Shown here: positions 1 through 32,000 of the stretch, one piece after another
Numbering within the stretch: position 1 is the first letter of the stretch
Layout of the letters: each line of letters opens with the position of its first letter
NCBI GenBank assembly: GCA_000830275.1
Contig: CP010424.1
Coordinates: 660,001-692,000 of the forward strand
Direction of reading: 5' to 3'
From: an archaeon GW2011_AR10
GTDB taxonomy: Archaea > Iainarchaeota > Iainarchaeia > Iainarchaeales > GW2011-AR10
DNA: 32,000 bases
The notes under the pieces: generated by a model
What the model was told of the DNA's origin: nothing
What the model saw: the letters and a program-made list of their open reading frames with translations, nothing else
Database searches by the model: none
Translations under genes and position numbers: made by a program

Positions 1-9
1 TTTGAGGAA

Positions 10-477
10 ATGAAAGCATTTTTTGCAGGAAAAGGAATTGATGCCGGGGCGTTAGACATTGAGGACTTGGCTGCTCTGTCTTCGGCTGAACTTGCAGAGC
101 TAAAAGTTGAGTTGCAGTCTTTTGCAAGTTCGTTTAATGGGCCTGGCTCTGCAAAAGAGCTTGCGGGAGTTTATGTTTCAGCAATTGATTTGGGGGCCAA
201 GTCAAAAGCGCAGGGCAAAAAAACCAACCAAATTGATGCCCTCAGCCTGCAGGACTACTGTTCAAACATTGTGCTGTTCAAGGAAAGGGATTCACTGGAG
301 GAGGAAAAAATTGGTTTGCTGGAGCAATTGAAAACAAATATTAATTCTTTTGTTGGAAAGTACTCAAATGAGGCACAGCAGATAGGGCTTAAACCGCTTG
401 AAGTGGACATTGAAGCGCTGCGCTCTGCAAATGGTGAGAGAGCAACGGTAACAGCGCAGCTAGAGGGAGCATGCTGA
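10..477 (+). CDS. hypothetical acidic, predicted alpha-helical protein; possibly 5'-truncated by the window edge
   Basis: 155 aa ORF. The frame is open back to nt 1 (F-E-E-M), so the true start may lie upstream. No TM or signal sequence. It ends 10 nt before the next + strand gene, which suggests an operon. No family recognised. Confidence 0.5.
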   Translation: MKAFFAGKGIDAGALDIEDLAALSSAELAELKVELQSFASSFNGPGSAKELAGVYVSAIDLGAKSKAQGKKTNQIDALSLQDYCSNIVLFKERDSLEEEKIGLLEQLKTNINSFVGKYSNEAQQIGLKPLEVDIEALRSANGERATVTAQLEGAC

Positions 478-487
478 GTGATTTGAA

Positions 488-1933
488 ATGAACAGAAAAG
501 TTTTTGCGCTTGCAGCGTTCTTGTTTTTTGCTGTTCTGGTTTTACCAAGTGCATTCGCGCTTCAGAGCTGCGCTTTTGCTTATGACTTGGGCGTTAACGG
601 GCAGTTTAATCTGCCGAATTACTGCGGAATGAACCTCAATCAGAAAATTGAGTTCAAATACCCTGTTCCGGAAAGGAACTATTCGGTTACTGTCTTCTCG
701 TTGAGGTTGATTAGATTCAATCAGAATAAGGCAGGAACATATTTACCATTTAACGATGACAGCTGGTCGTTCCTTATTGAAAATGATTTGTTTGGAACAA
801 GAGGCGAATTTGTTATCAATGAAGACACTACTGATTCCCGAGGAATAGGCAGGGGGATTGGAACAATTTCAATATATGTTGACTCACAGTCAGCTGATTT
901 TGCTTCACAGATTGAGAGGTTGACCATTAACTTTGACAGCAGGCAAATATACGAGCAGTTGAACAAACGCGTGGCAGAAGGAGAGTCTTCTCTTGGAGAG
1001 TTGGTTGGCTTTGGGGAAAATTTCACCCCTAATTTGCCTGCAACTCAAGGCGGCCAGTGCCAGCCGGCTTACACTGTTCCGAGCAGCGGAAAATTCAGGC
1101 TGCCACAGCCTTGCACAGCGGTTCCCGGCCAGCAAATTTCTTTCATGTTCAGGCAGACAGAGTTAAGTTCTCCTGTTGAATTGTTTGTTTTAAGGTATGA
1201 AAACATAAGGCCAGATTCTTTGGATTATTGGTATGACAATGATTTGCTTGAGTTCTCTGTGATTGACAGGCTCACAGGCCAAAGAAATGTTTTGAACGCG
1301 GAGGAAAATCAGGGTGGCTCTTCTAAAGTGGGAAATTATGCTGGGGTTTTCCTTAATGCAGACACCATTACTGAGGCAGGCTCGATTAAGGTGAAGAACC
1401 TTAACATTGAAATTTACCCACAAGAACTCAGCGGACTGACATCAGAGTTTCCTGGTTTGCTTGAACAGGTTAGCTCCAATAAAGTTGATGAAAAAACCAA
1501 AGCAGCAATTAATGCAAAGTTTGCAAACGATGAGGCAGCAGATGATTCAGAGGGAATTGCCGTTGCCGTGAAGGATTCAACATCAAAAACCTCAGGAGAT
1601 GCCTGGGCTTCATCTCCTCCAAAAAAAGGAACTTATGTTTGGGCTTGGCAGCTTGAAGGCGCGACAATTCAGCAGCTTAATGATAACAAGGAAAAAGTTA
1701 CAATAAAGCAGGAAGTCGGCAGCGAGTTTGTTGAAACCAGTGTTCCAATAAATGTTTCATCCTCGTTCAAAGACACAGAAGGAAACGATGTCGTGGGGGC
1801 ATTTTACCTGGTGGAATTCAGGGACGCGGGAAAATACAGGGTTTTGGTTGAAGGGCAGGTTGTGAAAAACTTGCTGGTGTTCGTGAAAAGCGGCAATACG
1901 GGGTATGAGATAATAAAGCTCACGGGGCAGTGA
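488..1933 (+). CDS. secreted or membrane-anchored hypothetical protein with a two-fold internal domain duplication
   Basis: 481 aa ORF. N-terminal hydrophobic signal/anchor MNRKVFALAAFLFFAVLVLPSAFA. Repeat 1 has C-x9-GQFNL-x3-C (nt 569-625) followed later by ERLTINF. Repeat 2 has C-x9-GKFRL-x3-C (nt 1058-1114) followed later by KNLNIEI. Confidence 0.75.
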   Translation: MNRKVFALAAFLFFAVLVLPSAFALQSCAFAYDLGVNGQFNLPNYCGMNLNQKIEFKYPVPERNYSVTVFSLRLIRFNQNKAGTYLPFNDDSWSFLIENDLFGTRGEFVINEDTTDSRGIGRGIGTISIYVDSQSADFASQIERLTINFDSRQIYEQLNKRVAEGESSLGELVGFGENFTPNLPATQGGQCQPAYTVPSSGKFRLPQPCTAVPGQQISFMFRQTELSSPVELFVLRYENIRPDSLDYWYDNDLLEFSVIDRLTGQRNVLNAEENQGGSSKVGNYAGVFLNADTITEAGSIKVKNLNIEIYPQELSGLTSEFPGLLEQVSSNKVDEKTKAAINAKFANDEAADDSEGIAVAVKDSTSKTSGDAWASSPPKKGTYVWAWQLEGATIQQLNDNKEKVTIKQEVGSEFVETSVPINVSSSFKDTEGNDVVGAFYLVEFRDAGKYRVLVEGQVVKNLLVFVKSGNTGYEIIKLTGQ

Positions 1934-1937
1934 AAAA

Positions 1938-3443
1938 ATGAAAAACAAAATCTTTGTTGCAGTTGCAGTTGTTTTGCTTGCAGTACTGGTTTTCGCAGCT
2001 GAAGCAGGCATTGAAGGCATTACAACAACAGAGGACGGCCAAGGAGCTGATGTTGACAACTTTTCAACAATTTTTGGAGCACAACAGCCAACAGAATTGG
2101 TTGAAATAACCGGAAAGCCGGTTATTCTTTCCGTTTCGGTTGATGGAAAAACTTTCAGGTGCGCGACAGAAGAGCAGCCGGGAAAGTTCAGGCTTACTTC
2201 TGAATGCAAGGACATTCCGGTTAACTTGGCTGAAAATTCAGCGTTGGCGGTTGAATTCAAGTCATTGGAGAATGCGAAGTGGACAACCCTTGACATCTGG
2301 GCGATGCAAAGCGATTTGGTTCCTTTGTTTGAAAACATGGACAAGGACTTTGAGGAAACAAGGCTGAGGCAGTTCATTTTCAAGCAGCCGTACAGTTCAA
2401 ATACAGCGTTGAACCTGCAAAGTGAAACCGACACGAAAAGCGGTTACGCTGAAAAGAAAACACAGGAATGGAAGGGCCTGAAACCGGAAAACTTTTTCCA
2501 GTACATTGAAGGAAAAAATGATGATTCAGGATATTACGTCCTTGTGGAGCAGTCAACTGTTGGGGCTGATGGCCCTTACACTGATTCTGAACTTGTTTCA
2601 ATCCAGCTTAGCAATGTTAAGGCGCCAGCGCCTTCATTCAATTTGAGGTTCACTGAGGTGAGGGCAAAGGACAACTCGGTTTTGAAACAGAACAGCTCTG
2701 GCTTAACCTCTTACAGTTTTTCTGAACCACGGGAATTCAAGCTGAAAATTGAGGGAATTGACATAGCAAAAAACCTTTACCTTTCAAGCGGTGAAAACTC
2801 ATGCAGCAAAGTGATTGAGGCAGTGAAAACAACTGCATCTGCTGGGACTCAAGGAGAAACAAGAGTTATGGGAATGGTTTTGCTCGCAGAGGATTCAACT
2901 GCAAAGGATTGGGGTGAAGCAGCAGGCACTAACACAAGGACTGCTGTTAGAACAGCTGGAACTTGGACTGGCAGGATTGTCAATGGAGCATGGATTATCG
3001 TTAGCGAATTTGGTTCAGGGTTCTGGGAAGGCGTAACTGCTTCAAGCCCGGAAGCCGCAACAACAGAAGAAATTAATGATATTCAGGTTCAGGAAACGCA
3101 GCCAGAACCAGGAAGCACTCCGCAGCCTGCTGCTGAACCTGTTGAGGAGGAAGCCGAAATAACCCTTAACGAAAAAGACAATGTTGTTGAGGGAAAGTTT
3201 TACCCTGTTCCAACCGGCACAATAAAAAAAGATTCAGCGCTCTGGAAGATTGCTCAGATTGACGGAGTGAACGTTTCAGCAATAAAGGGGGAGAGTTACA
3301 CTTTTTTCGCGTGCCAGGAAAGCGGAAGCAGCTACAAGGAAGCAAAAATAACCGTGAGCTTTCCAAGCGAGCCGGGAGAATGCTCAACAATTAGGCAGTG
3401 CCTTGCAATAACCGACAAAAAGTTTGTTGAAAGGCTTGGGTAA
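1938..3443 (+). CDS. secreted hypothetical protein, paralogous module shared with the upstream gene
   Basis: 501 aa ORF starting 4 nt after the upstream stop. Signal-like N-terminus MKNKIFVAVAVVLLAVLVFAAEAG. C-x6-GKFRL-x3-C at nt 2160-2207. Pro/Glu/Thr-rich linker ETQPEPGSTPQPAAEPVEEEAE. Cys-containing C-terminal domain. Confidence 0.75.
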   Translation: MKNKIFVAVAVVLLAVLVFAAEAGIEGITTTEDGQGADVDNFSTIFGAQQPTELVEITGKPVILSVSVDGKTFRCATEEQPGKFRLTSECKDIPVNLAENSALAVEFKSLENAKWTTLDIWAMQSDLVPLFENMDKDFEETRLRQFIFKQPYSSNTALNLQSETDTKSGYAEKKTQEWKGLKPENFFQYIEGKNDDSGYYVLVEQSTVGADGPYTDSELVSIQLSNVKAPAPSFNLRFTEVRAKDNSVLKQNSSGLTSYSFSEPREFKLKIEGIDIAKNLYLSSGENSCSKVIEAVKTTASAGTQGETRVMGMVLLAEDSTAKDWGEAAGTNTRTAVRTAGTWTGRIVNGAWIIVSEFGSGFWEGVTASSPEAATTEEINDIQVQETQPEPGSTPQPAAEPVEEEAEITLNEKDNVVEGKFYPVPTGTIKKDSALWKIAQIDGVNVSAIKGESYTFFACQESGSSYKEAKITVSFPSEPGECSTIRQCLAITDKKFVERLG

Positions 3444-3444
3444 A

Positions 3445-3463
3445 TTTTTGGCGAAATATTTTT
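3445..3463 (+). terminator. two oligo-T tracts directly after the stop codon (archaeal-type termination signal candidate)
   Basis: TAA at 3441-3443 is followed by TTTTT (3445-3449) and TTTTT (3459-3463). Archaeal RNA polymerase is known to terminate at oligo-T runs. Confidence 0.35.
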
Positions 3464-3524
3464 GAGTTTGAACAACCAAAACAAATAAATTCTTTGGATT
3501 GATACTATTTATAGGTGTTGGAGA

Positions 3525-3737
3525 ATGGCTAATGGGAAAACCGTTGTTTTGAAGAAGGAAGCTATTAATGAATTAAGGAAAGAAGCTAACCGGCTTAGAA
3601 GTGATTTTAAGGGGTATCTTGAGGATTTGGAGCTGATGAGCAATCCTGCTTTTTGGAAATCTGTTGAGGAGTTGCAGTCCGGAAAATTGAAGAAATATGA
3701 TTCGCTGGAAGAATTTTTCAAAGAGCTTGAAAGCTGA
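3525..3737 (+). CDS. putative type II antitoxin (RelB-like by position)
   Basis: 70 aa charged helical ORF. Its stop overlaps the start of the RelE-like gene by 1 nt (TGATG). SD-like AGGTGTTGGAGA lies just upstream of the ATG. The family call rests on size, position and coupling only. Confidence 0.6.
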   Translation: MANGKTVVLKKEAINELRKEANRLRSDFKGYLEDLELMSNPAFWKSVEELQSGKLKKYDSLEEFFKELES

Positions 3738-3985
3738 TGCCTTATAGTTATTCTTTTTCCAGCGAATTCAAAAAGTCATTCAAGAAACTTGACCGCAGAA
3801 TGAAAATTCTTGTTAAAAAGAAGATTGCCAAGATTGCAGAGAACCCTGAACTTGGAAAACCGTTGCATAAGCCTTTGCAGAACTTCAAAAGTGAAAGAGT
3901 TGAGAAAATGCGGATAGTCTATGCTTTTGACGGCAAATCAATCGAGTTTGCATTGCTTGACGACAGAGGACATGTTTACGGTTAA
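3737..3985 (+). CDS. relE: RelE/ParE-family type II toxin (mRNA interferase)
   Basis: 82 aa. The pattern Y.F..S..F.K.FKKLD......KKI..I..NP..GKPL...L....S.RV...RIVY......I....L..R..VY matches the RelE/StbE (ParE_toxin) family layout. It is translationally coupled to the upstream small ORF. Confidence 0.85.
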   Translation: MPYSYSFSSEFKKSFKKLDRRMKILVKKKIAKIAENPELGKPLHKPLQNFKSERVEKMRIVYAFDGKSIEFALLDDRGHVYG

Positions 3986-4029
3986 AAATGGCATGAAGAA
4001 CTTCGATTTACGGCAAACAGTTTGGCAAT

Positions 4030-4362
4030 TCAGCTTTTCAGTTTGTCAATTTTTGCTGCAAGAATGAAATCATTATCGTGAAGCCCCTGAATTTTGTGAG
4101 TGTAGTTTGTTAAGGTAACCTTGTTGTAAGAAATTAGTATGTCTGAATGGTGGCGCTCTAGTTCCATTATGGCTGCAGCCTTATTGACGAAAGCCATTGC
4201 TTCAATGAAATTCTTGAACTTGAACTGCTTGCGGATTTTTTTCGAGTTCGCTGTCAGGCTCCAACCTGAAACCTGCCGCAGAAACTTTTTTGCTTTTTTT
4301 TCTTCCATTGGAGGAATTCCTCCCCTGCAAGGAATGCAGTCCTTTGATTCAAGTTTGCTCAT
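4030..4362 (-). CDS. phhB: pterin-4-alpha-carbinolamine dehydratase (PCD/DCoH family)
   Basis: 110 aa. C.PC.GG N-terminus, then GW...I.KQFKFKNF..A..F.N......E..HHSD....YNKV.L...TH...GL...DF..A..ID. This is collinear with human PCBD1 and bacterial PhhB, including the His-His-[P/S] core. SD-like GGGGGTGG lies 5 nt upstream on the minus strand. Confidence 0.88.
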   Translation of the reverse strand: MSKLESKDCIPCRGGIPPMEEKKAKKFLRQVSGWSLTANSKKIRKQFKFKNFIEAMAFVNKAAAIMELERHHSDILISYNKVTLTNYTHKIQGLHDNDFILAAKIDKLKS

Positions 4363-4525
4363 TAAACCACCCCCATATTTAGTGAAAAAATACTAATTTA
4401 AGGGCCTGCTTTAATGGTTAAAATTTGGTTTTCTGCGAAGCTGCGTTTTGATAAACCTTTTTTAAAAGGTTTTTGGCTGGAGAAGGGAGCATCCTTAATA
4501 TATTAGTTTTCACTTTTAATACTAC

Positions 4526-4533
4526 TATATAAT
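4526..4533 (+). promoter_or_regulatory. TATA-box-like element for giant gene 1
   Basis: TATATAAT lies 39 nt upstream of the ATG at 4565. This fits an archaeal TATA at about -26 with a short leader. Confidence 0.4.
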
Positions 4534-4564
4534 GCGTTGAATGCTTTGCGCGCGAGGCCTTTTC

Positions 4565-7500
4565 ATGGGGATTTCCGAGACATTGAGCGGATTTTACGCC
4601 AAACTGGAGGACAAGTTCTATGGCATTGCGGACTTCTTTGACAGCAAAGGCATTCCGGTTAACAGCGCGATTGACTGGGTTGAGGACAAGGGCATTCCTG
4701 CTTTTCCTCTGACAATTGCGGCAATTGTTGTTGTTGTAGCGCTGCTTTACGGTTTCGTGTTTGCTGCAACACAGCAAGTAACTGTTGTTTTTGACCTGAA
4801 GGACAACAATGGAAACGCGTTAAGCCAGGTTAGGGTTAGCGCGGTTAATTCGGCAGGCAACAATGTTCCCTTAGGCAAAACTTCCTTTAAGGACGGGGAA
4901 GACGTAACACTTGCTGGAGTGCCTGTTGGCGGCACAATAAAGTTTTCCTCTCAAAAGGAAGGTTACATTGATGGAAAGTTTTCACTGCAGGTTTCAGGCA
5001 CTGAAAACCTTGCATTGCTGCGCATGAAAAAGGATGTGCAGACAATCGTGGGGCAAATAAGCCTTGTTGACACTGAAACAGGGGACCCTGTTGGAGAGGC
5101 ACAAGTTATTGCAACCTTAAGCGACAAATCAACTGTTGAATGCAATGCCGGGGAGAGCATTGGGGCTTATGAGTGCGTTGGAGTGCTCGAGGGTGACAGC
5201 GCAAAAGTTGATGTTAGGACAAGCAACTTTGAGGACAGCTCCTTCACTGTTTCTTTCTTCGAGGGAAGCGTCAGCGAGTTTGAACTGCAGCCAAAGGCTT
5301 CCGCTGCAGAAGGAAAAAGCAGCCTAATTATCAGGGTTGTGGATTCTGCAACAGAGCAGAGAGTGCAGGGCGCTACAATCAGAATATTTGACGCTGATGA
5401 TGAGGGCTTAATCAGTGAGGTAACTGACGAGGATGGGGAGTACATTGAAAGGGTTGACAAGGGGTTATCCTTAAGAGTGGTTGTTTCAAGGGACGGTTAC
5501 ATAAAGTATGATTCCGGCGCTGAAGGAATCGAGAGGACAATGCGGGATGACGAGGAGCTGTGGCTTGTCAGCATGGTGGAAGGCGGGGCAACTGTTACTG
5601 TTAGGGTAAGGGATGCTGGCGGAGCGCCACTAACAGGGGTTGTTGTTTCATTGTTCAACAGCGAGGCGGAACTGCTGGATGAAGAGAAAACATTGTTTGC
5701 CGGGGAAGTTGATTTTTCTGACTTGAATGCGGAAGCAACTTATTTTGTTACGGCTTTCCTTGACAGGTATGTTCCTGCAAGAGAAATCGTGAGGCCGCTG
5801 CAAAGCAAGGAACTTGACATAGAGCTGGAGCGATTAACGCAGTCAAATTCCTCCAATCTCAGGGTTTTTGTTGTTGATGAACGTAACAGTGCGGTAAACA
5901 ATGCGTTCCTTAACTTCTTTGAATTAGAGGACGGGAAGAAAACCCCTTCAGGAATACCGCAGCAGAAAAGTGATGTAACTGGAAAAGCAACTGTGCCTGT
6001 GTCAGTAAACATTTCAATGCTTGTTGAAGCGGTTAAGGGAGCGCAGCGCGGCGAAGCCGAGGTTGAAATCAAGCAGCAGGGCCTCAATGAGGCGCTTGTA
6101 ACTGTTCGCAAGGAGCTTGGCCTAGTGACCTTTGCTCTGCTGGATGAAGACAAGGAACCAGTTCAGGGAGGGCATTTAACAATTAAAAGCGGTGCAGGGG
6201 AAGAGCTGTTCAGGGCAACTCTTTCAGGGCAGAATGAAGTAACAGTTGATGTCGGGGAAAACGATTACGTGAAGATTGACTTCCTCGGCACTGACGGCAA
6301 AACACACGCGGAAGAAATTTATGTTAAGGAACAATCAAGGGTTGAAGTAATAATTGGCGGAAAGGGTTCTGCTAGTCTTTCCCCCACGCTGGAGTTTTTG
6401 GGGGTTTTCAGTGCAAGCGGTGCAGAGGTTGAGGGAATAAAGCGCGGGCAAGATTATTTCCTAAAGTTTCAGGTTGTTTTTCCTGAGGGCAAAGGAAATT
6501 ATGGCATGCACGTGAGGGTTGGGGATGACTCGGTTAAGTTTGCTGACTCGCAGGATGTCGGCATAATTGGTTTGAGTGCAACTGGTGCACAGGCTTTTTA
6601 TGGAAGAACTTTCTCTCCTTTCCCGGAACCGGGCTTTGAGGGGGTTGACATGCAGAACGAGGGAAACCCGGGAGGATACAACAAGTTTGTTGAGCTTTCC
6701 TTCACTGAAGGTGGAACAAAAATCGTCAAAGTGAGGGTTAAGGCAAAGGAAACAGCAACTGATTCAAGCTTTGATGTTAAGTTCAGGGCATGGAGTGAAG
6801 CAGGCAGAAGCTTTTATCGCGCACCAGTTGATTCAGTGCTTGAAACAGCAGCGTTTTCAAGCGAAAAAGGAACCTTGTACGCTGAAACATTGAAGGAAAG
6901 CGTGAGGATTTTCCAGACTGATTCGAGCTGCGAAGACGACTTGTGTGCTGGCTTCAAGTTCATCAGGAGCAATGACTCTGAGTTCGCGCCTGAAGACTTC
7001 AAGGCAGTGGTTGGAGAGGTTTACGCGCTTGAAGTGGAGCTTAACCCGAGCAAGGAAATTGACGCAACAATCAGGGCGGTCACTTCGCGAAGCAACCCGA
7101 AAATTTTCTGGCAAGGATATGGAATTGACAACTTCATTGACTTTCCTGACAACAACAAGCAGGAAACCTCCATTGAAGTGAAAGGAATTACTGCAATGCC
7201 GGGGCAGGCAGTCAAGACAAGGCTTTTCTTTAAGACGGTTGAGCTGGAAACCGCTTCAATCACGCTGCAGGTTGTAACAGCAGATGATGTTTTGAACGAG
7301 TCCTTCTTTTTCGATATTTTCCTTGAAAGGGACATGGAGTTCTCAATCCAGCCTGATGAGGTAACTTTGGGAAAGGACTTCAGCATCCTGTTAAAGGAGG
7401 ATACTGGAAAAGGGATTGAGAACGCAACGATTAAGCTGAAGGACAAGGACGGAAAGCACATTGAAACAATTATCGGGGATGGTTCCCTTGGAAAAGGGCT

Positions 7501-10500
7501 TGATGGAAAATACGATGTAAAAAACTCTTTTGATCCTGGAGTGATAAAATACGAAATCGCTGCTGAGGGATTCAAGCCTGTTGAGGGAGAACTTCAGGTG
7601 CTTAAAACCGGGGTGCTGAGGCTGCCGGAGGAAGTGCAGGTAAGCATTCCTGCTGGGCAGGAACAGGCAAGCGTTTCAGTAAACCTCGAAAATATTTCAG
7701 AGGAGTTAGTGCAGGACATACAGTTTGAGGTGAAGAGGCGCGGCAATTTCCCTGTTGGAATGGAGCTGAAGGCAGGCGGGGTTTCATCCATTCAGGCTAA
7801 CTCAACTTACAGGGTGCCGTTTACTGCAGCTTACCATGGAATTGCCGAAAGAGAGCACGGCGAGGTTGATGTTATTGCAAGGGGCAGGGTGCTTGGCAAG
7901 TACTCTGTCAGCGCTGAAACAAGAGTGAAAATTGACTTTAACCCCGAGGTTGACCCGGCAGACATTGAGTTCAGCAAGTCAAAGTTAGTGGCTTACCTTG
8001 CAAGCGGCTACGACAACAGGCAGTTCTATGACAACAGCTATAATCAGCGTTACCCTTCAGGCTATGACAGTTCCCTGTACGGCACTGGTGGCAGCTCTCC
8101 GTATGGCACTTCCCAGTACGGCACTGGTGGCACTTCCCAGTACGGCACTGATTACTCCGGCGCAGGCTACTATGACAGCACTTCATATCCTTACAGTTAC
8201 TCCAACAACGTTTACGCGCAAAGGTACTATCCTTCTTATTTGACTGGCTATGGTTCAACTGATTACTCCAACTATAATGACACTCTCCCATACCGTTACC
8301 TTAATTACTCAAGCGCGCAGCAGGTTGAGTTCACTATCAGGAACAACTCTGACCTTGACTTGGTGCTGGTGCCGGATGTTGTAGCAGAGGACAAAATTGA
8401 TGCTGAGGGAATACAGGTTGATGTGCCGCAGGTTACGCTGAAAAAAAAGGGCACAGCTGTCGGCGGGAGAAGAGAGGACGAGAAAGCAGTGAAGGTTTCC
8501 ATAACAAACAAGCTGCTTAGGAATTATCCAAACAAGCAGTCATTCAAGTTTGACCTTGTGTTCAAATCAGATGCAGTCACTAAGTCCATTCCGCTGGAGA
8601 TTTTCATTTGGAGCCCAAAGTTTGCGCTGGAAATGCAGCGCAATGTTGAGCTGTGGCTTTCACAGGAAACTCCAACGTCGAGGGCAATTGCTCAGGTTCC
8701 ATTGTTTGTGAGGAACGTTGGTTTGGCGCCTGTTGAAAACATTGTGTTCAGGGCTTCGAGCGCGAGCCTTCGCGGCAATGTCAATGTCAGAGTAATTCCT
8801 GCTGTGCCTGTTCCATTCCTTGACAAGGGGCAGGCAATAACTCCGCCGCCAGCGCTTGTGGCTGAAGCAATTAGAACAGAGAAGACAACCCTGCTGGATG
8901 TGAAGCAGATTGACGTGTTTGGAACCATTGACGGAAGGCAGTACGAGTTCGGGCCAATTTTTGTGACAACCCACATTTCTAGGCCGGAGTGCTTGGTTGT
9001 TGTGCCTAACTCGCTTGAATTCCTAAGCGAAAAGGAAACAGGGGCAATAACAAAGGAATTGAAGGTTAAAAACACTTGCGCTGAAGAGGTAAGGGTTAGG
9101 CTCATTGAGCCAAGAGAGTTTGGCTCAAACAGTCTTGACTTGGCGTTTCCTGATGAAGTTGTTCCGCCGGGAAGTGATAGGCCAATTCAAATAATTTTAA
9201 CCAAGAACGAGGCGTGGAATGCGCAAACACAGGTTTTTTTGCGCGGCTTCCTTGTGAGAAGCGGCAGGTTCACTTCCTCTAACCCAATAAACGTTAACCT
9301 CAACATAGGCAAGCAGGGAGTGCAGGACAAAGTAGCTGTTGAAGAAATTTCTGTGCCGGTGTGTGGTGAGGAAGGAAAGGCAGCTGAAGAAAAGCTCGTT
9401 GCGTTTCCGAAGATTGCAACAGGCAATGACTGCAGCAACGCTTACTGTGATGCAAAACAGCTTTCAGAGTTCTTGGCTGAAAAAATCAGAAGCAGAATTG
9501 ATGAAACAAAGAGGCAGGTAACCAACTACAAATCTGACTTGCTGAATGTGCCTACTTGCGAAACGCATTCATCAGGCTACTGTTCTTTTGCTGACTTGGG
9601 GCTTTCAGGGGAGAGCTTCAGCGTTTACTTCCAGAACGACATTCTTTCACCGCAGCTACTGAAGGAAGCCCTAAGCGGGAAAGGCGCGGACCTTGCTTCT
9701 TACAGAACAGACTATGCTTCAGGCTCTGATCCGGGCAGGTTTTTGGGGCAGATTGGAAAACAGGTTTTAATCAACGGAAGGATTGAGGGGTGCGGGCGCT
9801 ATAGAATGTCTGTTAACGGAGCAGTGAAAGTGCAGGGCTCGCAGCTGCAGCCTGACCTAATGGTGATACTAATTGATGTGAACCCGGAGGGAGAAGCACT
9901 GGACAATGCAGAGGGAGCAGCAGGGGGAGCAATGACAGGAAAAGAAGTAACGGAGCAGTGCCTGCCGAAGATACAAAACATTGCGAACTTTTTGCCGCTG
10001 GATGAAGGGTTCACTCCAGCCAACAGAAAGGACACTTTGCTTGGACTGGTTGATGTCGGCGGTGAAACACCTGAGGAAAAGCAAAAGCTTGAGGGTTTGG
10101 GAAAAGAGGTTGCAACTGGAATGTTTGGGAACGAGGCAAGGTTTGTGCAGAACGCAACCACTTCCAACAGATTGAACCTGCAGATTGGCGAAACAACTGG
10201 TTACTTGGTTAAGGTTGACATTGAGAAAACAGGGGAGGGGGCAAAGAAGACAGTGAAAGCATTCATTCAGGATGCTGGAACTAATGCAGAAAAGCAGGGC
10301 AAGGTTGCGAAGGAGGCAGCACAAGCAATAATCGGCTTGAGGAACAACGCGATTGACGGATGCATTTCAGCAAACGATGATTATGCTTTGCTGAAGTCAG
10401 CTGCAGAAGTTGGGGAACTTGAGATAATGGCGTGCAAGGACAGCAAGTTAAGGATTTCAGTTGGAGAGAGCTGCTGTGATATAAGCGTGCTTGGCGACTT

Positions 10501-13069
10501 GCAGCAGGAAGTAGAAGCCGGGGCAAGCATTGACAAGGTAACCGGAATAAACCCGCCGCAGGTAAAGAAAGGCAATGCAGCGGTAACTGAAACAAAGCTT
10601 GATGCAAAAGACGAGAAAACAAACAAGTACAAATCCGAATTGCAGCTTTGCGTTACAGGATTAACTGATTTGCATAATGCTAATGGAAAGAAGGTGAAGC
10701 TTGACGCGCAGTACAAGGTTACGAAAGCAAAGGCTGCAGCAAAAGAGGTTGAATTGCAAGTATGCGGCCTGCACCCAAGCACTCTGCTTGACGAAGTGCA
10801 AAAGCAGCCTGCCGGCACTTATTACTTTAATCCCTCGTGGAAGGGCACCCCTGAAACAATCCAGTTGAAGGAACTCATTGAAGGAGAGGTTGCTGAAGCA
10901 AACCTTGCTGAAGCAGAGAAATCCGTTGCAAGCAACAAACCAGGCGGGCAGACAAAAATTGAGGACGCGAAGAAAACCCAGAGGCTGCGGGGGCTTGGAA
11001 TATATGTTGGAACATGCAGTGCGGTTGCTGCTTTGGCAGGATGGTGGACTGGATTCGGGATATTTTTGAACCCCTTAATTGACTGCATTATTCCTGCTGC
11101 TTGGTCAGGAGCAGACGACATCGGGTTAGGCGGAGTGAAGGAATGGATTTCAGATATTTCAGGAAAGGTGTTTGGTTTCCTTGGCGGAATCACTGACAGC
11201 CTTTTCGGAAAGTTTGATGATGTTACTGAAGCATTGACAGGGCCAACAGACAACATTGAAAACTTTGACGAGTTAAAGAACAGTGCTTTCACGACCGTAA
11301 GCACTTACTCGATTTACCGTGGTATCACAAACCCAAGCGATATCGCAACTGCATCCAATGTTAGGTCAGCTGCAAAAACAGTTTCAGAAAACCTTGCAGA
11401 CCAGATAATGAAAGACAATTTCCCGCATTATCCACTCATTAGGAGCGCGAGGAGCACTGCGCTTTGGAAAAACCTTTCAGACAAGTATTACAACGAAATT
11501 GTTAAGGGGGCTGAATCATCTTACGGAAAATCAACGCTTGATAATGCGGTGAGAAGTGCAACTGGAGCATCACATGCAGCTGTTGCAGCCGACAGTAAAG
11601 TGGTTGAAGAGTTTGTTAAGCTTAAGGGAAACCTGAAGCCTGAAGCACAAAACCTTTTGAAGGGAAATAAGGCAACTGTGCTGAATGAAGCGTTTGATTT
11701 GCAGAAATACACAGGAGCCGCTGAAGGCTCAGGAACAGTTAAGAAGTGGGATATTGGAGTTGATAGAACCACCACTCCTCCTAAATATTCTGAAAAAAGC
11801 TTTAAGAGCACCGCAGCAGGAATTGCTGACCAGCTGACTAATGACACGTGGCCGCAAATCAGGAGTGACATGGCTGAAAAGCTTGGAGCAGAGTTTGTAG
11901 GAGAAAATGAAAAAGAATTGAGGTCACTTTACAGGAGAGGCGTTGGAGCAGCAGTGAGAAACCAGCTCTCAACCCCAGTTGACGCTGGCACAGGAAGGCT
12001 TCTGTCTTTTTCCACTGAGTTCACGCCAGCAAACGCAAGAAGCTCCGTTACCGCTGGAGTTGAAAACATTAACAAGAATTTGGCCGGCAAGGCGCTTGAA
12101 TTCGTGGAAAAGAAGGCCGGCCCGAAAGTGATGCAGGAGCTTGCACAAAAAGCAGATGAAGCAATTACAAGCACTAAAGGCACTTACAGTTTGAAATGGA
12201 CTAATTTCAAGTCATATGCGAAAGGTTTCCTCAAAAATTTCGGCAAAGGAATTGCTGGAGGACTGATAGCGAATGCTGCCGGCTTGGCCGCTTACAAGGC
12301 TTACATGAACAGCGCTGGAAAAGCGGTTGAAGCTGATGAAACTTTCCAAGCGATGCAAGGAAATGCAAGTGATGATGACGGTGATGGCTTAATTGATGAA
12401 GAGGTTGCTGACGGCATTGACAATGATGGAGACGGAAAAGTGGATGAGGATGTAATAGAAATCAAGTCAGACATTACGCTGAAAAAGTACAAGCCGTACA
12501 AGGTAACAATCAGGGAGGAGTTCGGCAGGAAAACTTATACAATTGATGAAGCCGGTGAAGGCGCGGAAATTCCTGCTGACGCAAAGTTCATTGAAAAGTG
12601 CGATGCAACCCTGCAGGAAGATTTCGAGGTTGTTGGGAGCCTGCTGCCACAAGCAAACGAATTCAGTGGACAGGCCCCACAGGTTGCCAGCTACTACAAG
12701 CATTACTCTCCAATTACAAGGCATTTCTCTGATGCGTTTAATGTGCCGGAAGCGCTGCTTGTAACTGTTGCTTCATGGAAGACAGGCATGGGAACTCAAG
12801 GAAGCGTTGAGTGGATTACGAGCTGCAATTACGGCAGCGAGGAAACAAAGTCAGTTGAAAAGAGCTTTGAGTGCGCTGCAAGAGAACTAAGCACTGCACT
12901 GAATTCTTGCAGCGGGGAAGAAAACAGCAAGGAAAAGGTAACTTGCGCTTTGCAGAAATATGATTCCGCAGGGAACAAGAGGCCAAATGAAAAAGCAGCA
13001 AACTTTGATGAACTGTTTGAACAATTCGAGCTGTGGAACAAGAGGAAATTCACAATTGAGGCAAGCTGA
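4565..13069 (+). CDS. giant membrane-anchored surface protein, paralog 1 (2834 aa from ATG 4565; ORF track start 4541)
   Basis: Uninterrupted 8.5 kb ORF. Parts in order: N-terminal conserved motif (aa 1-47), TM helix (nt 4706-4768), tandem CarboxypepD_reg-like repeats (about nt 4770-6360), GMHVRVG (6503-6523), Tyr/Gly/Ser-rich segment (8006-8312), YCDAKQLS (9443-9466), core end YYFNPSW (about 10819), then a unique ~740 aa C-terminal extension. Start 4565 was chosen because MGISETLSGFYAKLEDKFY aligns with the N-termini of the paralogs. Confidence 0.9.
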   Translation: MGISETLSGFYAKLEDKFYGIADFFDSKGIPVNSAIDWVEDKGIPAFPLTIAAIVVVVALLYGFVFAATQQVTVVFDLKDNNGNALSQVRVSAVNSAGNNVPLGKTSFKDGEDVTLAGVPVGGTIKFSSQKEGYIDGKFSLQVSGTENLALLRMKKDVQTIVGQISLVDTETGDPVGEAQVIATLSDKSTVECNAGESIGAYECVGVLEGDSAKVDVRTSNFEDSSFTVSFFEGSVSEFELQPKASAAEGKSSLIIRVVDSATEQRVQGATIRIFDADDEGLISEVTDEDGEYIERVDKGLSLRVVVSRDGYIKYDSGAEGIERTMRDDEELWLVSMVEGGATVTVRVRDAGGAPLTGVVVSLFNSEAELLDEEKTLFAGEVDFSDLNAEATYFVTAFLDRYVPAREIVRPLQSKELDIELERLTQSNSSNLRVFVVDERNSAVNNAFLNFFELEDGKKTPSGIPQQKSDVTGKATVPVSVNISMLVEAVKGAQRGEAEVEIKQQGLNEALVTVRKELGLVTFALLDEDKEPVQGGHLTIKSGAGEELFRATLSGQNEVTVDVGENDYVKIDFLGTDGKTHAEEIYVKEQSRVEVIIGGKGSASLSPTLEFLGVFSASGAEVEGIKRGQDYFLKFQVVFPEGKGNYGMHVRVGDDSVKFADSQDVGIIGLSATGAQAFYGRTFSPFPEPGFEGVDMQNEGNPGGYNKFVELSFTEGGTKIVKVRVKAKETATDSSFDVKFRAWSEAGRSFYRAPVDSVLETAAFSSEKGTLYAETLKESVRIFQTDSSCEDDLCAGFKFIRSNDSEFAPEDFKAVVGEVYALEVELNPSKEIDATIRAVTSRSNPKIFWQGYGIDNFIDFPDNNKQETSIEVKGITAMPGQAVKTRLFFKTVELETASITLQVVTADDVLNESFFFDIFLERDMEFSIQPDEVTLGKDFSILLKEDTGKGIENATIKLKDKDGKHIETIIGDGSLGKGLDGKYDVKNSFDPGVIKYEIAAEGFKPVEGELQVLKTGVLRLPEEVQVSIPAGQEQASVSVNLENISEELVQDIQFEVKRRGNFPVGMELKAGGVSSIQANSTYRVPFTAAYHGIAEREHGEVDVIARGRVLGKYSVSAETRVKIDFNPEVDPADIEFSKSKLVAYLASGYDNRQFYDNSYNQRYPSGYDSSLYGTGGSSPYGTSQYGTGGTSQYGTDYSGAGYYDSTSYPYSYSNNVYAQRYYPSYLTGYGSTDYSNYNDTLPYRYLNYSSAQQVEFTIRNNSDLDLVLVPDVVAEDKIDAEGIQVDVPQVTLKKKGTAVGGRREDEKAVKVSITNKLLRNYPNKQSFKFDLVFKSDAVTKSIPLEIFIWSPKFALEMQRNVELWLSQETPTSRAIAQVPLFVRNVGLAPVENIVFRASSASLRGNVNVRVIPAVPVPFLDKGQAITPPPALVAEAIRTEKTTLLDVKQIDVFGTIDGRQYEFGPIFVTTHISRPECLVVVPNSLEFLSEKETGAITKELKVKNTCAEEVRVRLIEPREFGSNSLDLAFPDEVVPPGSDRPIQIILTKNEAWNAQTQVFLRGFLVRSGRFTSSNPINVNLNIGKQGVQDKVAVEEISVPVCGEEGKAAEEKLVAFPKIATGNDCSNAYCDAKQLSEFLAEKIRSRIDETKRQVTNYKSDLLNVPTCETHSSGYCSFADLGLSGESFSVYFQNDILSPQLLKEALSGKGADLASYRTDYASGSDPGRFLGQIGKQVLINGRIEGCGRYRMSVNGAVKVQGSQLQPDLMVILIDVNPEGEALDNAEGAAGGAMTGKEVTEQCLPKIQNIANFLPLDEGFTPANRKDTLLGLVDVGGETPEEKQKLEGLGKEVATGMFGNEARFVQNATTSNRLNLQIGETTGYLVKVDIEKTGEGAKKTVKAFIQDAGTNAEKQGKVAKEAAQAIIGLRNNAIDGCISANDDYALLKSAAEVGELEIMACKDSKLRISVGESCCDISVLGDLQQEVEAGASIDKVTGINPPQVKKGNAAVTETKLDAKDEKTNKYKSELQLCVTGLTDLHNANGKKVKLDAQYKVTKAKAAAKEVELQVCGLHPSTLLDEVQKQPAGTYYFNPSWKGTPETIQLKELIEGEVAEANLAEAEKSVASNKPGGQTKIEDAKKTQRLRGLGIYVGTCSAVAALAGWWTGFGIFLNPLIDCIIPAAWSGADDIGLGGVKEWISDISGKVFGFLGGITDSLFGKFDDVTEALTGPTDNIENFDELKNSAFTTVSTYSIYRGITNPSDIATASNVRSAAKTVSENLADQIMKDNFPHYPLIRSARSTALWKNLSDKYYNEIVKGAESSYGKSTLDNAVRSATGASHAAVAADSKVVEEFVKLKGNLKPEAQNLLKGNKATVLNEAFDLQKYTGAAEGSGTVKKWDIGVDRTTTPPKYSEKSFKSTAAGIADQLTNDTWPQIRSDMAEKLGAEFVGENEKELRSLYRRGVGAAVRNQLSTPVDAGTGRLLSFSTEFTPANARSSVTAGVENINKNLAGKALEFVEKKAGPKVMQELAQKADEAITSTKGTYSLKWTNFKSYAKGFLKNFGKGIAGGLIANAAGLAAYKAYMNSAGKAVEADETFQAMQGNASDDDGDGLIDEEVADGIDNDGDGKVDEDVIEIKSDITLKKYKPYKVTIREEFGRKTYTIDEAGEGAEIPADAKFIEKCDATLQEDFEVVGSLLPQANEFSGQAPQVASYYKHYSPITRHFSDAFNVPEALLVTVASWKTGMGTQGSVEWITSCNYGSEETKSVEKSFECAARELSTALNSCSGEENSKEKVTCALQKYDSAGNKRPNEKAANFDELFEQFELWNKRKFTIEAS
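8105..8152 (+). repeat. in-frame 24-nt tandem duplication inside the Tyr/Gly/Ser-rich segment of giant 1
   Basis: GGCACTTCCCAGTACGGCACTGGT (8105-8128) versus GGCACTTCCCAGTACGGCACTGAT (8129-8152), 23/24 identical. They encode GTSQYGTG and GTSQYGTD. A related TACGGCACTGGTGGCA is at 8078-8093. Confidence 0.9.
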
Positions 13070-13082
13070 ATAGAGAGTTAAA

Positions 13083-13091
13083 TATATTAAT
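13083..13091 (+). promoter_or_regulatory. TATA-box-like element for the pilin-like gene
   Basis: TATATTAAT lies 33 nt upstream of ATG 13116 and 14 nt after the giant-1 stop. The same 9-mer occurs upstream of giant gene 3. The geometry implies a near-leaderless transcript. Confidence 0.4.
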
Positions 13092-13115
13092 GAAATAAAC
13101 GATAATTTTCCTCTG

Positions 13116-14588
13116 ATGACTGGAATAAAGGGGTTCACGCTTTTCACTGCACTTGTTGCATTCATACTGATTGTTTTATCGGTGCTGCTGGTTCAGACAA
13201 TGATTCGCACCGAGAGGAATACAACTGACATCATTTCAGACATTCAGGAGGAACAGGAAATGCAGGCAATAGCTGATTTGGCGAGAGCAGAGGCACTGCA
13301 AACATTCAATTACGGCATCAGGTTTTCGATTGAGGACTGGCTCACAAAAGACGGGGATGGAGACGGCATTCCTGATAATGCTTACCTTTTGACGCCAAGC
13401 GAGTTGGCTGGAACTGATGCAGAGTCATGGGAGAACACAAAGAAAAAGTTCGCTGAATCCAATTTTGGTGTTGGAGGCGAAGGAACCCAGTTTGCCAACA
13501 GGGCAGCAAACCATCTTTCAACGCTGCTTGCAAGCACGCCTGATGTAAGGGGCTTCCAAGTAAATCTTGACAACAACAGCCAGGCGGTGATTGTTAGTGT
13601 GCTGGAACCATTGTTTGAGGACAGCAGTGCAAGGCAGGACTTTTTTGAAGTGATTCGGTGTGATGGCACTTGGGATGGTTGCCCGATAGGAACTTTTTAT
13701 GTTAACCTTGACATTGCAAGACTGACTGATGAGCAGTACGAGAAGCTGCCGCAGATTGTCGTGAAAAAAATCACAACAAAAGGAGAGGTGGAGAGGACTT
13801 TGAGGGAGCCGATTCTTCCAAGGGGAAATTTGCAGATTTATGTGCCGATAAGAATCTTCAAGGCAATTGCTGGGGCAAGAGATGTTGCAAGGACAGGCAG
13901 CGGGTTTTACTCTGGAGCAATTGATGCAACTTTGTTGGAGGTAAAGTTGGGGGTTTGTGGAGAGAACACTTGCGTGCCGGAATACCATTCTGCTTCCGGC
14001 CCTGACATTGAAGGTTTTGCCTGCGTCGGCGACACTTACGCTGACCATCCAAAAATTTCAAGCATTCCAGTTTTGATTGACGGAACATCTTTCAACTATG
14101 ATCCAAACAATGAGGAGGAAATGAGGAGCAGGCTGATTAACGAAGTTGGCAGGCCAAGGCTCCTCAACTTCTTTGCAAATGAGCTGACGCAAAACCTGCC
14201 TAATGACTTGAGTGTCCCGGCGGTTGACTTTCGGCTTGTAACAATTCCTGCGGGAAGCGGCTATGACACAATCCAGAGAACTTCTGTTATTGTTGTAACT
14301 CCTAAGACAAGGCAGGTTGATTTCATTGGTGCGCCATCTGGAGAAGCTGTTTGCGCGAGAATTGACAGGGTTGGCGGCTTCCTTGTGTTTGAGGACACCA
14401 AGCCGGATTACATGGTGAGCGAGTTGCCAAAATATGGTTCTCTTATCCCTACTAACAGGTATGCTGTGAGGCTTTCAACTGACTCTTTTTCTGGAGAAGT
14501 TCCTGCTGTTAAAACCTGTGAAACCATTGCAACCCCAACTGGAATAGACCTGGCAGATTTTACTTACAGATGCGAGTTCAGGGGCTGA
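13116..14588 (+). CDS. large Cys-rich protein with class III (type IV pilin-like) signal peptide
   Basis: 490 aa. N-terminus MTGIKG|FTLFTALVAFILIVLSVLLV: short basic n-region, KG, then a ~20 aa hydrophobic helix with no Glu at +5 (archaeal style). TSP3-like acidic loop DGDGDGIPD at nt 13350-13379. About 11 Cys, which suggests an extracellular disulfide-bonded domain. Confidence 0.8.
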   Translation: MTGIKGFTLFTALVAFILIVLSVLLVQTMIRTERNTTDIISDIQEEQEMQAIADLARAEALQTFNYGIRFSIEDWLTKDGDGDGIPDNAYLLTPSELAGTDAESWENTKKKFAESNFGVGGEGTQFANRAANHLSTLLASTPDVRGFQVNLDNNSQAVIVSVLEPLFEDSSARQDFFEVIRCDGTWDGCPIGTFYVNLDIARLTDEQYEKLPQIVVKKITTKGEVERTLREPILPRGNLQIYVPIRIFKAIAGARDVARTGSGFYSGAIDATLLEVKLGVCGENTCVPEYHSASGPDIEGFACVGDTYADHPKISSIPVLIDGTSFNYDPNNEEEMRSRLINEVGRPRLLNFFANELTQNLPNDLSVPAVDFRLVTIPAGSGYDTIQRTSVIVVTPKTRQVDFIGAPSGEAVCARIDRVGGFLVFEDTKPDYMVSELPKYGSLIPTNRYAVRLSTDSFSGEVPAVKTCETIATPTGIDLADFTYRCEFRG

Positions 14589-14638
14589 ATTGCGACAAAA
14601 AAGGTGATGGTTGAAACAGCAGTGGAATGAATCTCAAA

Positions 14639-14692
14639 CAACACTTTGTCAAAAAGAAAATAGGTGTTTTTATTTCACTTGACAAAGTGTTG
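14639..14692. repeat. perfect 14-bp inverted repeat (hairpin or palindromic operator candidate)
   Basis: CAACACTTTGTCAA (14639-14652) and TTGACAAAGTGTTG (14679-14692), with a 26-nt loop containing TTTTT (14667-14671). It starts 51 nt after the stop of the pilin-like gene. Confidence 0.7.
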
Positions 14693-14708
14693 AACCACTA
14701 TATGCAGT

Positions 14709-14733
14709 CCACCAAAATTATTTGGTGGTTTTT
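14709..14733 (+). terminator. hairpin plus T5 tract (intrinsic-terminator-like)
   Basis: CCACCAAA (14709-14716), loop ATTA, TTTGGTGG (14721-14728), followed by TTTTT (14729-14733). Confidence 0.4.
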
Positions 14734-14837
14734 GAGAGTTACAAATTCCACTAAAACCACCCATTAAAATAGGTGGAATTTGTTTGATTTTAATACTTGG
14801 CATGCAACACAGAATTGGTTTAAATAATATAGTAACT

Positions 14838-14845
14838 TTAATATA
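14838..14845 (+). promoter_or_regulatory. possible TATA-like element for giant gene 2
   Basis: TTAATATA is the reverse complement of the TATATTAA core seen at the other promoters. It lies 55 nt upstream of ATG 14893, a longer spacing than at the other genes, so the call is weak. Confidence 0.25.
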
Positions 14846-14892
14846 GATAAAACGCATTAGTTATTGGTAAAACAAAGGTTTTCCGTGGTTTC

Positions 14893-17800
14893 ATGCCTGA
14901 GGGGAAAAAGGGGCTTTACGCTTCACTTGAGGGAAAGTATTACGATTTGCTTGACTGGCTTGACACGAAGGGAATCCCTGTTTACAGTGTAGTTGACTGG
15001 ATTGAGGACAAGAATATTCCTTCCTTTCCTGTTGCAGTGCTTTTCTCCTTTCTTGTGCTGATTTTGGTTGGCTGGCTTGTTTTGGGCTTGGTTGCGCCGG
15101 GCAAGGCAACGCTTTCTGTTTCGGTTTTTGATGAAAGCCTTTCTCCAGTTAGTAATGTTGAAGTGAGCGCTTCGACTGCTTCTGGGGGAACAATTGGCCC
15201 GGAGCTTACTGATGCAAGCGGTGTTGCAAGCATAACTGTGCCAATGAATGAGGAAATTCTTGTTGAAGCAAAAAAGGAGCCTGATTTCAGGACAAAAACT
15301 GAAACTTTCACTGCAATTAAGCAGGAGGAAAGCCTTGAGTTGGAGTTGCAGCGCACGGTTTCAACTTTGAGGAAAACAATTGAAATTTTGAGGCCTGGAA
15401 CAAACGAGCTTGTGGACGAGCTTGTGGAGCTTGAGCTTCGATGCAGTGAAAAGCCAGAGTTCAGCGAGCGCGTAACAACCACTACAGGCATAATTACTGT
15501 TGAAGTACAGAGCGATTGCGGAACACTTCACGTTACTCCTGCCAATGGGTTCACTGCTTCCGGCACAACAAGTTTTGATGTGAGGGTTGAGGGAACAATT
15601 GAACTGTTTTTGAGGGAAGAGGAAACAGGGAAAGGCACAATAATTGTTTCAGTTACTGACAGCTCTGGAACCCCACTGCAAGGAATTGATGTTTCGGTTG
15701 TAGTGCGGAGTGATGAATCAGAAATTGGCTCGGTTGTTGAAACAAAGCAGACTCTTGCTTCAGGCACTGTTACTTTCCTTGAGGTTCCGGAAGGAACATA
15801 CTCTGTAACGGCTTTTGACAGAACAGGAACGTTCAGCGAATTTGATTCATCAGAAATTGGCTTGGTGCAGGAAGTTGCGGATGGGGCAACCAAAACTTTT
15901 TCAATTGCATTGGAGAAAACAGTAGTGGGCTCAATAAGGGTTTTAGTGAAGGACGCTGTTTCGCTTAAGGCAATTGAGAACGCAACTGTTTCAGTGAGCA
16001 AAGAATCAGTGAATCTCCCTCAAAAGAAAACCGATGCGGAGGGAAGAGCCGAGTTTGGTGTAGGGGAACAGGTAAAGTACACTGTTGTTGTGGACAAGGA
16101 AGGCTACCTCATTGAAGAACTTGAACTGGAGCCTGCCAATGAGTTCAGGGAAGTTCTTTTAAGGGAGGCAACAGCTGAGAACAGCCAGAGCCTTACAGTA
16201 ATAGTGAGAGACGAGGTAGGCGACCCGATTGAAAATGTAAGAATAACTTTGAGGAACGCGGAAACTGATGCGCAGGTTGGAAGGGAGCTTGTTACTGGCA
16301 TTGCAGGAATTGCGTTGTTTGAAAGAGTTGAGGCGGGAACATATTACGTGTTTGCCTTGAAGCCTGGCTTCGGGGAAAAAACAAGCCAGACATTCACTTT
16401 GAACAGGAGGCAGGAAAACAGGGTGGAGCTAACCATTTCAATCGGTTCTGGAGCAGTTGAATTGATGGTGTTTGATGAAGCAAAGCAGCCAATGGCTGGG
16501 ACAAGCGTTAAACTGCTTGACTTTTACTCGAAAGAAGTTTTAAGCGAGGGCATCACAGGCTCTGATGGAATTGCTTCTCTTGCTGCGAGAGCAGACAAAA
16601 CAGTTTATGCGGTGGTAACCTTGAGCGGTTACCTGCCGTACATTACTAGAACTGTTAGGATGGGAAAGGATGTAACGCAGCAACTTGAGGCAGGCATGAG
16701 GAAGGAAATAAGTGCTCTTTCACTTGAACTGGTGAGCCTGCAGCTCGGCGAAGAAACTGTGAGAGACGTTGAGGTGCCAAGCCTTGAGCCGGGGCAAAGG
16801 TATAAGGCAAAGTTTTTGCTGCTGGTGCCTAAGGGCTCTGCTTTGGAGGAGGCTGGAGTGCATTTGAGGGTTGGCGCATCAGAGGAAGGCAAAACAAATG
16901 TGCTGGAGAAAGATGACCTGTATATTCTGGGTGTGAGTTCTGCTTTCAGTGAAATTCTGCGCGGCACTTCTTTCACTCCGCCTATTGGCTATGGCGCTGA
17001 CGCGCAACATTTTACTTCAGCTGAAGCGAAGTGGGTTAATGTTTTCTTTTCACAGCCAGCAAACGGCGTGATTGAAGTTGAAGCAGAAATTCAGGTTAGG
17101 GAAAATGCAAGGCGCGGCTCAGCGCTTGACTTGTGGTATAGGGCTTGGGGGAAGACAGGAAGTTACCTTAGGTTTCCAAGCGATGCAGCTCTTGGAAGCT
17201 CTGAGAACAGTGCATCAAAGCAGGCACTGTATGCTCAGGCCAAGAACAAGAAGTTTTCTGTTGGCCCAACCAACCTTTGCTTGAACGAGTTCTGCTCAAC
17301 TGTTTCAATTGAGGACTTGAGGGAAGAGCTTGAAACAAGCGTTGTGGACGAATATGTTGCGGAAATAGGCAACAATTACAGGTTAAAGTTTTCCATAAAC
17401 AGTGTTTCATCAGAGCTATTCGAGCAAGCAGAGCTACAGGTGGTTGACTCAACAGGCAGCCTTGCATTTGGCAATTACGACATTTCAACTGTTGCCGGGG
17501 AGCGGAGAAGCGGAACTGCAACAGGCTCAGAGTTAAGGGTTGGAATAGGGAGCCTGGCAAAAGATGACTTCTTTAATGGAACGCTTGAGTTCAGTTCAAG
17601 AAAGGAGGGAACAGCCTTAGTGCAATTAAGCGTCATTTCATCCAACCAGCGGGTTTTCGAGAAAGAGGTTAGGATCCTTGTTTTGCCGGCAGAAGAGATG
17701 AGCGTTGACATTTTGCCGAAAATAATTGTGCCATTCATTAACAACAACATTTTGGTGCAGGCTTCAACTGAGGCAGAGGATGGGTTGCTGTTGCCTGTTC

Positions 17801-20800
17801 CAAATGCATCAGTTTCATTGAAGAAAGACGGCGAGGTTGTTGCCTCTGGTTTCACTGATTCAGCCGGAATTTTTCCTTACACGCTGTTGAACCCGAACGC
17901 AGGCATAACTGTTGGGGTTAAGGTTGAGAAGCCTGGCTTCAGGCCGGTTGAAAAAGAAATAATCGTTACTGAGGACATTTTGGTTGCAACTCCTGCAACA
18001 CTGAGGGAAACCCTTAAGGTTGGCTTGGCTCCAAGCAAAGAGCTTGCATTCGGTTTAAGCAATTTAACCCAAGTGCCCCTCACTATTTCCAGTGTTGAGG
18101 AAAGCGCTGACTTCACTAACTTGGTGAAATTTTCATTTGATGAAACCCTTGAGGGAAGAGTAATTGGGGTTAGGGAGGACAGCAACTTAACTGTTAGGGT
18201 GAGCCTTGCTCCTGCTGGAACTATTGTTGATGAGCCTACTGCTGTGAATGGAGGGGTAAGCGTTTACGTAACGAACCCTGCATTTAACCGCACTTGGCGC
18301 AGCGTTATTCCTGCAGAGATAAGGATTGGCTTTGGTGAGGAAATAGATGATGCAGACTGCTTCAGCATTTTTCCCAGCGACTGGAGGATTTTCACTTCAA
18401 CTGAGGCCAAATCGTTGAACGTTGATGTGAAGAACTCATGCAAGATTGGCGGAATTCCTGTTAATCTCAGGAACCTGCAGGCAAGGCTCGTAACCGGCAA
18501 CCAAAACCAGGCTGGAGAATTCAGGGTTAAGAGCAACTTGGAGGGAAGCAACTCAGTAAATTTAACCGGCAGTTTCCAAACCATTTCATTGGTTGTGCCG
18601 GAAAACTCGGAGTCAACTTTGACCTTTGATTTTAACCCTGCAAACGTCAAGAGCGCCAGCTCAGAGCTAAAGGTGGAGGTGAGGGCAATTAACCTTACGG
18701 TTAACGGGGCAGAAGAAGTGAAGCGGGCAATAAATGTGAAGGTTAGTGTGAATGACTTAGTGCAGTGCTTGGATATCCCGCAAAGGGAAGGCCTAAAGCT
18801 TTTGAGCTGCCCGTTCAATGTAGGTTATGGAAATTACCCCAACAATTTCGGCGGGGCATACGGTTATGGTGGGTATCCTTCTGGTTACTCTTACGGCCAA
18901 GGTTATGGTGGAACAAGCTATTATGGGAATCAGGCTTCAGGCTACAACCTTTATGGTGGAACAGGCTATTATGGGAACCAGGCTTCAGGCAACAACCTTT
19001 ATGACCCTTCCAATACAGGCCTTGGTTATGGTAGCGGCTACAACAACTACAATCCTTACGGTTCCGGTTATGGACTTGGCGCTGGTTATGGTGGAACAAC
19101 AAGCTCTTACGGTTACAGTTCCTATGACCCTTACCAAACTCAATCCGGCTACGGAAGCGGATTGCCTCCATACATTGGCACGCTTTCACAGCTTGGCTCA
19201 ACTTACCCTAACCCATCTTATTACTCCCCATCCTATGGCGGCGACTACTATGATAGAAGCGCTAACAACAGGTTTGGGTGCGGCCCTGGATTAGGCCAGG
19301 GAAAAGCAGAAATAGTGCTCAACAATTCCTGCACTGACTCGGTTGAAGTGCAGGCAAGGGATGCTGATGGTTTGATAATTAATGAGTCAACTGTTAAGAT
19401 TGAGAAAGGAAAGCAGGGAAAAATCAGTGTGCAGCCAGCCTACTTTGTTGGAAGGTATCCTGTAGAGATTTCAGCAAGGCTTGAAGGAAGCGAAGAGTCA
19501 TTCACTCCGATTGATTCCGTAAACGTAATCGTGGAGAACCCTTTAACTCTTTCATACAGGGACTGCATCAGTGTTTCTCCTTCAAGGAAGCTTTCATTCA
19601 ACAACTTTTTCGGAAGGCCTGTAACATTGAAAGTTATAAACAGCTGCGTGAATGAAGGAGTGCGGCTGCTTTTCAGCAACGACACGATTTTCTTTTCAAG
19701 TGGCGCATTGAGGCAGCCAACCGACGTTAGGAGCGGATTCCACGAAATGATTGAGAACTGGGCAATACTTGATGAAAAGTTTGAGTCAGCACCAGACGGC
19801 AAAACCACTCAAATACTTGAGTTTGAAATAGTGAAAGCGCTGAAGCAGTACTGCAATCAAGCACCGCCTTTCCCAAAAGAGGGAAGCATTTTCCAGCAGG
19901 TGGGAAACTTGCGCTACTTTGCTTCTTCAGCGTACTACTCTGTTCTGGGAAGAGCAAGTTTGACTGTTAAGTTTTTCACTCCTTTTGGCAGTGAGAGCAG
20001 GATTGCTTTCCCGATGGAAATAGAGGACTTCTGGGAGGGGCTGCCTTACGGTGAAAGGCTCATAAGCTACGGTGACCCGAATTACACTCCAGACCAATGC
20101 GTGAAGCCTGATGCATTGAATTTCAACAACACTTACAATGGGTGCATTCCTATTGGAGAGCTTGACAGGCTTGCAACGCAGCCTTTTTCAACAAAGAATA
20201 ATGGAGGCTTAATGGTTGTTGCAGCGCCACAGCCAGTCAGCCAGACTTGCCAGAGCTTCCAGGCACTAGTGCAGGCCGGCGCGCCAGAGAAAGGCGGCTG
20301 CGGAACTGTTGACACAATTTCAGGGCTTTCAAGCAACAGGATTGAAAAGAACGGAATGGTGTTTTACTTTAATGCCCTCAATAACCGCGACATTGAAATG
20401 CGCGTTGACAAGTCAGCCTGGAACGGAAAAAAGGTTGAGGTTGAGGAAACATTGTTTGTTACAGTTAACAGGGTGGTGCCTTCAAGCAGCAAGCGGGTTG
20501 CTGTGCCGGTCAAGCTGTGCGTTGAAGGCGGAGCTAATATTGGGCAGGAAGAGCAGAGCATAATTGACAAACTTGATGACAAGTACGGCGAAAACAGGTG
20601 GAAGGAACTCGGCGAGTCCGACTTGAATAAGGCAATAAAGGAGGCCAAACCCAATGCAACCAATGAAGAAATCAAAAAAATAACGGATTTGGCTAATGAA
20701 ACCCCAACAACAGGAGAGGCTTTTGTGTGCGAGGCGGGAAAGAGTGGCAGCGCTGTTTACAAGGAGCTTGGCTTTGACAAGCTGTTGTTTGATTGGCGCT

Positions 20801-22902
20801 ATGACAGCATTGGCATGCAGGCGTGCGATGCAGGTAATGCAGTAGCCTATTACTGTGATGCAACACAGCTGTCAGTGGAGTTGAACAAGAAGGCAGAGCA
20901 GGTAAGGACAGCGGTAAGCAAGCTGCCGAGAGAAAACTGCGGGGTTGAAGGCATAACTGATTGCAATAAGTTTGAGAACTCGAAGGAGTTGCTGCGTTTC
21001 TTCCGCAGCACAGCTGATGTTACAGATCATGCAAGGAGTGATAAGCCTGTGCTGCGCTTCTTCAAGGACTCAAATGGCAAAATACTTGAAAATACTTCTG
21101 CAACAGAGGAAACAAAGAAGACATTGAAGGAATTGATGGATTCAATCAAAGGCACTTCAACGGATTCGATTGCTTCACAGCAGAAAACAATTGATGACAC
21201 AACAGAGCTGTTGTTGAAGCTTGCTGCCAACAAGGAAGTTGACAATGGCAAAGACATTGTTGGCTTGCTGAAGAAAGAGCCTACGGGCCTGCAGGACAAG
21301 CACAAGGAAACACTGAAAGAGTTGGGCATTACTGAAGGGGAAGTGCTTGCTGTTGGCAATGAGGAATTTTATCTCATTACTTTCGAGGAATTCAAGCTGT
21401 TCCACCTAAACACTGACAAAGCAAAGAATGAAGCGCAGTGCGGCGGCTCTCCTGAGAACAAGAACTGCTGGGTTGAAAAGAATGAAACCGGAGAGGTAAT
21501 CAAAGTCAGAATCAAGGAAACCAATGAAGGGAATTTAGACGGAACCCTTATTGACACAACTTTCATGCCAGACTTCTATAACAGCTTTGCGGGCTTTGTT
21601 GTCGGAGTACGGAATAAGCCGGAATTGAATGACTCGCAAAGAAAGGTTTTGATGAAGGACATTAAGGGAAGCGAGTTTGGCTTGGCAGAATTCAGCAACT
21701 TTGAGGAATTCTATAACCAAGATATTAACTTTAATGCAAACCTTATAAAGGACGGCTACAGCACTGATTTCAGGAAAGACTTTGCGAAGGCATCAGAGTA
21801 CAAGGAACATATTGTAGGGACATTCTATTCTGAAGACAGTGCTGCGCCAAGATGGGGTTTCACGGTTAAGCAGTCTGCAAGCGACAGTGGCGCAAGCAAT
21901 GCAGCGCTGCCTGACACTGGCACTTACAATGTTGGCTTGGCTTATGATTGGAGCAAGGGAACTTTAAACAACCAAATAAAAGTGCAGGTTGACTTAACGC
22001 TGAAAGAAAGGCTTAAAGGCAATTACGCAAAGAACGCGCTGTTTTACCTGCCAGTGGATGGCAGGATTGGCTTTGAGTCAAGCAGCCTTGAATTCAGCAG
22101 GGAAGACTATGGCTCTGGTTTCAGCGGCAACACCGGCCTGCTTAGGTTTGCAAACTATTCTCAGGTTGAAGGGGCTGTGCTTGACCCGATTGCTGAAAAG
22201 GGTTCAGGCAAGGAACAGTTCAAGGTTAACTACACCTCTGCCTTTGATGTTGGAAAGACAGCTTCCAAAGTGCTTTCAATTGATTCAACTGCCAAAGAAA
22301 TTGTTTTCTCTCCGAGAGACCCTGTTGCAGTTGAAGTTGGAGTTGAGAAGAGAACAAACCCGCAGATTCCTGCAGGGTTTTTGTACAGCGTTTTTGGCGG
22401 AACAACCCAGGCTGGAAGCGTTGCATCACTGCTTGAGTGGCAGGTAACAGAAGACACGGTAACGGATGATGGAAATAGAACAGCAAAGGATTCAGCGCAT
22501 GCAAGCGATGAATTATGCAAAACAGGAAGCGAATCATTTTATGGCTTTGTTTTTAGCAGCGGGAAAGTAGGCCAAACAAAGATGAAGACAATAATTTATG
22601 CTCCCACTAACACTGCATCGGTTGCAGTTTCGCGGCTCAACATTGTGTGCTGGAAGGACTCTGGCAGCGGAAGGGCAAGGGACATTCTTGCAGATAAAAG
22701 CTTCACGCTTTCCATTGGGTCGAACCAGCTGAATCACTCTGAGAAGGACAGGATCAGAAGTGATTACACTGTTAAGAATTTGATTGAAATGGTTAAGAGC
22801 GGTGGCGAGAAAGGAAGGGTTTGCGTTGAGTCAGGAACTGAAACAGAGAAGAAACTAAACTTTTACTGGAACCCAGACAAGATATTCGATGAATTCGGTT
22901 AG
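14893..22902 (+). CDS. giant membrane-anchored surface protein, paralog 2 (2669 aa)
   Basis: Uninterrupted 8.0 kb ORF. Parts in order: N-terminal motif (14893-15027), TM (15028-15096), CarboxypepD_reg-like repeats (about 15100-16700), GVHLRVG (16855-16875), Tyr/Gly/Ser-rich segment (18817-19255), Cys-rich module with YCDATQLS (20851-20874), LIKDGYSTDFRKDF (about 21736-21783), C-terminal VCVES...FYWNP. Confidence 0.9.
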   Translation: MPEGKKGLYASLEGKYYDLLDWLDTKGIPVYSVVDWIEDKNIPSFPVAVLFSFLVLILVGWLVLGLVAPGKATLSVSVFDESLSPVSNVEVSASTASGGTIGPELTDASGVASITVPMNEEILVEAKKEPDFRTKTETFTAIKQEESLELELQRTVSTLRKTIEILRPGTNELVDELVELELRCSEKPEFSERVTTTTGIITVEVQSDCGTLHVTPANGFTASGTTSFDVRVEGTIELFLREEETGKGTIIVSVTDSSGTPLQGIDVSVVVRSDESEIGSVVETKQTLASGTVTFLEVPEGTYSVTAFDRTGTFSEFDSSEIGLVQEVADGATKTFSIALEKTVVGSIRVLVKDAVSLKAIENATVSVSKESVNLPQKKTDAEGRAEFGVGEQVKYTVVVDKEGYLIEELELEPANEFREVLLREATAENSQSLTVIVRDEVGDPIENVRITLRNAETDAQVGRELVTGIAGIALFERVEAGTYYVFALKPGFGEKTSQTFTLNRRQENRVELTISIGSGAVELMVFDEAKQPMAGTSVKLLDFYSKEVLSEGITGSDGIASLAARADKTVYAVVTLSGYLPYITRTVRMGKDVTQQLEAGMRKEISALSLELVSLQLGEETVRDVEVPSLEPGQRYKAKFLLLVPKGSALEEAGVHLRVGASEEGKTNVLEKDDLYILGVSSAFSEILRGTSFTPPIGYGADAQHFTSAEAKWVNVFFSQPANGVIEVEAEIQVRENARRGSALDLWYRAWGKTGSYLRFPSDAALGSSENSASKQALYAQAKNKKFSVGPTNLCLNEFCSTVSIEDLREELETSVVDEYVAEIGNNYRLKFSINSVSSELFEQAELQVVDSTGSLAFGNYDISTVAGERRSGTATGSELRVGIGSLAKDDFFNGTLEFSSRKEGTALVQLSVISSNQRVFEKEVRILVLPAEEMSVDILPKIIVPFINNNILVQASTEAEDGLLLPVPNASVSLKKDGEVVASGFTDSAGIFPYTLLNPNAGITVGVKVEKPGFRPVEKEIIVTEDILVATPATLRETLKVGLAPSKELAFGLSNLTQVPLTISSVEESADFTNLVKFSFDETLEGRVIGVREDSNLTVRVSLAPAGTIVDEPTAVNGGVSVYVTNPAFNRTWRSVIPAEIRIGFGEEIDDADCFSIFPSDWRIFTSTEAKSLNVDVKNSCKIGGIPVNLRNLQARLVTGNQNQAGEFRVKSNLEGSNSVNLTGSFQTISLVVPENSESTLTFDFNPANVKSASSELKVEVRAINLTVNGAEEVKRAINVKVSVNDLVQCLDIPQREGLKLLSCPFNVGYGNYPNNFGGAYGYGGYPSGYSYGQGYGGTSYYGNQASGYNLYGGTGYYGNQASGNNLYDPSNTGLGYGSGYNNYNPYGSGYGLGAGYGGTTSSYGYSSYDPYQTQSGYGSGLPPYIGTLSQLGSTYPNPSYYSPSYGGDYYDRSANNRFGCGPGLGQGKAEIVLNNSCTDSVEVQARDADGLIINESTVKIEKGKQGKISVQPAYFVGRYPVEISARLEGSEESFTPIDSVNVIVENPLTLSYRDCISVSPSRKLSFNNFFGRPVTLKVINSCVNEGVRLLFSNDTIFFSSGALRQPTDVRSGFHEMIENWAILDEKFESAPDGKTTQILEFEIVKALKQYCNQAPPFPKEGSIFQQVGNLRYFASSAYYSVLGRASLTVKFFTPFGSESRIAFPMEIEDFWEGLPYGERLISYGDPNYTPDQCVKPDALNFNNTYNGCIPIGELDRLATQPFSTKNNGGLMVVAAPQPVSQTCQSFQALVQAGAPEKGGCGTVDTISGLSSNRIEKNGMVFYFNALNNRDIEMRVDKSAWNGKKVEVEETLFVTVNRVVPSSSKRVAVPVKLCVEGGANIGQEEQSIIDKLDDKYGENRWKELGESDLNKAIKEAKPNATNEEIKKITDLANETPTTGEAFVCEAGKSGSAVYKELGFDKLLFDWRYDSIGMQACDAGNAVAYYCDATQLSVELNKKAEQVRTAVSKLPRENCGVEGITDCNKFENSKELLRFFRSTADVTDHARSDKPVLRFFKDSNGKILENTSATEETKKTLKELMDSIKGTSTDSIASQQKTIDDTTELLLKLAANKEVDNGKDIVGLLKKEPTGLQDKHKETLKELGITEGEVLAVGNEEFYLITFEEFKLFHLNTDKAKNEAQCGGSPENKNCWVEKNETGEVIKVRIKETNEGNLDGTLIDTTFMPDFYNSFAGFVVGVRNKPELNDSQRKVLMKDIKGSEFGLAEFSNFEEFYNQDINFNANLIKDGYSTDFRKDFAKASEYKEHIVGTFYSEDSAAPRWGFTVKQSASDSGASNAALPDTGTYNVGLAYDWSKGTLNNQIKVQVDLTLKERLKGNYAKNALFYLPVDGRIGFESSSLEFSREDYGSGFSGNTGLLRFANYSQVEGAVLDPIAEKGSGKEQFKVNYTSAFDVGKTASKVLSIDSTAKEIVFSPRDPVAVEVGVEKRTNPQIPAGFLYSVFGGTTQAGSVASLLEWQVTEDTVTDDGNRTAKDSAHASDELCKTGSESFYGFVFSSGKVGQTKMKTIIYAPTNTASVAVSRLNIVCWKDSGSGRARDILADKSFTLSIGSNQLNHSEKDRIRSDYTVKNLIEMVKSGGEKGRVCVESGTETEKKLNFYWNPDKIFDEFG
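18907..19002 (+). repeat. in-frame 48-nt tandem duplication in the Tyr/Gly-rich segment of giant 2
   Basis: Unit 1 (18907-18954) encodes GGTSYYGNQASGYNLY. Unit 2 (18955-19002) encodes GGTGYYGNQASGNNLY. The units are 45/48 nt identical. Confidence 0.9.
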
Positions 22903-22977
22903 TGAAAGAAAAAATGCAAGCAAAGCAAGCACGTGACATACAAGTGAAAAGAGCATAGCAGATTGAGGCTTCAGTTT

Positions 22978-23448
22978 ATGAATGAGAACCAATTGATTTA
23001 TGTGCCGTTGAATTTTATCATGTTTCTTGTGGGCCTCGCGGTTGGCTTCTTTCTGGAATTGAACATCGCGCCTTTCACTTTTGGCATTCACCCCGCTGTT
23101 GACGCAGTTGTTTTAACTTTCGGGGTTTTCGTGCTCTCAATTGTTTTCTATGGTTACCTTAACCCTGTTATTTTCCTTTATATTGGCCTGCTTCACTCAG
23201 GCCTGGTTTCAGGGAACCCTATTGGAGTGGTAATGCTCTTGCTTCCATTGCTTGTTGCATCTTATGGGGGTGGAATGACTGCAGGCTATTTGGCGGTTGA
23301 CCTGCACGAGGAAGGCAACCTGTTCGAGCACAAAATCCAGATAGCGGCTTTTTTCTTTGGGGCGCTGTTTTTGGCGCTTGTAATAGGGCTGCTTTACGGT
23401 TTTCTCCCCAACCTGGAGGAACTTGACAGCCTGATTTTTTATGATTAA
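22978..23448 (+). CDS. small polytopic integral membrane protein (4-5 predicted TM helices), function unknown
   Basis: The ORF track starts at TTG 22963; the first ATG is at 22978 (MNENQLIYVPLNF...), giving 156 aa. There are successive ~20 aa hydrophobic stretches (FIMFLVGLAVGFFL, VVLTFGVFVLSIVFYGYL, VVMLLLPLLVASYGGGM, IAAFFFGALFLALVIGLLYGF). GAGG lies 9 nt upstream of ATG 22978. Confidence 0.7.
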   Translation: MNENQLIYVPLNFIMFLVGLAVGFFLELNIAPFTFGIHPAVDAVVLTFGVFVLSIVFYGYLNPVIFLYIGLLHSGLVSGNPIGVVMLLLPLLVASYGGGMTAGYLAVDLHEEGNLFEHKIQIAAFFFGALFLALVIGLLYGFLPNLEELDSLIFYD

Positions 23449-23498
23449 CCTATGGCAAAATGCTTATGTGTTTGAACAAAAAATTGCATTTTTGAAAC

Positions 23499-23542
23499 CA
23501 GCAAACAGCAAATTAAATGTTAAAAAATCAAGCTGTTTGCTG
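23499..23542. repeat. perfect 11-bp inverted repeat (hairpin or operator candidate)
   Basis: CAGCAAACAGC (23499-23509) and GCTGTTTGCTG (23532-23542), with a 22-nt A-rich loop. It is preceded by TTTTT (23489-23493) and starts 51 nt after the stop at 23448. Confidence 0.65.
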
Positions 23543-23590
23543 TACGCTTAAACATAACAAAAAGTTATGATTAAAACCATAACCAAAAAG

Positions 23591-23628
23591 TATATTAATA
23601 TTAGATTAATTAGATTACTTATATTAAT
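23591..23628 (+). promoter_or_regulatory. composite promoter region of giant gene 3: two TATATTAAT boxes flanking a tandem ATTAGATTA repeat
   Basis: TATATTAAT (23591-23599), ATTAGATTA (23600-23608), ATTAGATTA (23609-23617), CT, TATATTAAT (23620-23628). The proximal box is 37 nt upstream of ATG 23657. GGTGA (23647-23651) is SD-like. Confidence 0.45.
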
Positions 23629-23656
23629 TTGGAAATTACCTGCGCACGGTGAATAA

Positions 23657-26600
23657 ATGGGTGTCCTAGATTCATTGAAAAACATTTATTTTGGCCTCGA
23701 GGAAAAGTACTATTCTCTGCTGGACAAAATCGATGAAAGGATCCCAATTTACAAGATAATCGACCCAATTGACAAGATTGTGCCGAGTTTTGCACTGGTT
23801 TTAATCATCGGTTTCTTGCTCCTTGTTTTGGCACTATGGTGGCTTGCAGGAATACTGCTGCCGCCGACAACCTCAACCCTGACAATTGTTGTGGTGGAAG
23901 AGGATAAAACTCCAATAGAAAATGCTGCCGTAACTTTTTCGGTTGGCGGTGAGGAAGAAAGCAGGGAGCGCACAAACGAAAACGGTGAAGCAAAGCTTGA
24001 GGGCATTGAAAAGGGAACAGAGGTGTTCGTTGAAGCCGAGAAAGAAGGCTATCAGACAAGGACAAGGAGCGTGTTCGTTTCAGAGGTTCCAAGCCAGGTT
24101 GAAGAAATCGTTTTGGAGCTGGAGGAAGCTGCATTTGAAACAAAAACAATCAGGCTTGTTGATTCTCTTGGGCAAGGCGTTCCGGCTGAGTTCACGCTTA
24201 CTTTCAGCTGCAGTGACCCTTTTGCAACTCCGCCTTCACCGGTAAACCTGCTTAGAAGCGATTTTGGGGTTGCAAGGGTTCAGGTGCCAAGCAACTGCGG
24301 AACACTGCGCGTTTCAGTAATTGATGATGCAGGCTATGAAAACATAACAAGCATTGAGGTCATTGGGAATGACTTCAGGATTGAGTTAAGTGAAGCAGTA
24401 AAGCCTGAAGGCACAATCGCGGTAAACCTGCTGGATGAAGACGGAAATCCAATTGAGGACTCAGTTGAAGTGCAGTTGTACCGCTACGATGACCTGGTTC
24501 AGAACCCGGAAATAGGGCCAATTGATTTTGGTTACAGTTCCGGCGGGCAAGCAACATTTGTTGCAACTGTGGGACAGTACGTGGTGAAGACGTTTGACTC
24601 TTCCGGAGTTTATGGGGATGAAACTTCCGCCAGGATAACGCTTTCAGCTGATGAAACCAAGACAGTTAACATCACTTTAACTGCGAATGTCATTGGGAGC
24701 ATTAAGATTCAGGTAATTGATTCTGCTTCAAGGCAGCCGGTTGACAATGCAAAGGTAACATTAAAGTATCAGAGCGATGAAAGGCAGGTGGCGCAGCTCA
24801 CAACTGACTCGGATGATGACGCAATAGTTGAGTTCTCCATTTCCAGGGACGTGGAATACAGGGTTTTGGTTGAAGCAGAAGCCTACCAGCTTGGAAAAAG
24901 GGAGAGCCTTGAAATAAGCAGTGCTGTTGTAGTGGTTGAGCTCAACAAGTGCACTCCAACAACTTGCGGAAAGCTTTTAGTGAAGGTGCTAGACCAAGAC
25001 GGGGAACCAGTGGAAAATGCTGCTGTTTCATTGTACAATGCTTCAACCAATTACCTGGCTGGCTACAGCAACAAGGTGTCTGATCTCAATGGAGTTGCAG
25101 AGTTTACTGGAGTCAGCTCCGGAAACTACTTTGCGTTTGCGTTCAAGGAAACAATTTCAGGGAGAAGCGACACAACATATTTCAGCAGTACAAGCAATGA
25201 CGATGAAGACGTTGACTTGACTGTTTCAATGGAGATTCCAAACGGGATTGTGAGGGCGCTTATTGTTGACAAGGAAGGAAGAGGAATTGCTTTTCCAATT
25301 GTTACTGTGTTTGATGCGCGCACAAACGAGGTCATTGGCTCAAGGCAGGGGGAAGCGGATGGCACCTTCGAGCTTGAAACAAAGGCTGACAAAAGGGTTT
25401 ACCTGCGCGTTAGGCAGAAGGACTCAAAGCCAAGGATGGCAGACTACTTCACTGTAGCGAGGCCTGTTGTGCCGTCAACCATTCAGGAGTTCACAATAGT
25501 AATGGAGCCGGAAATAATTGACAAGGACATCGAGGCAGAGTTTTTGGGTTTGTTCCAAGCAGGGGAAAGGGCAAAGACTCTTTCAAAAGGAGAACAGTAC
25601 ACGGCAAGATTCAGGTTGCGCGTGCCAGAGGAAAAGGATTACTCTGAAACAGGAATGCACATCAGGGTTGGAAAAGAACTCATAATGGAAAAAGACCCCA
25701 TTGTGTTGAAGGAAATAAACGCTCCAGCAGCATCAATCATCAAGGCAACAAAGTTTGACCCTGACTCAGGATTAAGCGAACAGCAATATGCTTTGACGAA
25801 TGATGACGCAAAATGGTCCAACATTGTTTGGAGCAATGAGCCGGCTGCAGGAATATATGAGGTTGAATCGGTTGTGGAAATAAAGGAAACCGCCTCAATT
25901 CGCGATGAGCTGGAAGTGCATTGGCGGGGCTGGGCTGAAAACGGAATCAGGGAAAGAAATCCTGAGGATGACTCTGTTTCAATTGAGCTTTACTCTAATA
26001 CCCACACGCAGGTGTTTGAGGTTGGCGTAACCACTTTGTGCAGTGAGGACTTCTGTTTCAGCGCAAGGATAAGGGACCAGGAAGCAGGCCTAACCGAATC
26101 TGTTTCTGATGCGTACACTGCAAGGATTGGGAACACTTACGAATTTAGGTTCATTATTACAAACAACAACCCTTCAAGGATTCACGACAACGCGGATCTT
26201 AGAATCAACAACGTTGACCAGGCAGTCAGGTTTTTGGAGTACAGCATGGTGAACGCGCAAACAGGAGAACTGCAAGGCGTAGTCAATGGTTCAGAATTTC
26301 CAAGGCTGAACGTTGGCAATTTGAGCCCAAACCAGGACATTGTTCTGACAACAGAGTTCGTAACATTGAAGCCAATCACAGGCATCATAAGCATCAGGCT
26401 TGTATCTGATGAGGCAATTGTTTTCGAGAAAAACCTTACAATCCAGATTTCTGCGCCGAAGGAAATGACTGTAACTGTTCTACCGCAGCGCTATGCTTCC
26501 GGCATAGAAACAGACATTAATGTGCTGGTCAAGGACAAGGAAACAAGGCTTGAGCTGGAGGAAGCTGTTGTAAGGCTCAAAGACAGAAGGGATAACACCA

Positions 26601-29600
26601 TTGAAGCAACTCAAACAGGCAAAGACGGCTTTGCTTTCCTCATTGTTCCAGCGCAGATGCCGGGAGAGGTTCTAACGCTTGAAGTAAGAAAGCCTGGCTA
26701 CAACACGAAGGAAGTTGAGCTGAAAATTGAGTCAGGGGTGCTTGAGTTAAGCCCTGACCAGCTAGGCGTGCAGTTGAATGTAAAGGACAAGCCCGCATCA
26801 GATGAAACTTTTAGCGCAAAGAATGTTACGCCTTTCCCGTTGAAGATAACTGCAATTGAGCTGAATGGCAGCTTCAAGAATTTGCTGGATGAGAAAGCAA
26901 TAAATGAGTGGCTTGAAGCATCTTACATTGACCTTGTTATAAAGTCAGGCGAGCGCAGGGAAATGACTCTCAAAACTTTCCTCAGCCAAGATGCATTGGT
27001 TTTAGAGGACAGGGAGAGAGTTGAAGGAAACCTGGACATTGAGGTGAGCAATTTCGGCCACAAGTGGACTTTCAACATTCCTGTTGTGGTTTCAATAGGC
27101 ATTGGGGGAGAGGTAGATGACCCGAGCTGCTTGATTTTGAACAGAAAGGAATGGAAAACAAGTACTGAAGGGCAGCCTGTTGTCATTGAATTGATACTTG
27201 AAAACAACTGCACTATTGGCGGGAAGCCAGTAGAGCTGAGGAACCTTGAGGCAAAAGTTGACTGGCAGGGCAACCAGATCGGAATTTATGATGTTACAAT
27301 AGGCGATGACAGGACAGAGTTGAGAAGCGGTTACTTCAAGACACTGCTCACAAGGCTTGAAAGAGAAGCATCAGTCAGCAGCATTTTAACTTTCACTCCA
27401 TTCGGCGGCATTAACGGCATTGCATCATCTGAAATAGTGGTTCAGGCAAAGAACCCGTTGGAGGGAGCAGACCAAATCCTTTCAAACAAAATCAGCAGCG
27501 AAATAACAGTGATTAATTTGCAGGACTGCATCAGCGTTGACAAGGAGCTGGTGATAATGAACACTGGCGAGAGCGCTCCGTTCAATGTAAGCACAGTCAA
27601 CTGTGGTTCCCCTATTGACTTTGAGCTCGTGTCAGAGCTTGAGTTAAGCACAACCGAGTTCACTCTTGCTGACAACGCGAGCCAGACAATAGAAATACTT
27701 TCAGGAGATGCAATTACAGGCCAATACCCTGTTTTCATTAAGCCAAAGTTTGCTTCAGAGCAGCAGGAGCAGTTGCTTAGAACGGTTAGGGCAAGAATTC
27801 TTGACCCGGGAAACTGCATTGAGTTAAGCAGGTTCGAATTCGATGTCTATGATAACCCCAACGTTACTTTTGACGGATTTGACACAGCTGAGCTAATCAA
27901 CAACTGCCACGAGAAACGCGTTCAAGTAAGGGTTGACATGCGCGACTGGCTTGAGGCACTGAAGGGCGGCTTCAAGTGGGGCCTGCTTACTTTCGGGTTA
28001 AGCTTGTTGGGCAACATTGGCGAGAAAGGCAGTATTTCTGGAGCACTTGGGTTTGGGGGAAGTGATTCTGGGCAGCTTGCTGCTTCACAGCCTTATTTGC
28101 CGGGCGATCAACCACCATGGTATGGCGGCGCTGCAACTCCGCCTGCAGGAACTCCTCCTGGAGCAGAGTACAGGCCCTTTAATTCAATACAGTACAGGGG
28201 AAACACTTACTGGAAAGACCAGACAAATGGCCAGTGGTATGATGCTCAAGGCAAACCTATTCCAAATCAATACTGGGGACAGTTAGAGCAAATAAGGCAG
28301 CAGGGCGACTTAGAGGAACAAAATGAAGAGCAGACAGGCTTGATTGAATTCTCGCCGGTTGCATTTGCTTCATTGTATGATTCAACTGAGTGGAACGAGA
28401 TTCCAAGCATTACCGGCCTACAGTTTTTTGGAGGCAACTCTGGTTTGGGCGGAGTTGGTTTCCTGCTTGGCGGGGTTTCAGGAATAATGAATGCAGTAAT
28501 TGGAAAAGGAAACCCGATAATGCAGGGTGCAAAAGGCTGGCTGATTGGAACTTTGGTTGAGTACTTTCGCCAGGAGAAAGAGGTAAGCTTTTTGACAACG
28601 CAGCCTGATGTGGAGGTTAAATCGGTTTTGCTTCACCCGAAAACAAGAGAGGCATTGCTTGGAGGCGGCGAACCAGACACTGATGTTGAATTGACGCAGG
28701 AAGAAAAGCCAGTGGGGGAGGCAAGAATTGATTCAGGGATTCCTGTAACTCCGACAACCGCAACAAGCAACATTGATATTGTTCTGGCAAGAGACCCATT
28801 CAAGCCAGACCTCAAGGTTGAAAAGAGGGGCCTTGTGTTTACAAACATAAGCGGCTTCACCACAACAGAGGTTGAACCTGAGTACAAGATTCTCAGGGTT
28901 TTAGGGTTAAGGCACAAGTATATTGACAAGGTTTATGACAAGGACGACTTTGATGTTGATGAAGAGAAGGGCTTCTTTAATTTCACTGGTAGCAGCGAAA
29001 AGATTAACCCTGAGTCAGGGGAATTGGATGAGGAAGACCCGGAAACATTAAGAGAGCTTTACCACCTTGAGTTCAATTCAGTGCCGCCTGAAACTTATTT
29101 GCCGCCTTCGCCTGCGCTGCTTAACTGCCAGGATGGCCTTAGAACTGGCAGGACAGGAAAGGAAGCACTGCCAAAAGTTAAGTTTGACTGGACATGGAAC
29201 GCGATTGATGAAGATGAGTGTGACATAACAAATGATGACTCGGTTTACTGTGATGCAACGCAGTTCAGCATTGAGGTGCTGCAGAAAGCCAACAGGATAG
29301 CTGAGTTCCTTGAAACGAATGCAGGCAGGCTTAAGTGCCCGAGCCCGTTTGACCTGCTGCAGAACACTGCAATAATTCCCACCTATGATATTGGCGTTGC
29401 AAGCGTTGCTTTGAACAAGAACAACAACAATGTTACAATTCAGGCTGAAATACAGAACACGAACCCTGCACAAATCGAAACAGAGGTAAAGATGGAAGTG
29501 TTTGAGGCTGAAAGCAACGAGTTGAAGGCAGTGCCATGCAAGCAAACCATTAGTGTTTTGAGCAAGGAACAGGTTGCATGCGAGGTAACAGGCCTTGATG

Positions 29601-30991
29601 ACGGAGTTTATAGAACGGTTGTAAGCATCACTCCGCAAATTGACTGCCAAGACTGCGAGGACAAAACTGCAAGCAATTCTCTTGGAATTGGCTTTGTGAT
29701 TGGGGAAACAGGGTTGGAGGAATGCGAGCCATTTTCCACTTCGAGGCTGCCTGAGTTTTTGTCTGCAAGCGGAATTACTGGTGGAGAAGCAGATGAAATC
29801 CTTGAAGCAGTGGAGTTCCAGGCCCAGCTGATTGATGACAGGTATAGCTCTGACTTCCAGAGGGACTTCGACAACTTCTCAAAGCTTGAGAGCTTCTTTA
29901 ATGCACCGCAGTACTACACTGATGAGGAAAGGGGTTTAGGCATTTACTTTAGTGAACCGGAGCTATTCAAGTTTGAGCCAATGTTTGGAACAGCAAACCC
30001 GGAAGGATACAAGCTGCCGGGAGCGGGAATCTATAACGTGCAGATTGACATAACTTATGATGATGAAACATGGCAGCTCTTCGATGACAAGGGAGCGAAT
30101 GCAAAGATTAGGGTGAAGCTGAGCAAGGCCGATACTCCAAGGCCTGACTCGCCTTTTTACAGCCTGCCGTTTGACGGGACAATTGGAGGCGATGGAAGAG
30201 TGGGCTATGGCCTTAACTATAATGGAGAGGTTGTCTTGGTTAACTCTGACATCGAGGGGGTTAGAACAGTTGAATTGCCTGGCTCAACTCCAGTGAGAGA
30301 ATTGACTGTTGAGGTTTCAAACAGCTTCAAGAGGCTTAACACTGACAACAGGGGCGTTGTGCTACAGGTGCTTGGAGGCTCTGAACCAAAGCTCGTGTAT
30401 TCGCCGAGCAAGGCCACTCCAGTTATGCTGAGGCTGGTGAACAACCAGGACGAGGCATGGGCGTTTTACAGCGTTGAGGTTTCAGGCGGAGCACAAGAAG
30501 TTGGGCCAAGCATGAACAGATGGGTTGGCGTTGGCTTCAACTGCAAGGGCTTTGATGACAGGTATATGACTGAGTACTTCTTTGAGGCTGACCAGCATGG
30601 TCTTCAGACAAGCTGTGCAAGGCTTGAGCCAAACAGGATTAAGACAAGCTATGGCTTTGAGTTCTGTGATGCCGTGAAGTTCGGCGACATGTACTTGAAG
30701 TCAGTGTTCTTTACTCCACAAGAGCAGCAGAGCCTCATGACTTTGACTGGAAGAAACGATGACTCAGAGCTGATAACTTCAAGCACTGCCGGAACAATTG
30801 TTTCCTTGGATGGAATAGGAATTGCTGGAACAATTAATTCAGTTGAGGACATATTTGACTTGGTTAAGGAAGAGCTTGTGTGCGTTTCAACAAGCGAGGG
30901 AAAAACAGAGTTCTGGTGGAACACAAAGAAAGTGCTTGAAACAATTCAGAGCCAGGAAGACAGGGCAATCAACCAGTGCATTCTTGAGTAA
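23657..30991 (+). CDS. giant membrane-anchored surface protein, paralog 3 (2444 aa)
   Basis: Uninterrupted 7.3 kb ORF. Parts in order: N-terminal motif (23657-23791), TM (23792-23860), six CarboxypepD_reg-like repeats (about 23870-25500), GMHIRVG (25652-25672), a Gly-rich hydrophobic / P-Y-Q-W-rich / Gly-rich hydrophobic block (about 27960-28570), YCDATQFS (29246-29269), LIDDRYSSDFQRDF (about 29822-29875), C-terminal VCVSTSEGKTEFWWN. Confidence 0.9.
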   Translation: MGVLDSLKNIYFGLEEKYYSLLDKIDERIPIYKIIDPIDKIVPSFALVLIIGFLLLVLALWWLAGILLPPTTSTLTIVVVEEDKTPIENAAVTFSVGGEEESRERTNENGEAKLEGIEKGTEVFVEAEKEGYQTRTRSVFVSEVPSQVEEIVLELEEAAFETKTIRLVDSLGQGVPAEFTLTFSCSDPFATPPSPVNLLRSDFGVARVQVPSNCGTLRVSVIDDAGYENITSIEVIGNDFRIELSEAVKPEGTIAVNLLDEDGNPIEDSVEVQLYRYDDLVQNPEIGPIDFGYSSGGQATFVATVGQYVVKTFDSSGVYGDETSARITLSADETKTVNITLTANVIGSIKIQVIDSASRQPVDNAKVTLKYQSDERQVAQLTTDSDDDAIVEFSISRDVEYRVLVEAEAYQLGKRESLEISSAVVVVELNKCTPTTCGKLLVKVLDQDGEPVENAAVSLYNASTNYLAGYSNKVSDLNGVAEFTGVSSGNYFAFAFKETISGRSDTTYFSSTSNDDEDVDLTVSMEIPNGIVRALIVDKEGRGIAFPIVTVFDARTNEVIGSRQGEADGTFELETKADKRVYLRVRQKDSKPRMADYFTVARPVVPSTIQEFTIVMEPEIIDKDIEAEFLGLFQAGERAKTLSKGEQYTARFRLRVPEEKDYSETGMHIRVGKELIMEKDPIVLKEINAPAASIIKATKFDPDSGLSEQQYALTNDDAKWSNIVWSNEPAAGIYEVESVVEIKETASIRDELEVHWRGWAENGIRERNPEDDSVSIELYSNTHTQVFEVGVTTLCSEDFCFSARIRDQEAGLTESVSDAYTARIGNTYEFRFIITNNNPSRIHDNADLRINNVDQAVRFLEYSMVNAQTGELQGVVNGSEFPRLNVGNLSPNQDIVLTTEFVTLKPITGIISIRLVSDEAIVFEKNLTIQISAPKEMTVTVLPQRYASGIETDINVLVKDKETRLELEEAVVRLKDRRDNTIEATQTGKDGFAFLIVPAQMPGEVLTLEVRKPGYNTKEVELKIESGVLELSPDQLGVQLNVKDKPASDETFSAKNVTPFPLKITAIELNGSFKNLLDEKAINEWLEASYIDLVIKSGERREMTLKTFLSQDALVLEDRERVEGNLDIEVSNFGHKWTFNIPVVVSIGIGGEVDDPSCLILNRKEWKTSTEGQPVVIELILENNCTIGGKPVELRNLEAKVDWQGNQIGIYDVTIGDDRTELRSGYFKTLLTRLEREASVSSILTFTPFGGINGIASSEIVVQAKNPLEGADQILSNKISSEITVINLQDCISVDKELVIMNTGESAPFNVSTVNCGSPIDFELVSELELSTTEFTLADNASQTIEILSGDAITGQYPVFIKPKFASEQQEQLLRTVRARILDPGNCIELSRFEFDVYDNPNVTFDGFDTAELINNCHEKRVQVRVDMRDWLEALKGGFKWGLLTFGLSLLGNIGEKGSISGALGFGGSDSGQLAASQPYLPGDQPPWYGGAATPPAGTPPGAEYRPFNSIQYRGNTYWKDQTNGQWYDAQGKPIPNQYWGQLEQIRQQGDLEEQNEEQTGLIEFSPVAFASLYDSTEWNEIPSITGLQFFGGNSGLGGVGFLLGGVSGIMNAVIGKGNPIMQGAKGWLIGTLVEYFRQEKEVSFLTTQPDVEVKSVLLHPKTREALLGGGEPDTDVELTQEEKPVGEARIDSGIPVTPTTATSNIDIVLARDPFKPDLKVEKRGLVFTNISGFTTTEVEPEYKILRVLGLRHKYIDKVYDKDDFDVDEEKGFFNFTGSSEKINPESGELDEEDPETLRELYHLEFNSVPPETYLPPSPALLNCQDGLRTGRTGKEALPKVKFDWTWNAIDEDECDITNDDSVYCDATQFSIEVLQKANRIAEFLETNAGRLKCPSPFDLLQNTAIIPTYDIGVASVALNKNNNNVTIQAEIQNTNPAQIETEVKMEVFEAESNELKAVPCKQTISVLSKEQVACEVTGLDDGVYRTVVSITPQIDCQDCEDKTASNSLGIGFVIGETGLEECEPFSTSRLPEFLSASGITGGEADEILEAVEFQAQLIDDRYSSDFQRDFDNFSKLESFFNAPQYYTDEERGLGIYFSEPELFKFEPMFGTANPEGYKLPGAGIYNVQIDITYDDETWQLFDDKGANAKIRVKLSKADTPRPDSPFYSLPFDGTIGGDGRVGYGLNYNGEVVLVNSDIEGVRTVELPGSTPVRELTVEVSNSFKRLNTDNRGVVLQVLGGSEPKLVYSPSKATPVMLRLVNNQDEAWAFYSVEVSGGAQEVGPSMNRWVGVGFNCKGFDDRYMTEYFFEADQHGLQTSCARLEPNRIKTSYGFEFCDAVKFGDMYLKSVFFTPQEQQSLMTLTGRNDDSELITSSTAGTIVSLDGIGIAGTINSVEDIFDLVKEELVCVSTSEGKTEFWWNTKKVLETIQSQEDRAINQCILE

Positions 30992-31018
30992 TGAAAATGA
31001 TGGGGCAAGGAAAGAGAA

Positions 31019-32000
31019 ATGGGATTAAAGGAAATTTATTATTCGCTGGAGGACAAATATTATGCTTTTCTTGACCGTCTCAACGAGTCTATTCCTGTTT
31101 ACAAAGTAATTGATCCCATTGACAGGATTGTACCGAGCTTTGCCTTGTTTTCAGCGATTTTTCTCCTAATACTCATTGCAGTCTTATACATAATCTTTTC
31201 TTCTTTTTTGCCAGTGGCAAAAGGAAGCCTTTCGGTTGTTGTAAAAAGCCAGGATGGAGAGCCGCTGCAGAATGCAACAGTACTTGTTTCAGGCCAAGCC
31301 CTTGAGTTCCCTGTTGAGGAGAAAACCAACAAGAGTGGAAGGGCACTGGTAGAGGAATTAGAGCAGGGAAAAGAGTACTCGGTTGAAGTGGAAAAACGAA
31401 ATTACCGGAAGGCAACTGAAACTGTTGTATTGGATGAAGCAGAAAAACTCCTTATGGTTGAATTGGAGCGTGAAACACCTCCACCAAGCCCAATAACCAT
31501 TGAATTTACCGATTCCAGCGGCAAAAAAATGGATGGCCGAACAATTCAGGTGCATTTTTCCTGCACCAACAGCCAGGTTGCTTTGCTTCAGGCTGATTTC
31601 TCTGTTACCAGCGGAGAAATAACCATTACCCCGCCTGAAGATTGCGGGCTGCTGAGCGTGAGGGCAACTGCTTCTGGTTTCAAGCCCCTGGAGGCAATAA
31701 TTGACAGGGGCGGGAAAGTGCTGCGGTTTGAAGCAGAGGAAACCGCTAAGGGAAGCATTCTGTTTGTTGTAAGGGACTCTGAAACCGACAGGCTGTTGAA
31801 TGGCATAAAGGTTTCGGTTTTTGATTTGCAGGATTTCCCGGTTGGAGTTCCGCGTTTTACTGACAGAGGCGAAGCAGTTTTTTCAATTGAACCAGGCTCA
31901 TACAAAGCAATAATCGAAGATGAAAGCTCGGATTACGGCAGCGAGGAAGTAAGCTTTTCAGTGCAGGAAAGGGAATCATCCACAAGGGAAGTGGAGCTCT
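31019..32000 (+). CDS. giant surface protein paralog 4, 5' part only (open to the window end)
   Basis: This ORF is not in the supplied track because it has no stop in the window. I translated it by hand from ATG 31019 and found 327 codons with no stop. The protein begins MGLKEIYYSLEDKYYAFLDRLNESIPVYKVIDPIDRIVPSFALFSAIFLLILIAVLYIIF, which is the N-terminal motif plus TM and is closest to paralog 3. CarboxypepD_reg-like repeats follow, including the conserved Cys pair (FSCTNS...PEDCGLLSV). It starts 27 nt after the giant-3 stop. Confidence 0.85.
   Translation, partial: MGLKEIYYSLEDKYYAFLDRLNESIPVYKVIDPIDRIVPSFALFSAIFLLILIAVLYIIFSSFLPVAKGSLSVVVKSQDGEPLQNATVLVSGQALEFPVEEKTNKSGRALVEELEQGKEYSVEVEKRNYRKATETVVLDEAEKLLMVELERETPPPSPITIEFTDSSGKKMDGRTIQVHFSCTNSQVALLQADFSVTSGEITITPPEDCGLLSVRATASGFKPLEAIIDRGGKVLRFEAEETAKGSILFVVRDSETDRLLNGIKVSVFDLQDFPVGVPRFTDRGEAVFSIEPGSYKAIIEDESSDYGSEEVSFSVQERESSTREVEL

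What the first reader, a model, noticed from the sequence alone, without database searches (positions are those of the whole stretch)
4565..32000. Tandem array of four collinear giant (2.4-2.8 kaa) membrane-anchored proteins, a candidate uncharacterised cell-surface system
Four same-strand ORFs (4565-13069, 14893-22902, 23657-30991, 31019 to beyond 32000) occupy about 24.8 kb of the 32 kb window. They share the same order of landmarks:
- an N-terminal motif plus a single TM
- 6-7 CarboxypepD_reg-like beta-sandwich repeats, the second of which carries a conserved Cys pair (RCSEK...SDCGTLHV, FSCSDP...SNCGTLRV, FSCTNS...EDCGLLSV)
- G(M/V)H(V/L/I)RVG followed by W(Y/R)(R/G)(A/W) ... (FRAWSE, WYRAWGK, HWRGWAE)
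- one isolated extra repeat (EGFKPVEGEL, KPGFRPVEKEI, KPGYNTKEVEL)
- a Tyr-rich low-complexity segment
- C..YCDA(T/K)Q(L/F)S
- LI.D.YS.DF..DF (paralogs 2 and 3)
- a terminal VC......(F/Y)(Y/W)(W/F)N

Protein identity between paralogs is low by eye, and I saw no long nucleotide identity. These therefore look like old, maintained paralogs, not a recent duplication or an assembly artefact.

I recognise no enzymatic or named adhesin family for the roughly 1500 aa beyond the Ig-like repeats. In a small-genome episymbiotic archaeon, such a locus would be a prime candidate for the host-attachment or cell-cell interface apparatus. That is inference.
Basis: partly seen in the sequence, partly recalled or inferred. 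Interest (0 to 1): 0.85.

Follow-up and report, generated by a model that had tools for sequence, protein, structure and literature searches.

The report
Conserved giant surface-protein locus of Iainarchaeota
Four very large, anciently diverged sister proteins, probably anchored in the membrane and projecting from the surface of a tiny groundwater archaeon, belong to a gene cluster found across its whole phylum (Iainarchaeota) that nobody has characterised and whose function is still only inferred.

Summary
Four same-strand ORFs (A 4541/4565-13069, B 14893-22902, C 23657-30991, D 31019 onward; D is 2249 aa in the parent contig) are real, intact paralogs. BLASTP gives C-D E 1e-160, B-C 1e-121 and A-B 1e-34. 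There is no long nucleotide identity.

The shared architecture is:
- a conserved ~40-aa N-terminal motif and one TM;
- six prealbumin-like sandwich domains;
- about seven more beta-sandwich domains (AF2 pLDDT 86);
- a linker specific to each paralog;
- the YCDA(T/K)Q motif and a helix;
- a CARDB-like sandwich and a ~430-aa head with no Pfam, PDB or BFVD match.

A shares only the N-terminal ~1150 aa and the YCDAKQ motif.

The family is large: 805 clusters at 50% identity, mostly 2.2-3.2 kaa. It sits in Iainarchaeota (Diapherotrites) genomes. The order A, pilin-like gene, B, small membrane gene, C, D, then five small membrane genes recurs there.

Best reading: a phylum-wide, multi-component cell-surface fibre or envelope apparatus. 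No enzyme domain was detected. Host attachment is not evidenced.

It is a new variant of a known kind (giant multi-Ig surface proteins). Interest is moderate to high.

The parts
4541..13069 (+). Giant paralog A (2842 aa; probable start at ATG 4565). It has the N-motif, a TM, 4-5 prealbumin-like repeats, the central beta-sandwich module, a Gly/Tyr/Ser low-complexity segment (aa 1151-1261), YCDAKQ (aa 1635) and a unique ~1200-aa distal region. That region contains Gly-rich hydrophobic segments and an Asp-rich DxDxDG-like stretch.
   Evidence: close relative P0159 (33% over 1181 aa)
7991..8323 (+). Tyr/Gly/Ser-rich low-complexity linker of A; it contains short nucleotide tandem repeats at 8071-8150
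9443..9460 (+). Codons of the YCDAKQ motif in A
13116..14588 (+). m1: 490-aa protein with a type IV pilin-like N-terminus (KG/FTLFTALV followed by a hydrophobic helix). It is conserved between A-like and B-like genes in another metagenome (38% identity, E 1e-55).
   Evidence: (ComGF/ComGE N-terminal hits below cutoff)
14893..22902 (+). Giant paralog B (2669 aa). It has the N-motif, a TM, 6 sandwich repeats, the central module, a 165-aa Gly/Tyr/Ser low-complexity segment, extra Cys-paired domains, and the C-terminal module (YCDATQLS at aa 1987, then the head).
18778..19275 (+). Tyr/Gly/Ser-rich low-complexity linker of B (aa 1296-1461); 48-nt tandem repeat at 18903-19003
20851..20868 (+). Codons of the YCDATQ motif in B. 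This is the site of the scaffold N-gaps in two other assemblies.
22963..23448 (+). m2: small membrane protein with four hydrophobic segments (~156 aa from ATG 22978). Conserved directly upstream of the C-like gene in 5 other loci.
23657..30991 (+). Giant paralog C (2444 aa), used as the reference for the domain map
23657..23866 (+). C aa 1-70: conserved cytoplasmic N-motif (KxxYxxLEEKYYxxLDxxxxxIPxYKxIDPIDKxVPSF) and the single strongly hydrophobic anchor. The motif is the most conserved region among orthologs (mean 54% identity).
23867..25486 (+). C aa 71-610: six prealbumin/CarboxypepD_reg-like beta-sandwich repeats. The second carries the invariant Cys185/Cys214 pair.
25487..27916 (+). C aa 611-1420: central module of about seven further beta-sandwich domains, including the isolated prealbumin-like repeat near aa 935-1066. 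Conserved Cys pairs at 795/800, 1158/1185 and 1291/1316.
   Evidence: AF2 pLDDT 86; Foldseek
27917..28816 (+). C aa 1421-1720: paralog-specific linker, the least conserved region (19% identity). It holds Gly-rich hydrophobic segments (aa ~1440-1460 and 1597-1615) and a Pro/Gln/Trp-rich stretch.
28817..29356 (+). C aa 1721-1900: neck, containing the near-invariant YCDATQF (aa 1864-1870) that leads into a ~25-residue helix
29357..29716 (+). C aa 1901-2020: CARDB-like beta-sandwich
29717..30988 (+). C aa 2021-2444: distal head, with a small helical subdomain and a large beta-rich domain. Conserved motifs: LIxDxYSxDFxxDF, PFDGxxG...RxGYG and VC...FWWNP. No Pfam, PDB or BFVD match.
31019..32000 (+). 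Giant paralog D (first 327 aa in the window; full length 2249 aa at L005:17363-24112). It has a ~40-residue hydrophobic putative helical hairpin at aa 1480-1520, between the central module and the head.

Best explanation
The window holds most of a gene cluster conserved across the DPANN phylum Iainarchaeota (Diapherotrites).

Components:
- Four giant, anciently diverged paralogs; some relatives carry a fifth, D-like copy.
- A type IV pilin-like protein (m1).
- Six small polytopic membrane proteins: m2, and s1-s5 just beyond the window.

Predicted shape of each giant protein:
- It is inserted N-in by a conserved cytoplasmic ~40-aa motif plus one hydrophobic helix.
- It exposes a disulfide-stabilised chain of about 13-14 beta-sandwich domains.
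- Next comes a paralog-specific linker: a Tyr/Gly/Ser low-complexity segment in A and B, Gly-rich hydrophobic segments in C, and a hydrophobic hairpin in D.
- A YCDATQ-capped helix follows, and then a conserved distal head.

Most likely function: the paralogs are non-redundant subunits of a fibrous cell-surface layer or spike apparatus. The layer shapes the envelope and mediates contact with particles or other cells through the conserved head.

What is shown: the paralogy, the domain architecture, the conservation of the family and of the gene order, and the absence of any recognisable enzyme domain. What is inferred: the surface location, the assembly of paralogs into one structure, and the adhesive or structural role.
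For: - Paralogy and shared architecture.
- All-beta stalk: Pfam CarboxypepD_reg hits, six detectable repeats in 82 of 103 family members, and an AF2 model of the central module with pLDDT 86 that matches only multi-Ig/MG/ASH arrays.
- Topology: one strong N-terminal hydrophobic helix in 101 of 103 members. There are 5-6 Lys/Arg before it and 0-2 in the 25 residues after it.
- Twelve or more Cys positions are 95-100% conserved, four of them as close pairs within single sandwich domains.
- One relative has a LysM domain in its linker.
- Family size: 805 clusters at E<=1e-3. Of the 99 full-length members among the 150 best hits, 98 also carry the central module.
- Distribution: 43 genome loci, nearly all Iainarchaeum or Diapherotrites, including the single-cell genome of Ca. 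Iainarchaeum andersonii.
- Conserved order B|C|D(|D') in more than 15 loci, and A, m1, B in L051.
- m2 lies upstream of the C-like gene in 5 loci. s1-s4 abut the last giant gene in the same order in at least 14 loci (s5 in 5), with E down to 1e-39.
- Conservation among orthologs is even across stalk and head (37-44%), and the cytoplasmic N-motif is highest at 54%.
- The ORFs are intact in three independent assemblies.
Against: - There is no expression, localisation or imaging data.
- The head fold has no structural analogue, so ligand binding is a guess.
- Synteny in these genomes continues into housekeeping genes (PolB, MetAP). Adjacency of s1-s5 may therefore partly reflect general genome collinearity and not functional linkage.
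- The hydrophobic N-terminal segment could be a cleaved extended signal peptide. Small residues follow it in B and D, and cleavage there would release the protein.
- If the mid-protein hydrophobic segment of D-type paralogs spans the membrane once instead of forming a hairpin, the head would be cytoplasmic.
- N-glycosylation sequons are not enriched.
Confidence: 0.55

Rival explanations
1. Host-attachment or cell-cell interface apparatus of an episymbiont. In this view the long stalks reach a host cell. The heads bind a host envelope component. Hydrophobic linker segments of C- and D-type paralogs insert into the partner membrane to help form a contact or bridge.
For: - The lineage is DPANN, and all cultivated DPANN are ectosymbionts (PMC11291902 abstract).
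- Giant surface proteins are implicated in other DPANN, for example SPEARE (PMC6642349).
- 46 of 103 family members carry strongly hydrophobic, Gly-rich segments between stalk and head.
- One relative has a LysM (glycan-binding) insert.
- A pilin-like gene is co-conserved in the locus.
Against: - Iainarchaeota is the DPANN lineage reported to have enough anabolic capacity for a free-living life.
- No host is known.
- Head and stalk are evenly conserved, with no variable tip. Orthologs keep fixed positions in the locus, unlike fast-evolving host-specificity factors.
- The hydrophobic segments could equally anchor the protein in its own membrane.
Confidence: 0.25
2. The paralogs are the main cell-wall (S-layer-like) proteins of Iainarchaeota. 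Their beta-sandwich arrays would lie in plane to form the lattice, anchored by the N-terminal helix.
For: - The locus is present across the phylum and takes about 30 kb of genomes of about 1.2 Mb.
- The proteins are acidic.
- Ig-like arrays build several archaeal S-layers (own knowledge).
- Sequence is evenly conserved along the protein.
Against: - The proteins are 250-310 kDa, against the usual 40-200 kDa.
- Each has 26-28 Cys, whereas S-layer proteins contain few sulfur-containing residues.
- Sequons are not enriched.
- A lattice built from four or five different giant subunits would be unusual.
- No S-layer Pfam domain was found.
Confidence: 0.12
3. A protease-trapping or covalent-capture surface protein related to alpha-2-macroglobulin or thioester proteins. 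Cys and Gln of the invariant YCDATQ motif would form an internal thioester that reacts with a target.
For: - The central module matches MG-domain arrays of A2M, C3, C5 and CD109 (E about 1e-13).
- There are weak Pfam bMG3 and MG4 hits.
- Cys and Gln of YCDATQ are 99-100% conserved and sit four residues apart at a helix N-terminus.
Against: - There is no CxEQ motif and no thioester (TED) domain by Pfam or Foldseek.
- The Foldseek matches have TM-scores of 0.12-0.17 and rmsd above 40 A, so they reflect per-domain similarity only.
- The C-terminal module has eight conserved Cys. That even number is consistent with all of them forming disulfides.
Confidence: 0.04
4. A polymorphic-toxin or contact-dependent competition locus. 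A conserved stalk would deliver variable C-terminal effectors, and the small downstream membrane proteins would be immunity factors.
For: - A has a distal region unrelated to that of B, C and D, after a shared motif.
- Small genes follow the array.
Against: - The B/C/D head is conserved across 805 clusters, not polymorphic.
- s1-s4 are themselves conserved, in fixed order, across deeply diverged genomes.
- No toxin domain was detected.
Confidence: 0.03

Closest known systems
SPEARE proteins of Nanohaloarchaeota (PMC6642349)
   Same: - Very large DPANN proteins (thousands of residues), predicted to be mostly extracytoplasmic with a single membrane anchor.
- Several copies per genome, taking a few percent of a ~1 Mb genome.
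- Proposed to act at the cell surface.
   Different: - SPEARE proteins have serine-protease, laminin-G, BC-toxin-like and cytoplasmic restriction-endonuclease domains, and usually a C-terminal anchor.
- None of these was found here.
- Here the anchor is N-terminal, the stalk is made of prealbumin/Ig-like sandwiches, and the head is a different, unmatched domain.
Giant repetitive bacterial surface adhesins (Bap/SiiE/LapA type; SdrD, SpaA and PrgB Ig-like stalks)
   Same: A long chain of beta-sandwich domains carries a distal non-repeat region. Pfam and Foldseek similarity is at the single-domain level (SdrD_B, SpaA, Big_1, PrgB).
   Different: - The repeats here are old and divergent, with no near-identical tandem copies.
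- The proteins are archaeal and carry an N-terminal signal-anchor with a conserved cytoplasmic motif.
- No RTX or T1SS signal, LPXTG motif or sortase signal was detected by Pfam.
- The genes occur as a fixed set of four or five orthologous paralogs.
Alpha-2-macroglobulin / complement MG-domain proteins
   Same: Arrays of MG-like sandwiches, with best Foldseek E about 1e-13. Bacterial A2Ms are also membrane-anchored at the N-terminus (own knowledge).
   Different: There is no thioester domain, no CxEQ motif and no bait region. Global TM-scores are only 0.12-0.17.
Extended signal peptide regions of very large secreted bacterial proteins (ESPR, YSIRK)
   Same: A conserved N-terminal extension precedes the hydrophobic core in unusually long exported proteins. 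Here it is the best-conserved part of the protein.
   Different: There is no sequence similarity and no Pfam hit. The hydrophobic segment here is 23-28 residues long, which looks more like an anchor. Cleavage was not tested. The comparison rests on my own knowledge.
Archaeal S-layer proteins (e.g. SLP_Mh of Ca. Micrarchaeum harzensis, 101 kDa)
   Same: An acidic, beta-rich envelope protein of a DPANN archaeon with a possible N-terminal anchor.
   Different: These proteins are 2.5-3 times larger and Cys-rich. They have no S-layer domain hit and no sequon enrichment, and they come as multiple paralogs.

Membership tests
CarboxypepD_reg (PF13620) domain-containing proteins | Pfam PF13620 match above the gathering score (32.3 bits) | tested here: met
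   A scores 68 bits, B 115.8, C 88.5 and the D fragment 53.5. This names only the N-terminal repeats, not the whole protein.
Alpha-2-macroglobulin / thioester-containing proteins | CxEQ thioester motif inside a helical thioester (TED) domain | tested here: not met
   No C.EQ in A-D. No TED hit by Pfam or Foldseek.
Alpha-2-macroglobulin / thioester-containing proteins | Array of MG domains in the A2M global arrangement | tested here: inconclusive
   Foldseek E about 1e-13, but TMq 0.12-0.17 and rmsd above 40 A. bMG3 and MG4 Pfam hits are mostly below cutoff.
SPEARE proteins (Nanohaloarchaeota) | Serine protease, laminin-G adhesion domain and cytoplasmic type III restriction-enzyme domain | tested here: not met
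   None of these domains appears in the Pfam or NCBIfam scans. The definition is taken from PMC6642349.
Archaeal S-layer proteins | 40-200 kDa, few Cys or Met, heavy N-glycosylation, S-layer domain | tested here: not met
   247-313 kDa, 26-28 Cys, sequon counts at expectation, and no S-layer Pfam hit. The criteria are as quoted.
Archaeal S-layer proteins | Forms the abundant 2-D lattice on the cell | not testable with these tools
   This needs proteomics or cryo-ET.
RTX / T1SS giant adhesins | Gly/Asp nonapeptide Ca-binding repeats and a C-terminal T1SS signal | tested here: not met
   No HemolysinCabind or related Pfam hit. A has one Asp-rich DxDxDG-like stretch (aa ~2610-2640) only.
Polymorphic toxin systems | Hypervariable C-terminal effector with a cognate, variable immunity gene | tested here: not met
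   The C-terminal module is conserved in 805 clusters. The downstream small genes are conserved in fixed order.
Type IV pilins (for m1, 13116-14588) | Class III signal peptide: short charged leader, Gly at -1, then a ~20-residue hydrophobic helix | tested here: inconclusive
   The sequence reads MTGIKG/FTLFTALVAFILIVLSVLLV. NCBIfam ComGF and ComGE N-terminal hits score 20 and 15 bits, far below their cutoffs. There is no Pfam hit. The L051 ortholog keeps the motif G/FNLFTALISFLL.

The most novel reading that the evidence does not exclude
The locus encodes a previously unrecognised multi-component archaeal envelope machine specific to Iainarchaeota.

- Four or five distinct giant subunits would assemble, through the YCDATQ-helix neck and a head of new fold, into heteromeric surface fibres.
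- A new kind of conserved cytoplasmic N-terminal motif would target and organise them.
- A dedicated set of six small membrane proteins and a pilin-like protein would also take part.
- The hydrophobic linker hairpins of the C- and D-type subunits would insert into a partner cell's membrane to establish cell-cell contact or exchange.
Probability: 0.15. Interest if true: 0.85.

Novelty: new variant of a known kind. Interest (0 to 1): 0.6.

Why it matters
Iainarchaeota are uncultivated, and it is unsettled whether they live freely or on hosts. This locus takes about 3% of a genome of about 1.2 Mb and is conserved in gene content and order across the phylum. Public records annotate its genes only as 'hypothetical' or 'carboxypeptidase regulatory-like' proteins.

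It is therefore the most obvious candidate for what the cell surface of these organisms is made of and how they touch their surroundings.

It gives concrete targets for metaproteomics, antibodies and cryo-ET:
- a 430-aa head with no known fold;
- an invariant YCDATQ motif;
- a conserved cytoplasmic N-terminal motif that may be an archaeal counterpart of the extended signal regions of giant bacterial exoproteins.

The family profile could also serve as a marker for Iainarchaeota contigs in metagenomes.

Tried and rejected
- Frameshift or chimera artefact: rejected. B is split in L001 and L003 only by runs of N at the YCDATQ codons, and it is intact in L002, L004 and L005.
- Recent duplication: rejected. 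Self-blastn finds only 71 nt at 76% identity.
- Known family for the distal regions: nothing found. I ran Pfam on whole proteins and on 250-500-aa tiles at E up to 5, NCBIfam, PDB by sequence and by profile, Foldseek against PDB and BFVD. Only the CARDB-like sandwich matched.
- A's distal part as a divergent copy of the B/C/D head: rejected. hhalign aligns only the 23-column YCDAxQ-helix stretch.
- Lytic transglycosylase at the end of A, which I suspected by eye: no Pfam support.
- Thioester idea for YCDATQ: kept only as a 4% rival.
- Paralogy among the small membrane proteins s1-s4: BLAST E 1e-7 to 1e-2 without composition correction, so not conclusive.
- u2 and u3 as paralogs: not significant.
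- The word-indexed protein search was insensitive, giving 3-7 hits. The exhaustive HMMER search was needed to see the family.
- Technical dead ends: genome scan with alignment A2, AF2 with locus-derived rows and a 60-sequence alignment. All were worked around.
- Literature: searches found no paper describing this family. Youssef et al. 2015 on Ca. Iainarchaeum andersonii is not held.

Full report
**1. Observation**

The window contains four long same-strand ORFs:
- A, 4541-13069 (2842 aa).
- B, 14893-22902 (2669 aa).
- C, 23657-30991 (2444 aa).
- D, from 31019 to the window end.

The window is identical to part of a 249.8-kb JGI metagenome contig, 3300025308 Ga0209211_10000053. The same locus occurs at 99.96-99.99% nucleotide identity in four other public assemblies: NCBI GCA_013332025.1, two ENA ANAN16 samples and one further ENA sample. 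In the JGI contig D is 2249 aa.

BLASTP confirms paralogy far beyond chance:

| Pair | Identity and span | E-value |
|---|---|---|
| C-D | 30% over 1520 aa | 1e-160 |
| B-C | 29% over 1354 aa | 1e-121 |
| B-D | not recorded | 4e-100 |
| A-B | 22% over 1190 aa | 1e-34 |

B, C and D share a second block at the C-terminus (C-D 30% over 447 aa, E 3e-50). The only nucleotide similarity inside the window is 71 nt at 76% in the N-motif coding region of A and B, so these are old paralogs.

In two of the five assemblies gene B is called as two genes. The DNA shows runs of N exactly at the YYCDATQ codons, which is a scaffolding gap and not a frameshift. B is intact in the other three assemblies.

**2. 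Anatomy**

*N-terminus.* About 40 conserved residues (consensus KxxYxxLE[DE]KYYxxLDxLxxxIPVYKxIDPIDKxVPSF) come first, followed by one strongly hydrophobic 23-28-residue segment. There are 5-6 Lys/Arg before it and 0-2 in the 25 residues after it. This predicts N-in, with the bulk of the protein outside.

*N-terminal repeats.* Pfam finds only CarboxypepD_reg and related prealbumin/Ig-like families, all within aa ~70-600. An iterated repeat profile detects five such repeats there plus one isolated repeat near aa 935-1075 in B, C and D. The Cys-pair domain at aa ~160-235 is a sixth, divergent one. A has four plus one.

*Central module.* AlphaFold2 on C aa 601-1440, with 27 sequences, gave mean pLDDT 86 and an all-beta chain of about seven sandwich domains. 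Foldseek matches only other multi-sandwich arrays. These are ciliary central-apparatus ASH-domain proteins, the MG arrays of A2M, C3, C5 and CD109, and the PrgB Ig-like domains. TM-scores are 0.12-0.21 and rmsd 30-47 A, so the resemblance is domain by domain, not in architecture.

*Linker.* The linker is specific to each paralog:
- A and B have a Gly/Tyr/Ser low-complexity segment, with short nucleotide tandem repeats inside it. B-like orthologs in other genomes also have this segment.
- C has Gly-rich hydrophobic and Pro/Gln/Trp-rich segments.
- D has a ~40-residue hydrophobic stretch that looks like a helical hairpin.
- 46 of 103 full-length family members have such hydrophobic segments at this position.

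*C-terminal module of B, C and D.* This was modelled for C aa 1700-2444 (pLDDT 71.6). It has four parts:
- a disordered lead-in;
- the near-invariant YCDATQF motif capping a ~25-residue helix;
- a sandwich that matches CARDB and the Ig-like domains of GH2 enzymes (E about 1e-4);
- a ~430-aa head made of a small helical subdomain and a large beta-rich domain.

The head has no match in PDB or BFVD by fold, and none in PDB by sequence profile.

*Protein A.* Its last ~1200 aa share only the YCDAKQ-helix stretch with the others (hhalign). They have no Pfam or PDB match.

**3. The family**

The word-indexed search found only 3-7 relatives. An exhaustive HMMER search with the C-terminal-module profile, against 1.84 billion cluster representatives, found the following:
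- 805 proteins at E<=1e-3;
- 681 at E<=1e-10;
- 506 at E<=1e-30.

Most are 2200-3250 aa long and carry the module at the extreme C-terminus. The 150 best hits include 99 full-length members; 98 of these also have the central module and 71 match the narrow N-motif profile. With the four window proteins added, 101 of 103 have an N-terminal hydrophobic helix.

Family-wide conservation is striking. In C numbering, these Cys positions are 95-100% conserved:
- close pairs at 185/214, 795/800, 1158/1185 and 1291/1316;
- single positions 1824, 1855, 1865, 1894, 2023, 2296, 2409 and 2441.

Also conserved at 84-100% are YCDATQF (in 137 of 156 retrieved proteins), LxxDxxxxDFxxDF, PxxGxxG...RxGYG and FxWNP. 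Regularly spaced, near-invariant Cys pairs in a mesophilic organism argue for an extracytoplasmic, disulfide-bonded protein. That is an inference.

Source names are 'hypothetical protein', 'carboxypeptidase regulatory-like domain-containing protein' and, once, 'LysM ...'. That member has a Pfam LysM domain in its linker.

**4. Distribution and gene order**

A pattern scan of one genome per GTDB species gave 43 loci. Their record titles break down as:
- 18 are titled Candidatus Iainarchaeum archaeon or Candidatus Diapherotrites archaeon.
- One is the single-cell genome of Ca. Iainarchaeum andersonii.
- 23 are titled only 'archaeon' or 'uncultured archaeon'.
- One 8.8-kb contig sits in a 'Falkowbacteria' bin and is probably mis-binned.

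Scanning all loci with profiles of the three modules, and labelling each giant ORF by its best window paralog, shows that tandem same-strand arrays are the rule and that the order is fixed:
- B-like | C-like | D-like in L010, L012, L013 and L024.
- C-like | D-like | second D-like in L009, L014, L020, L023, L025 and L037.

Each ortholog scores two to three times higher against its own type than against the other types. The paralogs therefore predate the divergence of these genomes.

In a separate metagenome (L051) the order is an A-like gene (33% over 1181 aa), an m1-like gene (38%, E 1e-55), a NUDIX gene and then a B-like gene.

The small genes are co-conserved as well:
- m2 (window 22963-23448, four hydrophobic segments) lies directly upstream of the C-like gene in five loci.
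- The five small polytopic membrane proteins that follow D in the parent contig (s1-s5, L005:24144-26127) abut the last giant gene in other loci. s1-s4 are found in the same order in at least 14 loci, and s5 in 5 (phmmer E 1e-10 to 1e-39).
- None of them has a Pfam match.

One caution applies. Synteny continues downstream into a coiled-coil protein, a ~500-aa unknown protein, PolB and MetAP. General genome collinearity therefore contributes to this adjacency.

**5. Conservation profile**

| Region of C orthologs (11 genomes) | Mean identity to C |
|---|---|
| Cytoplasmic N-motif | 54% |
| Hydrophobic anchor | 23% |
| N-terminal repeats | 37% |
| Central module | 44% |
| Linker | 19% |
| Neck | 39% |
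| CARDB-like domain | 30% |
| Head | 43% |

There is no hypervariable tip, and the cytoplasmic N-motif is the best-conserved part. This fits non-redundant structural subunits, or binding of a conserved ligand, with an important cytoplasmic or membrane interaction at the N-terminus. It does not fit fast-evolving host-specificity adhesins or polymorphic toxins.

**6. Interpretation**

Shown:
- a large, uncharacterised family of giant proteins, apparently confined to Iainarchaeota;
- a fixed modular architecture;
- a conserved multi-gene locus.

Inferred:
- The proteins are anchored N-in and project a chain of 13-14 sandwich domains with a distal head. If extended, the chain would be some tens of nanometres long (my estimate, at about 3.5-4 nm per domain).
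- The four or five paralog types work together as a surface fibre or envelope apparatus, possibly with m1, m2 and s1-s5 as base or assembly factors.

I put this at 0.55. The lineage is DPANN, but it is the one DPANN lineage for which autonomy has been argued. An S-layer role (0.12) conflicts with the size, Cys content and multiplicity of the proteins. The A2M/thioester and polymorphic-toxin readings fail defining tests.

**7. Comparison and novelty**

The kind of thing is known: giant, multi-Ig-domain cell-surface proteins in small-genome prokaryotes (SPEARE, bacterial giant adhesins). Membership in any named family fails, apart from the generic CarboxypepD_reg repeats.

New here are:
- the head;
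- the YCDAxQ neck;
- the conserved N-terminal motif;
- the fixed set of orthologous paralogs;
- the co-conserved small membrane and pilin-like genes.

I found no paper describing the family. I rate it a new variant of a known kind, with interest 0.6.

Noticed in passing
L005:24144-26127 (just downstream of the window; L005 position 1 = window 13657): Five small polytopic membrane proteins (125, 104, 90, 104 and ~130 aa) follow giant gene D. s1-s4 recur in the same order, directly after the last giant gene, in at least 14 other Iainarchaeota loci, and s5 in 5. None has a Pfam match.
   Followed up: partly
window 22963-23448 (+): A small protein with four hydrophobic segments (m2) lies between B and C. 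It is conserved upstream of the C-like gene in five other loci and belongs to no known family.
   Followed up: partly
window 13116-14588 (+): A 490-aa protein with a type IV pilin-like N-terminus lies between A and B. An ortholog (38% identity) holds the same position in another metagenome (L051:9533-11221).
   Followed up: partly
L001:~7226-7228 and L003:~7181-7223 (equivalent to window ~20835-20885): Two of five public assemblies have scaffold N-gaps exactly at the YYCDATQ codons of gene B, so gene callers split B in two. The conserved motif may confuse assemblers, because near-identical 18-mers occur in A, B and C.
   Followed up: yes
window 8071-8150 and 18903-19003: Short nucleotide tandem repeats (periods 24/39 and 48) lie inside the Tyr/Gly/Ser low-complexity linkers of A and B. 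This suggests the segments grow by repeat expansion.
   Followed up: no
window 4030-4362 (-): A pterin-4a-carbinolamine dehydratase gene (Pfam PF01329, E 7e-30) lies on the opposite strand just upstream of A. It is the only gene in the window with a confident enzymatic annotation.
   Followed up: no
window 488-1933 and 1938-3443 (+): Two ~500-aa proteins with Sec-type signal peptides and no Pfam match. They share a short C...GKFRL(P/T)..C motif but are not significantly similar overall (E 0.08).
   Followed up: partly
P0152 aa 1718-1776 (family member from a Ca. Iainarchaeum MAG): One family member carries a LysM domain inserted in the variable linker. This hints that the linker is extracellular and can carry glycan-binding modules.
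   Followed up: partly
L042 (JAFCBY010000066.1, 8.8 kb): A contig carrying fragmented copies of the family is binned as Candidatus Falkowbacteria (CPR bacterium). This is most likely a binning error, since all other hits are archaeal.
   Followed up: no
L007:12741-14001: In one relative, toxin-antitoxin genes (ParE-like, VapB/PIN) are inserted between the C-like and D-like giant genes.
   Followed up: no
L027:10034-15201, L017, L040, L029 (downstream of s5): Synteny beyond the locus is conserved across deeply diverged Iainarchaeota. It runs through a coiled-coil protein on the opposite strand, a ~500-aa protein with no Pfam match, family-B DNA polymerase and methionine aminopeptidase.
   Followed up: partly

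Follow-up and report, generated by a model that had tools for sequence, protein, structure and literature searches.

A lineage-specific N-terminal module of giant DPANN proteins, a candidate cytoplasmic foot

What role is played by a stretch of some 45 residues that stays recognizable at the very start of giant proteins while nearly everything behind it diverges? The question arises from a 32,000-nucleotide stretch of DNA (hereafter the window), in which all four giant open reading frames (ORFs) on the forward strand, G1 to G4, open with the same module, i.e., x5-LKxxYxxLEDKYYxLLDxxxxxIPVYKVIDPIDKxVPSF followed by one long hydrophobic helix. The source, archaeon GW2011_AR10, is a member of the Diapherotrites/Iainarchaeota, within the DPANN, and stems from Rifle groundwater. 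The window covers genes QT03_C0001G0742-0746, all annotated as hypothetical, and the four giant genes take up 30.6 kb, about 2.5% of the 1.24 Mb genome.

G1 (positions 4565-13069 of the window, + strand; 2834 aa, AJF60237.1) consists of an N-terminal anchor, CarboxypepD_reg/Ig-like repeats, and a divergent C-terminal half; the C-terminal 589 aa of the protein had no match in a PDB sequence search. Downstream lie G2 (14893-22902, + strand; 2669 aa, AJF60239.1), G3 (23657-30991, + strand; 2444 aa, AJF60241.1), in which an N-terminal anchor leads into an Ig-like rod and the distal C-terminal domain, about 400 aa long, is conserved, and G4 (31019-32000, + strand), which runs off the window and whose full length in the genome (locus L087) is 2249 aa. 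The ectodomains score 68, 115.8, 88.5, and 53.5 bits (G1 to G4, respectively) against PF13620 (CarboxypepD_reg; cut-off 32.3), and the domains found behind the anchor (CarboxypepD_reg, Big_1, SpaA, and bMG3-type) are typical of extracellular proteins.

The N-terminal modules fall into two sub-types. Sub-type A comprises those of G1 (4565-4768, + strand; motif residues 1-48 ending in IPAFP, then the start of the signal-anchor helix) and G2 (14893-15096, + strand; ...KGIPVY..DWIEDKNIPSFP, plus the anchor helix), and sub-type B those of G3 (23657-23860, + strand) and G4 (31019-31207, + strand; plus the anchor helix). A preliminary description of this DNA had placed the shared motif ahead of the only N-terminal hydrophobic helix of each giant and called it their best-conserved stretch. 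Both observations were borne out: the peptides it quoted are exact translations of these four segments, and in an alignment of G1, G2, and G3 a 45-residue N-terminal segment reached a mean pairwise identity of 0.45, against 0.33 for the runner-up and 0.13 over the whole proteins. A profile made solely from ten unrelated metagenomic fragments, none of them from the window, matched the four N-termini with 40, 64, 80, and 82 bits (G1 to G4) and E-values of 1.6e-18 to 2e-5, scaled to 1.8e9 sequences. At the DNA level, the four copies of the motif are 53-68% identical, with pS of 0.58-0.78 (i.e., saturated) and pN of 0.20-0.42. This combination indicates purifying selection on the protein rather than recent gene conversion.

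For G1, translation most likely starts at the ATG at 4565 and not at the upstream ATG at 4541, since a TATA-like box (predicted from sequence only) is located at 4526-4533 (+ strand), which puts it 32-39 nt ahead of the 4565 start, and the protein of the public annotation, AJF60237.1, has 2834 aa. TATA-like boxes stand about 30-39 nt upstream of the ATG for G1, G3, and the pilin-like gene of the cluster (see below), and about 50 nt upstream for G2. A motif left untranslated through use of a downstream start, or a similarity arisen by chance or at the DNA level, retains practically no probability, and we consider it effectively refuted: we found no support for it, hundreds of clusters are conserved at the protein level with saturated synonymous change, family members begin with M-G-(L/I/V)-x-(D/E) at the first ATG, the TATA-like boxes precede these ATGs, and the shortened giants would be without a hydrophobic targeting element.

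Next, we evaluated how far the module extends beyond the window. An initial word-indexed homology search had returned only 10 fragments, suggesting a tiny family, which an exhaustive profile search corrected. This HMM scan, one of the checks proposed in the preliminary description, found the motif widely conserved beyond the four genes of the window: the motif-only profile, run against 1.84 billion proteins, matched 932 clusters (50% identity) with E ≤ 1e-3; at the stricter E ≤ 1e-10, 470 are left. In every one among the matches listed, the motif occupies the extreme N-terminus with the hydrophobic helix next; in the fetched loci its onset lies at ORF residue 3 (median), and it was never significantly internal. 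Carriers are very large proteins, with 71 of 75 complete ones exceeding 1100 aa (median 2410 aa), while short database matches are contig-end fragments. Judged by these matches, the motif is a signature of several hundred predicted giants of DPANN archaea, mainly Iainarchaeota/Diapherotrites. Bacterial or thaumarchaeal carriers (loci L049, L052, and L039) were judged mis-binned, since L052 and L039 share Iainarchaeum-type neighbors and all three come from one study.

Searches of Pfam (with the full giants and with the N-termini alone) and NCBIfam and a PDB profile search gave no meaningful match to the motif, the best PDB match of its profile being an enterocin at E = 0.07. With a model of the N-terminus, Foldseek matches were confined to the beta-sandwich domain that follows the anchor, because the helical hairpin carries too little signal. 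Within the literature we covered on DPANN giants, Iainarchaeota, and archaeal type IV filaments (many subscription papers lie outside this coverage), we found no account of the motif or the cluster. The motif is a real, undescribed, lineage-specific module.

What the module may do is constrained by its residues and by its predicted fold. Across 78 diverse members, Y11, E15, Y19, D23, P30, P43, and F45 are invariant, and K8, D16, K/R17, Y/W18, L22, Y32, D36, I38, D39, and S44 nearly so. For the N-terminus of G3, AlphaFold2 predicted with a pLDDT of 95.3 a helix at residues 3-28, a second helix at 32-41, a P43-S44-F45 cap, and a membrane helix at 44-67, with a beta-sandwich from residue 72. The hydrophobic moment of helix 1 is only moderate (0.36), and conservation of this strictness goes beyond what simple amphipathic binding to a membrane would call for. 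In a covariation analysis of 243 unique N-termini (APC-corrected mutual information), the top pairs reflect the split between sub-types A and B as well as alignment edges, and L22-Y32 is the sole pair hinting at a contact between helix 1 and helix 2.

A single membrane helix follows. At a stricter hydropathy threshold, G1, G2, and G3 each display one clear N-proximal hydrophobic segment (residues about 37-72), to which a looser threshold adds a second, weaker segment at 1597-1616 in G3; a single membrane-like segment was counted in 64 of 66 full-length relatives. Behind the motif, uncharged residues run on for a median of 30 positions (5th-95th percentile 23-38), a length that argues for a membrane anchor and not a signal-peptide h-region. 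On average, the 15 residues before the helix contain 1.97 K+R and those after it 1.23, and net charge is about -0.2 in the flank that precedes the helix and about -1.3 in the one that follows. The leader preceding the helix has a median of 42 residues, about 6.8 positive charges, and a mean net charge of -0.9; the motif had been described as net acidic, which is true, but about 6 conserved Lys/Arg are also present. This charge pattern is consistent with an N-in orientation by the positive-inside rule, and folded N-terminal domains that precede a signal-anchor are known to enforce an N-cytoplasmic orientation. A net-acidic N-tail of 42 residues could in principle be translocated instead, resulting in an N-out topology.

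We put the chances at about even that the motif is the N-terminal foot of a DPANN giant family, i.e., that it belongs to an uncleaved type II signal-anchor (N-in/C-out) and folds into a cytoplasmic hairpin that orients and docks the giants. Such a foot would comprise about 42 residues in a helical hairpin, then the cap and the membrane helix. The first hairpin helix would span 26 residues with an invariant Y-x3-E-x3-Y-x3-D stripe, the second would be short and amphipathic (IPVYKVIDPIDK), and the invariant Pro-Ser-Phe cap would lead into a hydrophobic helix, about 25 residues long, that stays uncleaved. SRP and Sec would recognize this long hydrophobic helix, while the pre-folded, Lys-rich, net-acidic hairpin could not cross the membrane and would stay in the cytoplasm as a stopper; its retention would fix the orientation, so that the Ig-like rod of 2200-2800 residues and the distal domain are exported. 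The invariant Tyr/acidic face may then serve for docking, whether the paralogous giants associate laterally through it or it binds a single factor, cytoplasmic or membrane-borne, that they have in common. Genes with the motif were found in no fewer than three kinds of neighborhood, which points to a generic module of the family. We infer the cytoplasmic location, the lack of cleavage, and the docking of the foot; a cytoplasmic docking peptide, which the preliminary description had offered as an alternative role for the motif, appears to fit best.

That description had also likened the motif to the ESPR and YSIRK extensions of bacterial surface proteins. By this analogy, the motif would be the extended n-region of a cleavable Sec signal, one that slows or directs export before signal peptidase I removes it and the giant is released or re-anchored. 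The likeness lies in a lineage-restricted, conserved N-terminal extension, placed ahead of the hydrophobic region in surface proteins of very large size, and behind the helix of G1 there is a possible V-F-A|A site. It did not hold further, however. ESPR (PF13018) had no match in the full giants at E ≤ 0.1 or in the four 64-68-aa N-termini at E ≤ 10, and YSIRK-G/S (PF04650) had no Pfam match, its motif being absent from the alignment and the host being an archaeon. Both extensions are bacterial, basic or aromatic, unstructured, and part of a cleaved Sec signal, whereas the motif of the giants comes from archaea, has a net acidic charge, and by prediction folds into a helical hairpin ahead of an uncharged anchor of about 30 residues. 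Cleaved signals have a hydrophobic stretch of roughly 7-15 residues, well short of the anchor measured here, and no conserved small-x-small site follows the anchor of the giants. The ordinary Sec signals elsewhere in the window (MNRKVFALAAFLFFAVLVLPSAFA and MKNKIFVAVAVVLLAVLVFAAEA) are classical and look quite different. A giant so cleaved would moreover be lost from the cell, since it has no other clear anchor and no outer retaining layer is known for this cell. We therefore regard a cleavable Sec signal as very improbable. Neither a Tat nor a lipoprotein signal was indicated, with no RR pair and no conserved Cys within residues 1-75 of the 78-sequence alignment.

The cytoplasmic edge of the helix, where the invariant P-S-F lies, could equally be a processing site. 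The motif would then be a long, structured leader of the class III (prepilin) type, cut at VPS|F on the cytoplasmic side of the membrane, and the giants would be pilin-like subunits or tip proteins in a type IV filament formed with a 490-aa neighbor. This neighbor (13116-14588, + strand) is a pilin-like protein with the class III signal MTGIKG|FTLFTALVAF, a conserved neighbor upstream of the sub-type A giant. It has weak ComGF/ComGE matches, below cut-off, no match in a PDB sequence search, and homologues in 16 other distinct loci (20 fetched, repeats of the same DNA included). The resemblance extends to several features: the conserved region of the giants stops exactly where the hydrophobic helix starts, the AlphaFold2 model places a beta-sandwich directly after this helix, which is the lollipop layout of archaeal pilins, and one product of the operon is truly of class III type ([KR][GA]|F[TN]LFTALV). 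The class III leaders known so far, however, are short and basic, whereas that of the giants has 42-44 residues, is acidic, and is predicted to be folded, and such strict conservation would be odd for a leader that is discarded. At positions -2/-1, 77 of 78 members have Pro-Ser and G1 has Pro-Ala, not the [KRDE][GA] that the 490-aa neighbor displays (KG|FTLF). Subunits of 2200-2800 residues would also be hard to fit into filament packing. Type IV pilus genes have been reported in Diapherotrites genomes (PMC8561730), which favors this reading; on balance, we find it unlikely.

A further possibility is that the motif is an address tag, i.e., that an assembly or insertion platform encoded in the cluster recognizes it and brings all the giants that bear it together in a single envelope structure, an arrangement comparable to a sorting signal and its machinery. 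Candidates for this platform are, besides the pilin-like protein, a polytopic membrane protein of 156 aa (AJF60240.1; 22978-23448, + strand) and five small multi-pass membrane proteins whose genes follow that of G4. The 156-aa protein has no Pfam family, and its relatives occur in 22 fetched loci (18 distinct), always upstream of a motif-bearing giant and directly so in most, with a gap to the next giant of 4-265 bp in 14 of 16 pairs and of about 850 bp in two. It was also considered as a minimal prepilin-type aspartic peptidase, and rejected as such: only one Asp is conserved, and there is no GxGD-like motif.

Conserved gene order argues for such a platform. Across a cluster of roughly 35-45 kb, the pilin-like gene is followed by a giant with the sub-type A motif, the 156-aa gene, two giants with sub-type B, and small membrane proteins, so that the motif sub-type tracks the position of the giant in the operon; six other distinct loci likewise have four of the small proteins (s125, s104a, s90, and s104b) downstream of their last giant. 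Judging from their sequences, basic tails on two small proteins could meet the acidic motif. Against this, many carriers of the motif, including the 1240-1500-aa class, adjoin other genes, e.g., those for a 580-aa secreted protein, a helicase, or a beta-CASP RNase, and the 156-aa family is limited to the 18 distinct loci. The co-occurrence with the pilin-like gene and the 156-aa gene that the preliminary description had raised thus holds in this operon type and not for other carriers, which have different neighbors. With many carriers lacking a 156-aa gene nearby, the 156-aa protein is not an obligatory next-door partner, and a platform would have to act in trans. Among known insertases, peptidases, and secretion components, none matched a candidate. 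We consider a cluster-encoded platform rather unlikely.

Taken more broadly, the motif might serve as the address tag of a phylum-specific, previously unrecognized surface-assembly system, with either docking of its Tyr/acidic face on a platform or cutting of VPS|F by a prepilin-type peptidase; we advance this as a tentative proposal, of clearly less than even probability. By the first route, the invariant Tyr/acidic face of the cytoplasmic hairpin would bring the giants onto a platform built from the 156-aa protein together with the small multi-pass ones. By the second, a giant cut at VPS|F would become a giant pilin-like subunit working with the 490-aa pilin-like protein. Either route, if true, would represent a new archaeal pair of sorting signal and machinery, and, for a DPANN lineage, would define the apparatus of its envelope or of its contact with hosts.

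The architecture suggested by the folded cytoplasmic foot has partial counterparts elsewhere. RsgI-type anti-sigma factors of clostridia start with a domain of about 50 aa, cross the membrane with one helix, and have a large extracellular part. They would resemble the giants in their short conserved intracellular N-domain, single uncleaved helix, and large variable exterior, but have no sequence relationship to them, and the giants have exteriors of 2200-2800 residues and come as four tandem paralogues; to our knowledge, sigma factors are absent from archaea. A second likeness is to NOMO and the CarboxypepD_reg families, as the first roughly 1000 extracellular residues of the giants consist of transthyretin-like/Ig-like repeats (PF13620 above cut-off and a faint NOMO1-like match). 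These families are without the N-terminal module, and NOMO is a eukaryotic protein anchored at its C-terminus. The SPEARE giants of Nanohaloarchaeota are likewise DPANN proteins that occupy several per cent of their roughly 1 Mb genomes, are mostly extracellular with adhesion-type domains and one membrane helix, and have their most conserved region in the intracellular part (PMC6642349). SPEARE proteins differ in their mostly C-terminal anchor and in their protease, laminin-G, toxin-like, and restriction-endonuclease domains (PMC6642349). Pfam scans of the giants detected none of these domains, among which serine protease, laminin-G/adhesion, and type III restriction-endonuclease define the SPEARE proteins, and the putative intracellular part of the giants amounts to only about 42 residues.

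DPANN archaea are tiny and mostly uncultured, and how they build their envelope and make contact with other cells is largely unknown. A compact signature of 50 positions picks the giant surface proteins of this lineage out of metagenomes, where such proteins are presently labeled "hypothetical" or "carboxypeptidase regulatory-like", and reveals a multigene family in a conserved cluster that also encodes a pilin-like protein and a number of small membrane proteins. The 45 residues they share offer a handle for pull-downs, antibodies, topology assays, and multimer predictions. Should this handle be a sorting or docking signal, it would be an archaeal N-terminal counterpart to C-terminal sorting signals such as PGF-CTERM with its archaeosortase.

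The four giant surface-protein genes of this cluster lie in order on the forward strand, i.e., G1 (4565–13069, 2834 aa), G2 (14893–22902, 2669 aa), G3 (23657–30991, 2444 aa), and G4, which starts at 31019, continues past the window end, and encodes 2249 aa in the same genome. Together they occupy 30.6 kb, or ~2.5% of the closed 1.24 Mb genome of GW2011_AR10 (Diapherotrites/Iainarchaeota, DPANN). G1, the pilin-like gene, G2, the 156-aa gene, and G3 correspond to QT03_C0001G0742–0746 (AJF60237–AJF60241), all deposited as hypothetical proteins. Each giant opens with a ~45-residue motif directly before its single hydrophobic helix (4565–4768, 14893–15096, 23657–23860, and 31019–31207). Translation reproduced exactly the four N-terminal peptides quoted in the preliminary description, and its view of this region as by far the best conserved stretch was borne out when complete G1, G2, and G3 were aligned: mean pairwise identity was 0.45 in the N-terminal 45-residue window vs 0.33 in the next best and 0.13 over the whole proteins. 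When ten unrelated metagenomic fragments alone were used to build a profile, the four N-termini scored 82, 80, 64, and 40 bits against it. At the DNA level, the motif copies share 53–68% identity, with saturated synonymous change (pS 0.58–0.78) and lower pN (0.20–0.42), indicating that their similarity is kept by protein-level selection. The same pattern excludes recent duplication or gene conversion as its source and indicates that the region is translated, so that an untranslated stretch has a negligible probability. For G1, ATG 4565 is the best start, based on a TATA-like box 32–39 nt upstream (a second candidate, ATG 4541, is just 8 nt past this box), the public annotation, which also starts at 4565, and the typical family N-terminus M-G-x-x-D/E. 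TATA-like boxes were found at 4526–4533 (G1), 13080–13087 (pilin-like gene), 14838–14845 (G2), and 23619–23626 (G3), and the G3–G4 gap is 27 nt; the sequence suggests that most cluster genes have their own promoters and short leaders, and that G3 and G4 are co-transcribed.

To evaluate the extent of the family, we searched a motif-only profile of 50 positions exhaustively with HMMER against 1.84 billion cluster representatives, and recovered 932 proteins at E ≤ 1e-3 and 470 at E ≤ 1e-10; a first-pass word-indexed homology search had returned only ten fragments. These proteins are named "carboxypeptidase regulatory-like domain-containing protein" or "hypothetical protein", and originate from Candidatus Diapherotrites, Iainarchaeum, Micrarchaeota, and unclassified archaeal MAGs. 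With a single back-translated pattern applied to one genome per GTDB species, 212 of 247 matches were confirmed, nearly all from Candidatus Iainarchaeum bins. Three family contigs, all from one study, carry bin labels of Falkowbacteria, Chloroflexi, and Thaumarchaeota; since at least two of them carry the same neighbor genes as Iainarchaeum loci, these carriers are probably mis-binned. The motif was N-proximal in all 150 matches listed, mostly within the first 30 residues and never beyond residue 160 as called, an offset that erroneous start-codon calls would account for; weak internal matches were dismissed as noise. A hydrophobic stretch (mean Kyte-Doolittle 1.9–3.4) followed the motif in the 130 strict regular-expression matches, except for one fragment with a shortened helix. 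Complete motif-bearing ORFs in the fetched loci (n = 75) had a median length of 2410 aa, with 71 exceeding 1100 aa and two of the four smaller ones containing masked bases, while short database entries were contig-end fragments. Given these carrier and family sizes, the motif is neither common in small cytoplasmic proteins nor confined to these four genes, either of which would have spoken against the earlier proposal.

Across 78 diverse members, Y11, E15, Y19, D23, P30, P43, and F45 (G3 numbering) are invariant, and K8, D16, K/R17, Y/W18, L22, Y32, D36, I38, D39, and S44 nearly so. An AlphaFold2 model of the N-terminal region built with this alignment (mean pLDDT 95.3) comprises helix 1 (residues 3–28), helix 2 (32–41), a P43-S44 turn, and a long helix (44–67) leading into a beta-sandwich. 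Helix 1 carries a hydrophobic/aromatic arc with a moderate hydrophobic moment (0.36) and presents the invariant Y-E-Y-D, spaced by four residues, on one side, while helix 2 is strongly amphipathic (moment ~0.7). Two sub-types were distinguished: A, with two one-residue insertions (KGIPVY...D(W/A)IE..NIPSFP), and B (IPVYKVIDPIDKVVPSF). The segment had been described as net acidic, and the relatives agree (mean net charge -0.9), though ~6.8 positive charges are present. The 15 residues before the helix contain 2.0 K+R vs 1.2 after it, where the flank is also more negative. Behind the motif, an uncharged stretch spans a median of 30 residues (5th–95th percentile 23–38), a single membrane-like segment was counted in 64 of 66 full-length relatives, and the domains that follow are extracellular-type Ig-like modules (CarboxypepD_reg/Big_1/SpaA/bMG3-type).

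We then compared this module with known signals. No match to the motif was found in Pfam, NCBIfam, or PDB sequences, ESPR and YSIRK included, and neither a twin-arginine motif nor a lipobox was present in the 78-member alignment. The suggested analogy with ESPR/YSIRK-like extensions of a cleaved Sec signal was not upheld, as no such profile matched and the hydrophobic segment far exceeds the h-region of a cleaved Sec signal in length, and we consider this reading very improbable. Ordinary Sec signals are used by this organism where needed, judging from two tandem secreted proteins upstream of G1 (481 aa, 488–1933; 501 aa, 1938–3443), whose signals read MNRK, ~16 hydrophobic residues, and AFA, and MKNK, hydrophobic residues, and AEA. 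Neither protein matched a Pfam family or had a homolog in any related locus fetched. A long class III-like leader cut at VPS/F, which would make the giants pilin-like, is more plausible but still unlikely. It is favored by where the invariant P-S-F sits, by the helix plus beta-sandwich layout, and by a pilin-like neighbor gene; however, the residues before the helix are Pro-Ser (Pro-Ala in G1) instead of the [KRDE][GA] of class III signals, the leader would be 42–44 residues long and, from the model, folded, and both its charge and the size of the giants are at odds with such a signal.

Several further features were noted in the ectodomains. Gly/Tyr/Ser-rich low-complexity linkers occur mid-G1 (~7900–8300, YGTGGSSPYGTSQYGTGG...) and mid-G2 (~18750–19200, GYGGYPSGYSYGQGYGG...) and include short DNA tandem repeats (8071–8150 and 18903–19003); G3 has a Pro/Gly/Trp-rich segment instead. 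Gly-rich hydrophobic segments lie deep in G1 (~10980–11130, ~12230–12300), G3 (~28430–28520, ~28900–28970), and G4 (~21800–21930 of L087, a locus from the same genome that covers G4 beyond the window; e.g., GIGAIVGGAAGIGIGYLALAAFCLPCALVGAVIGALLPGLFG), with none in G2, and could be re-entrant or membrane-inserting elements, in the membrane of the cell itself or of a partner. A distal domain of ~400 aa (29762–30988, G3 residues 2036–2444) also forms the C-termini of G2 and G4 and is kept in ~50 relatives, with conserved Cys residues and motifs including SPFYYLPFDG.VG...GR.GYG, FSPS.ATPV, and FWWNP. Its AlphaFold2 model is mainly beta (pLDDT 89, pTM 0.83), and Foldseek searches of PDB and BFVD gave no match for it (highest TM-score ~0.15); this domain may represent a new fold.

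The giants are embedded in a fixed gene order, i.e., (giant A), pilin-like, giant A, 156-aa protein, giant B, giant B, with the motif sub-type following the position. This order recurs in ten loci fetched from several Iainarchaeota genomes, and the whole conserved cluster spans ~35–45 kb (4565–32000 of the window plus 17363–26127 of L087). The 490-aa pilin-like protein (13116–14588, between G1 and G2) starts with MTGIKG/FTLFTALVAFILIVL, and the junction [KR][GA]/F[TN]LFTALV(A/S)F is kept in most homologs with an N-terminus present, so by sequence its signal is of class III (type IV pilin-like). Its NCBIfam matches to ComGF/ComGE are weak and below cut-off, and the remainder had no PDB or Pfam match. 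Its family was found in 20 other fetched loci, and that of the polytopic 156-aa protein (22978–23448) in 22 (18 distinct). Five small multi-pass membrane proteins (s125, s104a, s90, s104b, and s130; 125, 104, 90, 104, and ~130 aa) are encoded after G4, past the window end, together with an acidic 187-aa coiled-coil protein on the opposite strand. In other distinct loci, the region downstream of the last giant again contains s125 to s104b (up to six loci), the coiled-coil protein (four), and s130 (one only). No known family was matched by the 156-aa, small membrane, or coiled-coil proteins. On the minus strand within 3525–3985 and 4030–4362 are an 82-aa ParE/RelE-like toxin (weak Pfam matches) with an overlapping upstream 70-aa ORF as putative antitoxin and, just upstream of G1, a pterin-4a-carbinolamine dehydratase (PF01329, E = 7e-30).

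A second class of carriers, of ~900–1700 aa (mostly 1240–1500), is followed by a conserved ~580-aa protein with a Sec signal, encoded immediately 3' or with overlapping stop/start codons in most of ten loci, and preceded by a housekeeping gene for a Hel308-like helicase or a beta-CASP RNase. Such pairing points to two-component surface units that differ from the four-giant cluster. Co-occurrence with a pilin-like gene and a membrane protein thus holds for the four-giant cluster but not for carriers in these other settings, and the motif is a generic family module, not tied in cis to the pilin-like or 156-aa genes. An address tag for a dedicated platform, consistent with the conserved membrane-protein genes of the cluster, would need to work in trans for carriers outside it; we regard this as a minority possibility, albeit the strongest of the alternatives.

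Overall, a strictly N-terminal, constrained 45-residue module, a single long helix, extracellular-type domains, a confident hairpin prediction, and no known signal type were established here. The best explanation, to which we give about an even chance, is an uncleaved signal-anchor with a retained cytoplasmic docking hairpin. The hairpin would fold and remain in the cytoplasm, thereby setting the N-in/C-out orientation even though the n-region is not net basic, and would act as a stopper at the foot of a long Ig-like rod. Its invariant Tyr/acidic surface may serve for docking, whether of paralogous giants to each other or of a single factor common to them, as the strict conservation of polar residues favors a specific protein contact over simple membrane binding. 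Similarly, the intracellular portion is the most conserved part of the SPEARE giants of Nanohaloarchaeota (PMC6642349).

No description of the motif, family, or cluster was found in a non-exhaustive search of the literature. Conserved N-terminal elements linked to a signal-anchor are already known as a general kind in giant surface proteins, and this module is one of them. It has no homology to the catalogued examples, and its charge, fold, and probable fate are different. Taken together, these "hypothetical" giants become a recognizable, nearly phylum-wide family with a conserved cluster and an inferred function, for which the module offers a short, experimentally tractable handle.

Follow-up and report, generated by a model that had tools for sequence, protein, structure and literature searches.

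Phages have tape-measure and ejection proteins that end in a muralytic domain, Pb2 of phage T5 being one example. Among DPANN archaea, the SPEARE giant proteins of Nanohaloarchaeota are reportedly multi-domain surface giants proposed for host contact, and they are said to contain protease, adhesion, and endonuclease domains. Large GH23 lytic murein transglycosylases have been reported from Woesearchaeota/DPANN MAGs and interpreted as a means of attacking the walls of bacteria (Vigneron et al., 2022, PMC9723730; cited in PMC12352652). Here, an array of four tandem giant surface proteins (giants 1 to 4) of a small DPANN archaeon (Iainarchaeota) is examined within a window of 32,000 nucleotides, meaning the whole stretch of DNA that was analyzed, with the focus on the C-terminal end of giant 1.

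Giant 1 and the boundary of its extension

Giant 1 is encoded by an uninterrupted ORF on the forward strand (4541..13069, +). Met9, at position 4565, is the likely start, since a database protein that is 100% identical (P0001; 2,834 aa) begins with MGISETL and giants 3 and 4 start alike. The product (4565..13069, +; 2,834 aa) begins with a conserved N-terminal motif and a TM anchor. Ig-like CarboxypepD_reg domains come next; a linker rich in Tyr, Gly, and Ser then leads to a YCDA region that contains Cys, and the extension comes last. The anchor is the one strong TM segment of the protein, with a Kyte-Doolittle (KD) value of 2.7 (best 19-residue window, 2.73).

All four giants share an end-of-core motif, VCGLHPS…GTYYFNPSW in giant 1 (10760..10840, +). 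When this motif is written as [VI]C-x(n)-aromatic-aromatic-aromatic-N, the distance between its end and the C-terminus is 745 residues for giant 1 versus 9, 22, and 31 for giants 2, 3, and 4. The claim in the preliminary description that giant 1 alone continues for about 740 aa past the shared core is thereby confirmed, with 742 codons beyond the VC…YYFNPSW end (10841..13066, +; 742 aa) forming a module that is conserved in the giant-1 orthogroup. A junction of the form …YYAT..W|KG.P..I is kept in giant-1 orthologs. Giants 3 and 4 extend 22-31 residues beyond the motif, and the sequence '…VLETIQ…' of giant 3 resembles '…TPETIQ…' of giant 1; for this reason, the extension may really begin some 10-30 residues beyond position 10840. 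A profile of the extension searched against every six-frame ORF in the window and in three further loci (L001-L003) recovered giant 1 and its ortholog only. The extension sequence gave no matches in Pfam, PHROGs, NCBIfam, or PDB sequences, and GC content is unshifted across it. The extension is an undescribed module.

Its four previously described parts (a hydrophobic hairpin, a long helical region, a Gly-rich helix, and acidic loops followed by a Cys-containing tail) were all recovered at the positions first given for them. In full, a semi-hydrophobic helical hairpin with paired Cys comes first and leads into helices that span about 300 residues. A Gly-zipper-like helix follows, then acidic DxDxDG repeats, which are optional, and a beta-hairpin; the module ends in a disulfide-rich domain that derives from lytic transglycosylases. 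The hairpin (10991..11110, +), a moderately hydrophobic helix-turn-helix that opens with GLGIYVGTCS…, carries two Cys (C2159 and C2182) that are nearly invariant in the ortholog alignment, and its family consensus reads Y..xC…S…G.G…D…DC..P..W; in the predicted model, its helices span extension residues 38-70 and 76-89 (pLDDT about 50-73). The long alpha-helical region (11348..12175, +; extension residues 170-445) is variable in sequence and predicted to be helical; pLDDT is 72-93 for most of its 10-residue blocks, with a dip near residues 290-320. The Gly-zipper-like semi-hydrophobic helix GFLKNFGKGIAGGLIANAAGLAAYKAY (12224..12312, +; sequence from nt 12224, GFLKNFGKGIAGG) has the family consensus LGKG…GA..NA.G..AY..Y and weakly resembles the N-terminal portion of Pfam TPR_21, at a score below the cut-off (E 0.0056). 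The two segments first called hydrophobic are thus present, but they are only moderately so, with best 19-residue KD windows of 1.41 (hairpin; 1.0-2.1 across orthologs) and 1.05 (Gly-rich helix; 0.7-1.4 across orthologs), as against 2.73 for the N-terminal anchor.

Two acidic loops follow (DDDGDGLIDEE…DNDGDGKVDED; 12371..12451, +; ORF aa 2611-2632), both of which (DDDGDG and DNDGDG) match DxDxDG, a sequence motif for Ca2+ loops, and would be candidates for that role. They are flanked by Cys in several orthologs and missing in others. A weak match to the NCBIfam acidic double-disulfide repeat was recorded (E 0.012), and many unrelated proteins match the extension solely over this stretch. A small beta-hairpin unit (KYKPYKVTI…GRKTYTI; 12476..12550, +; predicted strands 553-560 and 563-570), with a conserved KYxTY, then leads to the Cys-containing helical tail (12638..13066, +), where 5 Cys follow the loops.

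This layout resembles that of phage tape-measure proteins, and such proteins are among the viral (BFVD) matches returned by Foldseek. That a phage-derived tape-measure or ejection protein was fused to a cellular giant is nevertheless extremely improbable. The tape-measure fold matches have probabilities of 0.03-0.10 and rmsd >24 Å, as is typical for any long helical query, and the long helical region itself matched generic long-helix proteins only, at non-significant levels. PHROGs returned no matching family, the array has no phage genes nearby, and the module is conserved within a cellular synteny block. Homology to tape-measure proteins is effectively refuted (PHROGs, 0 families; Pfam, none; Foldseek/BFVD probability <=0.10). 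A location inside a phage tail-gene module was also rejected, the neighbors being devoid of phage structural genes.

A degenerate lytic transglycosylase domain

The tail had been described as wall-hydrolase-like, and this is borne out by profile-profile alignment with family-1 lytic transglycosylases (LTs) and by local fold matches. With hhalign, the tail profile aligned to five E. coli LT domains over 89 columns (Prob 71%, E 3.6e-5), placing motifs I and III and the 'NI..G..YL' helix in register, and to the Pfam-positive SLT domain of the relative P0024 (Prob 78%, E 1.8e-5). An hmmsearch of the tail against PDB sequences aligned MltC in this register as well (E 0.57). The AF2 model of the tail has 10-residue blocks at pLDDT 81-97, and its local Foldseek matches are all SLT, LT_GEWL/GEWL, FlgJ, or MltF, with probabilities of 0.6-0.9 and rmsd of 5-9 Å, to be read with whole-model E-values that are all >0.01 and whole-query E-values >1 for the SLT-type local matches. 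By profile and predicted model, the tail has the lysozyme-like alpha-helical fold of SLT/GH23 domains (PF01464). A Pfam search of the giant 1 tail gave nothing at the gathering threshold, and tails of single relatives gave only weak matches (Glucosaminidase, 0.0035; SLT_2, 0.075).

The resemblance does not extend to the catalytic residues. Tail motif I, VPEALLVTVASWKT (12743..12784, +), places Lys2747 (12779..12781), preceded by Trp2746 at -1, in the column of the catalytic Glu of the 'ES' motif, such that this Glu is absent from giant 1; most of its close relatives likewise have Lys in this column. A Glu is retained there in P0054, P0024, P0037, P0056, and P0101, and the deeper (sister) clade keeps the "ES" motif, the register of which is ambiguous by one residue in the P0024 clade. 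Motif II (GLMQ) is absent from the tail, with a gap of ~20-30 residues opposite it in both profile alignments. For motif III (AYNxG), 'CALQKYD…' aligns with 'AAYNxG', and its Tyr (Y94) is invariant among eight close tails. The 'FECAAREL' helix aligns with 'ExNI..G..YL' of LTs.

The tail is, on profile and model evidence, a divergent lytic-transglycosylase (SLT/GH23, lysozyme-like) domain that lacks the catalytic Glu and GLMQ. Because both of these are missing, a hydrolytic 'effector' role of the tail is unlikely in giant 1; because the catalytic residue is missing from this last domain, the tail probably grips rather than cuts the cell wall of a partner. Binding instead of cutting is read solely from the missing residues, and the domain may employ a non-canonical catalytic mechanism.

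Inheritance and genomic context of the module

Among 1.84 billion library representatives, the extension matched 93 proteins at E<=1e-3, including 21 at E<=1e-10, which is more than chance would give. At least 16 other giants of 2,700-2,900 aa, derived from MAGs of Candidatus Iainarchaeum/Diapherotrites (Iainarchaeota/Diapherotrites), carry it at the same C-terminal position. Identity across orthologs is 26-32% for the extension versus 38-46% for the core of the same proteins; the extension is co-inherited with its carrier yet diverges faster. This conservation in orthologs of the giant-1 paralog contradicts the earlier notion of a variable, shuffled add-on. The extension occurs in giant-1 orthologs only, not in those of all paralogs, and the searches did not assign it with confidence to any structural family outside the effectors. 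No other carriers were found among the homologs. The homologs shorter than a giant do not point to stand-alone genes, as they mostly lack a start Met. The contig check of Met-started short homologs covered P0037 and P0033, with P0027 left out, and both proved to be assembly fragments, split by a scaffold gap and an in-frame stop, respectively.

Two members of the deeper clade bear extra terminal enzymes. P0024 has an SLT domain added at its extreme C-terminus (E 3.4e-11), while P0037 ends in Peptidase_M23 (1e-11) and a sequence resembling Glucosaminidase that misses the Pfam cut-off (7.8e-5). The two proteins are 79% identical over the aligned core but their terminal enzymes differ, and the difference is confined to this extra domain.

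These observations bear on whether the module is exchangeable, toxin-like cargo on a carrier, in the style of polymorphic toxins, that hydrolyzes a target wall and/or forms pores. The lytic-transglycosylase-type fold of the tail, the alternation of SLT (P0024) and M23 plus glucosaminidase-like (P0037) domains on cores 79% identical, the faster divergence of the extension, and the ClyA-type alpha-pore-forming toxins among weak fold matches (E 0.6-2.7, probability <=0.08) are in its favor. We nevertheless consider it quite unlikely, given that giant 1 has neither the catalytic Glu nor GLMQ, that the module has been conserved by vertical descent within a single orthogroup instead of being swapped, that no other carriers were found and both checked stand-alone candidates are assembly fragments, and that GC does not shift over the extension. 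An immunity-like gene, as a toxin would call for in the preliminary description, is also lacking next to giant 1: the gap of 46 nt contains no small ORF and is followed by a conserved pilin-like gene. Assignment to a polymorphic toxin system was accordingly rejected, the module being present at the same position in the whole orthogroup with no module exchange and no immunity gene downstream. Of the effector hypothesis as first put forward, the wall-hydrolase-related tail and the tape-measure-like layout stand, whereas the add-on, the stand-alone genes, the immunity gene, hydrolysis, and tape-measure homology do not.

The pilin-like gene (13116..14588, +; 490 aa) starts 46 nt after the giant 1 stop and encodes a class III signal sequence, MTGIKGFTLFTALVAFILIV; its product weakly matches the ComGF minor pilin (E 5e-4). 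Homologs that are 35-39% identical follow giant-1 orthologs in loci L002 and L008. The window, L002, and L012 all show the order giant-1 type, pilin-like, and giant-2 type gene, while the short scaffold L008 shows the giant and then the pilin-like gene only. The neighbors comprise giant paralogs, pilin-like genes, a ParE toxin, and Pterin_4a, and in L002 the array adjoins a T2SSE ATPase and archaeal pilins. The contig also encodes a protein with Amidase_3 and PKD domains, ~6 kb upstream of the window.

Such a neighborhood could also fit a self-directed role in anchoring or assembly, in which the semi-hydrophobic helices loop back into the membrane of the archaeon itself or attach to its envelope. 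Together with the degenerate lysozyme-like domain, they would assemble a surface structure from the pilin-like protein and all four giants, with no part in contacting other cells. The strict co-location with the pilin-like gene and the T2SSE ATPase and archaeal pilins beside the L002 array would be expected from this, as would the presence of the module in one of four paralogs, befitting a specialized subunit of a complex; the hairpin, moreover, reaches KD 1.5-2.1 in several orthologs. The Gly-rich helix, however, is not hydrophobic enough to form a stable TM helix (KD 0.7-1.4), and acidic DxDxDG loops and a Cys-rich tail are typical of extracellular domains. Relatives, moreover, append peptidoglycan hydrolases to the same end, and no archaeon is known to make peptidoglycan. 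A self-directed role is thus possible but unlikely.

Proposed function and comparison with known systems

The chances appear about even that the extension is a conserved distal tip on the outermost end of giant 1 that touches an envelope and docks onto the wall glycan of a partner via the degenerate transglycosylase domain, with the moderately hydrophobic Gly-rich helices on its flanks. Because the extension is C-terminal in a membrane-anchored giant, it would be the outermost module. The N-terminal TM helix would anchor giant 1 in the membrane of the archaeon itself, and a span of ~2,000 residues, made up mostly of beta-rich domains, would hold the module away from the cell, where the degenerate domain would serve as a glycan-binding (lectin-like) head docking the tip on the partner wall, with bacterial peptidoglycan or a similar polymer as the putative target. 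The acidic loops, with putative Ca2+, would stiffen the neck. The Gly-rich helices are too polar for constitutive TM helices and may associate with or insert into the partner membrane upon contact. At the family level, a link to walls is provided by SLT in P0024 and M23 plus Glucosaminidase-like sequence in P0037. Wall cutting, where needed, would come from other domains or proteins, for instance the sister-clade SLT or M23 or the upstream Amidase_3-PKD protein. The tail would be distal only if the hairpin and the Gly-rich helix are not real TM segments in the archaeon's own membrane, the topology being predicted from sequence. A more speculative and rather improbable extension of the docking model is a contact-dependent 'harpoon' of Iainarchaeota, in which a ~2,000-residue stalk presents a wall-docking pseudo-transglycosylase and latent membrane-inserting Gly-rich helices that open or stabilize a DPANN-host bridge; this would be a functional parallel to phage tape-measure and ejection proteins, independently evolved in a cellular lineage.

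Family-1 lytic transglycosylases (PF01464, GH23; E. coli Slt70, MltC, MltD, MltE, and MltF) resemble the tail in the motif-I helix (…LL.ai…ES), the 'ExNI..G..YL' helix, and 'AAYNxG'. Unlike them, the giant 1 tail has Lys for the catalytic Glu, a deleted GLMQ segment, and a gain of four or five conserved Cys, falls below Pfam thresholds, and caps a 2,834-aa archaeal surface protein. SPEARE proteins and giant 1 are both giant DPANN surface proteins that differ in domain content, as compared by description only. With polymorphic toxins (Rhs, CDI, and MAF-type giants), giant 1 shares a giant surface carrier with a distinct C-terminal module, and the terminal enzyme varies in one sister clade; its module, however, has no immunity gene, was not found on other carriers, and is orthologously conserved. 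Phage tape-measure and ejection proteins have the same order of elements (long helices, Gly-rich hydrophobic segments, and a terminal wall-hydrolase-type domain), but giant 1 has no sequence or significant fold similarity to them, sits in a cellular context, and has an N-terminal TM anchor. The Woesearchaeota/DPANN GH23 proteins (PMC9723730) are alike in being DPANN proteins of large size with GH23-type domains and a proposed action on the walls of other cells. They belong to another phylum and are annotated as catalytically competent, whereas the GH23-like domain described here is degenerate and belongs to a module with several defined parts, which forms the C-terminal unit of a single paralog within an array of giant proteins in Iainarchaeota.

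The giant array and the extension of giant 1

The window carries four tandem genes for giant surface proteins, all on the forward strand: giant 1 (ORF 4541..13069, likely start 4565), giant 2 (14893..22902), giant 3 (23657..30991), and giant 4, which begins near 31019 with the N-terminus MGLKEIYYSLEDKYY… and runs beyond the window end (31019-32000 visible). Longer contigs from this genome give giant 4 a length of 2,249 aa and place five small polytopic membrane proteins after it. The database protein for giant 1 begins at Met9 of the 2,842-aa ORF and its relatives carry the names Candidatus Diapherotrites or Iainarchaeum archaeon, indicating that the source is a DPANN archaeon. In all four giants, a single helix of strong hydrophobicity (KD 2.7-2.9) comes after an N-terminal 'LEDKYY…IPVY..ID…IPSF' motif; they also have in common several CarboxypepD_reg/Ig-like domains, the Cys motif 'YCDA.Q', and the terminal motif '[VI]C…aromatic-aromatic-WN'. 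Giants 1 and 2 share 22% identity across 1,190 N-terminal residues, and the match between giants 1 and 3 is confined to the N-terminus; judged from sequence, the four are very divergent paralogs. A long, Tyr/Gly/Ser-rich low-complexity linker lies mid-protein in giant 1 (aa about 1155-1250; 8000-8290) and in giant 2 (aa about 1330-1460; about 18900-19300), and the corresponding place in giant 3 is occupied by hydrophobic segments rich in Gly (aa about 1440-1620, KD 1.73) together with a stretch rich in Pro, Gln, and Trp.

A total of 745 residues separate the terminal motif from the stop codon in giant 1, versus 9, 22, and 31 residues in giants 2, 3, and 4, respectively. Further, a profile of the 742-aa C-terminal extension (10841..13066), searched against every ORF from six-frame translation of the window and three related loci, matched only giant 1 and its ortholog. 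These results confirm the extension and show it to be unique to giant 1 within the array, as the preliminary description had proposed. Its boundary may lie 10-30 residues later than originally placed, since giants 3 and 4 continue past the terminal motif and 'VLETIQ' of giant 3 resembles 'TPETIQ' of giant 1. All four parts (a hydrophobic hairpin, a long helical region, a Gly-rich helix, and acidic loops followed by a Cys-containing tail) were confirmed at their described positions. The segments termed hydrophobic are present, but their hydrophobicity is moderate: the best KD windows are 1.41 for the hairpin and 1.05 for the Gly-rich helix in giant 1 (1.0-2.1 and 0.7-1.4 among orthologs). In an AlphaFold model based on a 22-sequence alignment, the middle region is helical, with most 10-residue blocks at pLDDT 72-93. 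Conserved pieces of the extension include a junction 'W-KG-x-P', a Cys…Cys hairpin, an 'LGKG…GA..NA.G..AY' helix, a 'KYxTY' beta-hairpin, and the tail motif 'VPEALLVTVxIWKS…GC…CAA..L…C…C.L..Y…W'. Only some orthologs have the acidic DxDxDG repeats. In several of these, the repeats are flanked by Cys in the extension alignment ('EEICDG.DNDGD..DEDC', as in an acidic double-disulfide repeat); the repeats of giant 1 (12371-12451) have Val at both of these positions.

The extension had no match above threshold in Pfam, PHROGs, NCBIfam, or PDB sequences, and no significant relatives of the helical region were detected. The order of its elements is like that of a tape-measure protein, and origin from such a phage protein is one rival reading of the extension. 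Foldseek matches to the helical region did include tape-measure proteins, along with ABC-transporter transmembrane domains, dynamin stalks, and ClyA-type pore toxins; all had probabilities of <=0.2 and rmsd above 25 A, and such weak matches are typical of any long helical query. Together with the lack of a PHROGs family, these low-probability, high-rmsd matches leave tape-measure homology unsupported, and it was rejected; the resemblance noted in the preliminary description thus holds for layout but not for descent.

Inheritance and genomic neighborhood

A whole-protein homolog search recovered giants of 2,700-2,900 aa covering 80-100% of giant 1, and in these BLAST matched the extension over its full length at the same C-terminal position. 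An exhaustive HMMER search with the extension alone against 1.84 billion representatives returned 93 matches, of which 21 fell below 1e-10 and about a dozen were additional giants, matched at residues about 2,000-2,830. Word-pre-filtered searches with the extension or its alignment gave zero matches, judged to be false negatives because the whole-protein query and exhaustive HMMER found many relatives. Among ten orthologs, identity to giant 1 is 38-46% in the core versus 26-32% in the extension, indicating a module passed on together with its carrier yet evolving at a faster rate. The extension is thus not the variable add-on that had been suggested. Recent horizontal insertion was also considered and rejected, as a GC shift is absent. 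A locus search with a closer alignment of eight tails recovered only three loci, via one peptide pattern, so that the taxonomic spread is under-sampled. In one ortholog (L009, about 560-585), one in-frame stop (…GKKKV*FRQV…) breaks the extension; a pseudogene, read-through, or an error in sequencing could each account for it.

An active, exchangeable effector, the rival reading closest to the preliminary description, would be expected to be shuffled among carriers and paired with an immunity gene. No other carrier or stand-alone gene was found among the extension matches. Most of the shorter matches have no start Met and appear contig-truncated. Two that start with Met were checked on their contigs, and stand-alone status was rejected for both: P0037 (841 aa) is preceded by a run of N in its scaffold, with an upstream ORF 79% identical to the giant P0024, and P0033 (169 aa) is preceded by an in-frame stop within the same reading frame. 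Nor does an immunity-like gene directly follow giant 1; the next gene, 46 nt past the stop, encodes a 490-aa pilin-like protein (13116-14588, forward strand) with a class III signal sequence, a weak ComGF match, and no Pfam family. Homologs of this gene (35-39% identical) follow giant 1 orthologs in two related loci (L002 and L008), and in L012 the order is giant, 429-aa ORF (matched to the pilin-like gene by position; sequence not compared), giant, and small protein.

In the locus of the P0003 ortholog (L002 1-9380), the giant array adjoins several archaeal type IV pilin-like genes and a T2SSE-family ATPase, the latter with a 781-aa ORF next to it, a context that suggests a link between giants and pilus-type machinery. 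Between giants 2 and 3 lies a small polytopic membrane protein of about 156-161 aa (22963-23448, forward strand) with no family match; in L012, a 170-aa ORF likewise follows the giant-2-type gene. Upstream of the array lie two proteins (481 and 501 aa; 488-3443, forward strand) that are secreted or membrane-anchored; each has a hydrophobic signal at its N-terminus, and neither has a family match. They are followed by a two-gene cassette (3525-3985, forward strand), the second gene of which (3737..3985) matches ParE toxin (PF05016, 24.1 bits versus a cut-off of 23) and the first of which (70 aa) is presumably the antitoxin, and, immediately before giant 1, by a pterin-4a-carbinolamine dehydratase gene (PF01329, E 7e-30; 4030-4362, reverse strand). 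The same contig also encodes, about 6 kb before the window begins, a 1,014-aa protein (L001 1114-4158) that combines Amidase_3 (N-acetylmuramoyl-L-alanine amidase) with PKD, a predicted peptidoglycan hydrolase in an archaeon, near the giant array.

A lysozyme-like tail lacking catalytic residues

The tail of giant 1 (12638..13066) had no match in family databases. Among its relatives, the tail of P0024 is followed by an SLT domain with a significant Pfam score (E 3.4e-11), P0037 has a Peptidase_M23 domain (1e-11) and a Glucosaminidase-like stretch (7.8e-5, below cut-off), and the tail of P0054 itself weakly matches Glucosaminidase. A 21-tail profile matched the lytic transglycosylase MltC at its catalytic helix (PDB sequences, E 0.57), the SLT domain of P0024 (Prob 78%, E 1.8e-5), and an independently built alignment of five E. 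coli lytic transglycosylase domains (Slt70, MltC, EmtA, MltD, and MltF; Prob 71%, E 3.6e-5, 89 columns; E 1.7e-3 in a three-sequence version). All tail alignments share one register, in which 'VPEALLVTVASWKT' falls on '…LL.AI…ES', 'SFECAAREL' on 'ExNI..G..YL', and 'CALQKYD' on 'AAYNxG'. The tail is modeled confidently when AlphaFold is given an alignment (10-residue blocks at pLDDT 81-97); the single-sequence model (pLDDT 43) was uninformative. With the 742-residue model as query, Foldseek gave no significant E-value (none <0.01), and most matches at probability 0.6-0.9 (rmsd 5-9 A, 130-190 columns) were to SLT, LT_GEWL, GEWL-like, FlgJ muramidase, and MltF structures, the rest being unnamed. 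On the strength of these profile alignments and model-based local matches, we assign the tail to the GH23/SLT type as a divergent lysozyme-like domain, which bears out the wall-hydrolase ancestry first suspected.

In every alignment (four checked), the catalytic Glu column is occupied by Lys2747 of the giant 1 ORF (nt 12779-12781), immediately preceded by Trp2746, and the GLMQ-bearing segment is absent. Most close relatives likewise have 'IWK[ST]', and a deeper set carries Glu or Glu-Ser at this site ('ITES', 'VFES', 'MFES', and 'LLEQ', with a one-residue register ambiguity for three). With Lys in place of Glu and GLMQ missing, the canonical mechanism is unavailable to the giant 1 tail, making catalysis by the extension unlikely. 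Since the surrounding motif is strongly conserved, a function, predicted to be binding, is probably retained. The effector-like reading of the preliminary description therefore stands for layout and wall-hydrolase ancestry but not for variability, shuffling, immunity pairing, or likely catalysis. The family, with 'ES' in the deep clade (sometimes with extra SLT or M23 domains appended) and Lys in the giant 1 clade, presents a tidy case of pseudoenzyme evolution from catalysis to predicted binding.

A candidate contact apparatus

The giant has one strong N-terminal transmembrane helix, a conserved, paralog-specific C-terminal module, and a degenerate transglycosylase-type head, and relatives add wall hydrolases at the same C-terminal end; the Amidase_3 protein encoded upstream belongs to the same picture. 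On this basis, the module may form the outer tip of the giant, which would dock on the wall glycan of a partner via the pseudo-transglycosylase; the acidic loops would bind Ca2+, and the Gly-rich helices may interact with the membrane of that partner. A further rival reading is that the extension is a self-directed anchoring or assembly domain. No description of the Iainarchaeota giant array or its C-terminal module was found in the literature. To our knowledge, little is known of how DPANN archaea attach to other cells or breach envelopes, and Iainarchaeota have no known host. Located at the C-terminal end of a giant surface protein, a wall-glycan-type domain combined with semi-hydrophobic helices is a concrete, testable candidate for a contact apparatus and, should the tail indeed bind peptidoglycan, bacterial rather than archaeal partners would be indicated. 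A published point of comparison is provided by the large GH23 transglycosylases of Woesearchaeota MAGs, which have been interpreted as weapons against bacterial walls (PMC9723730).
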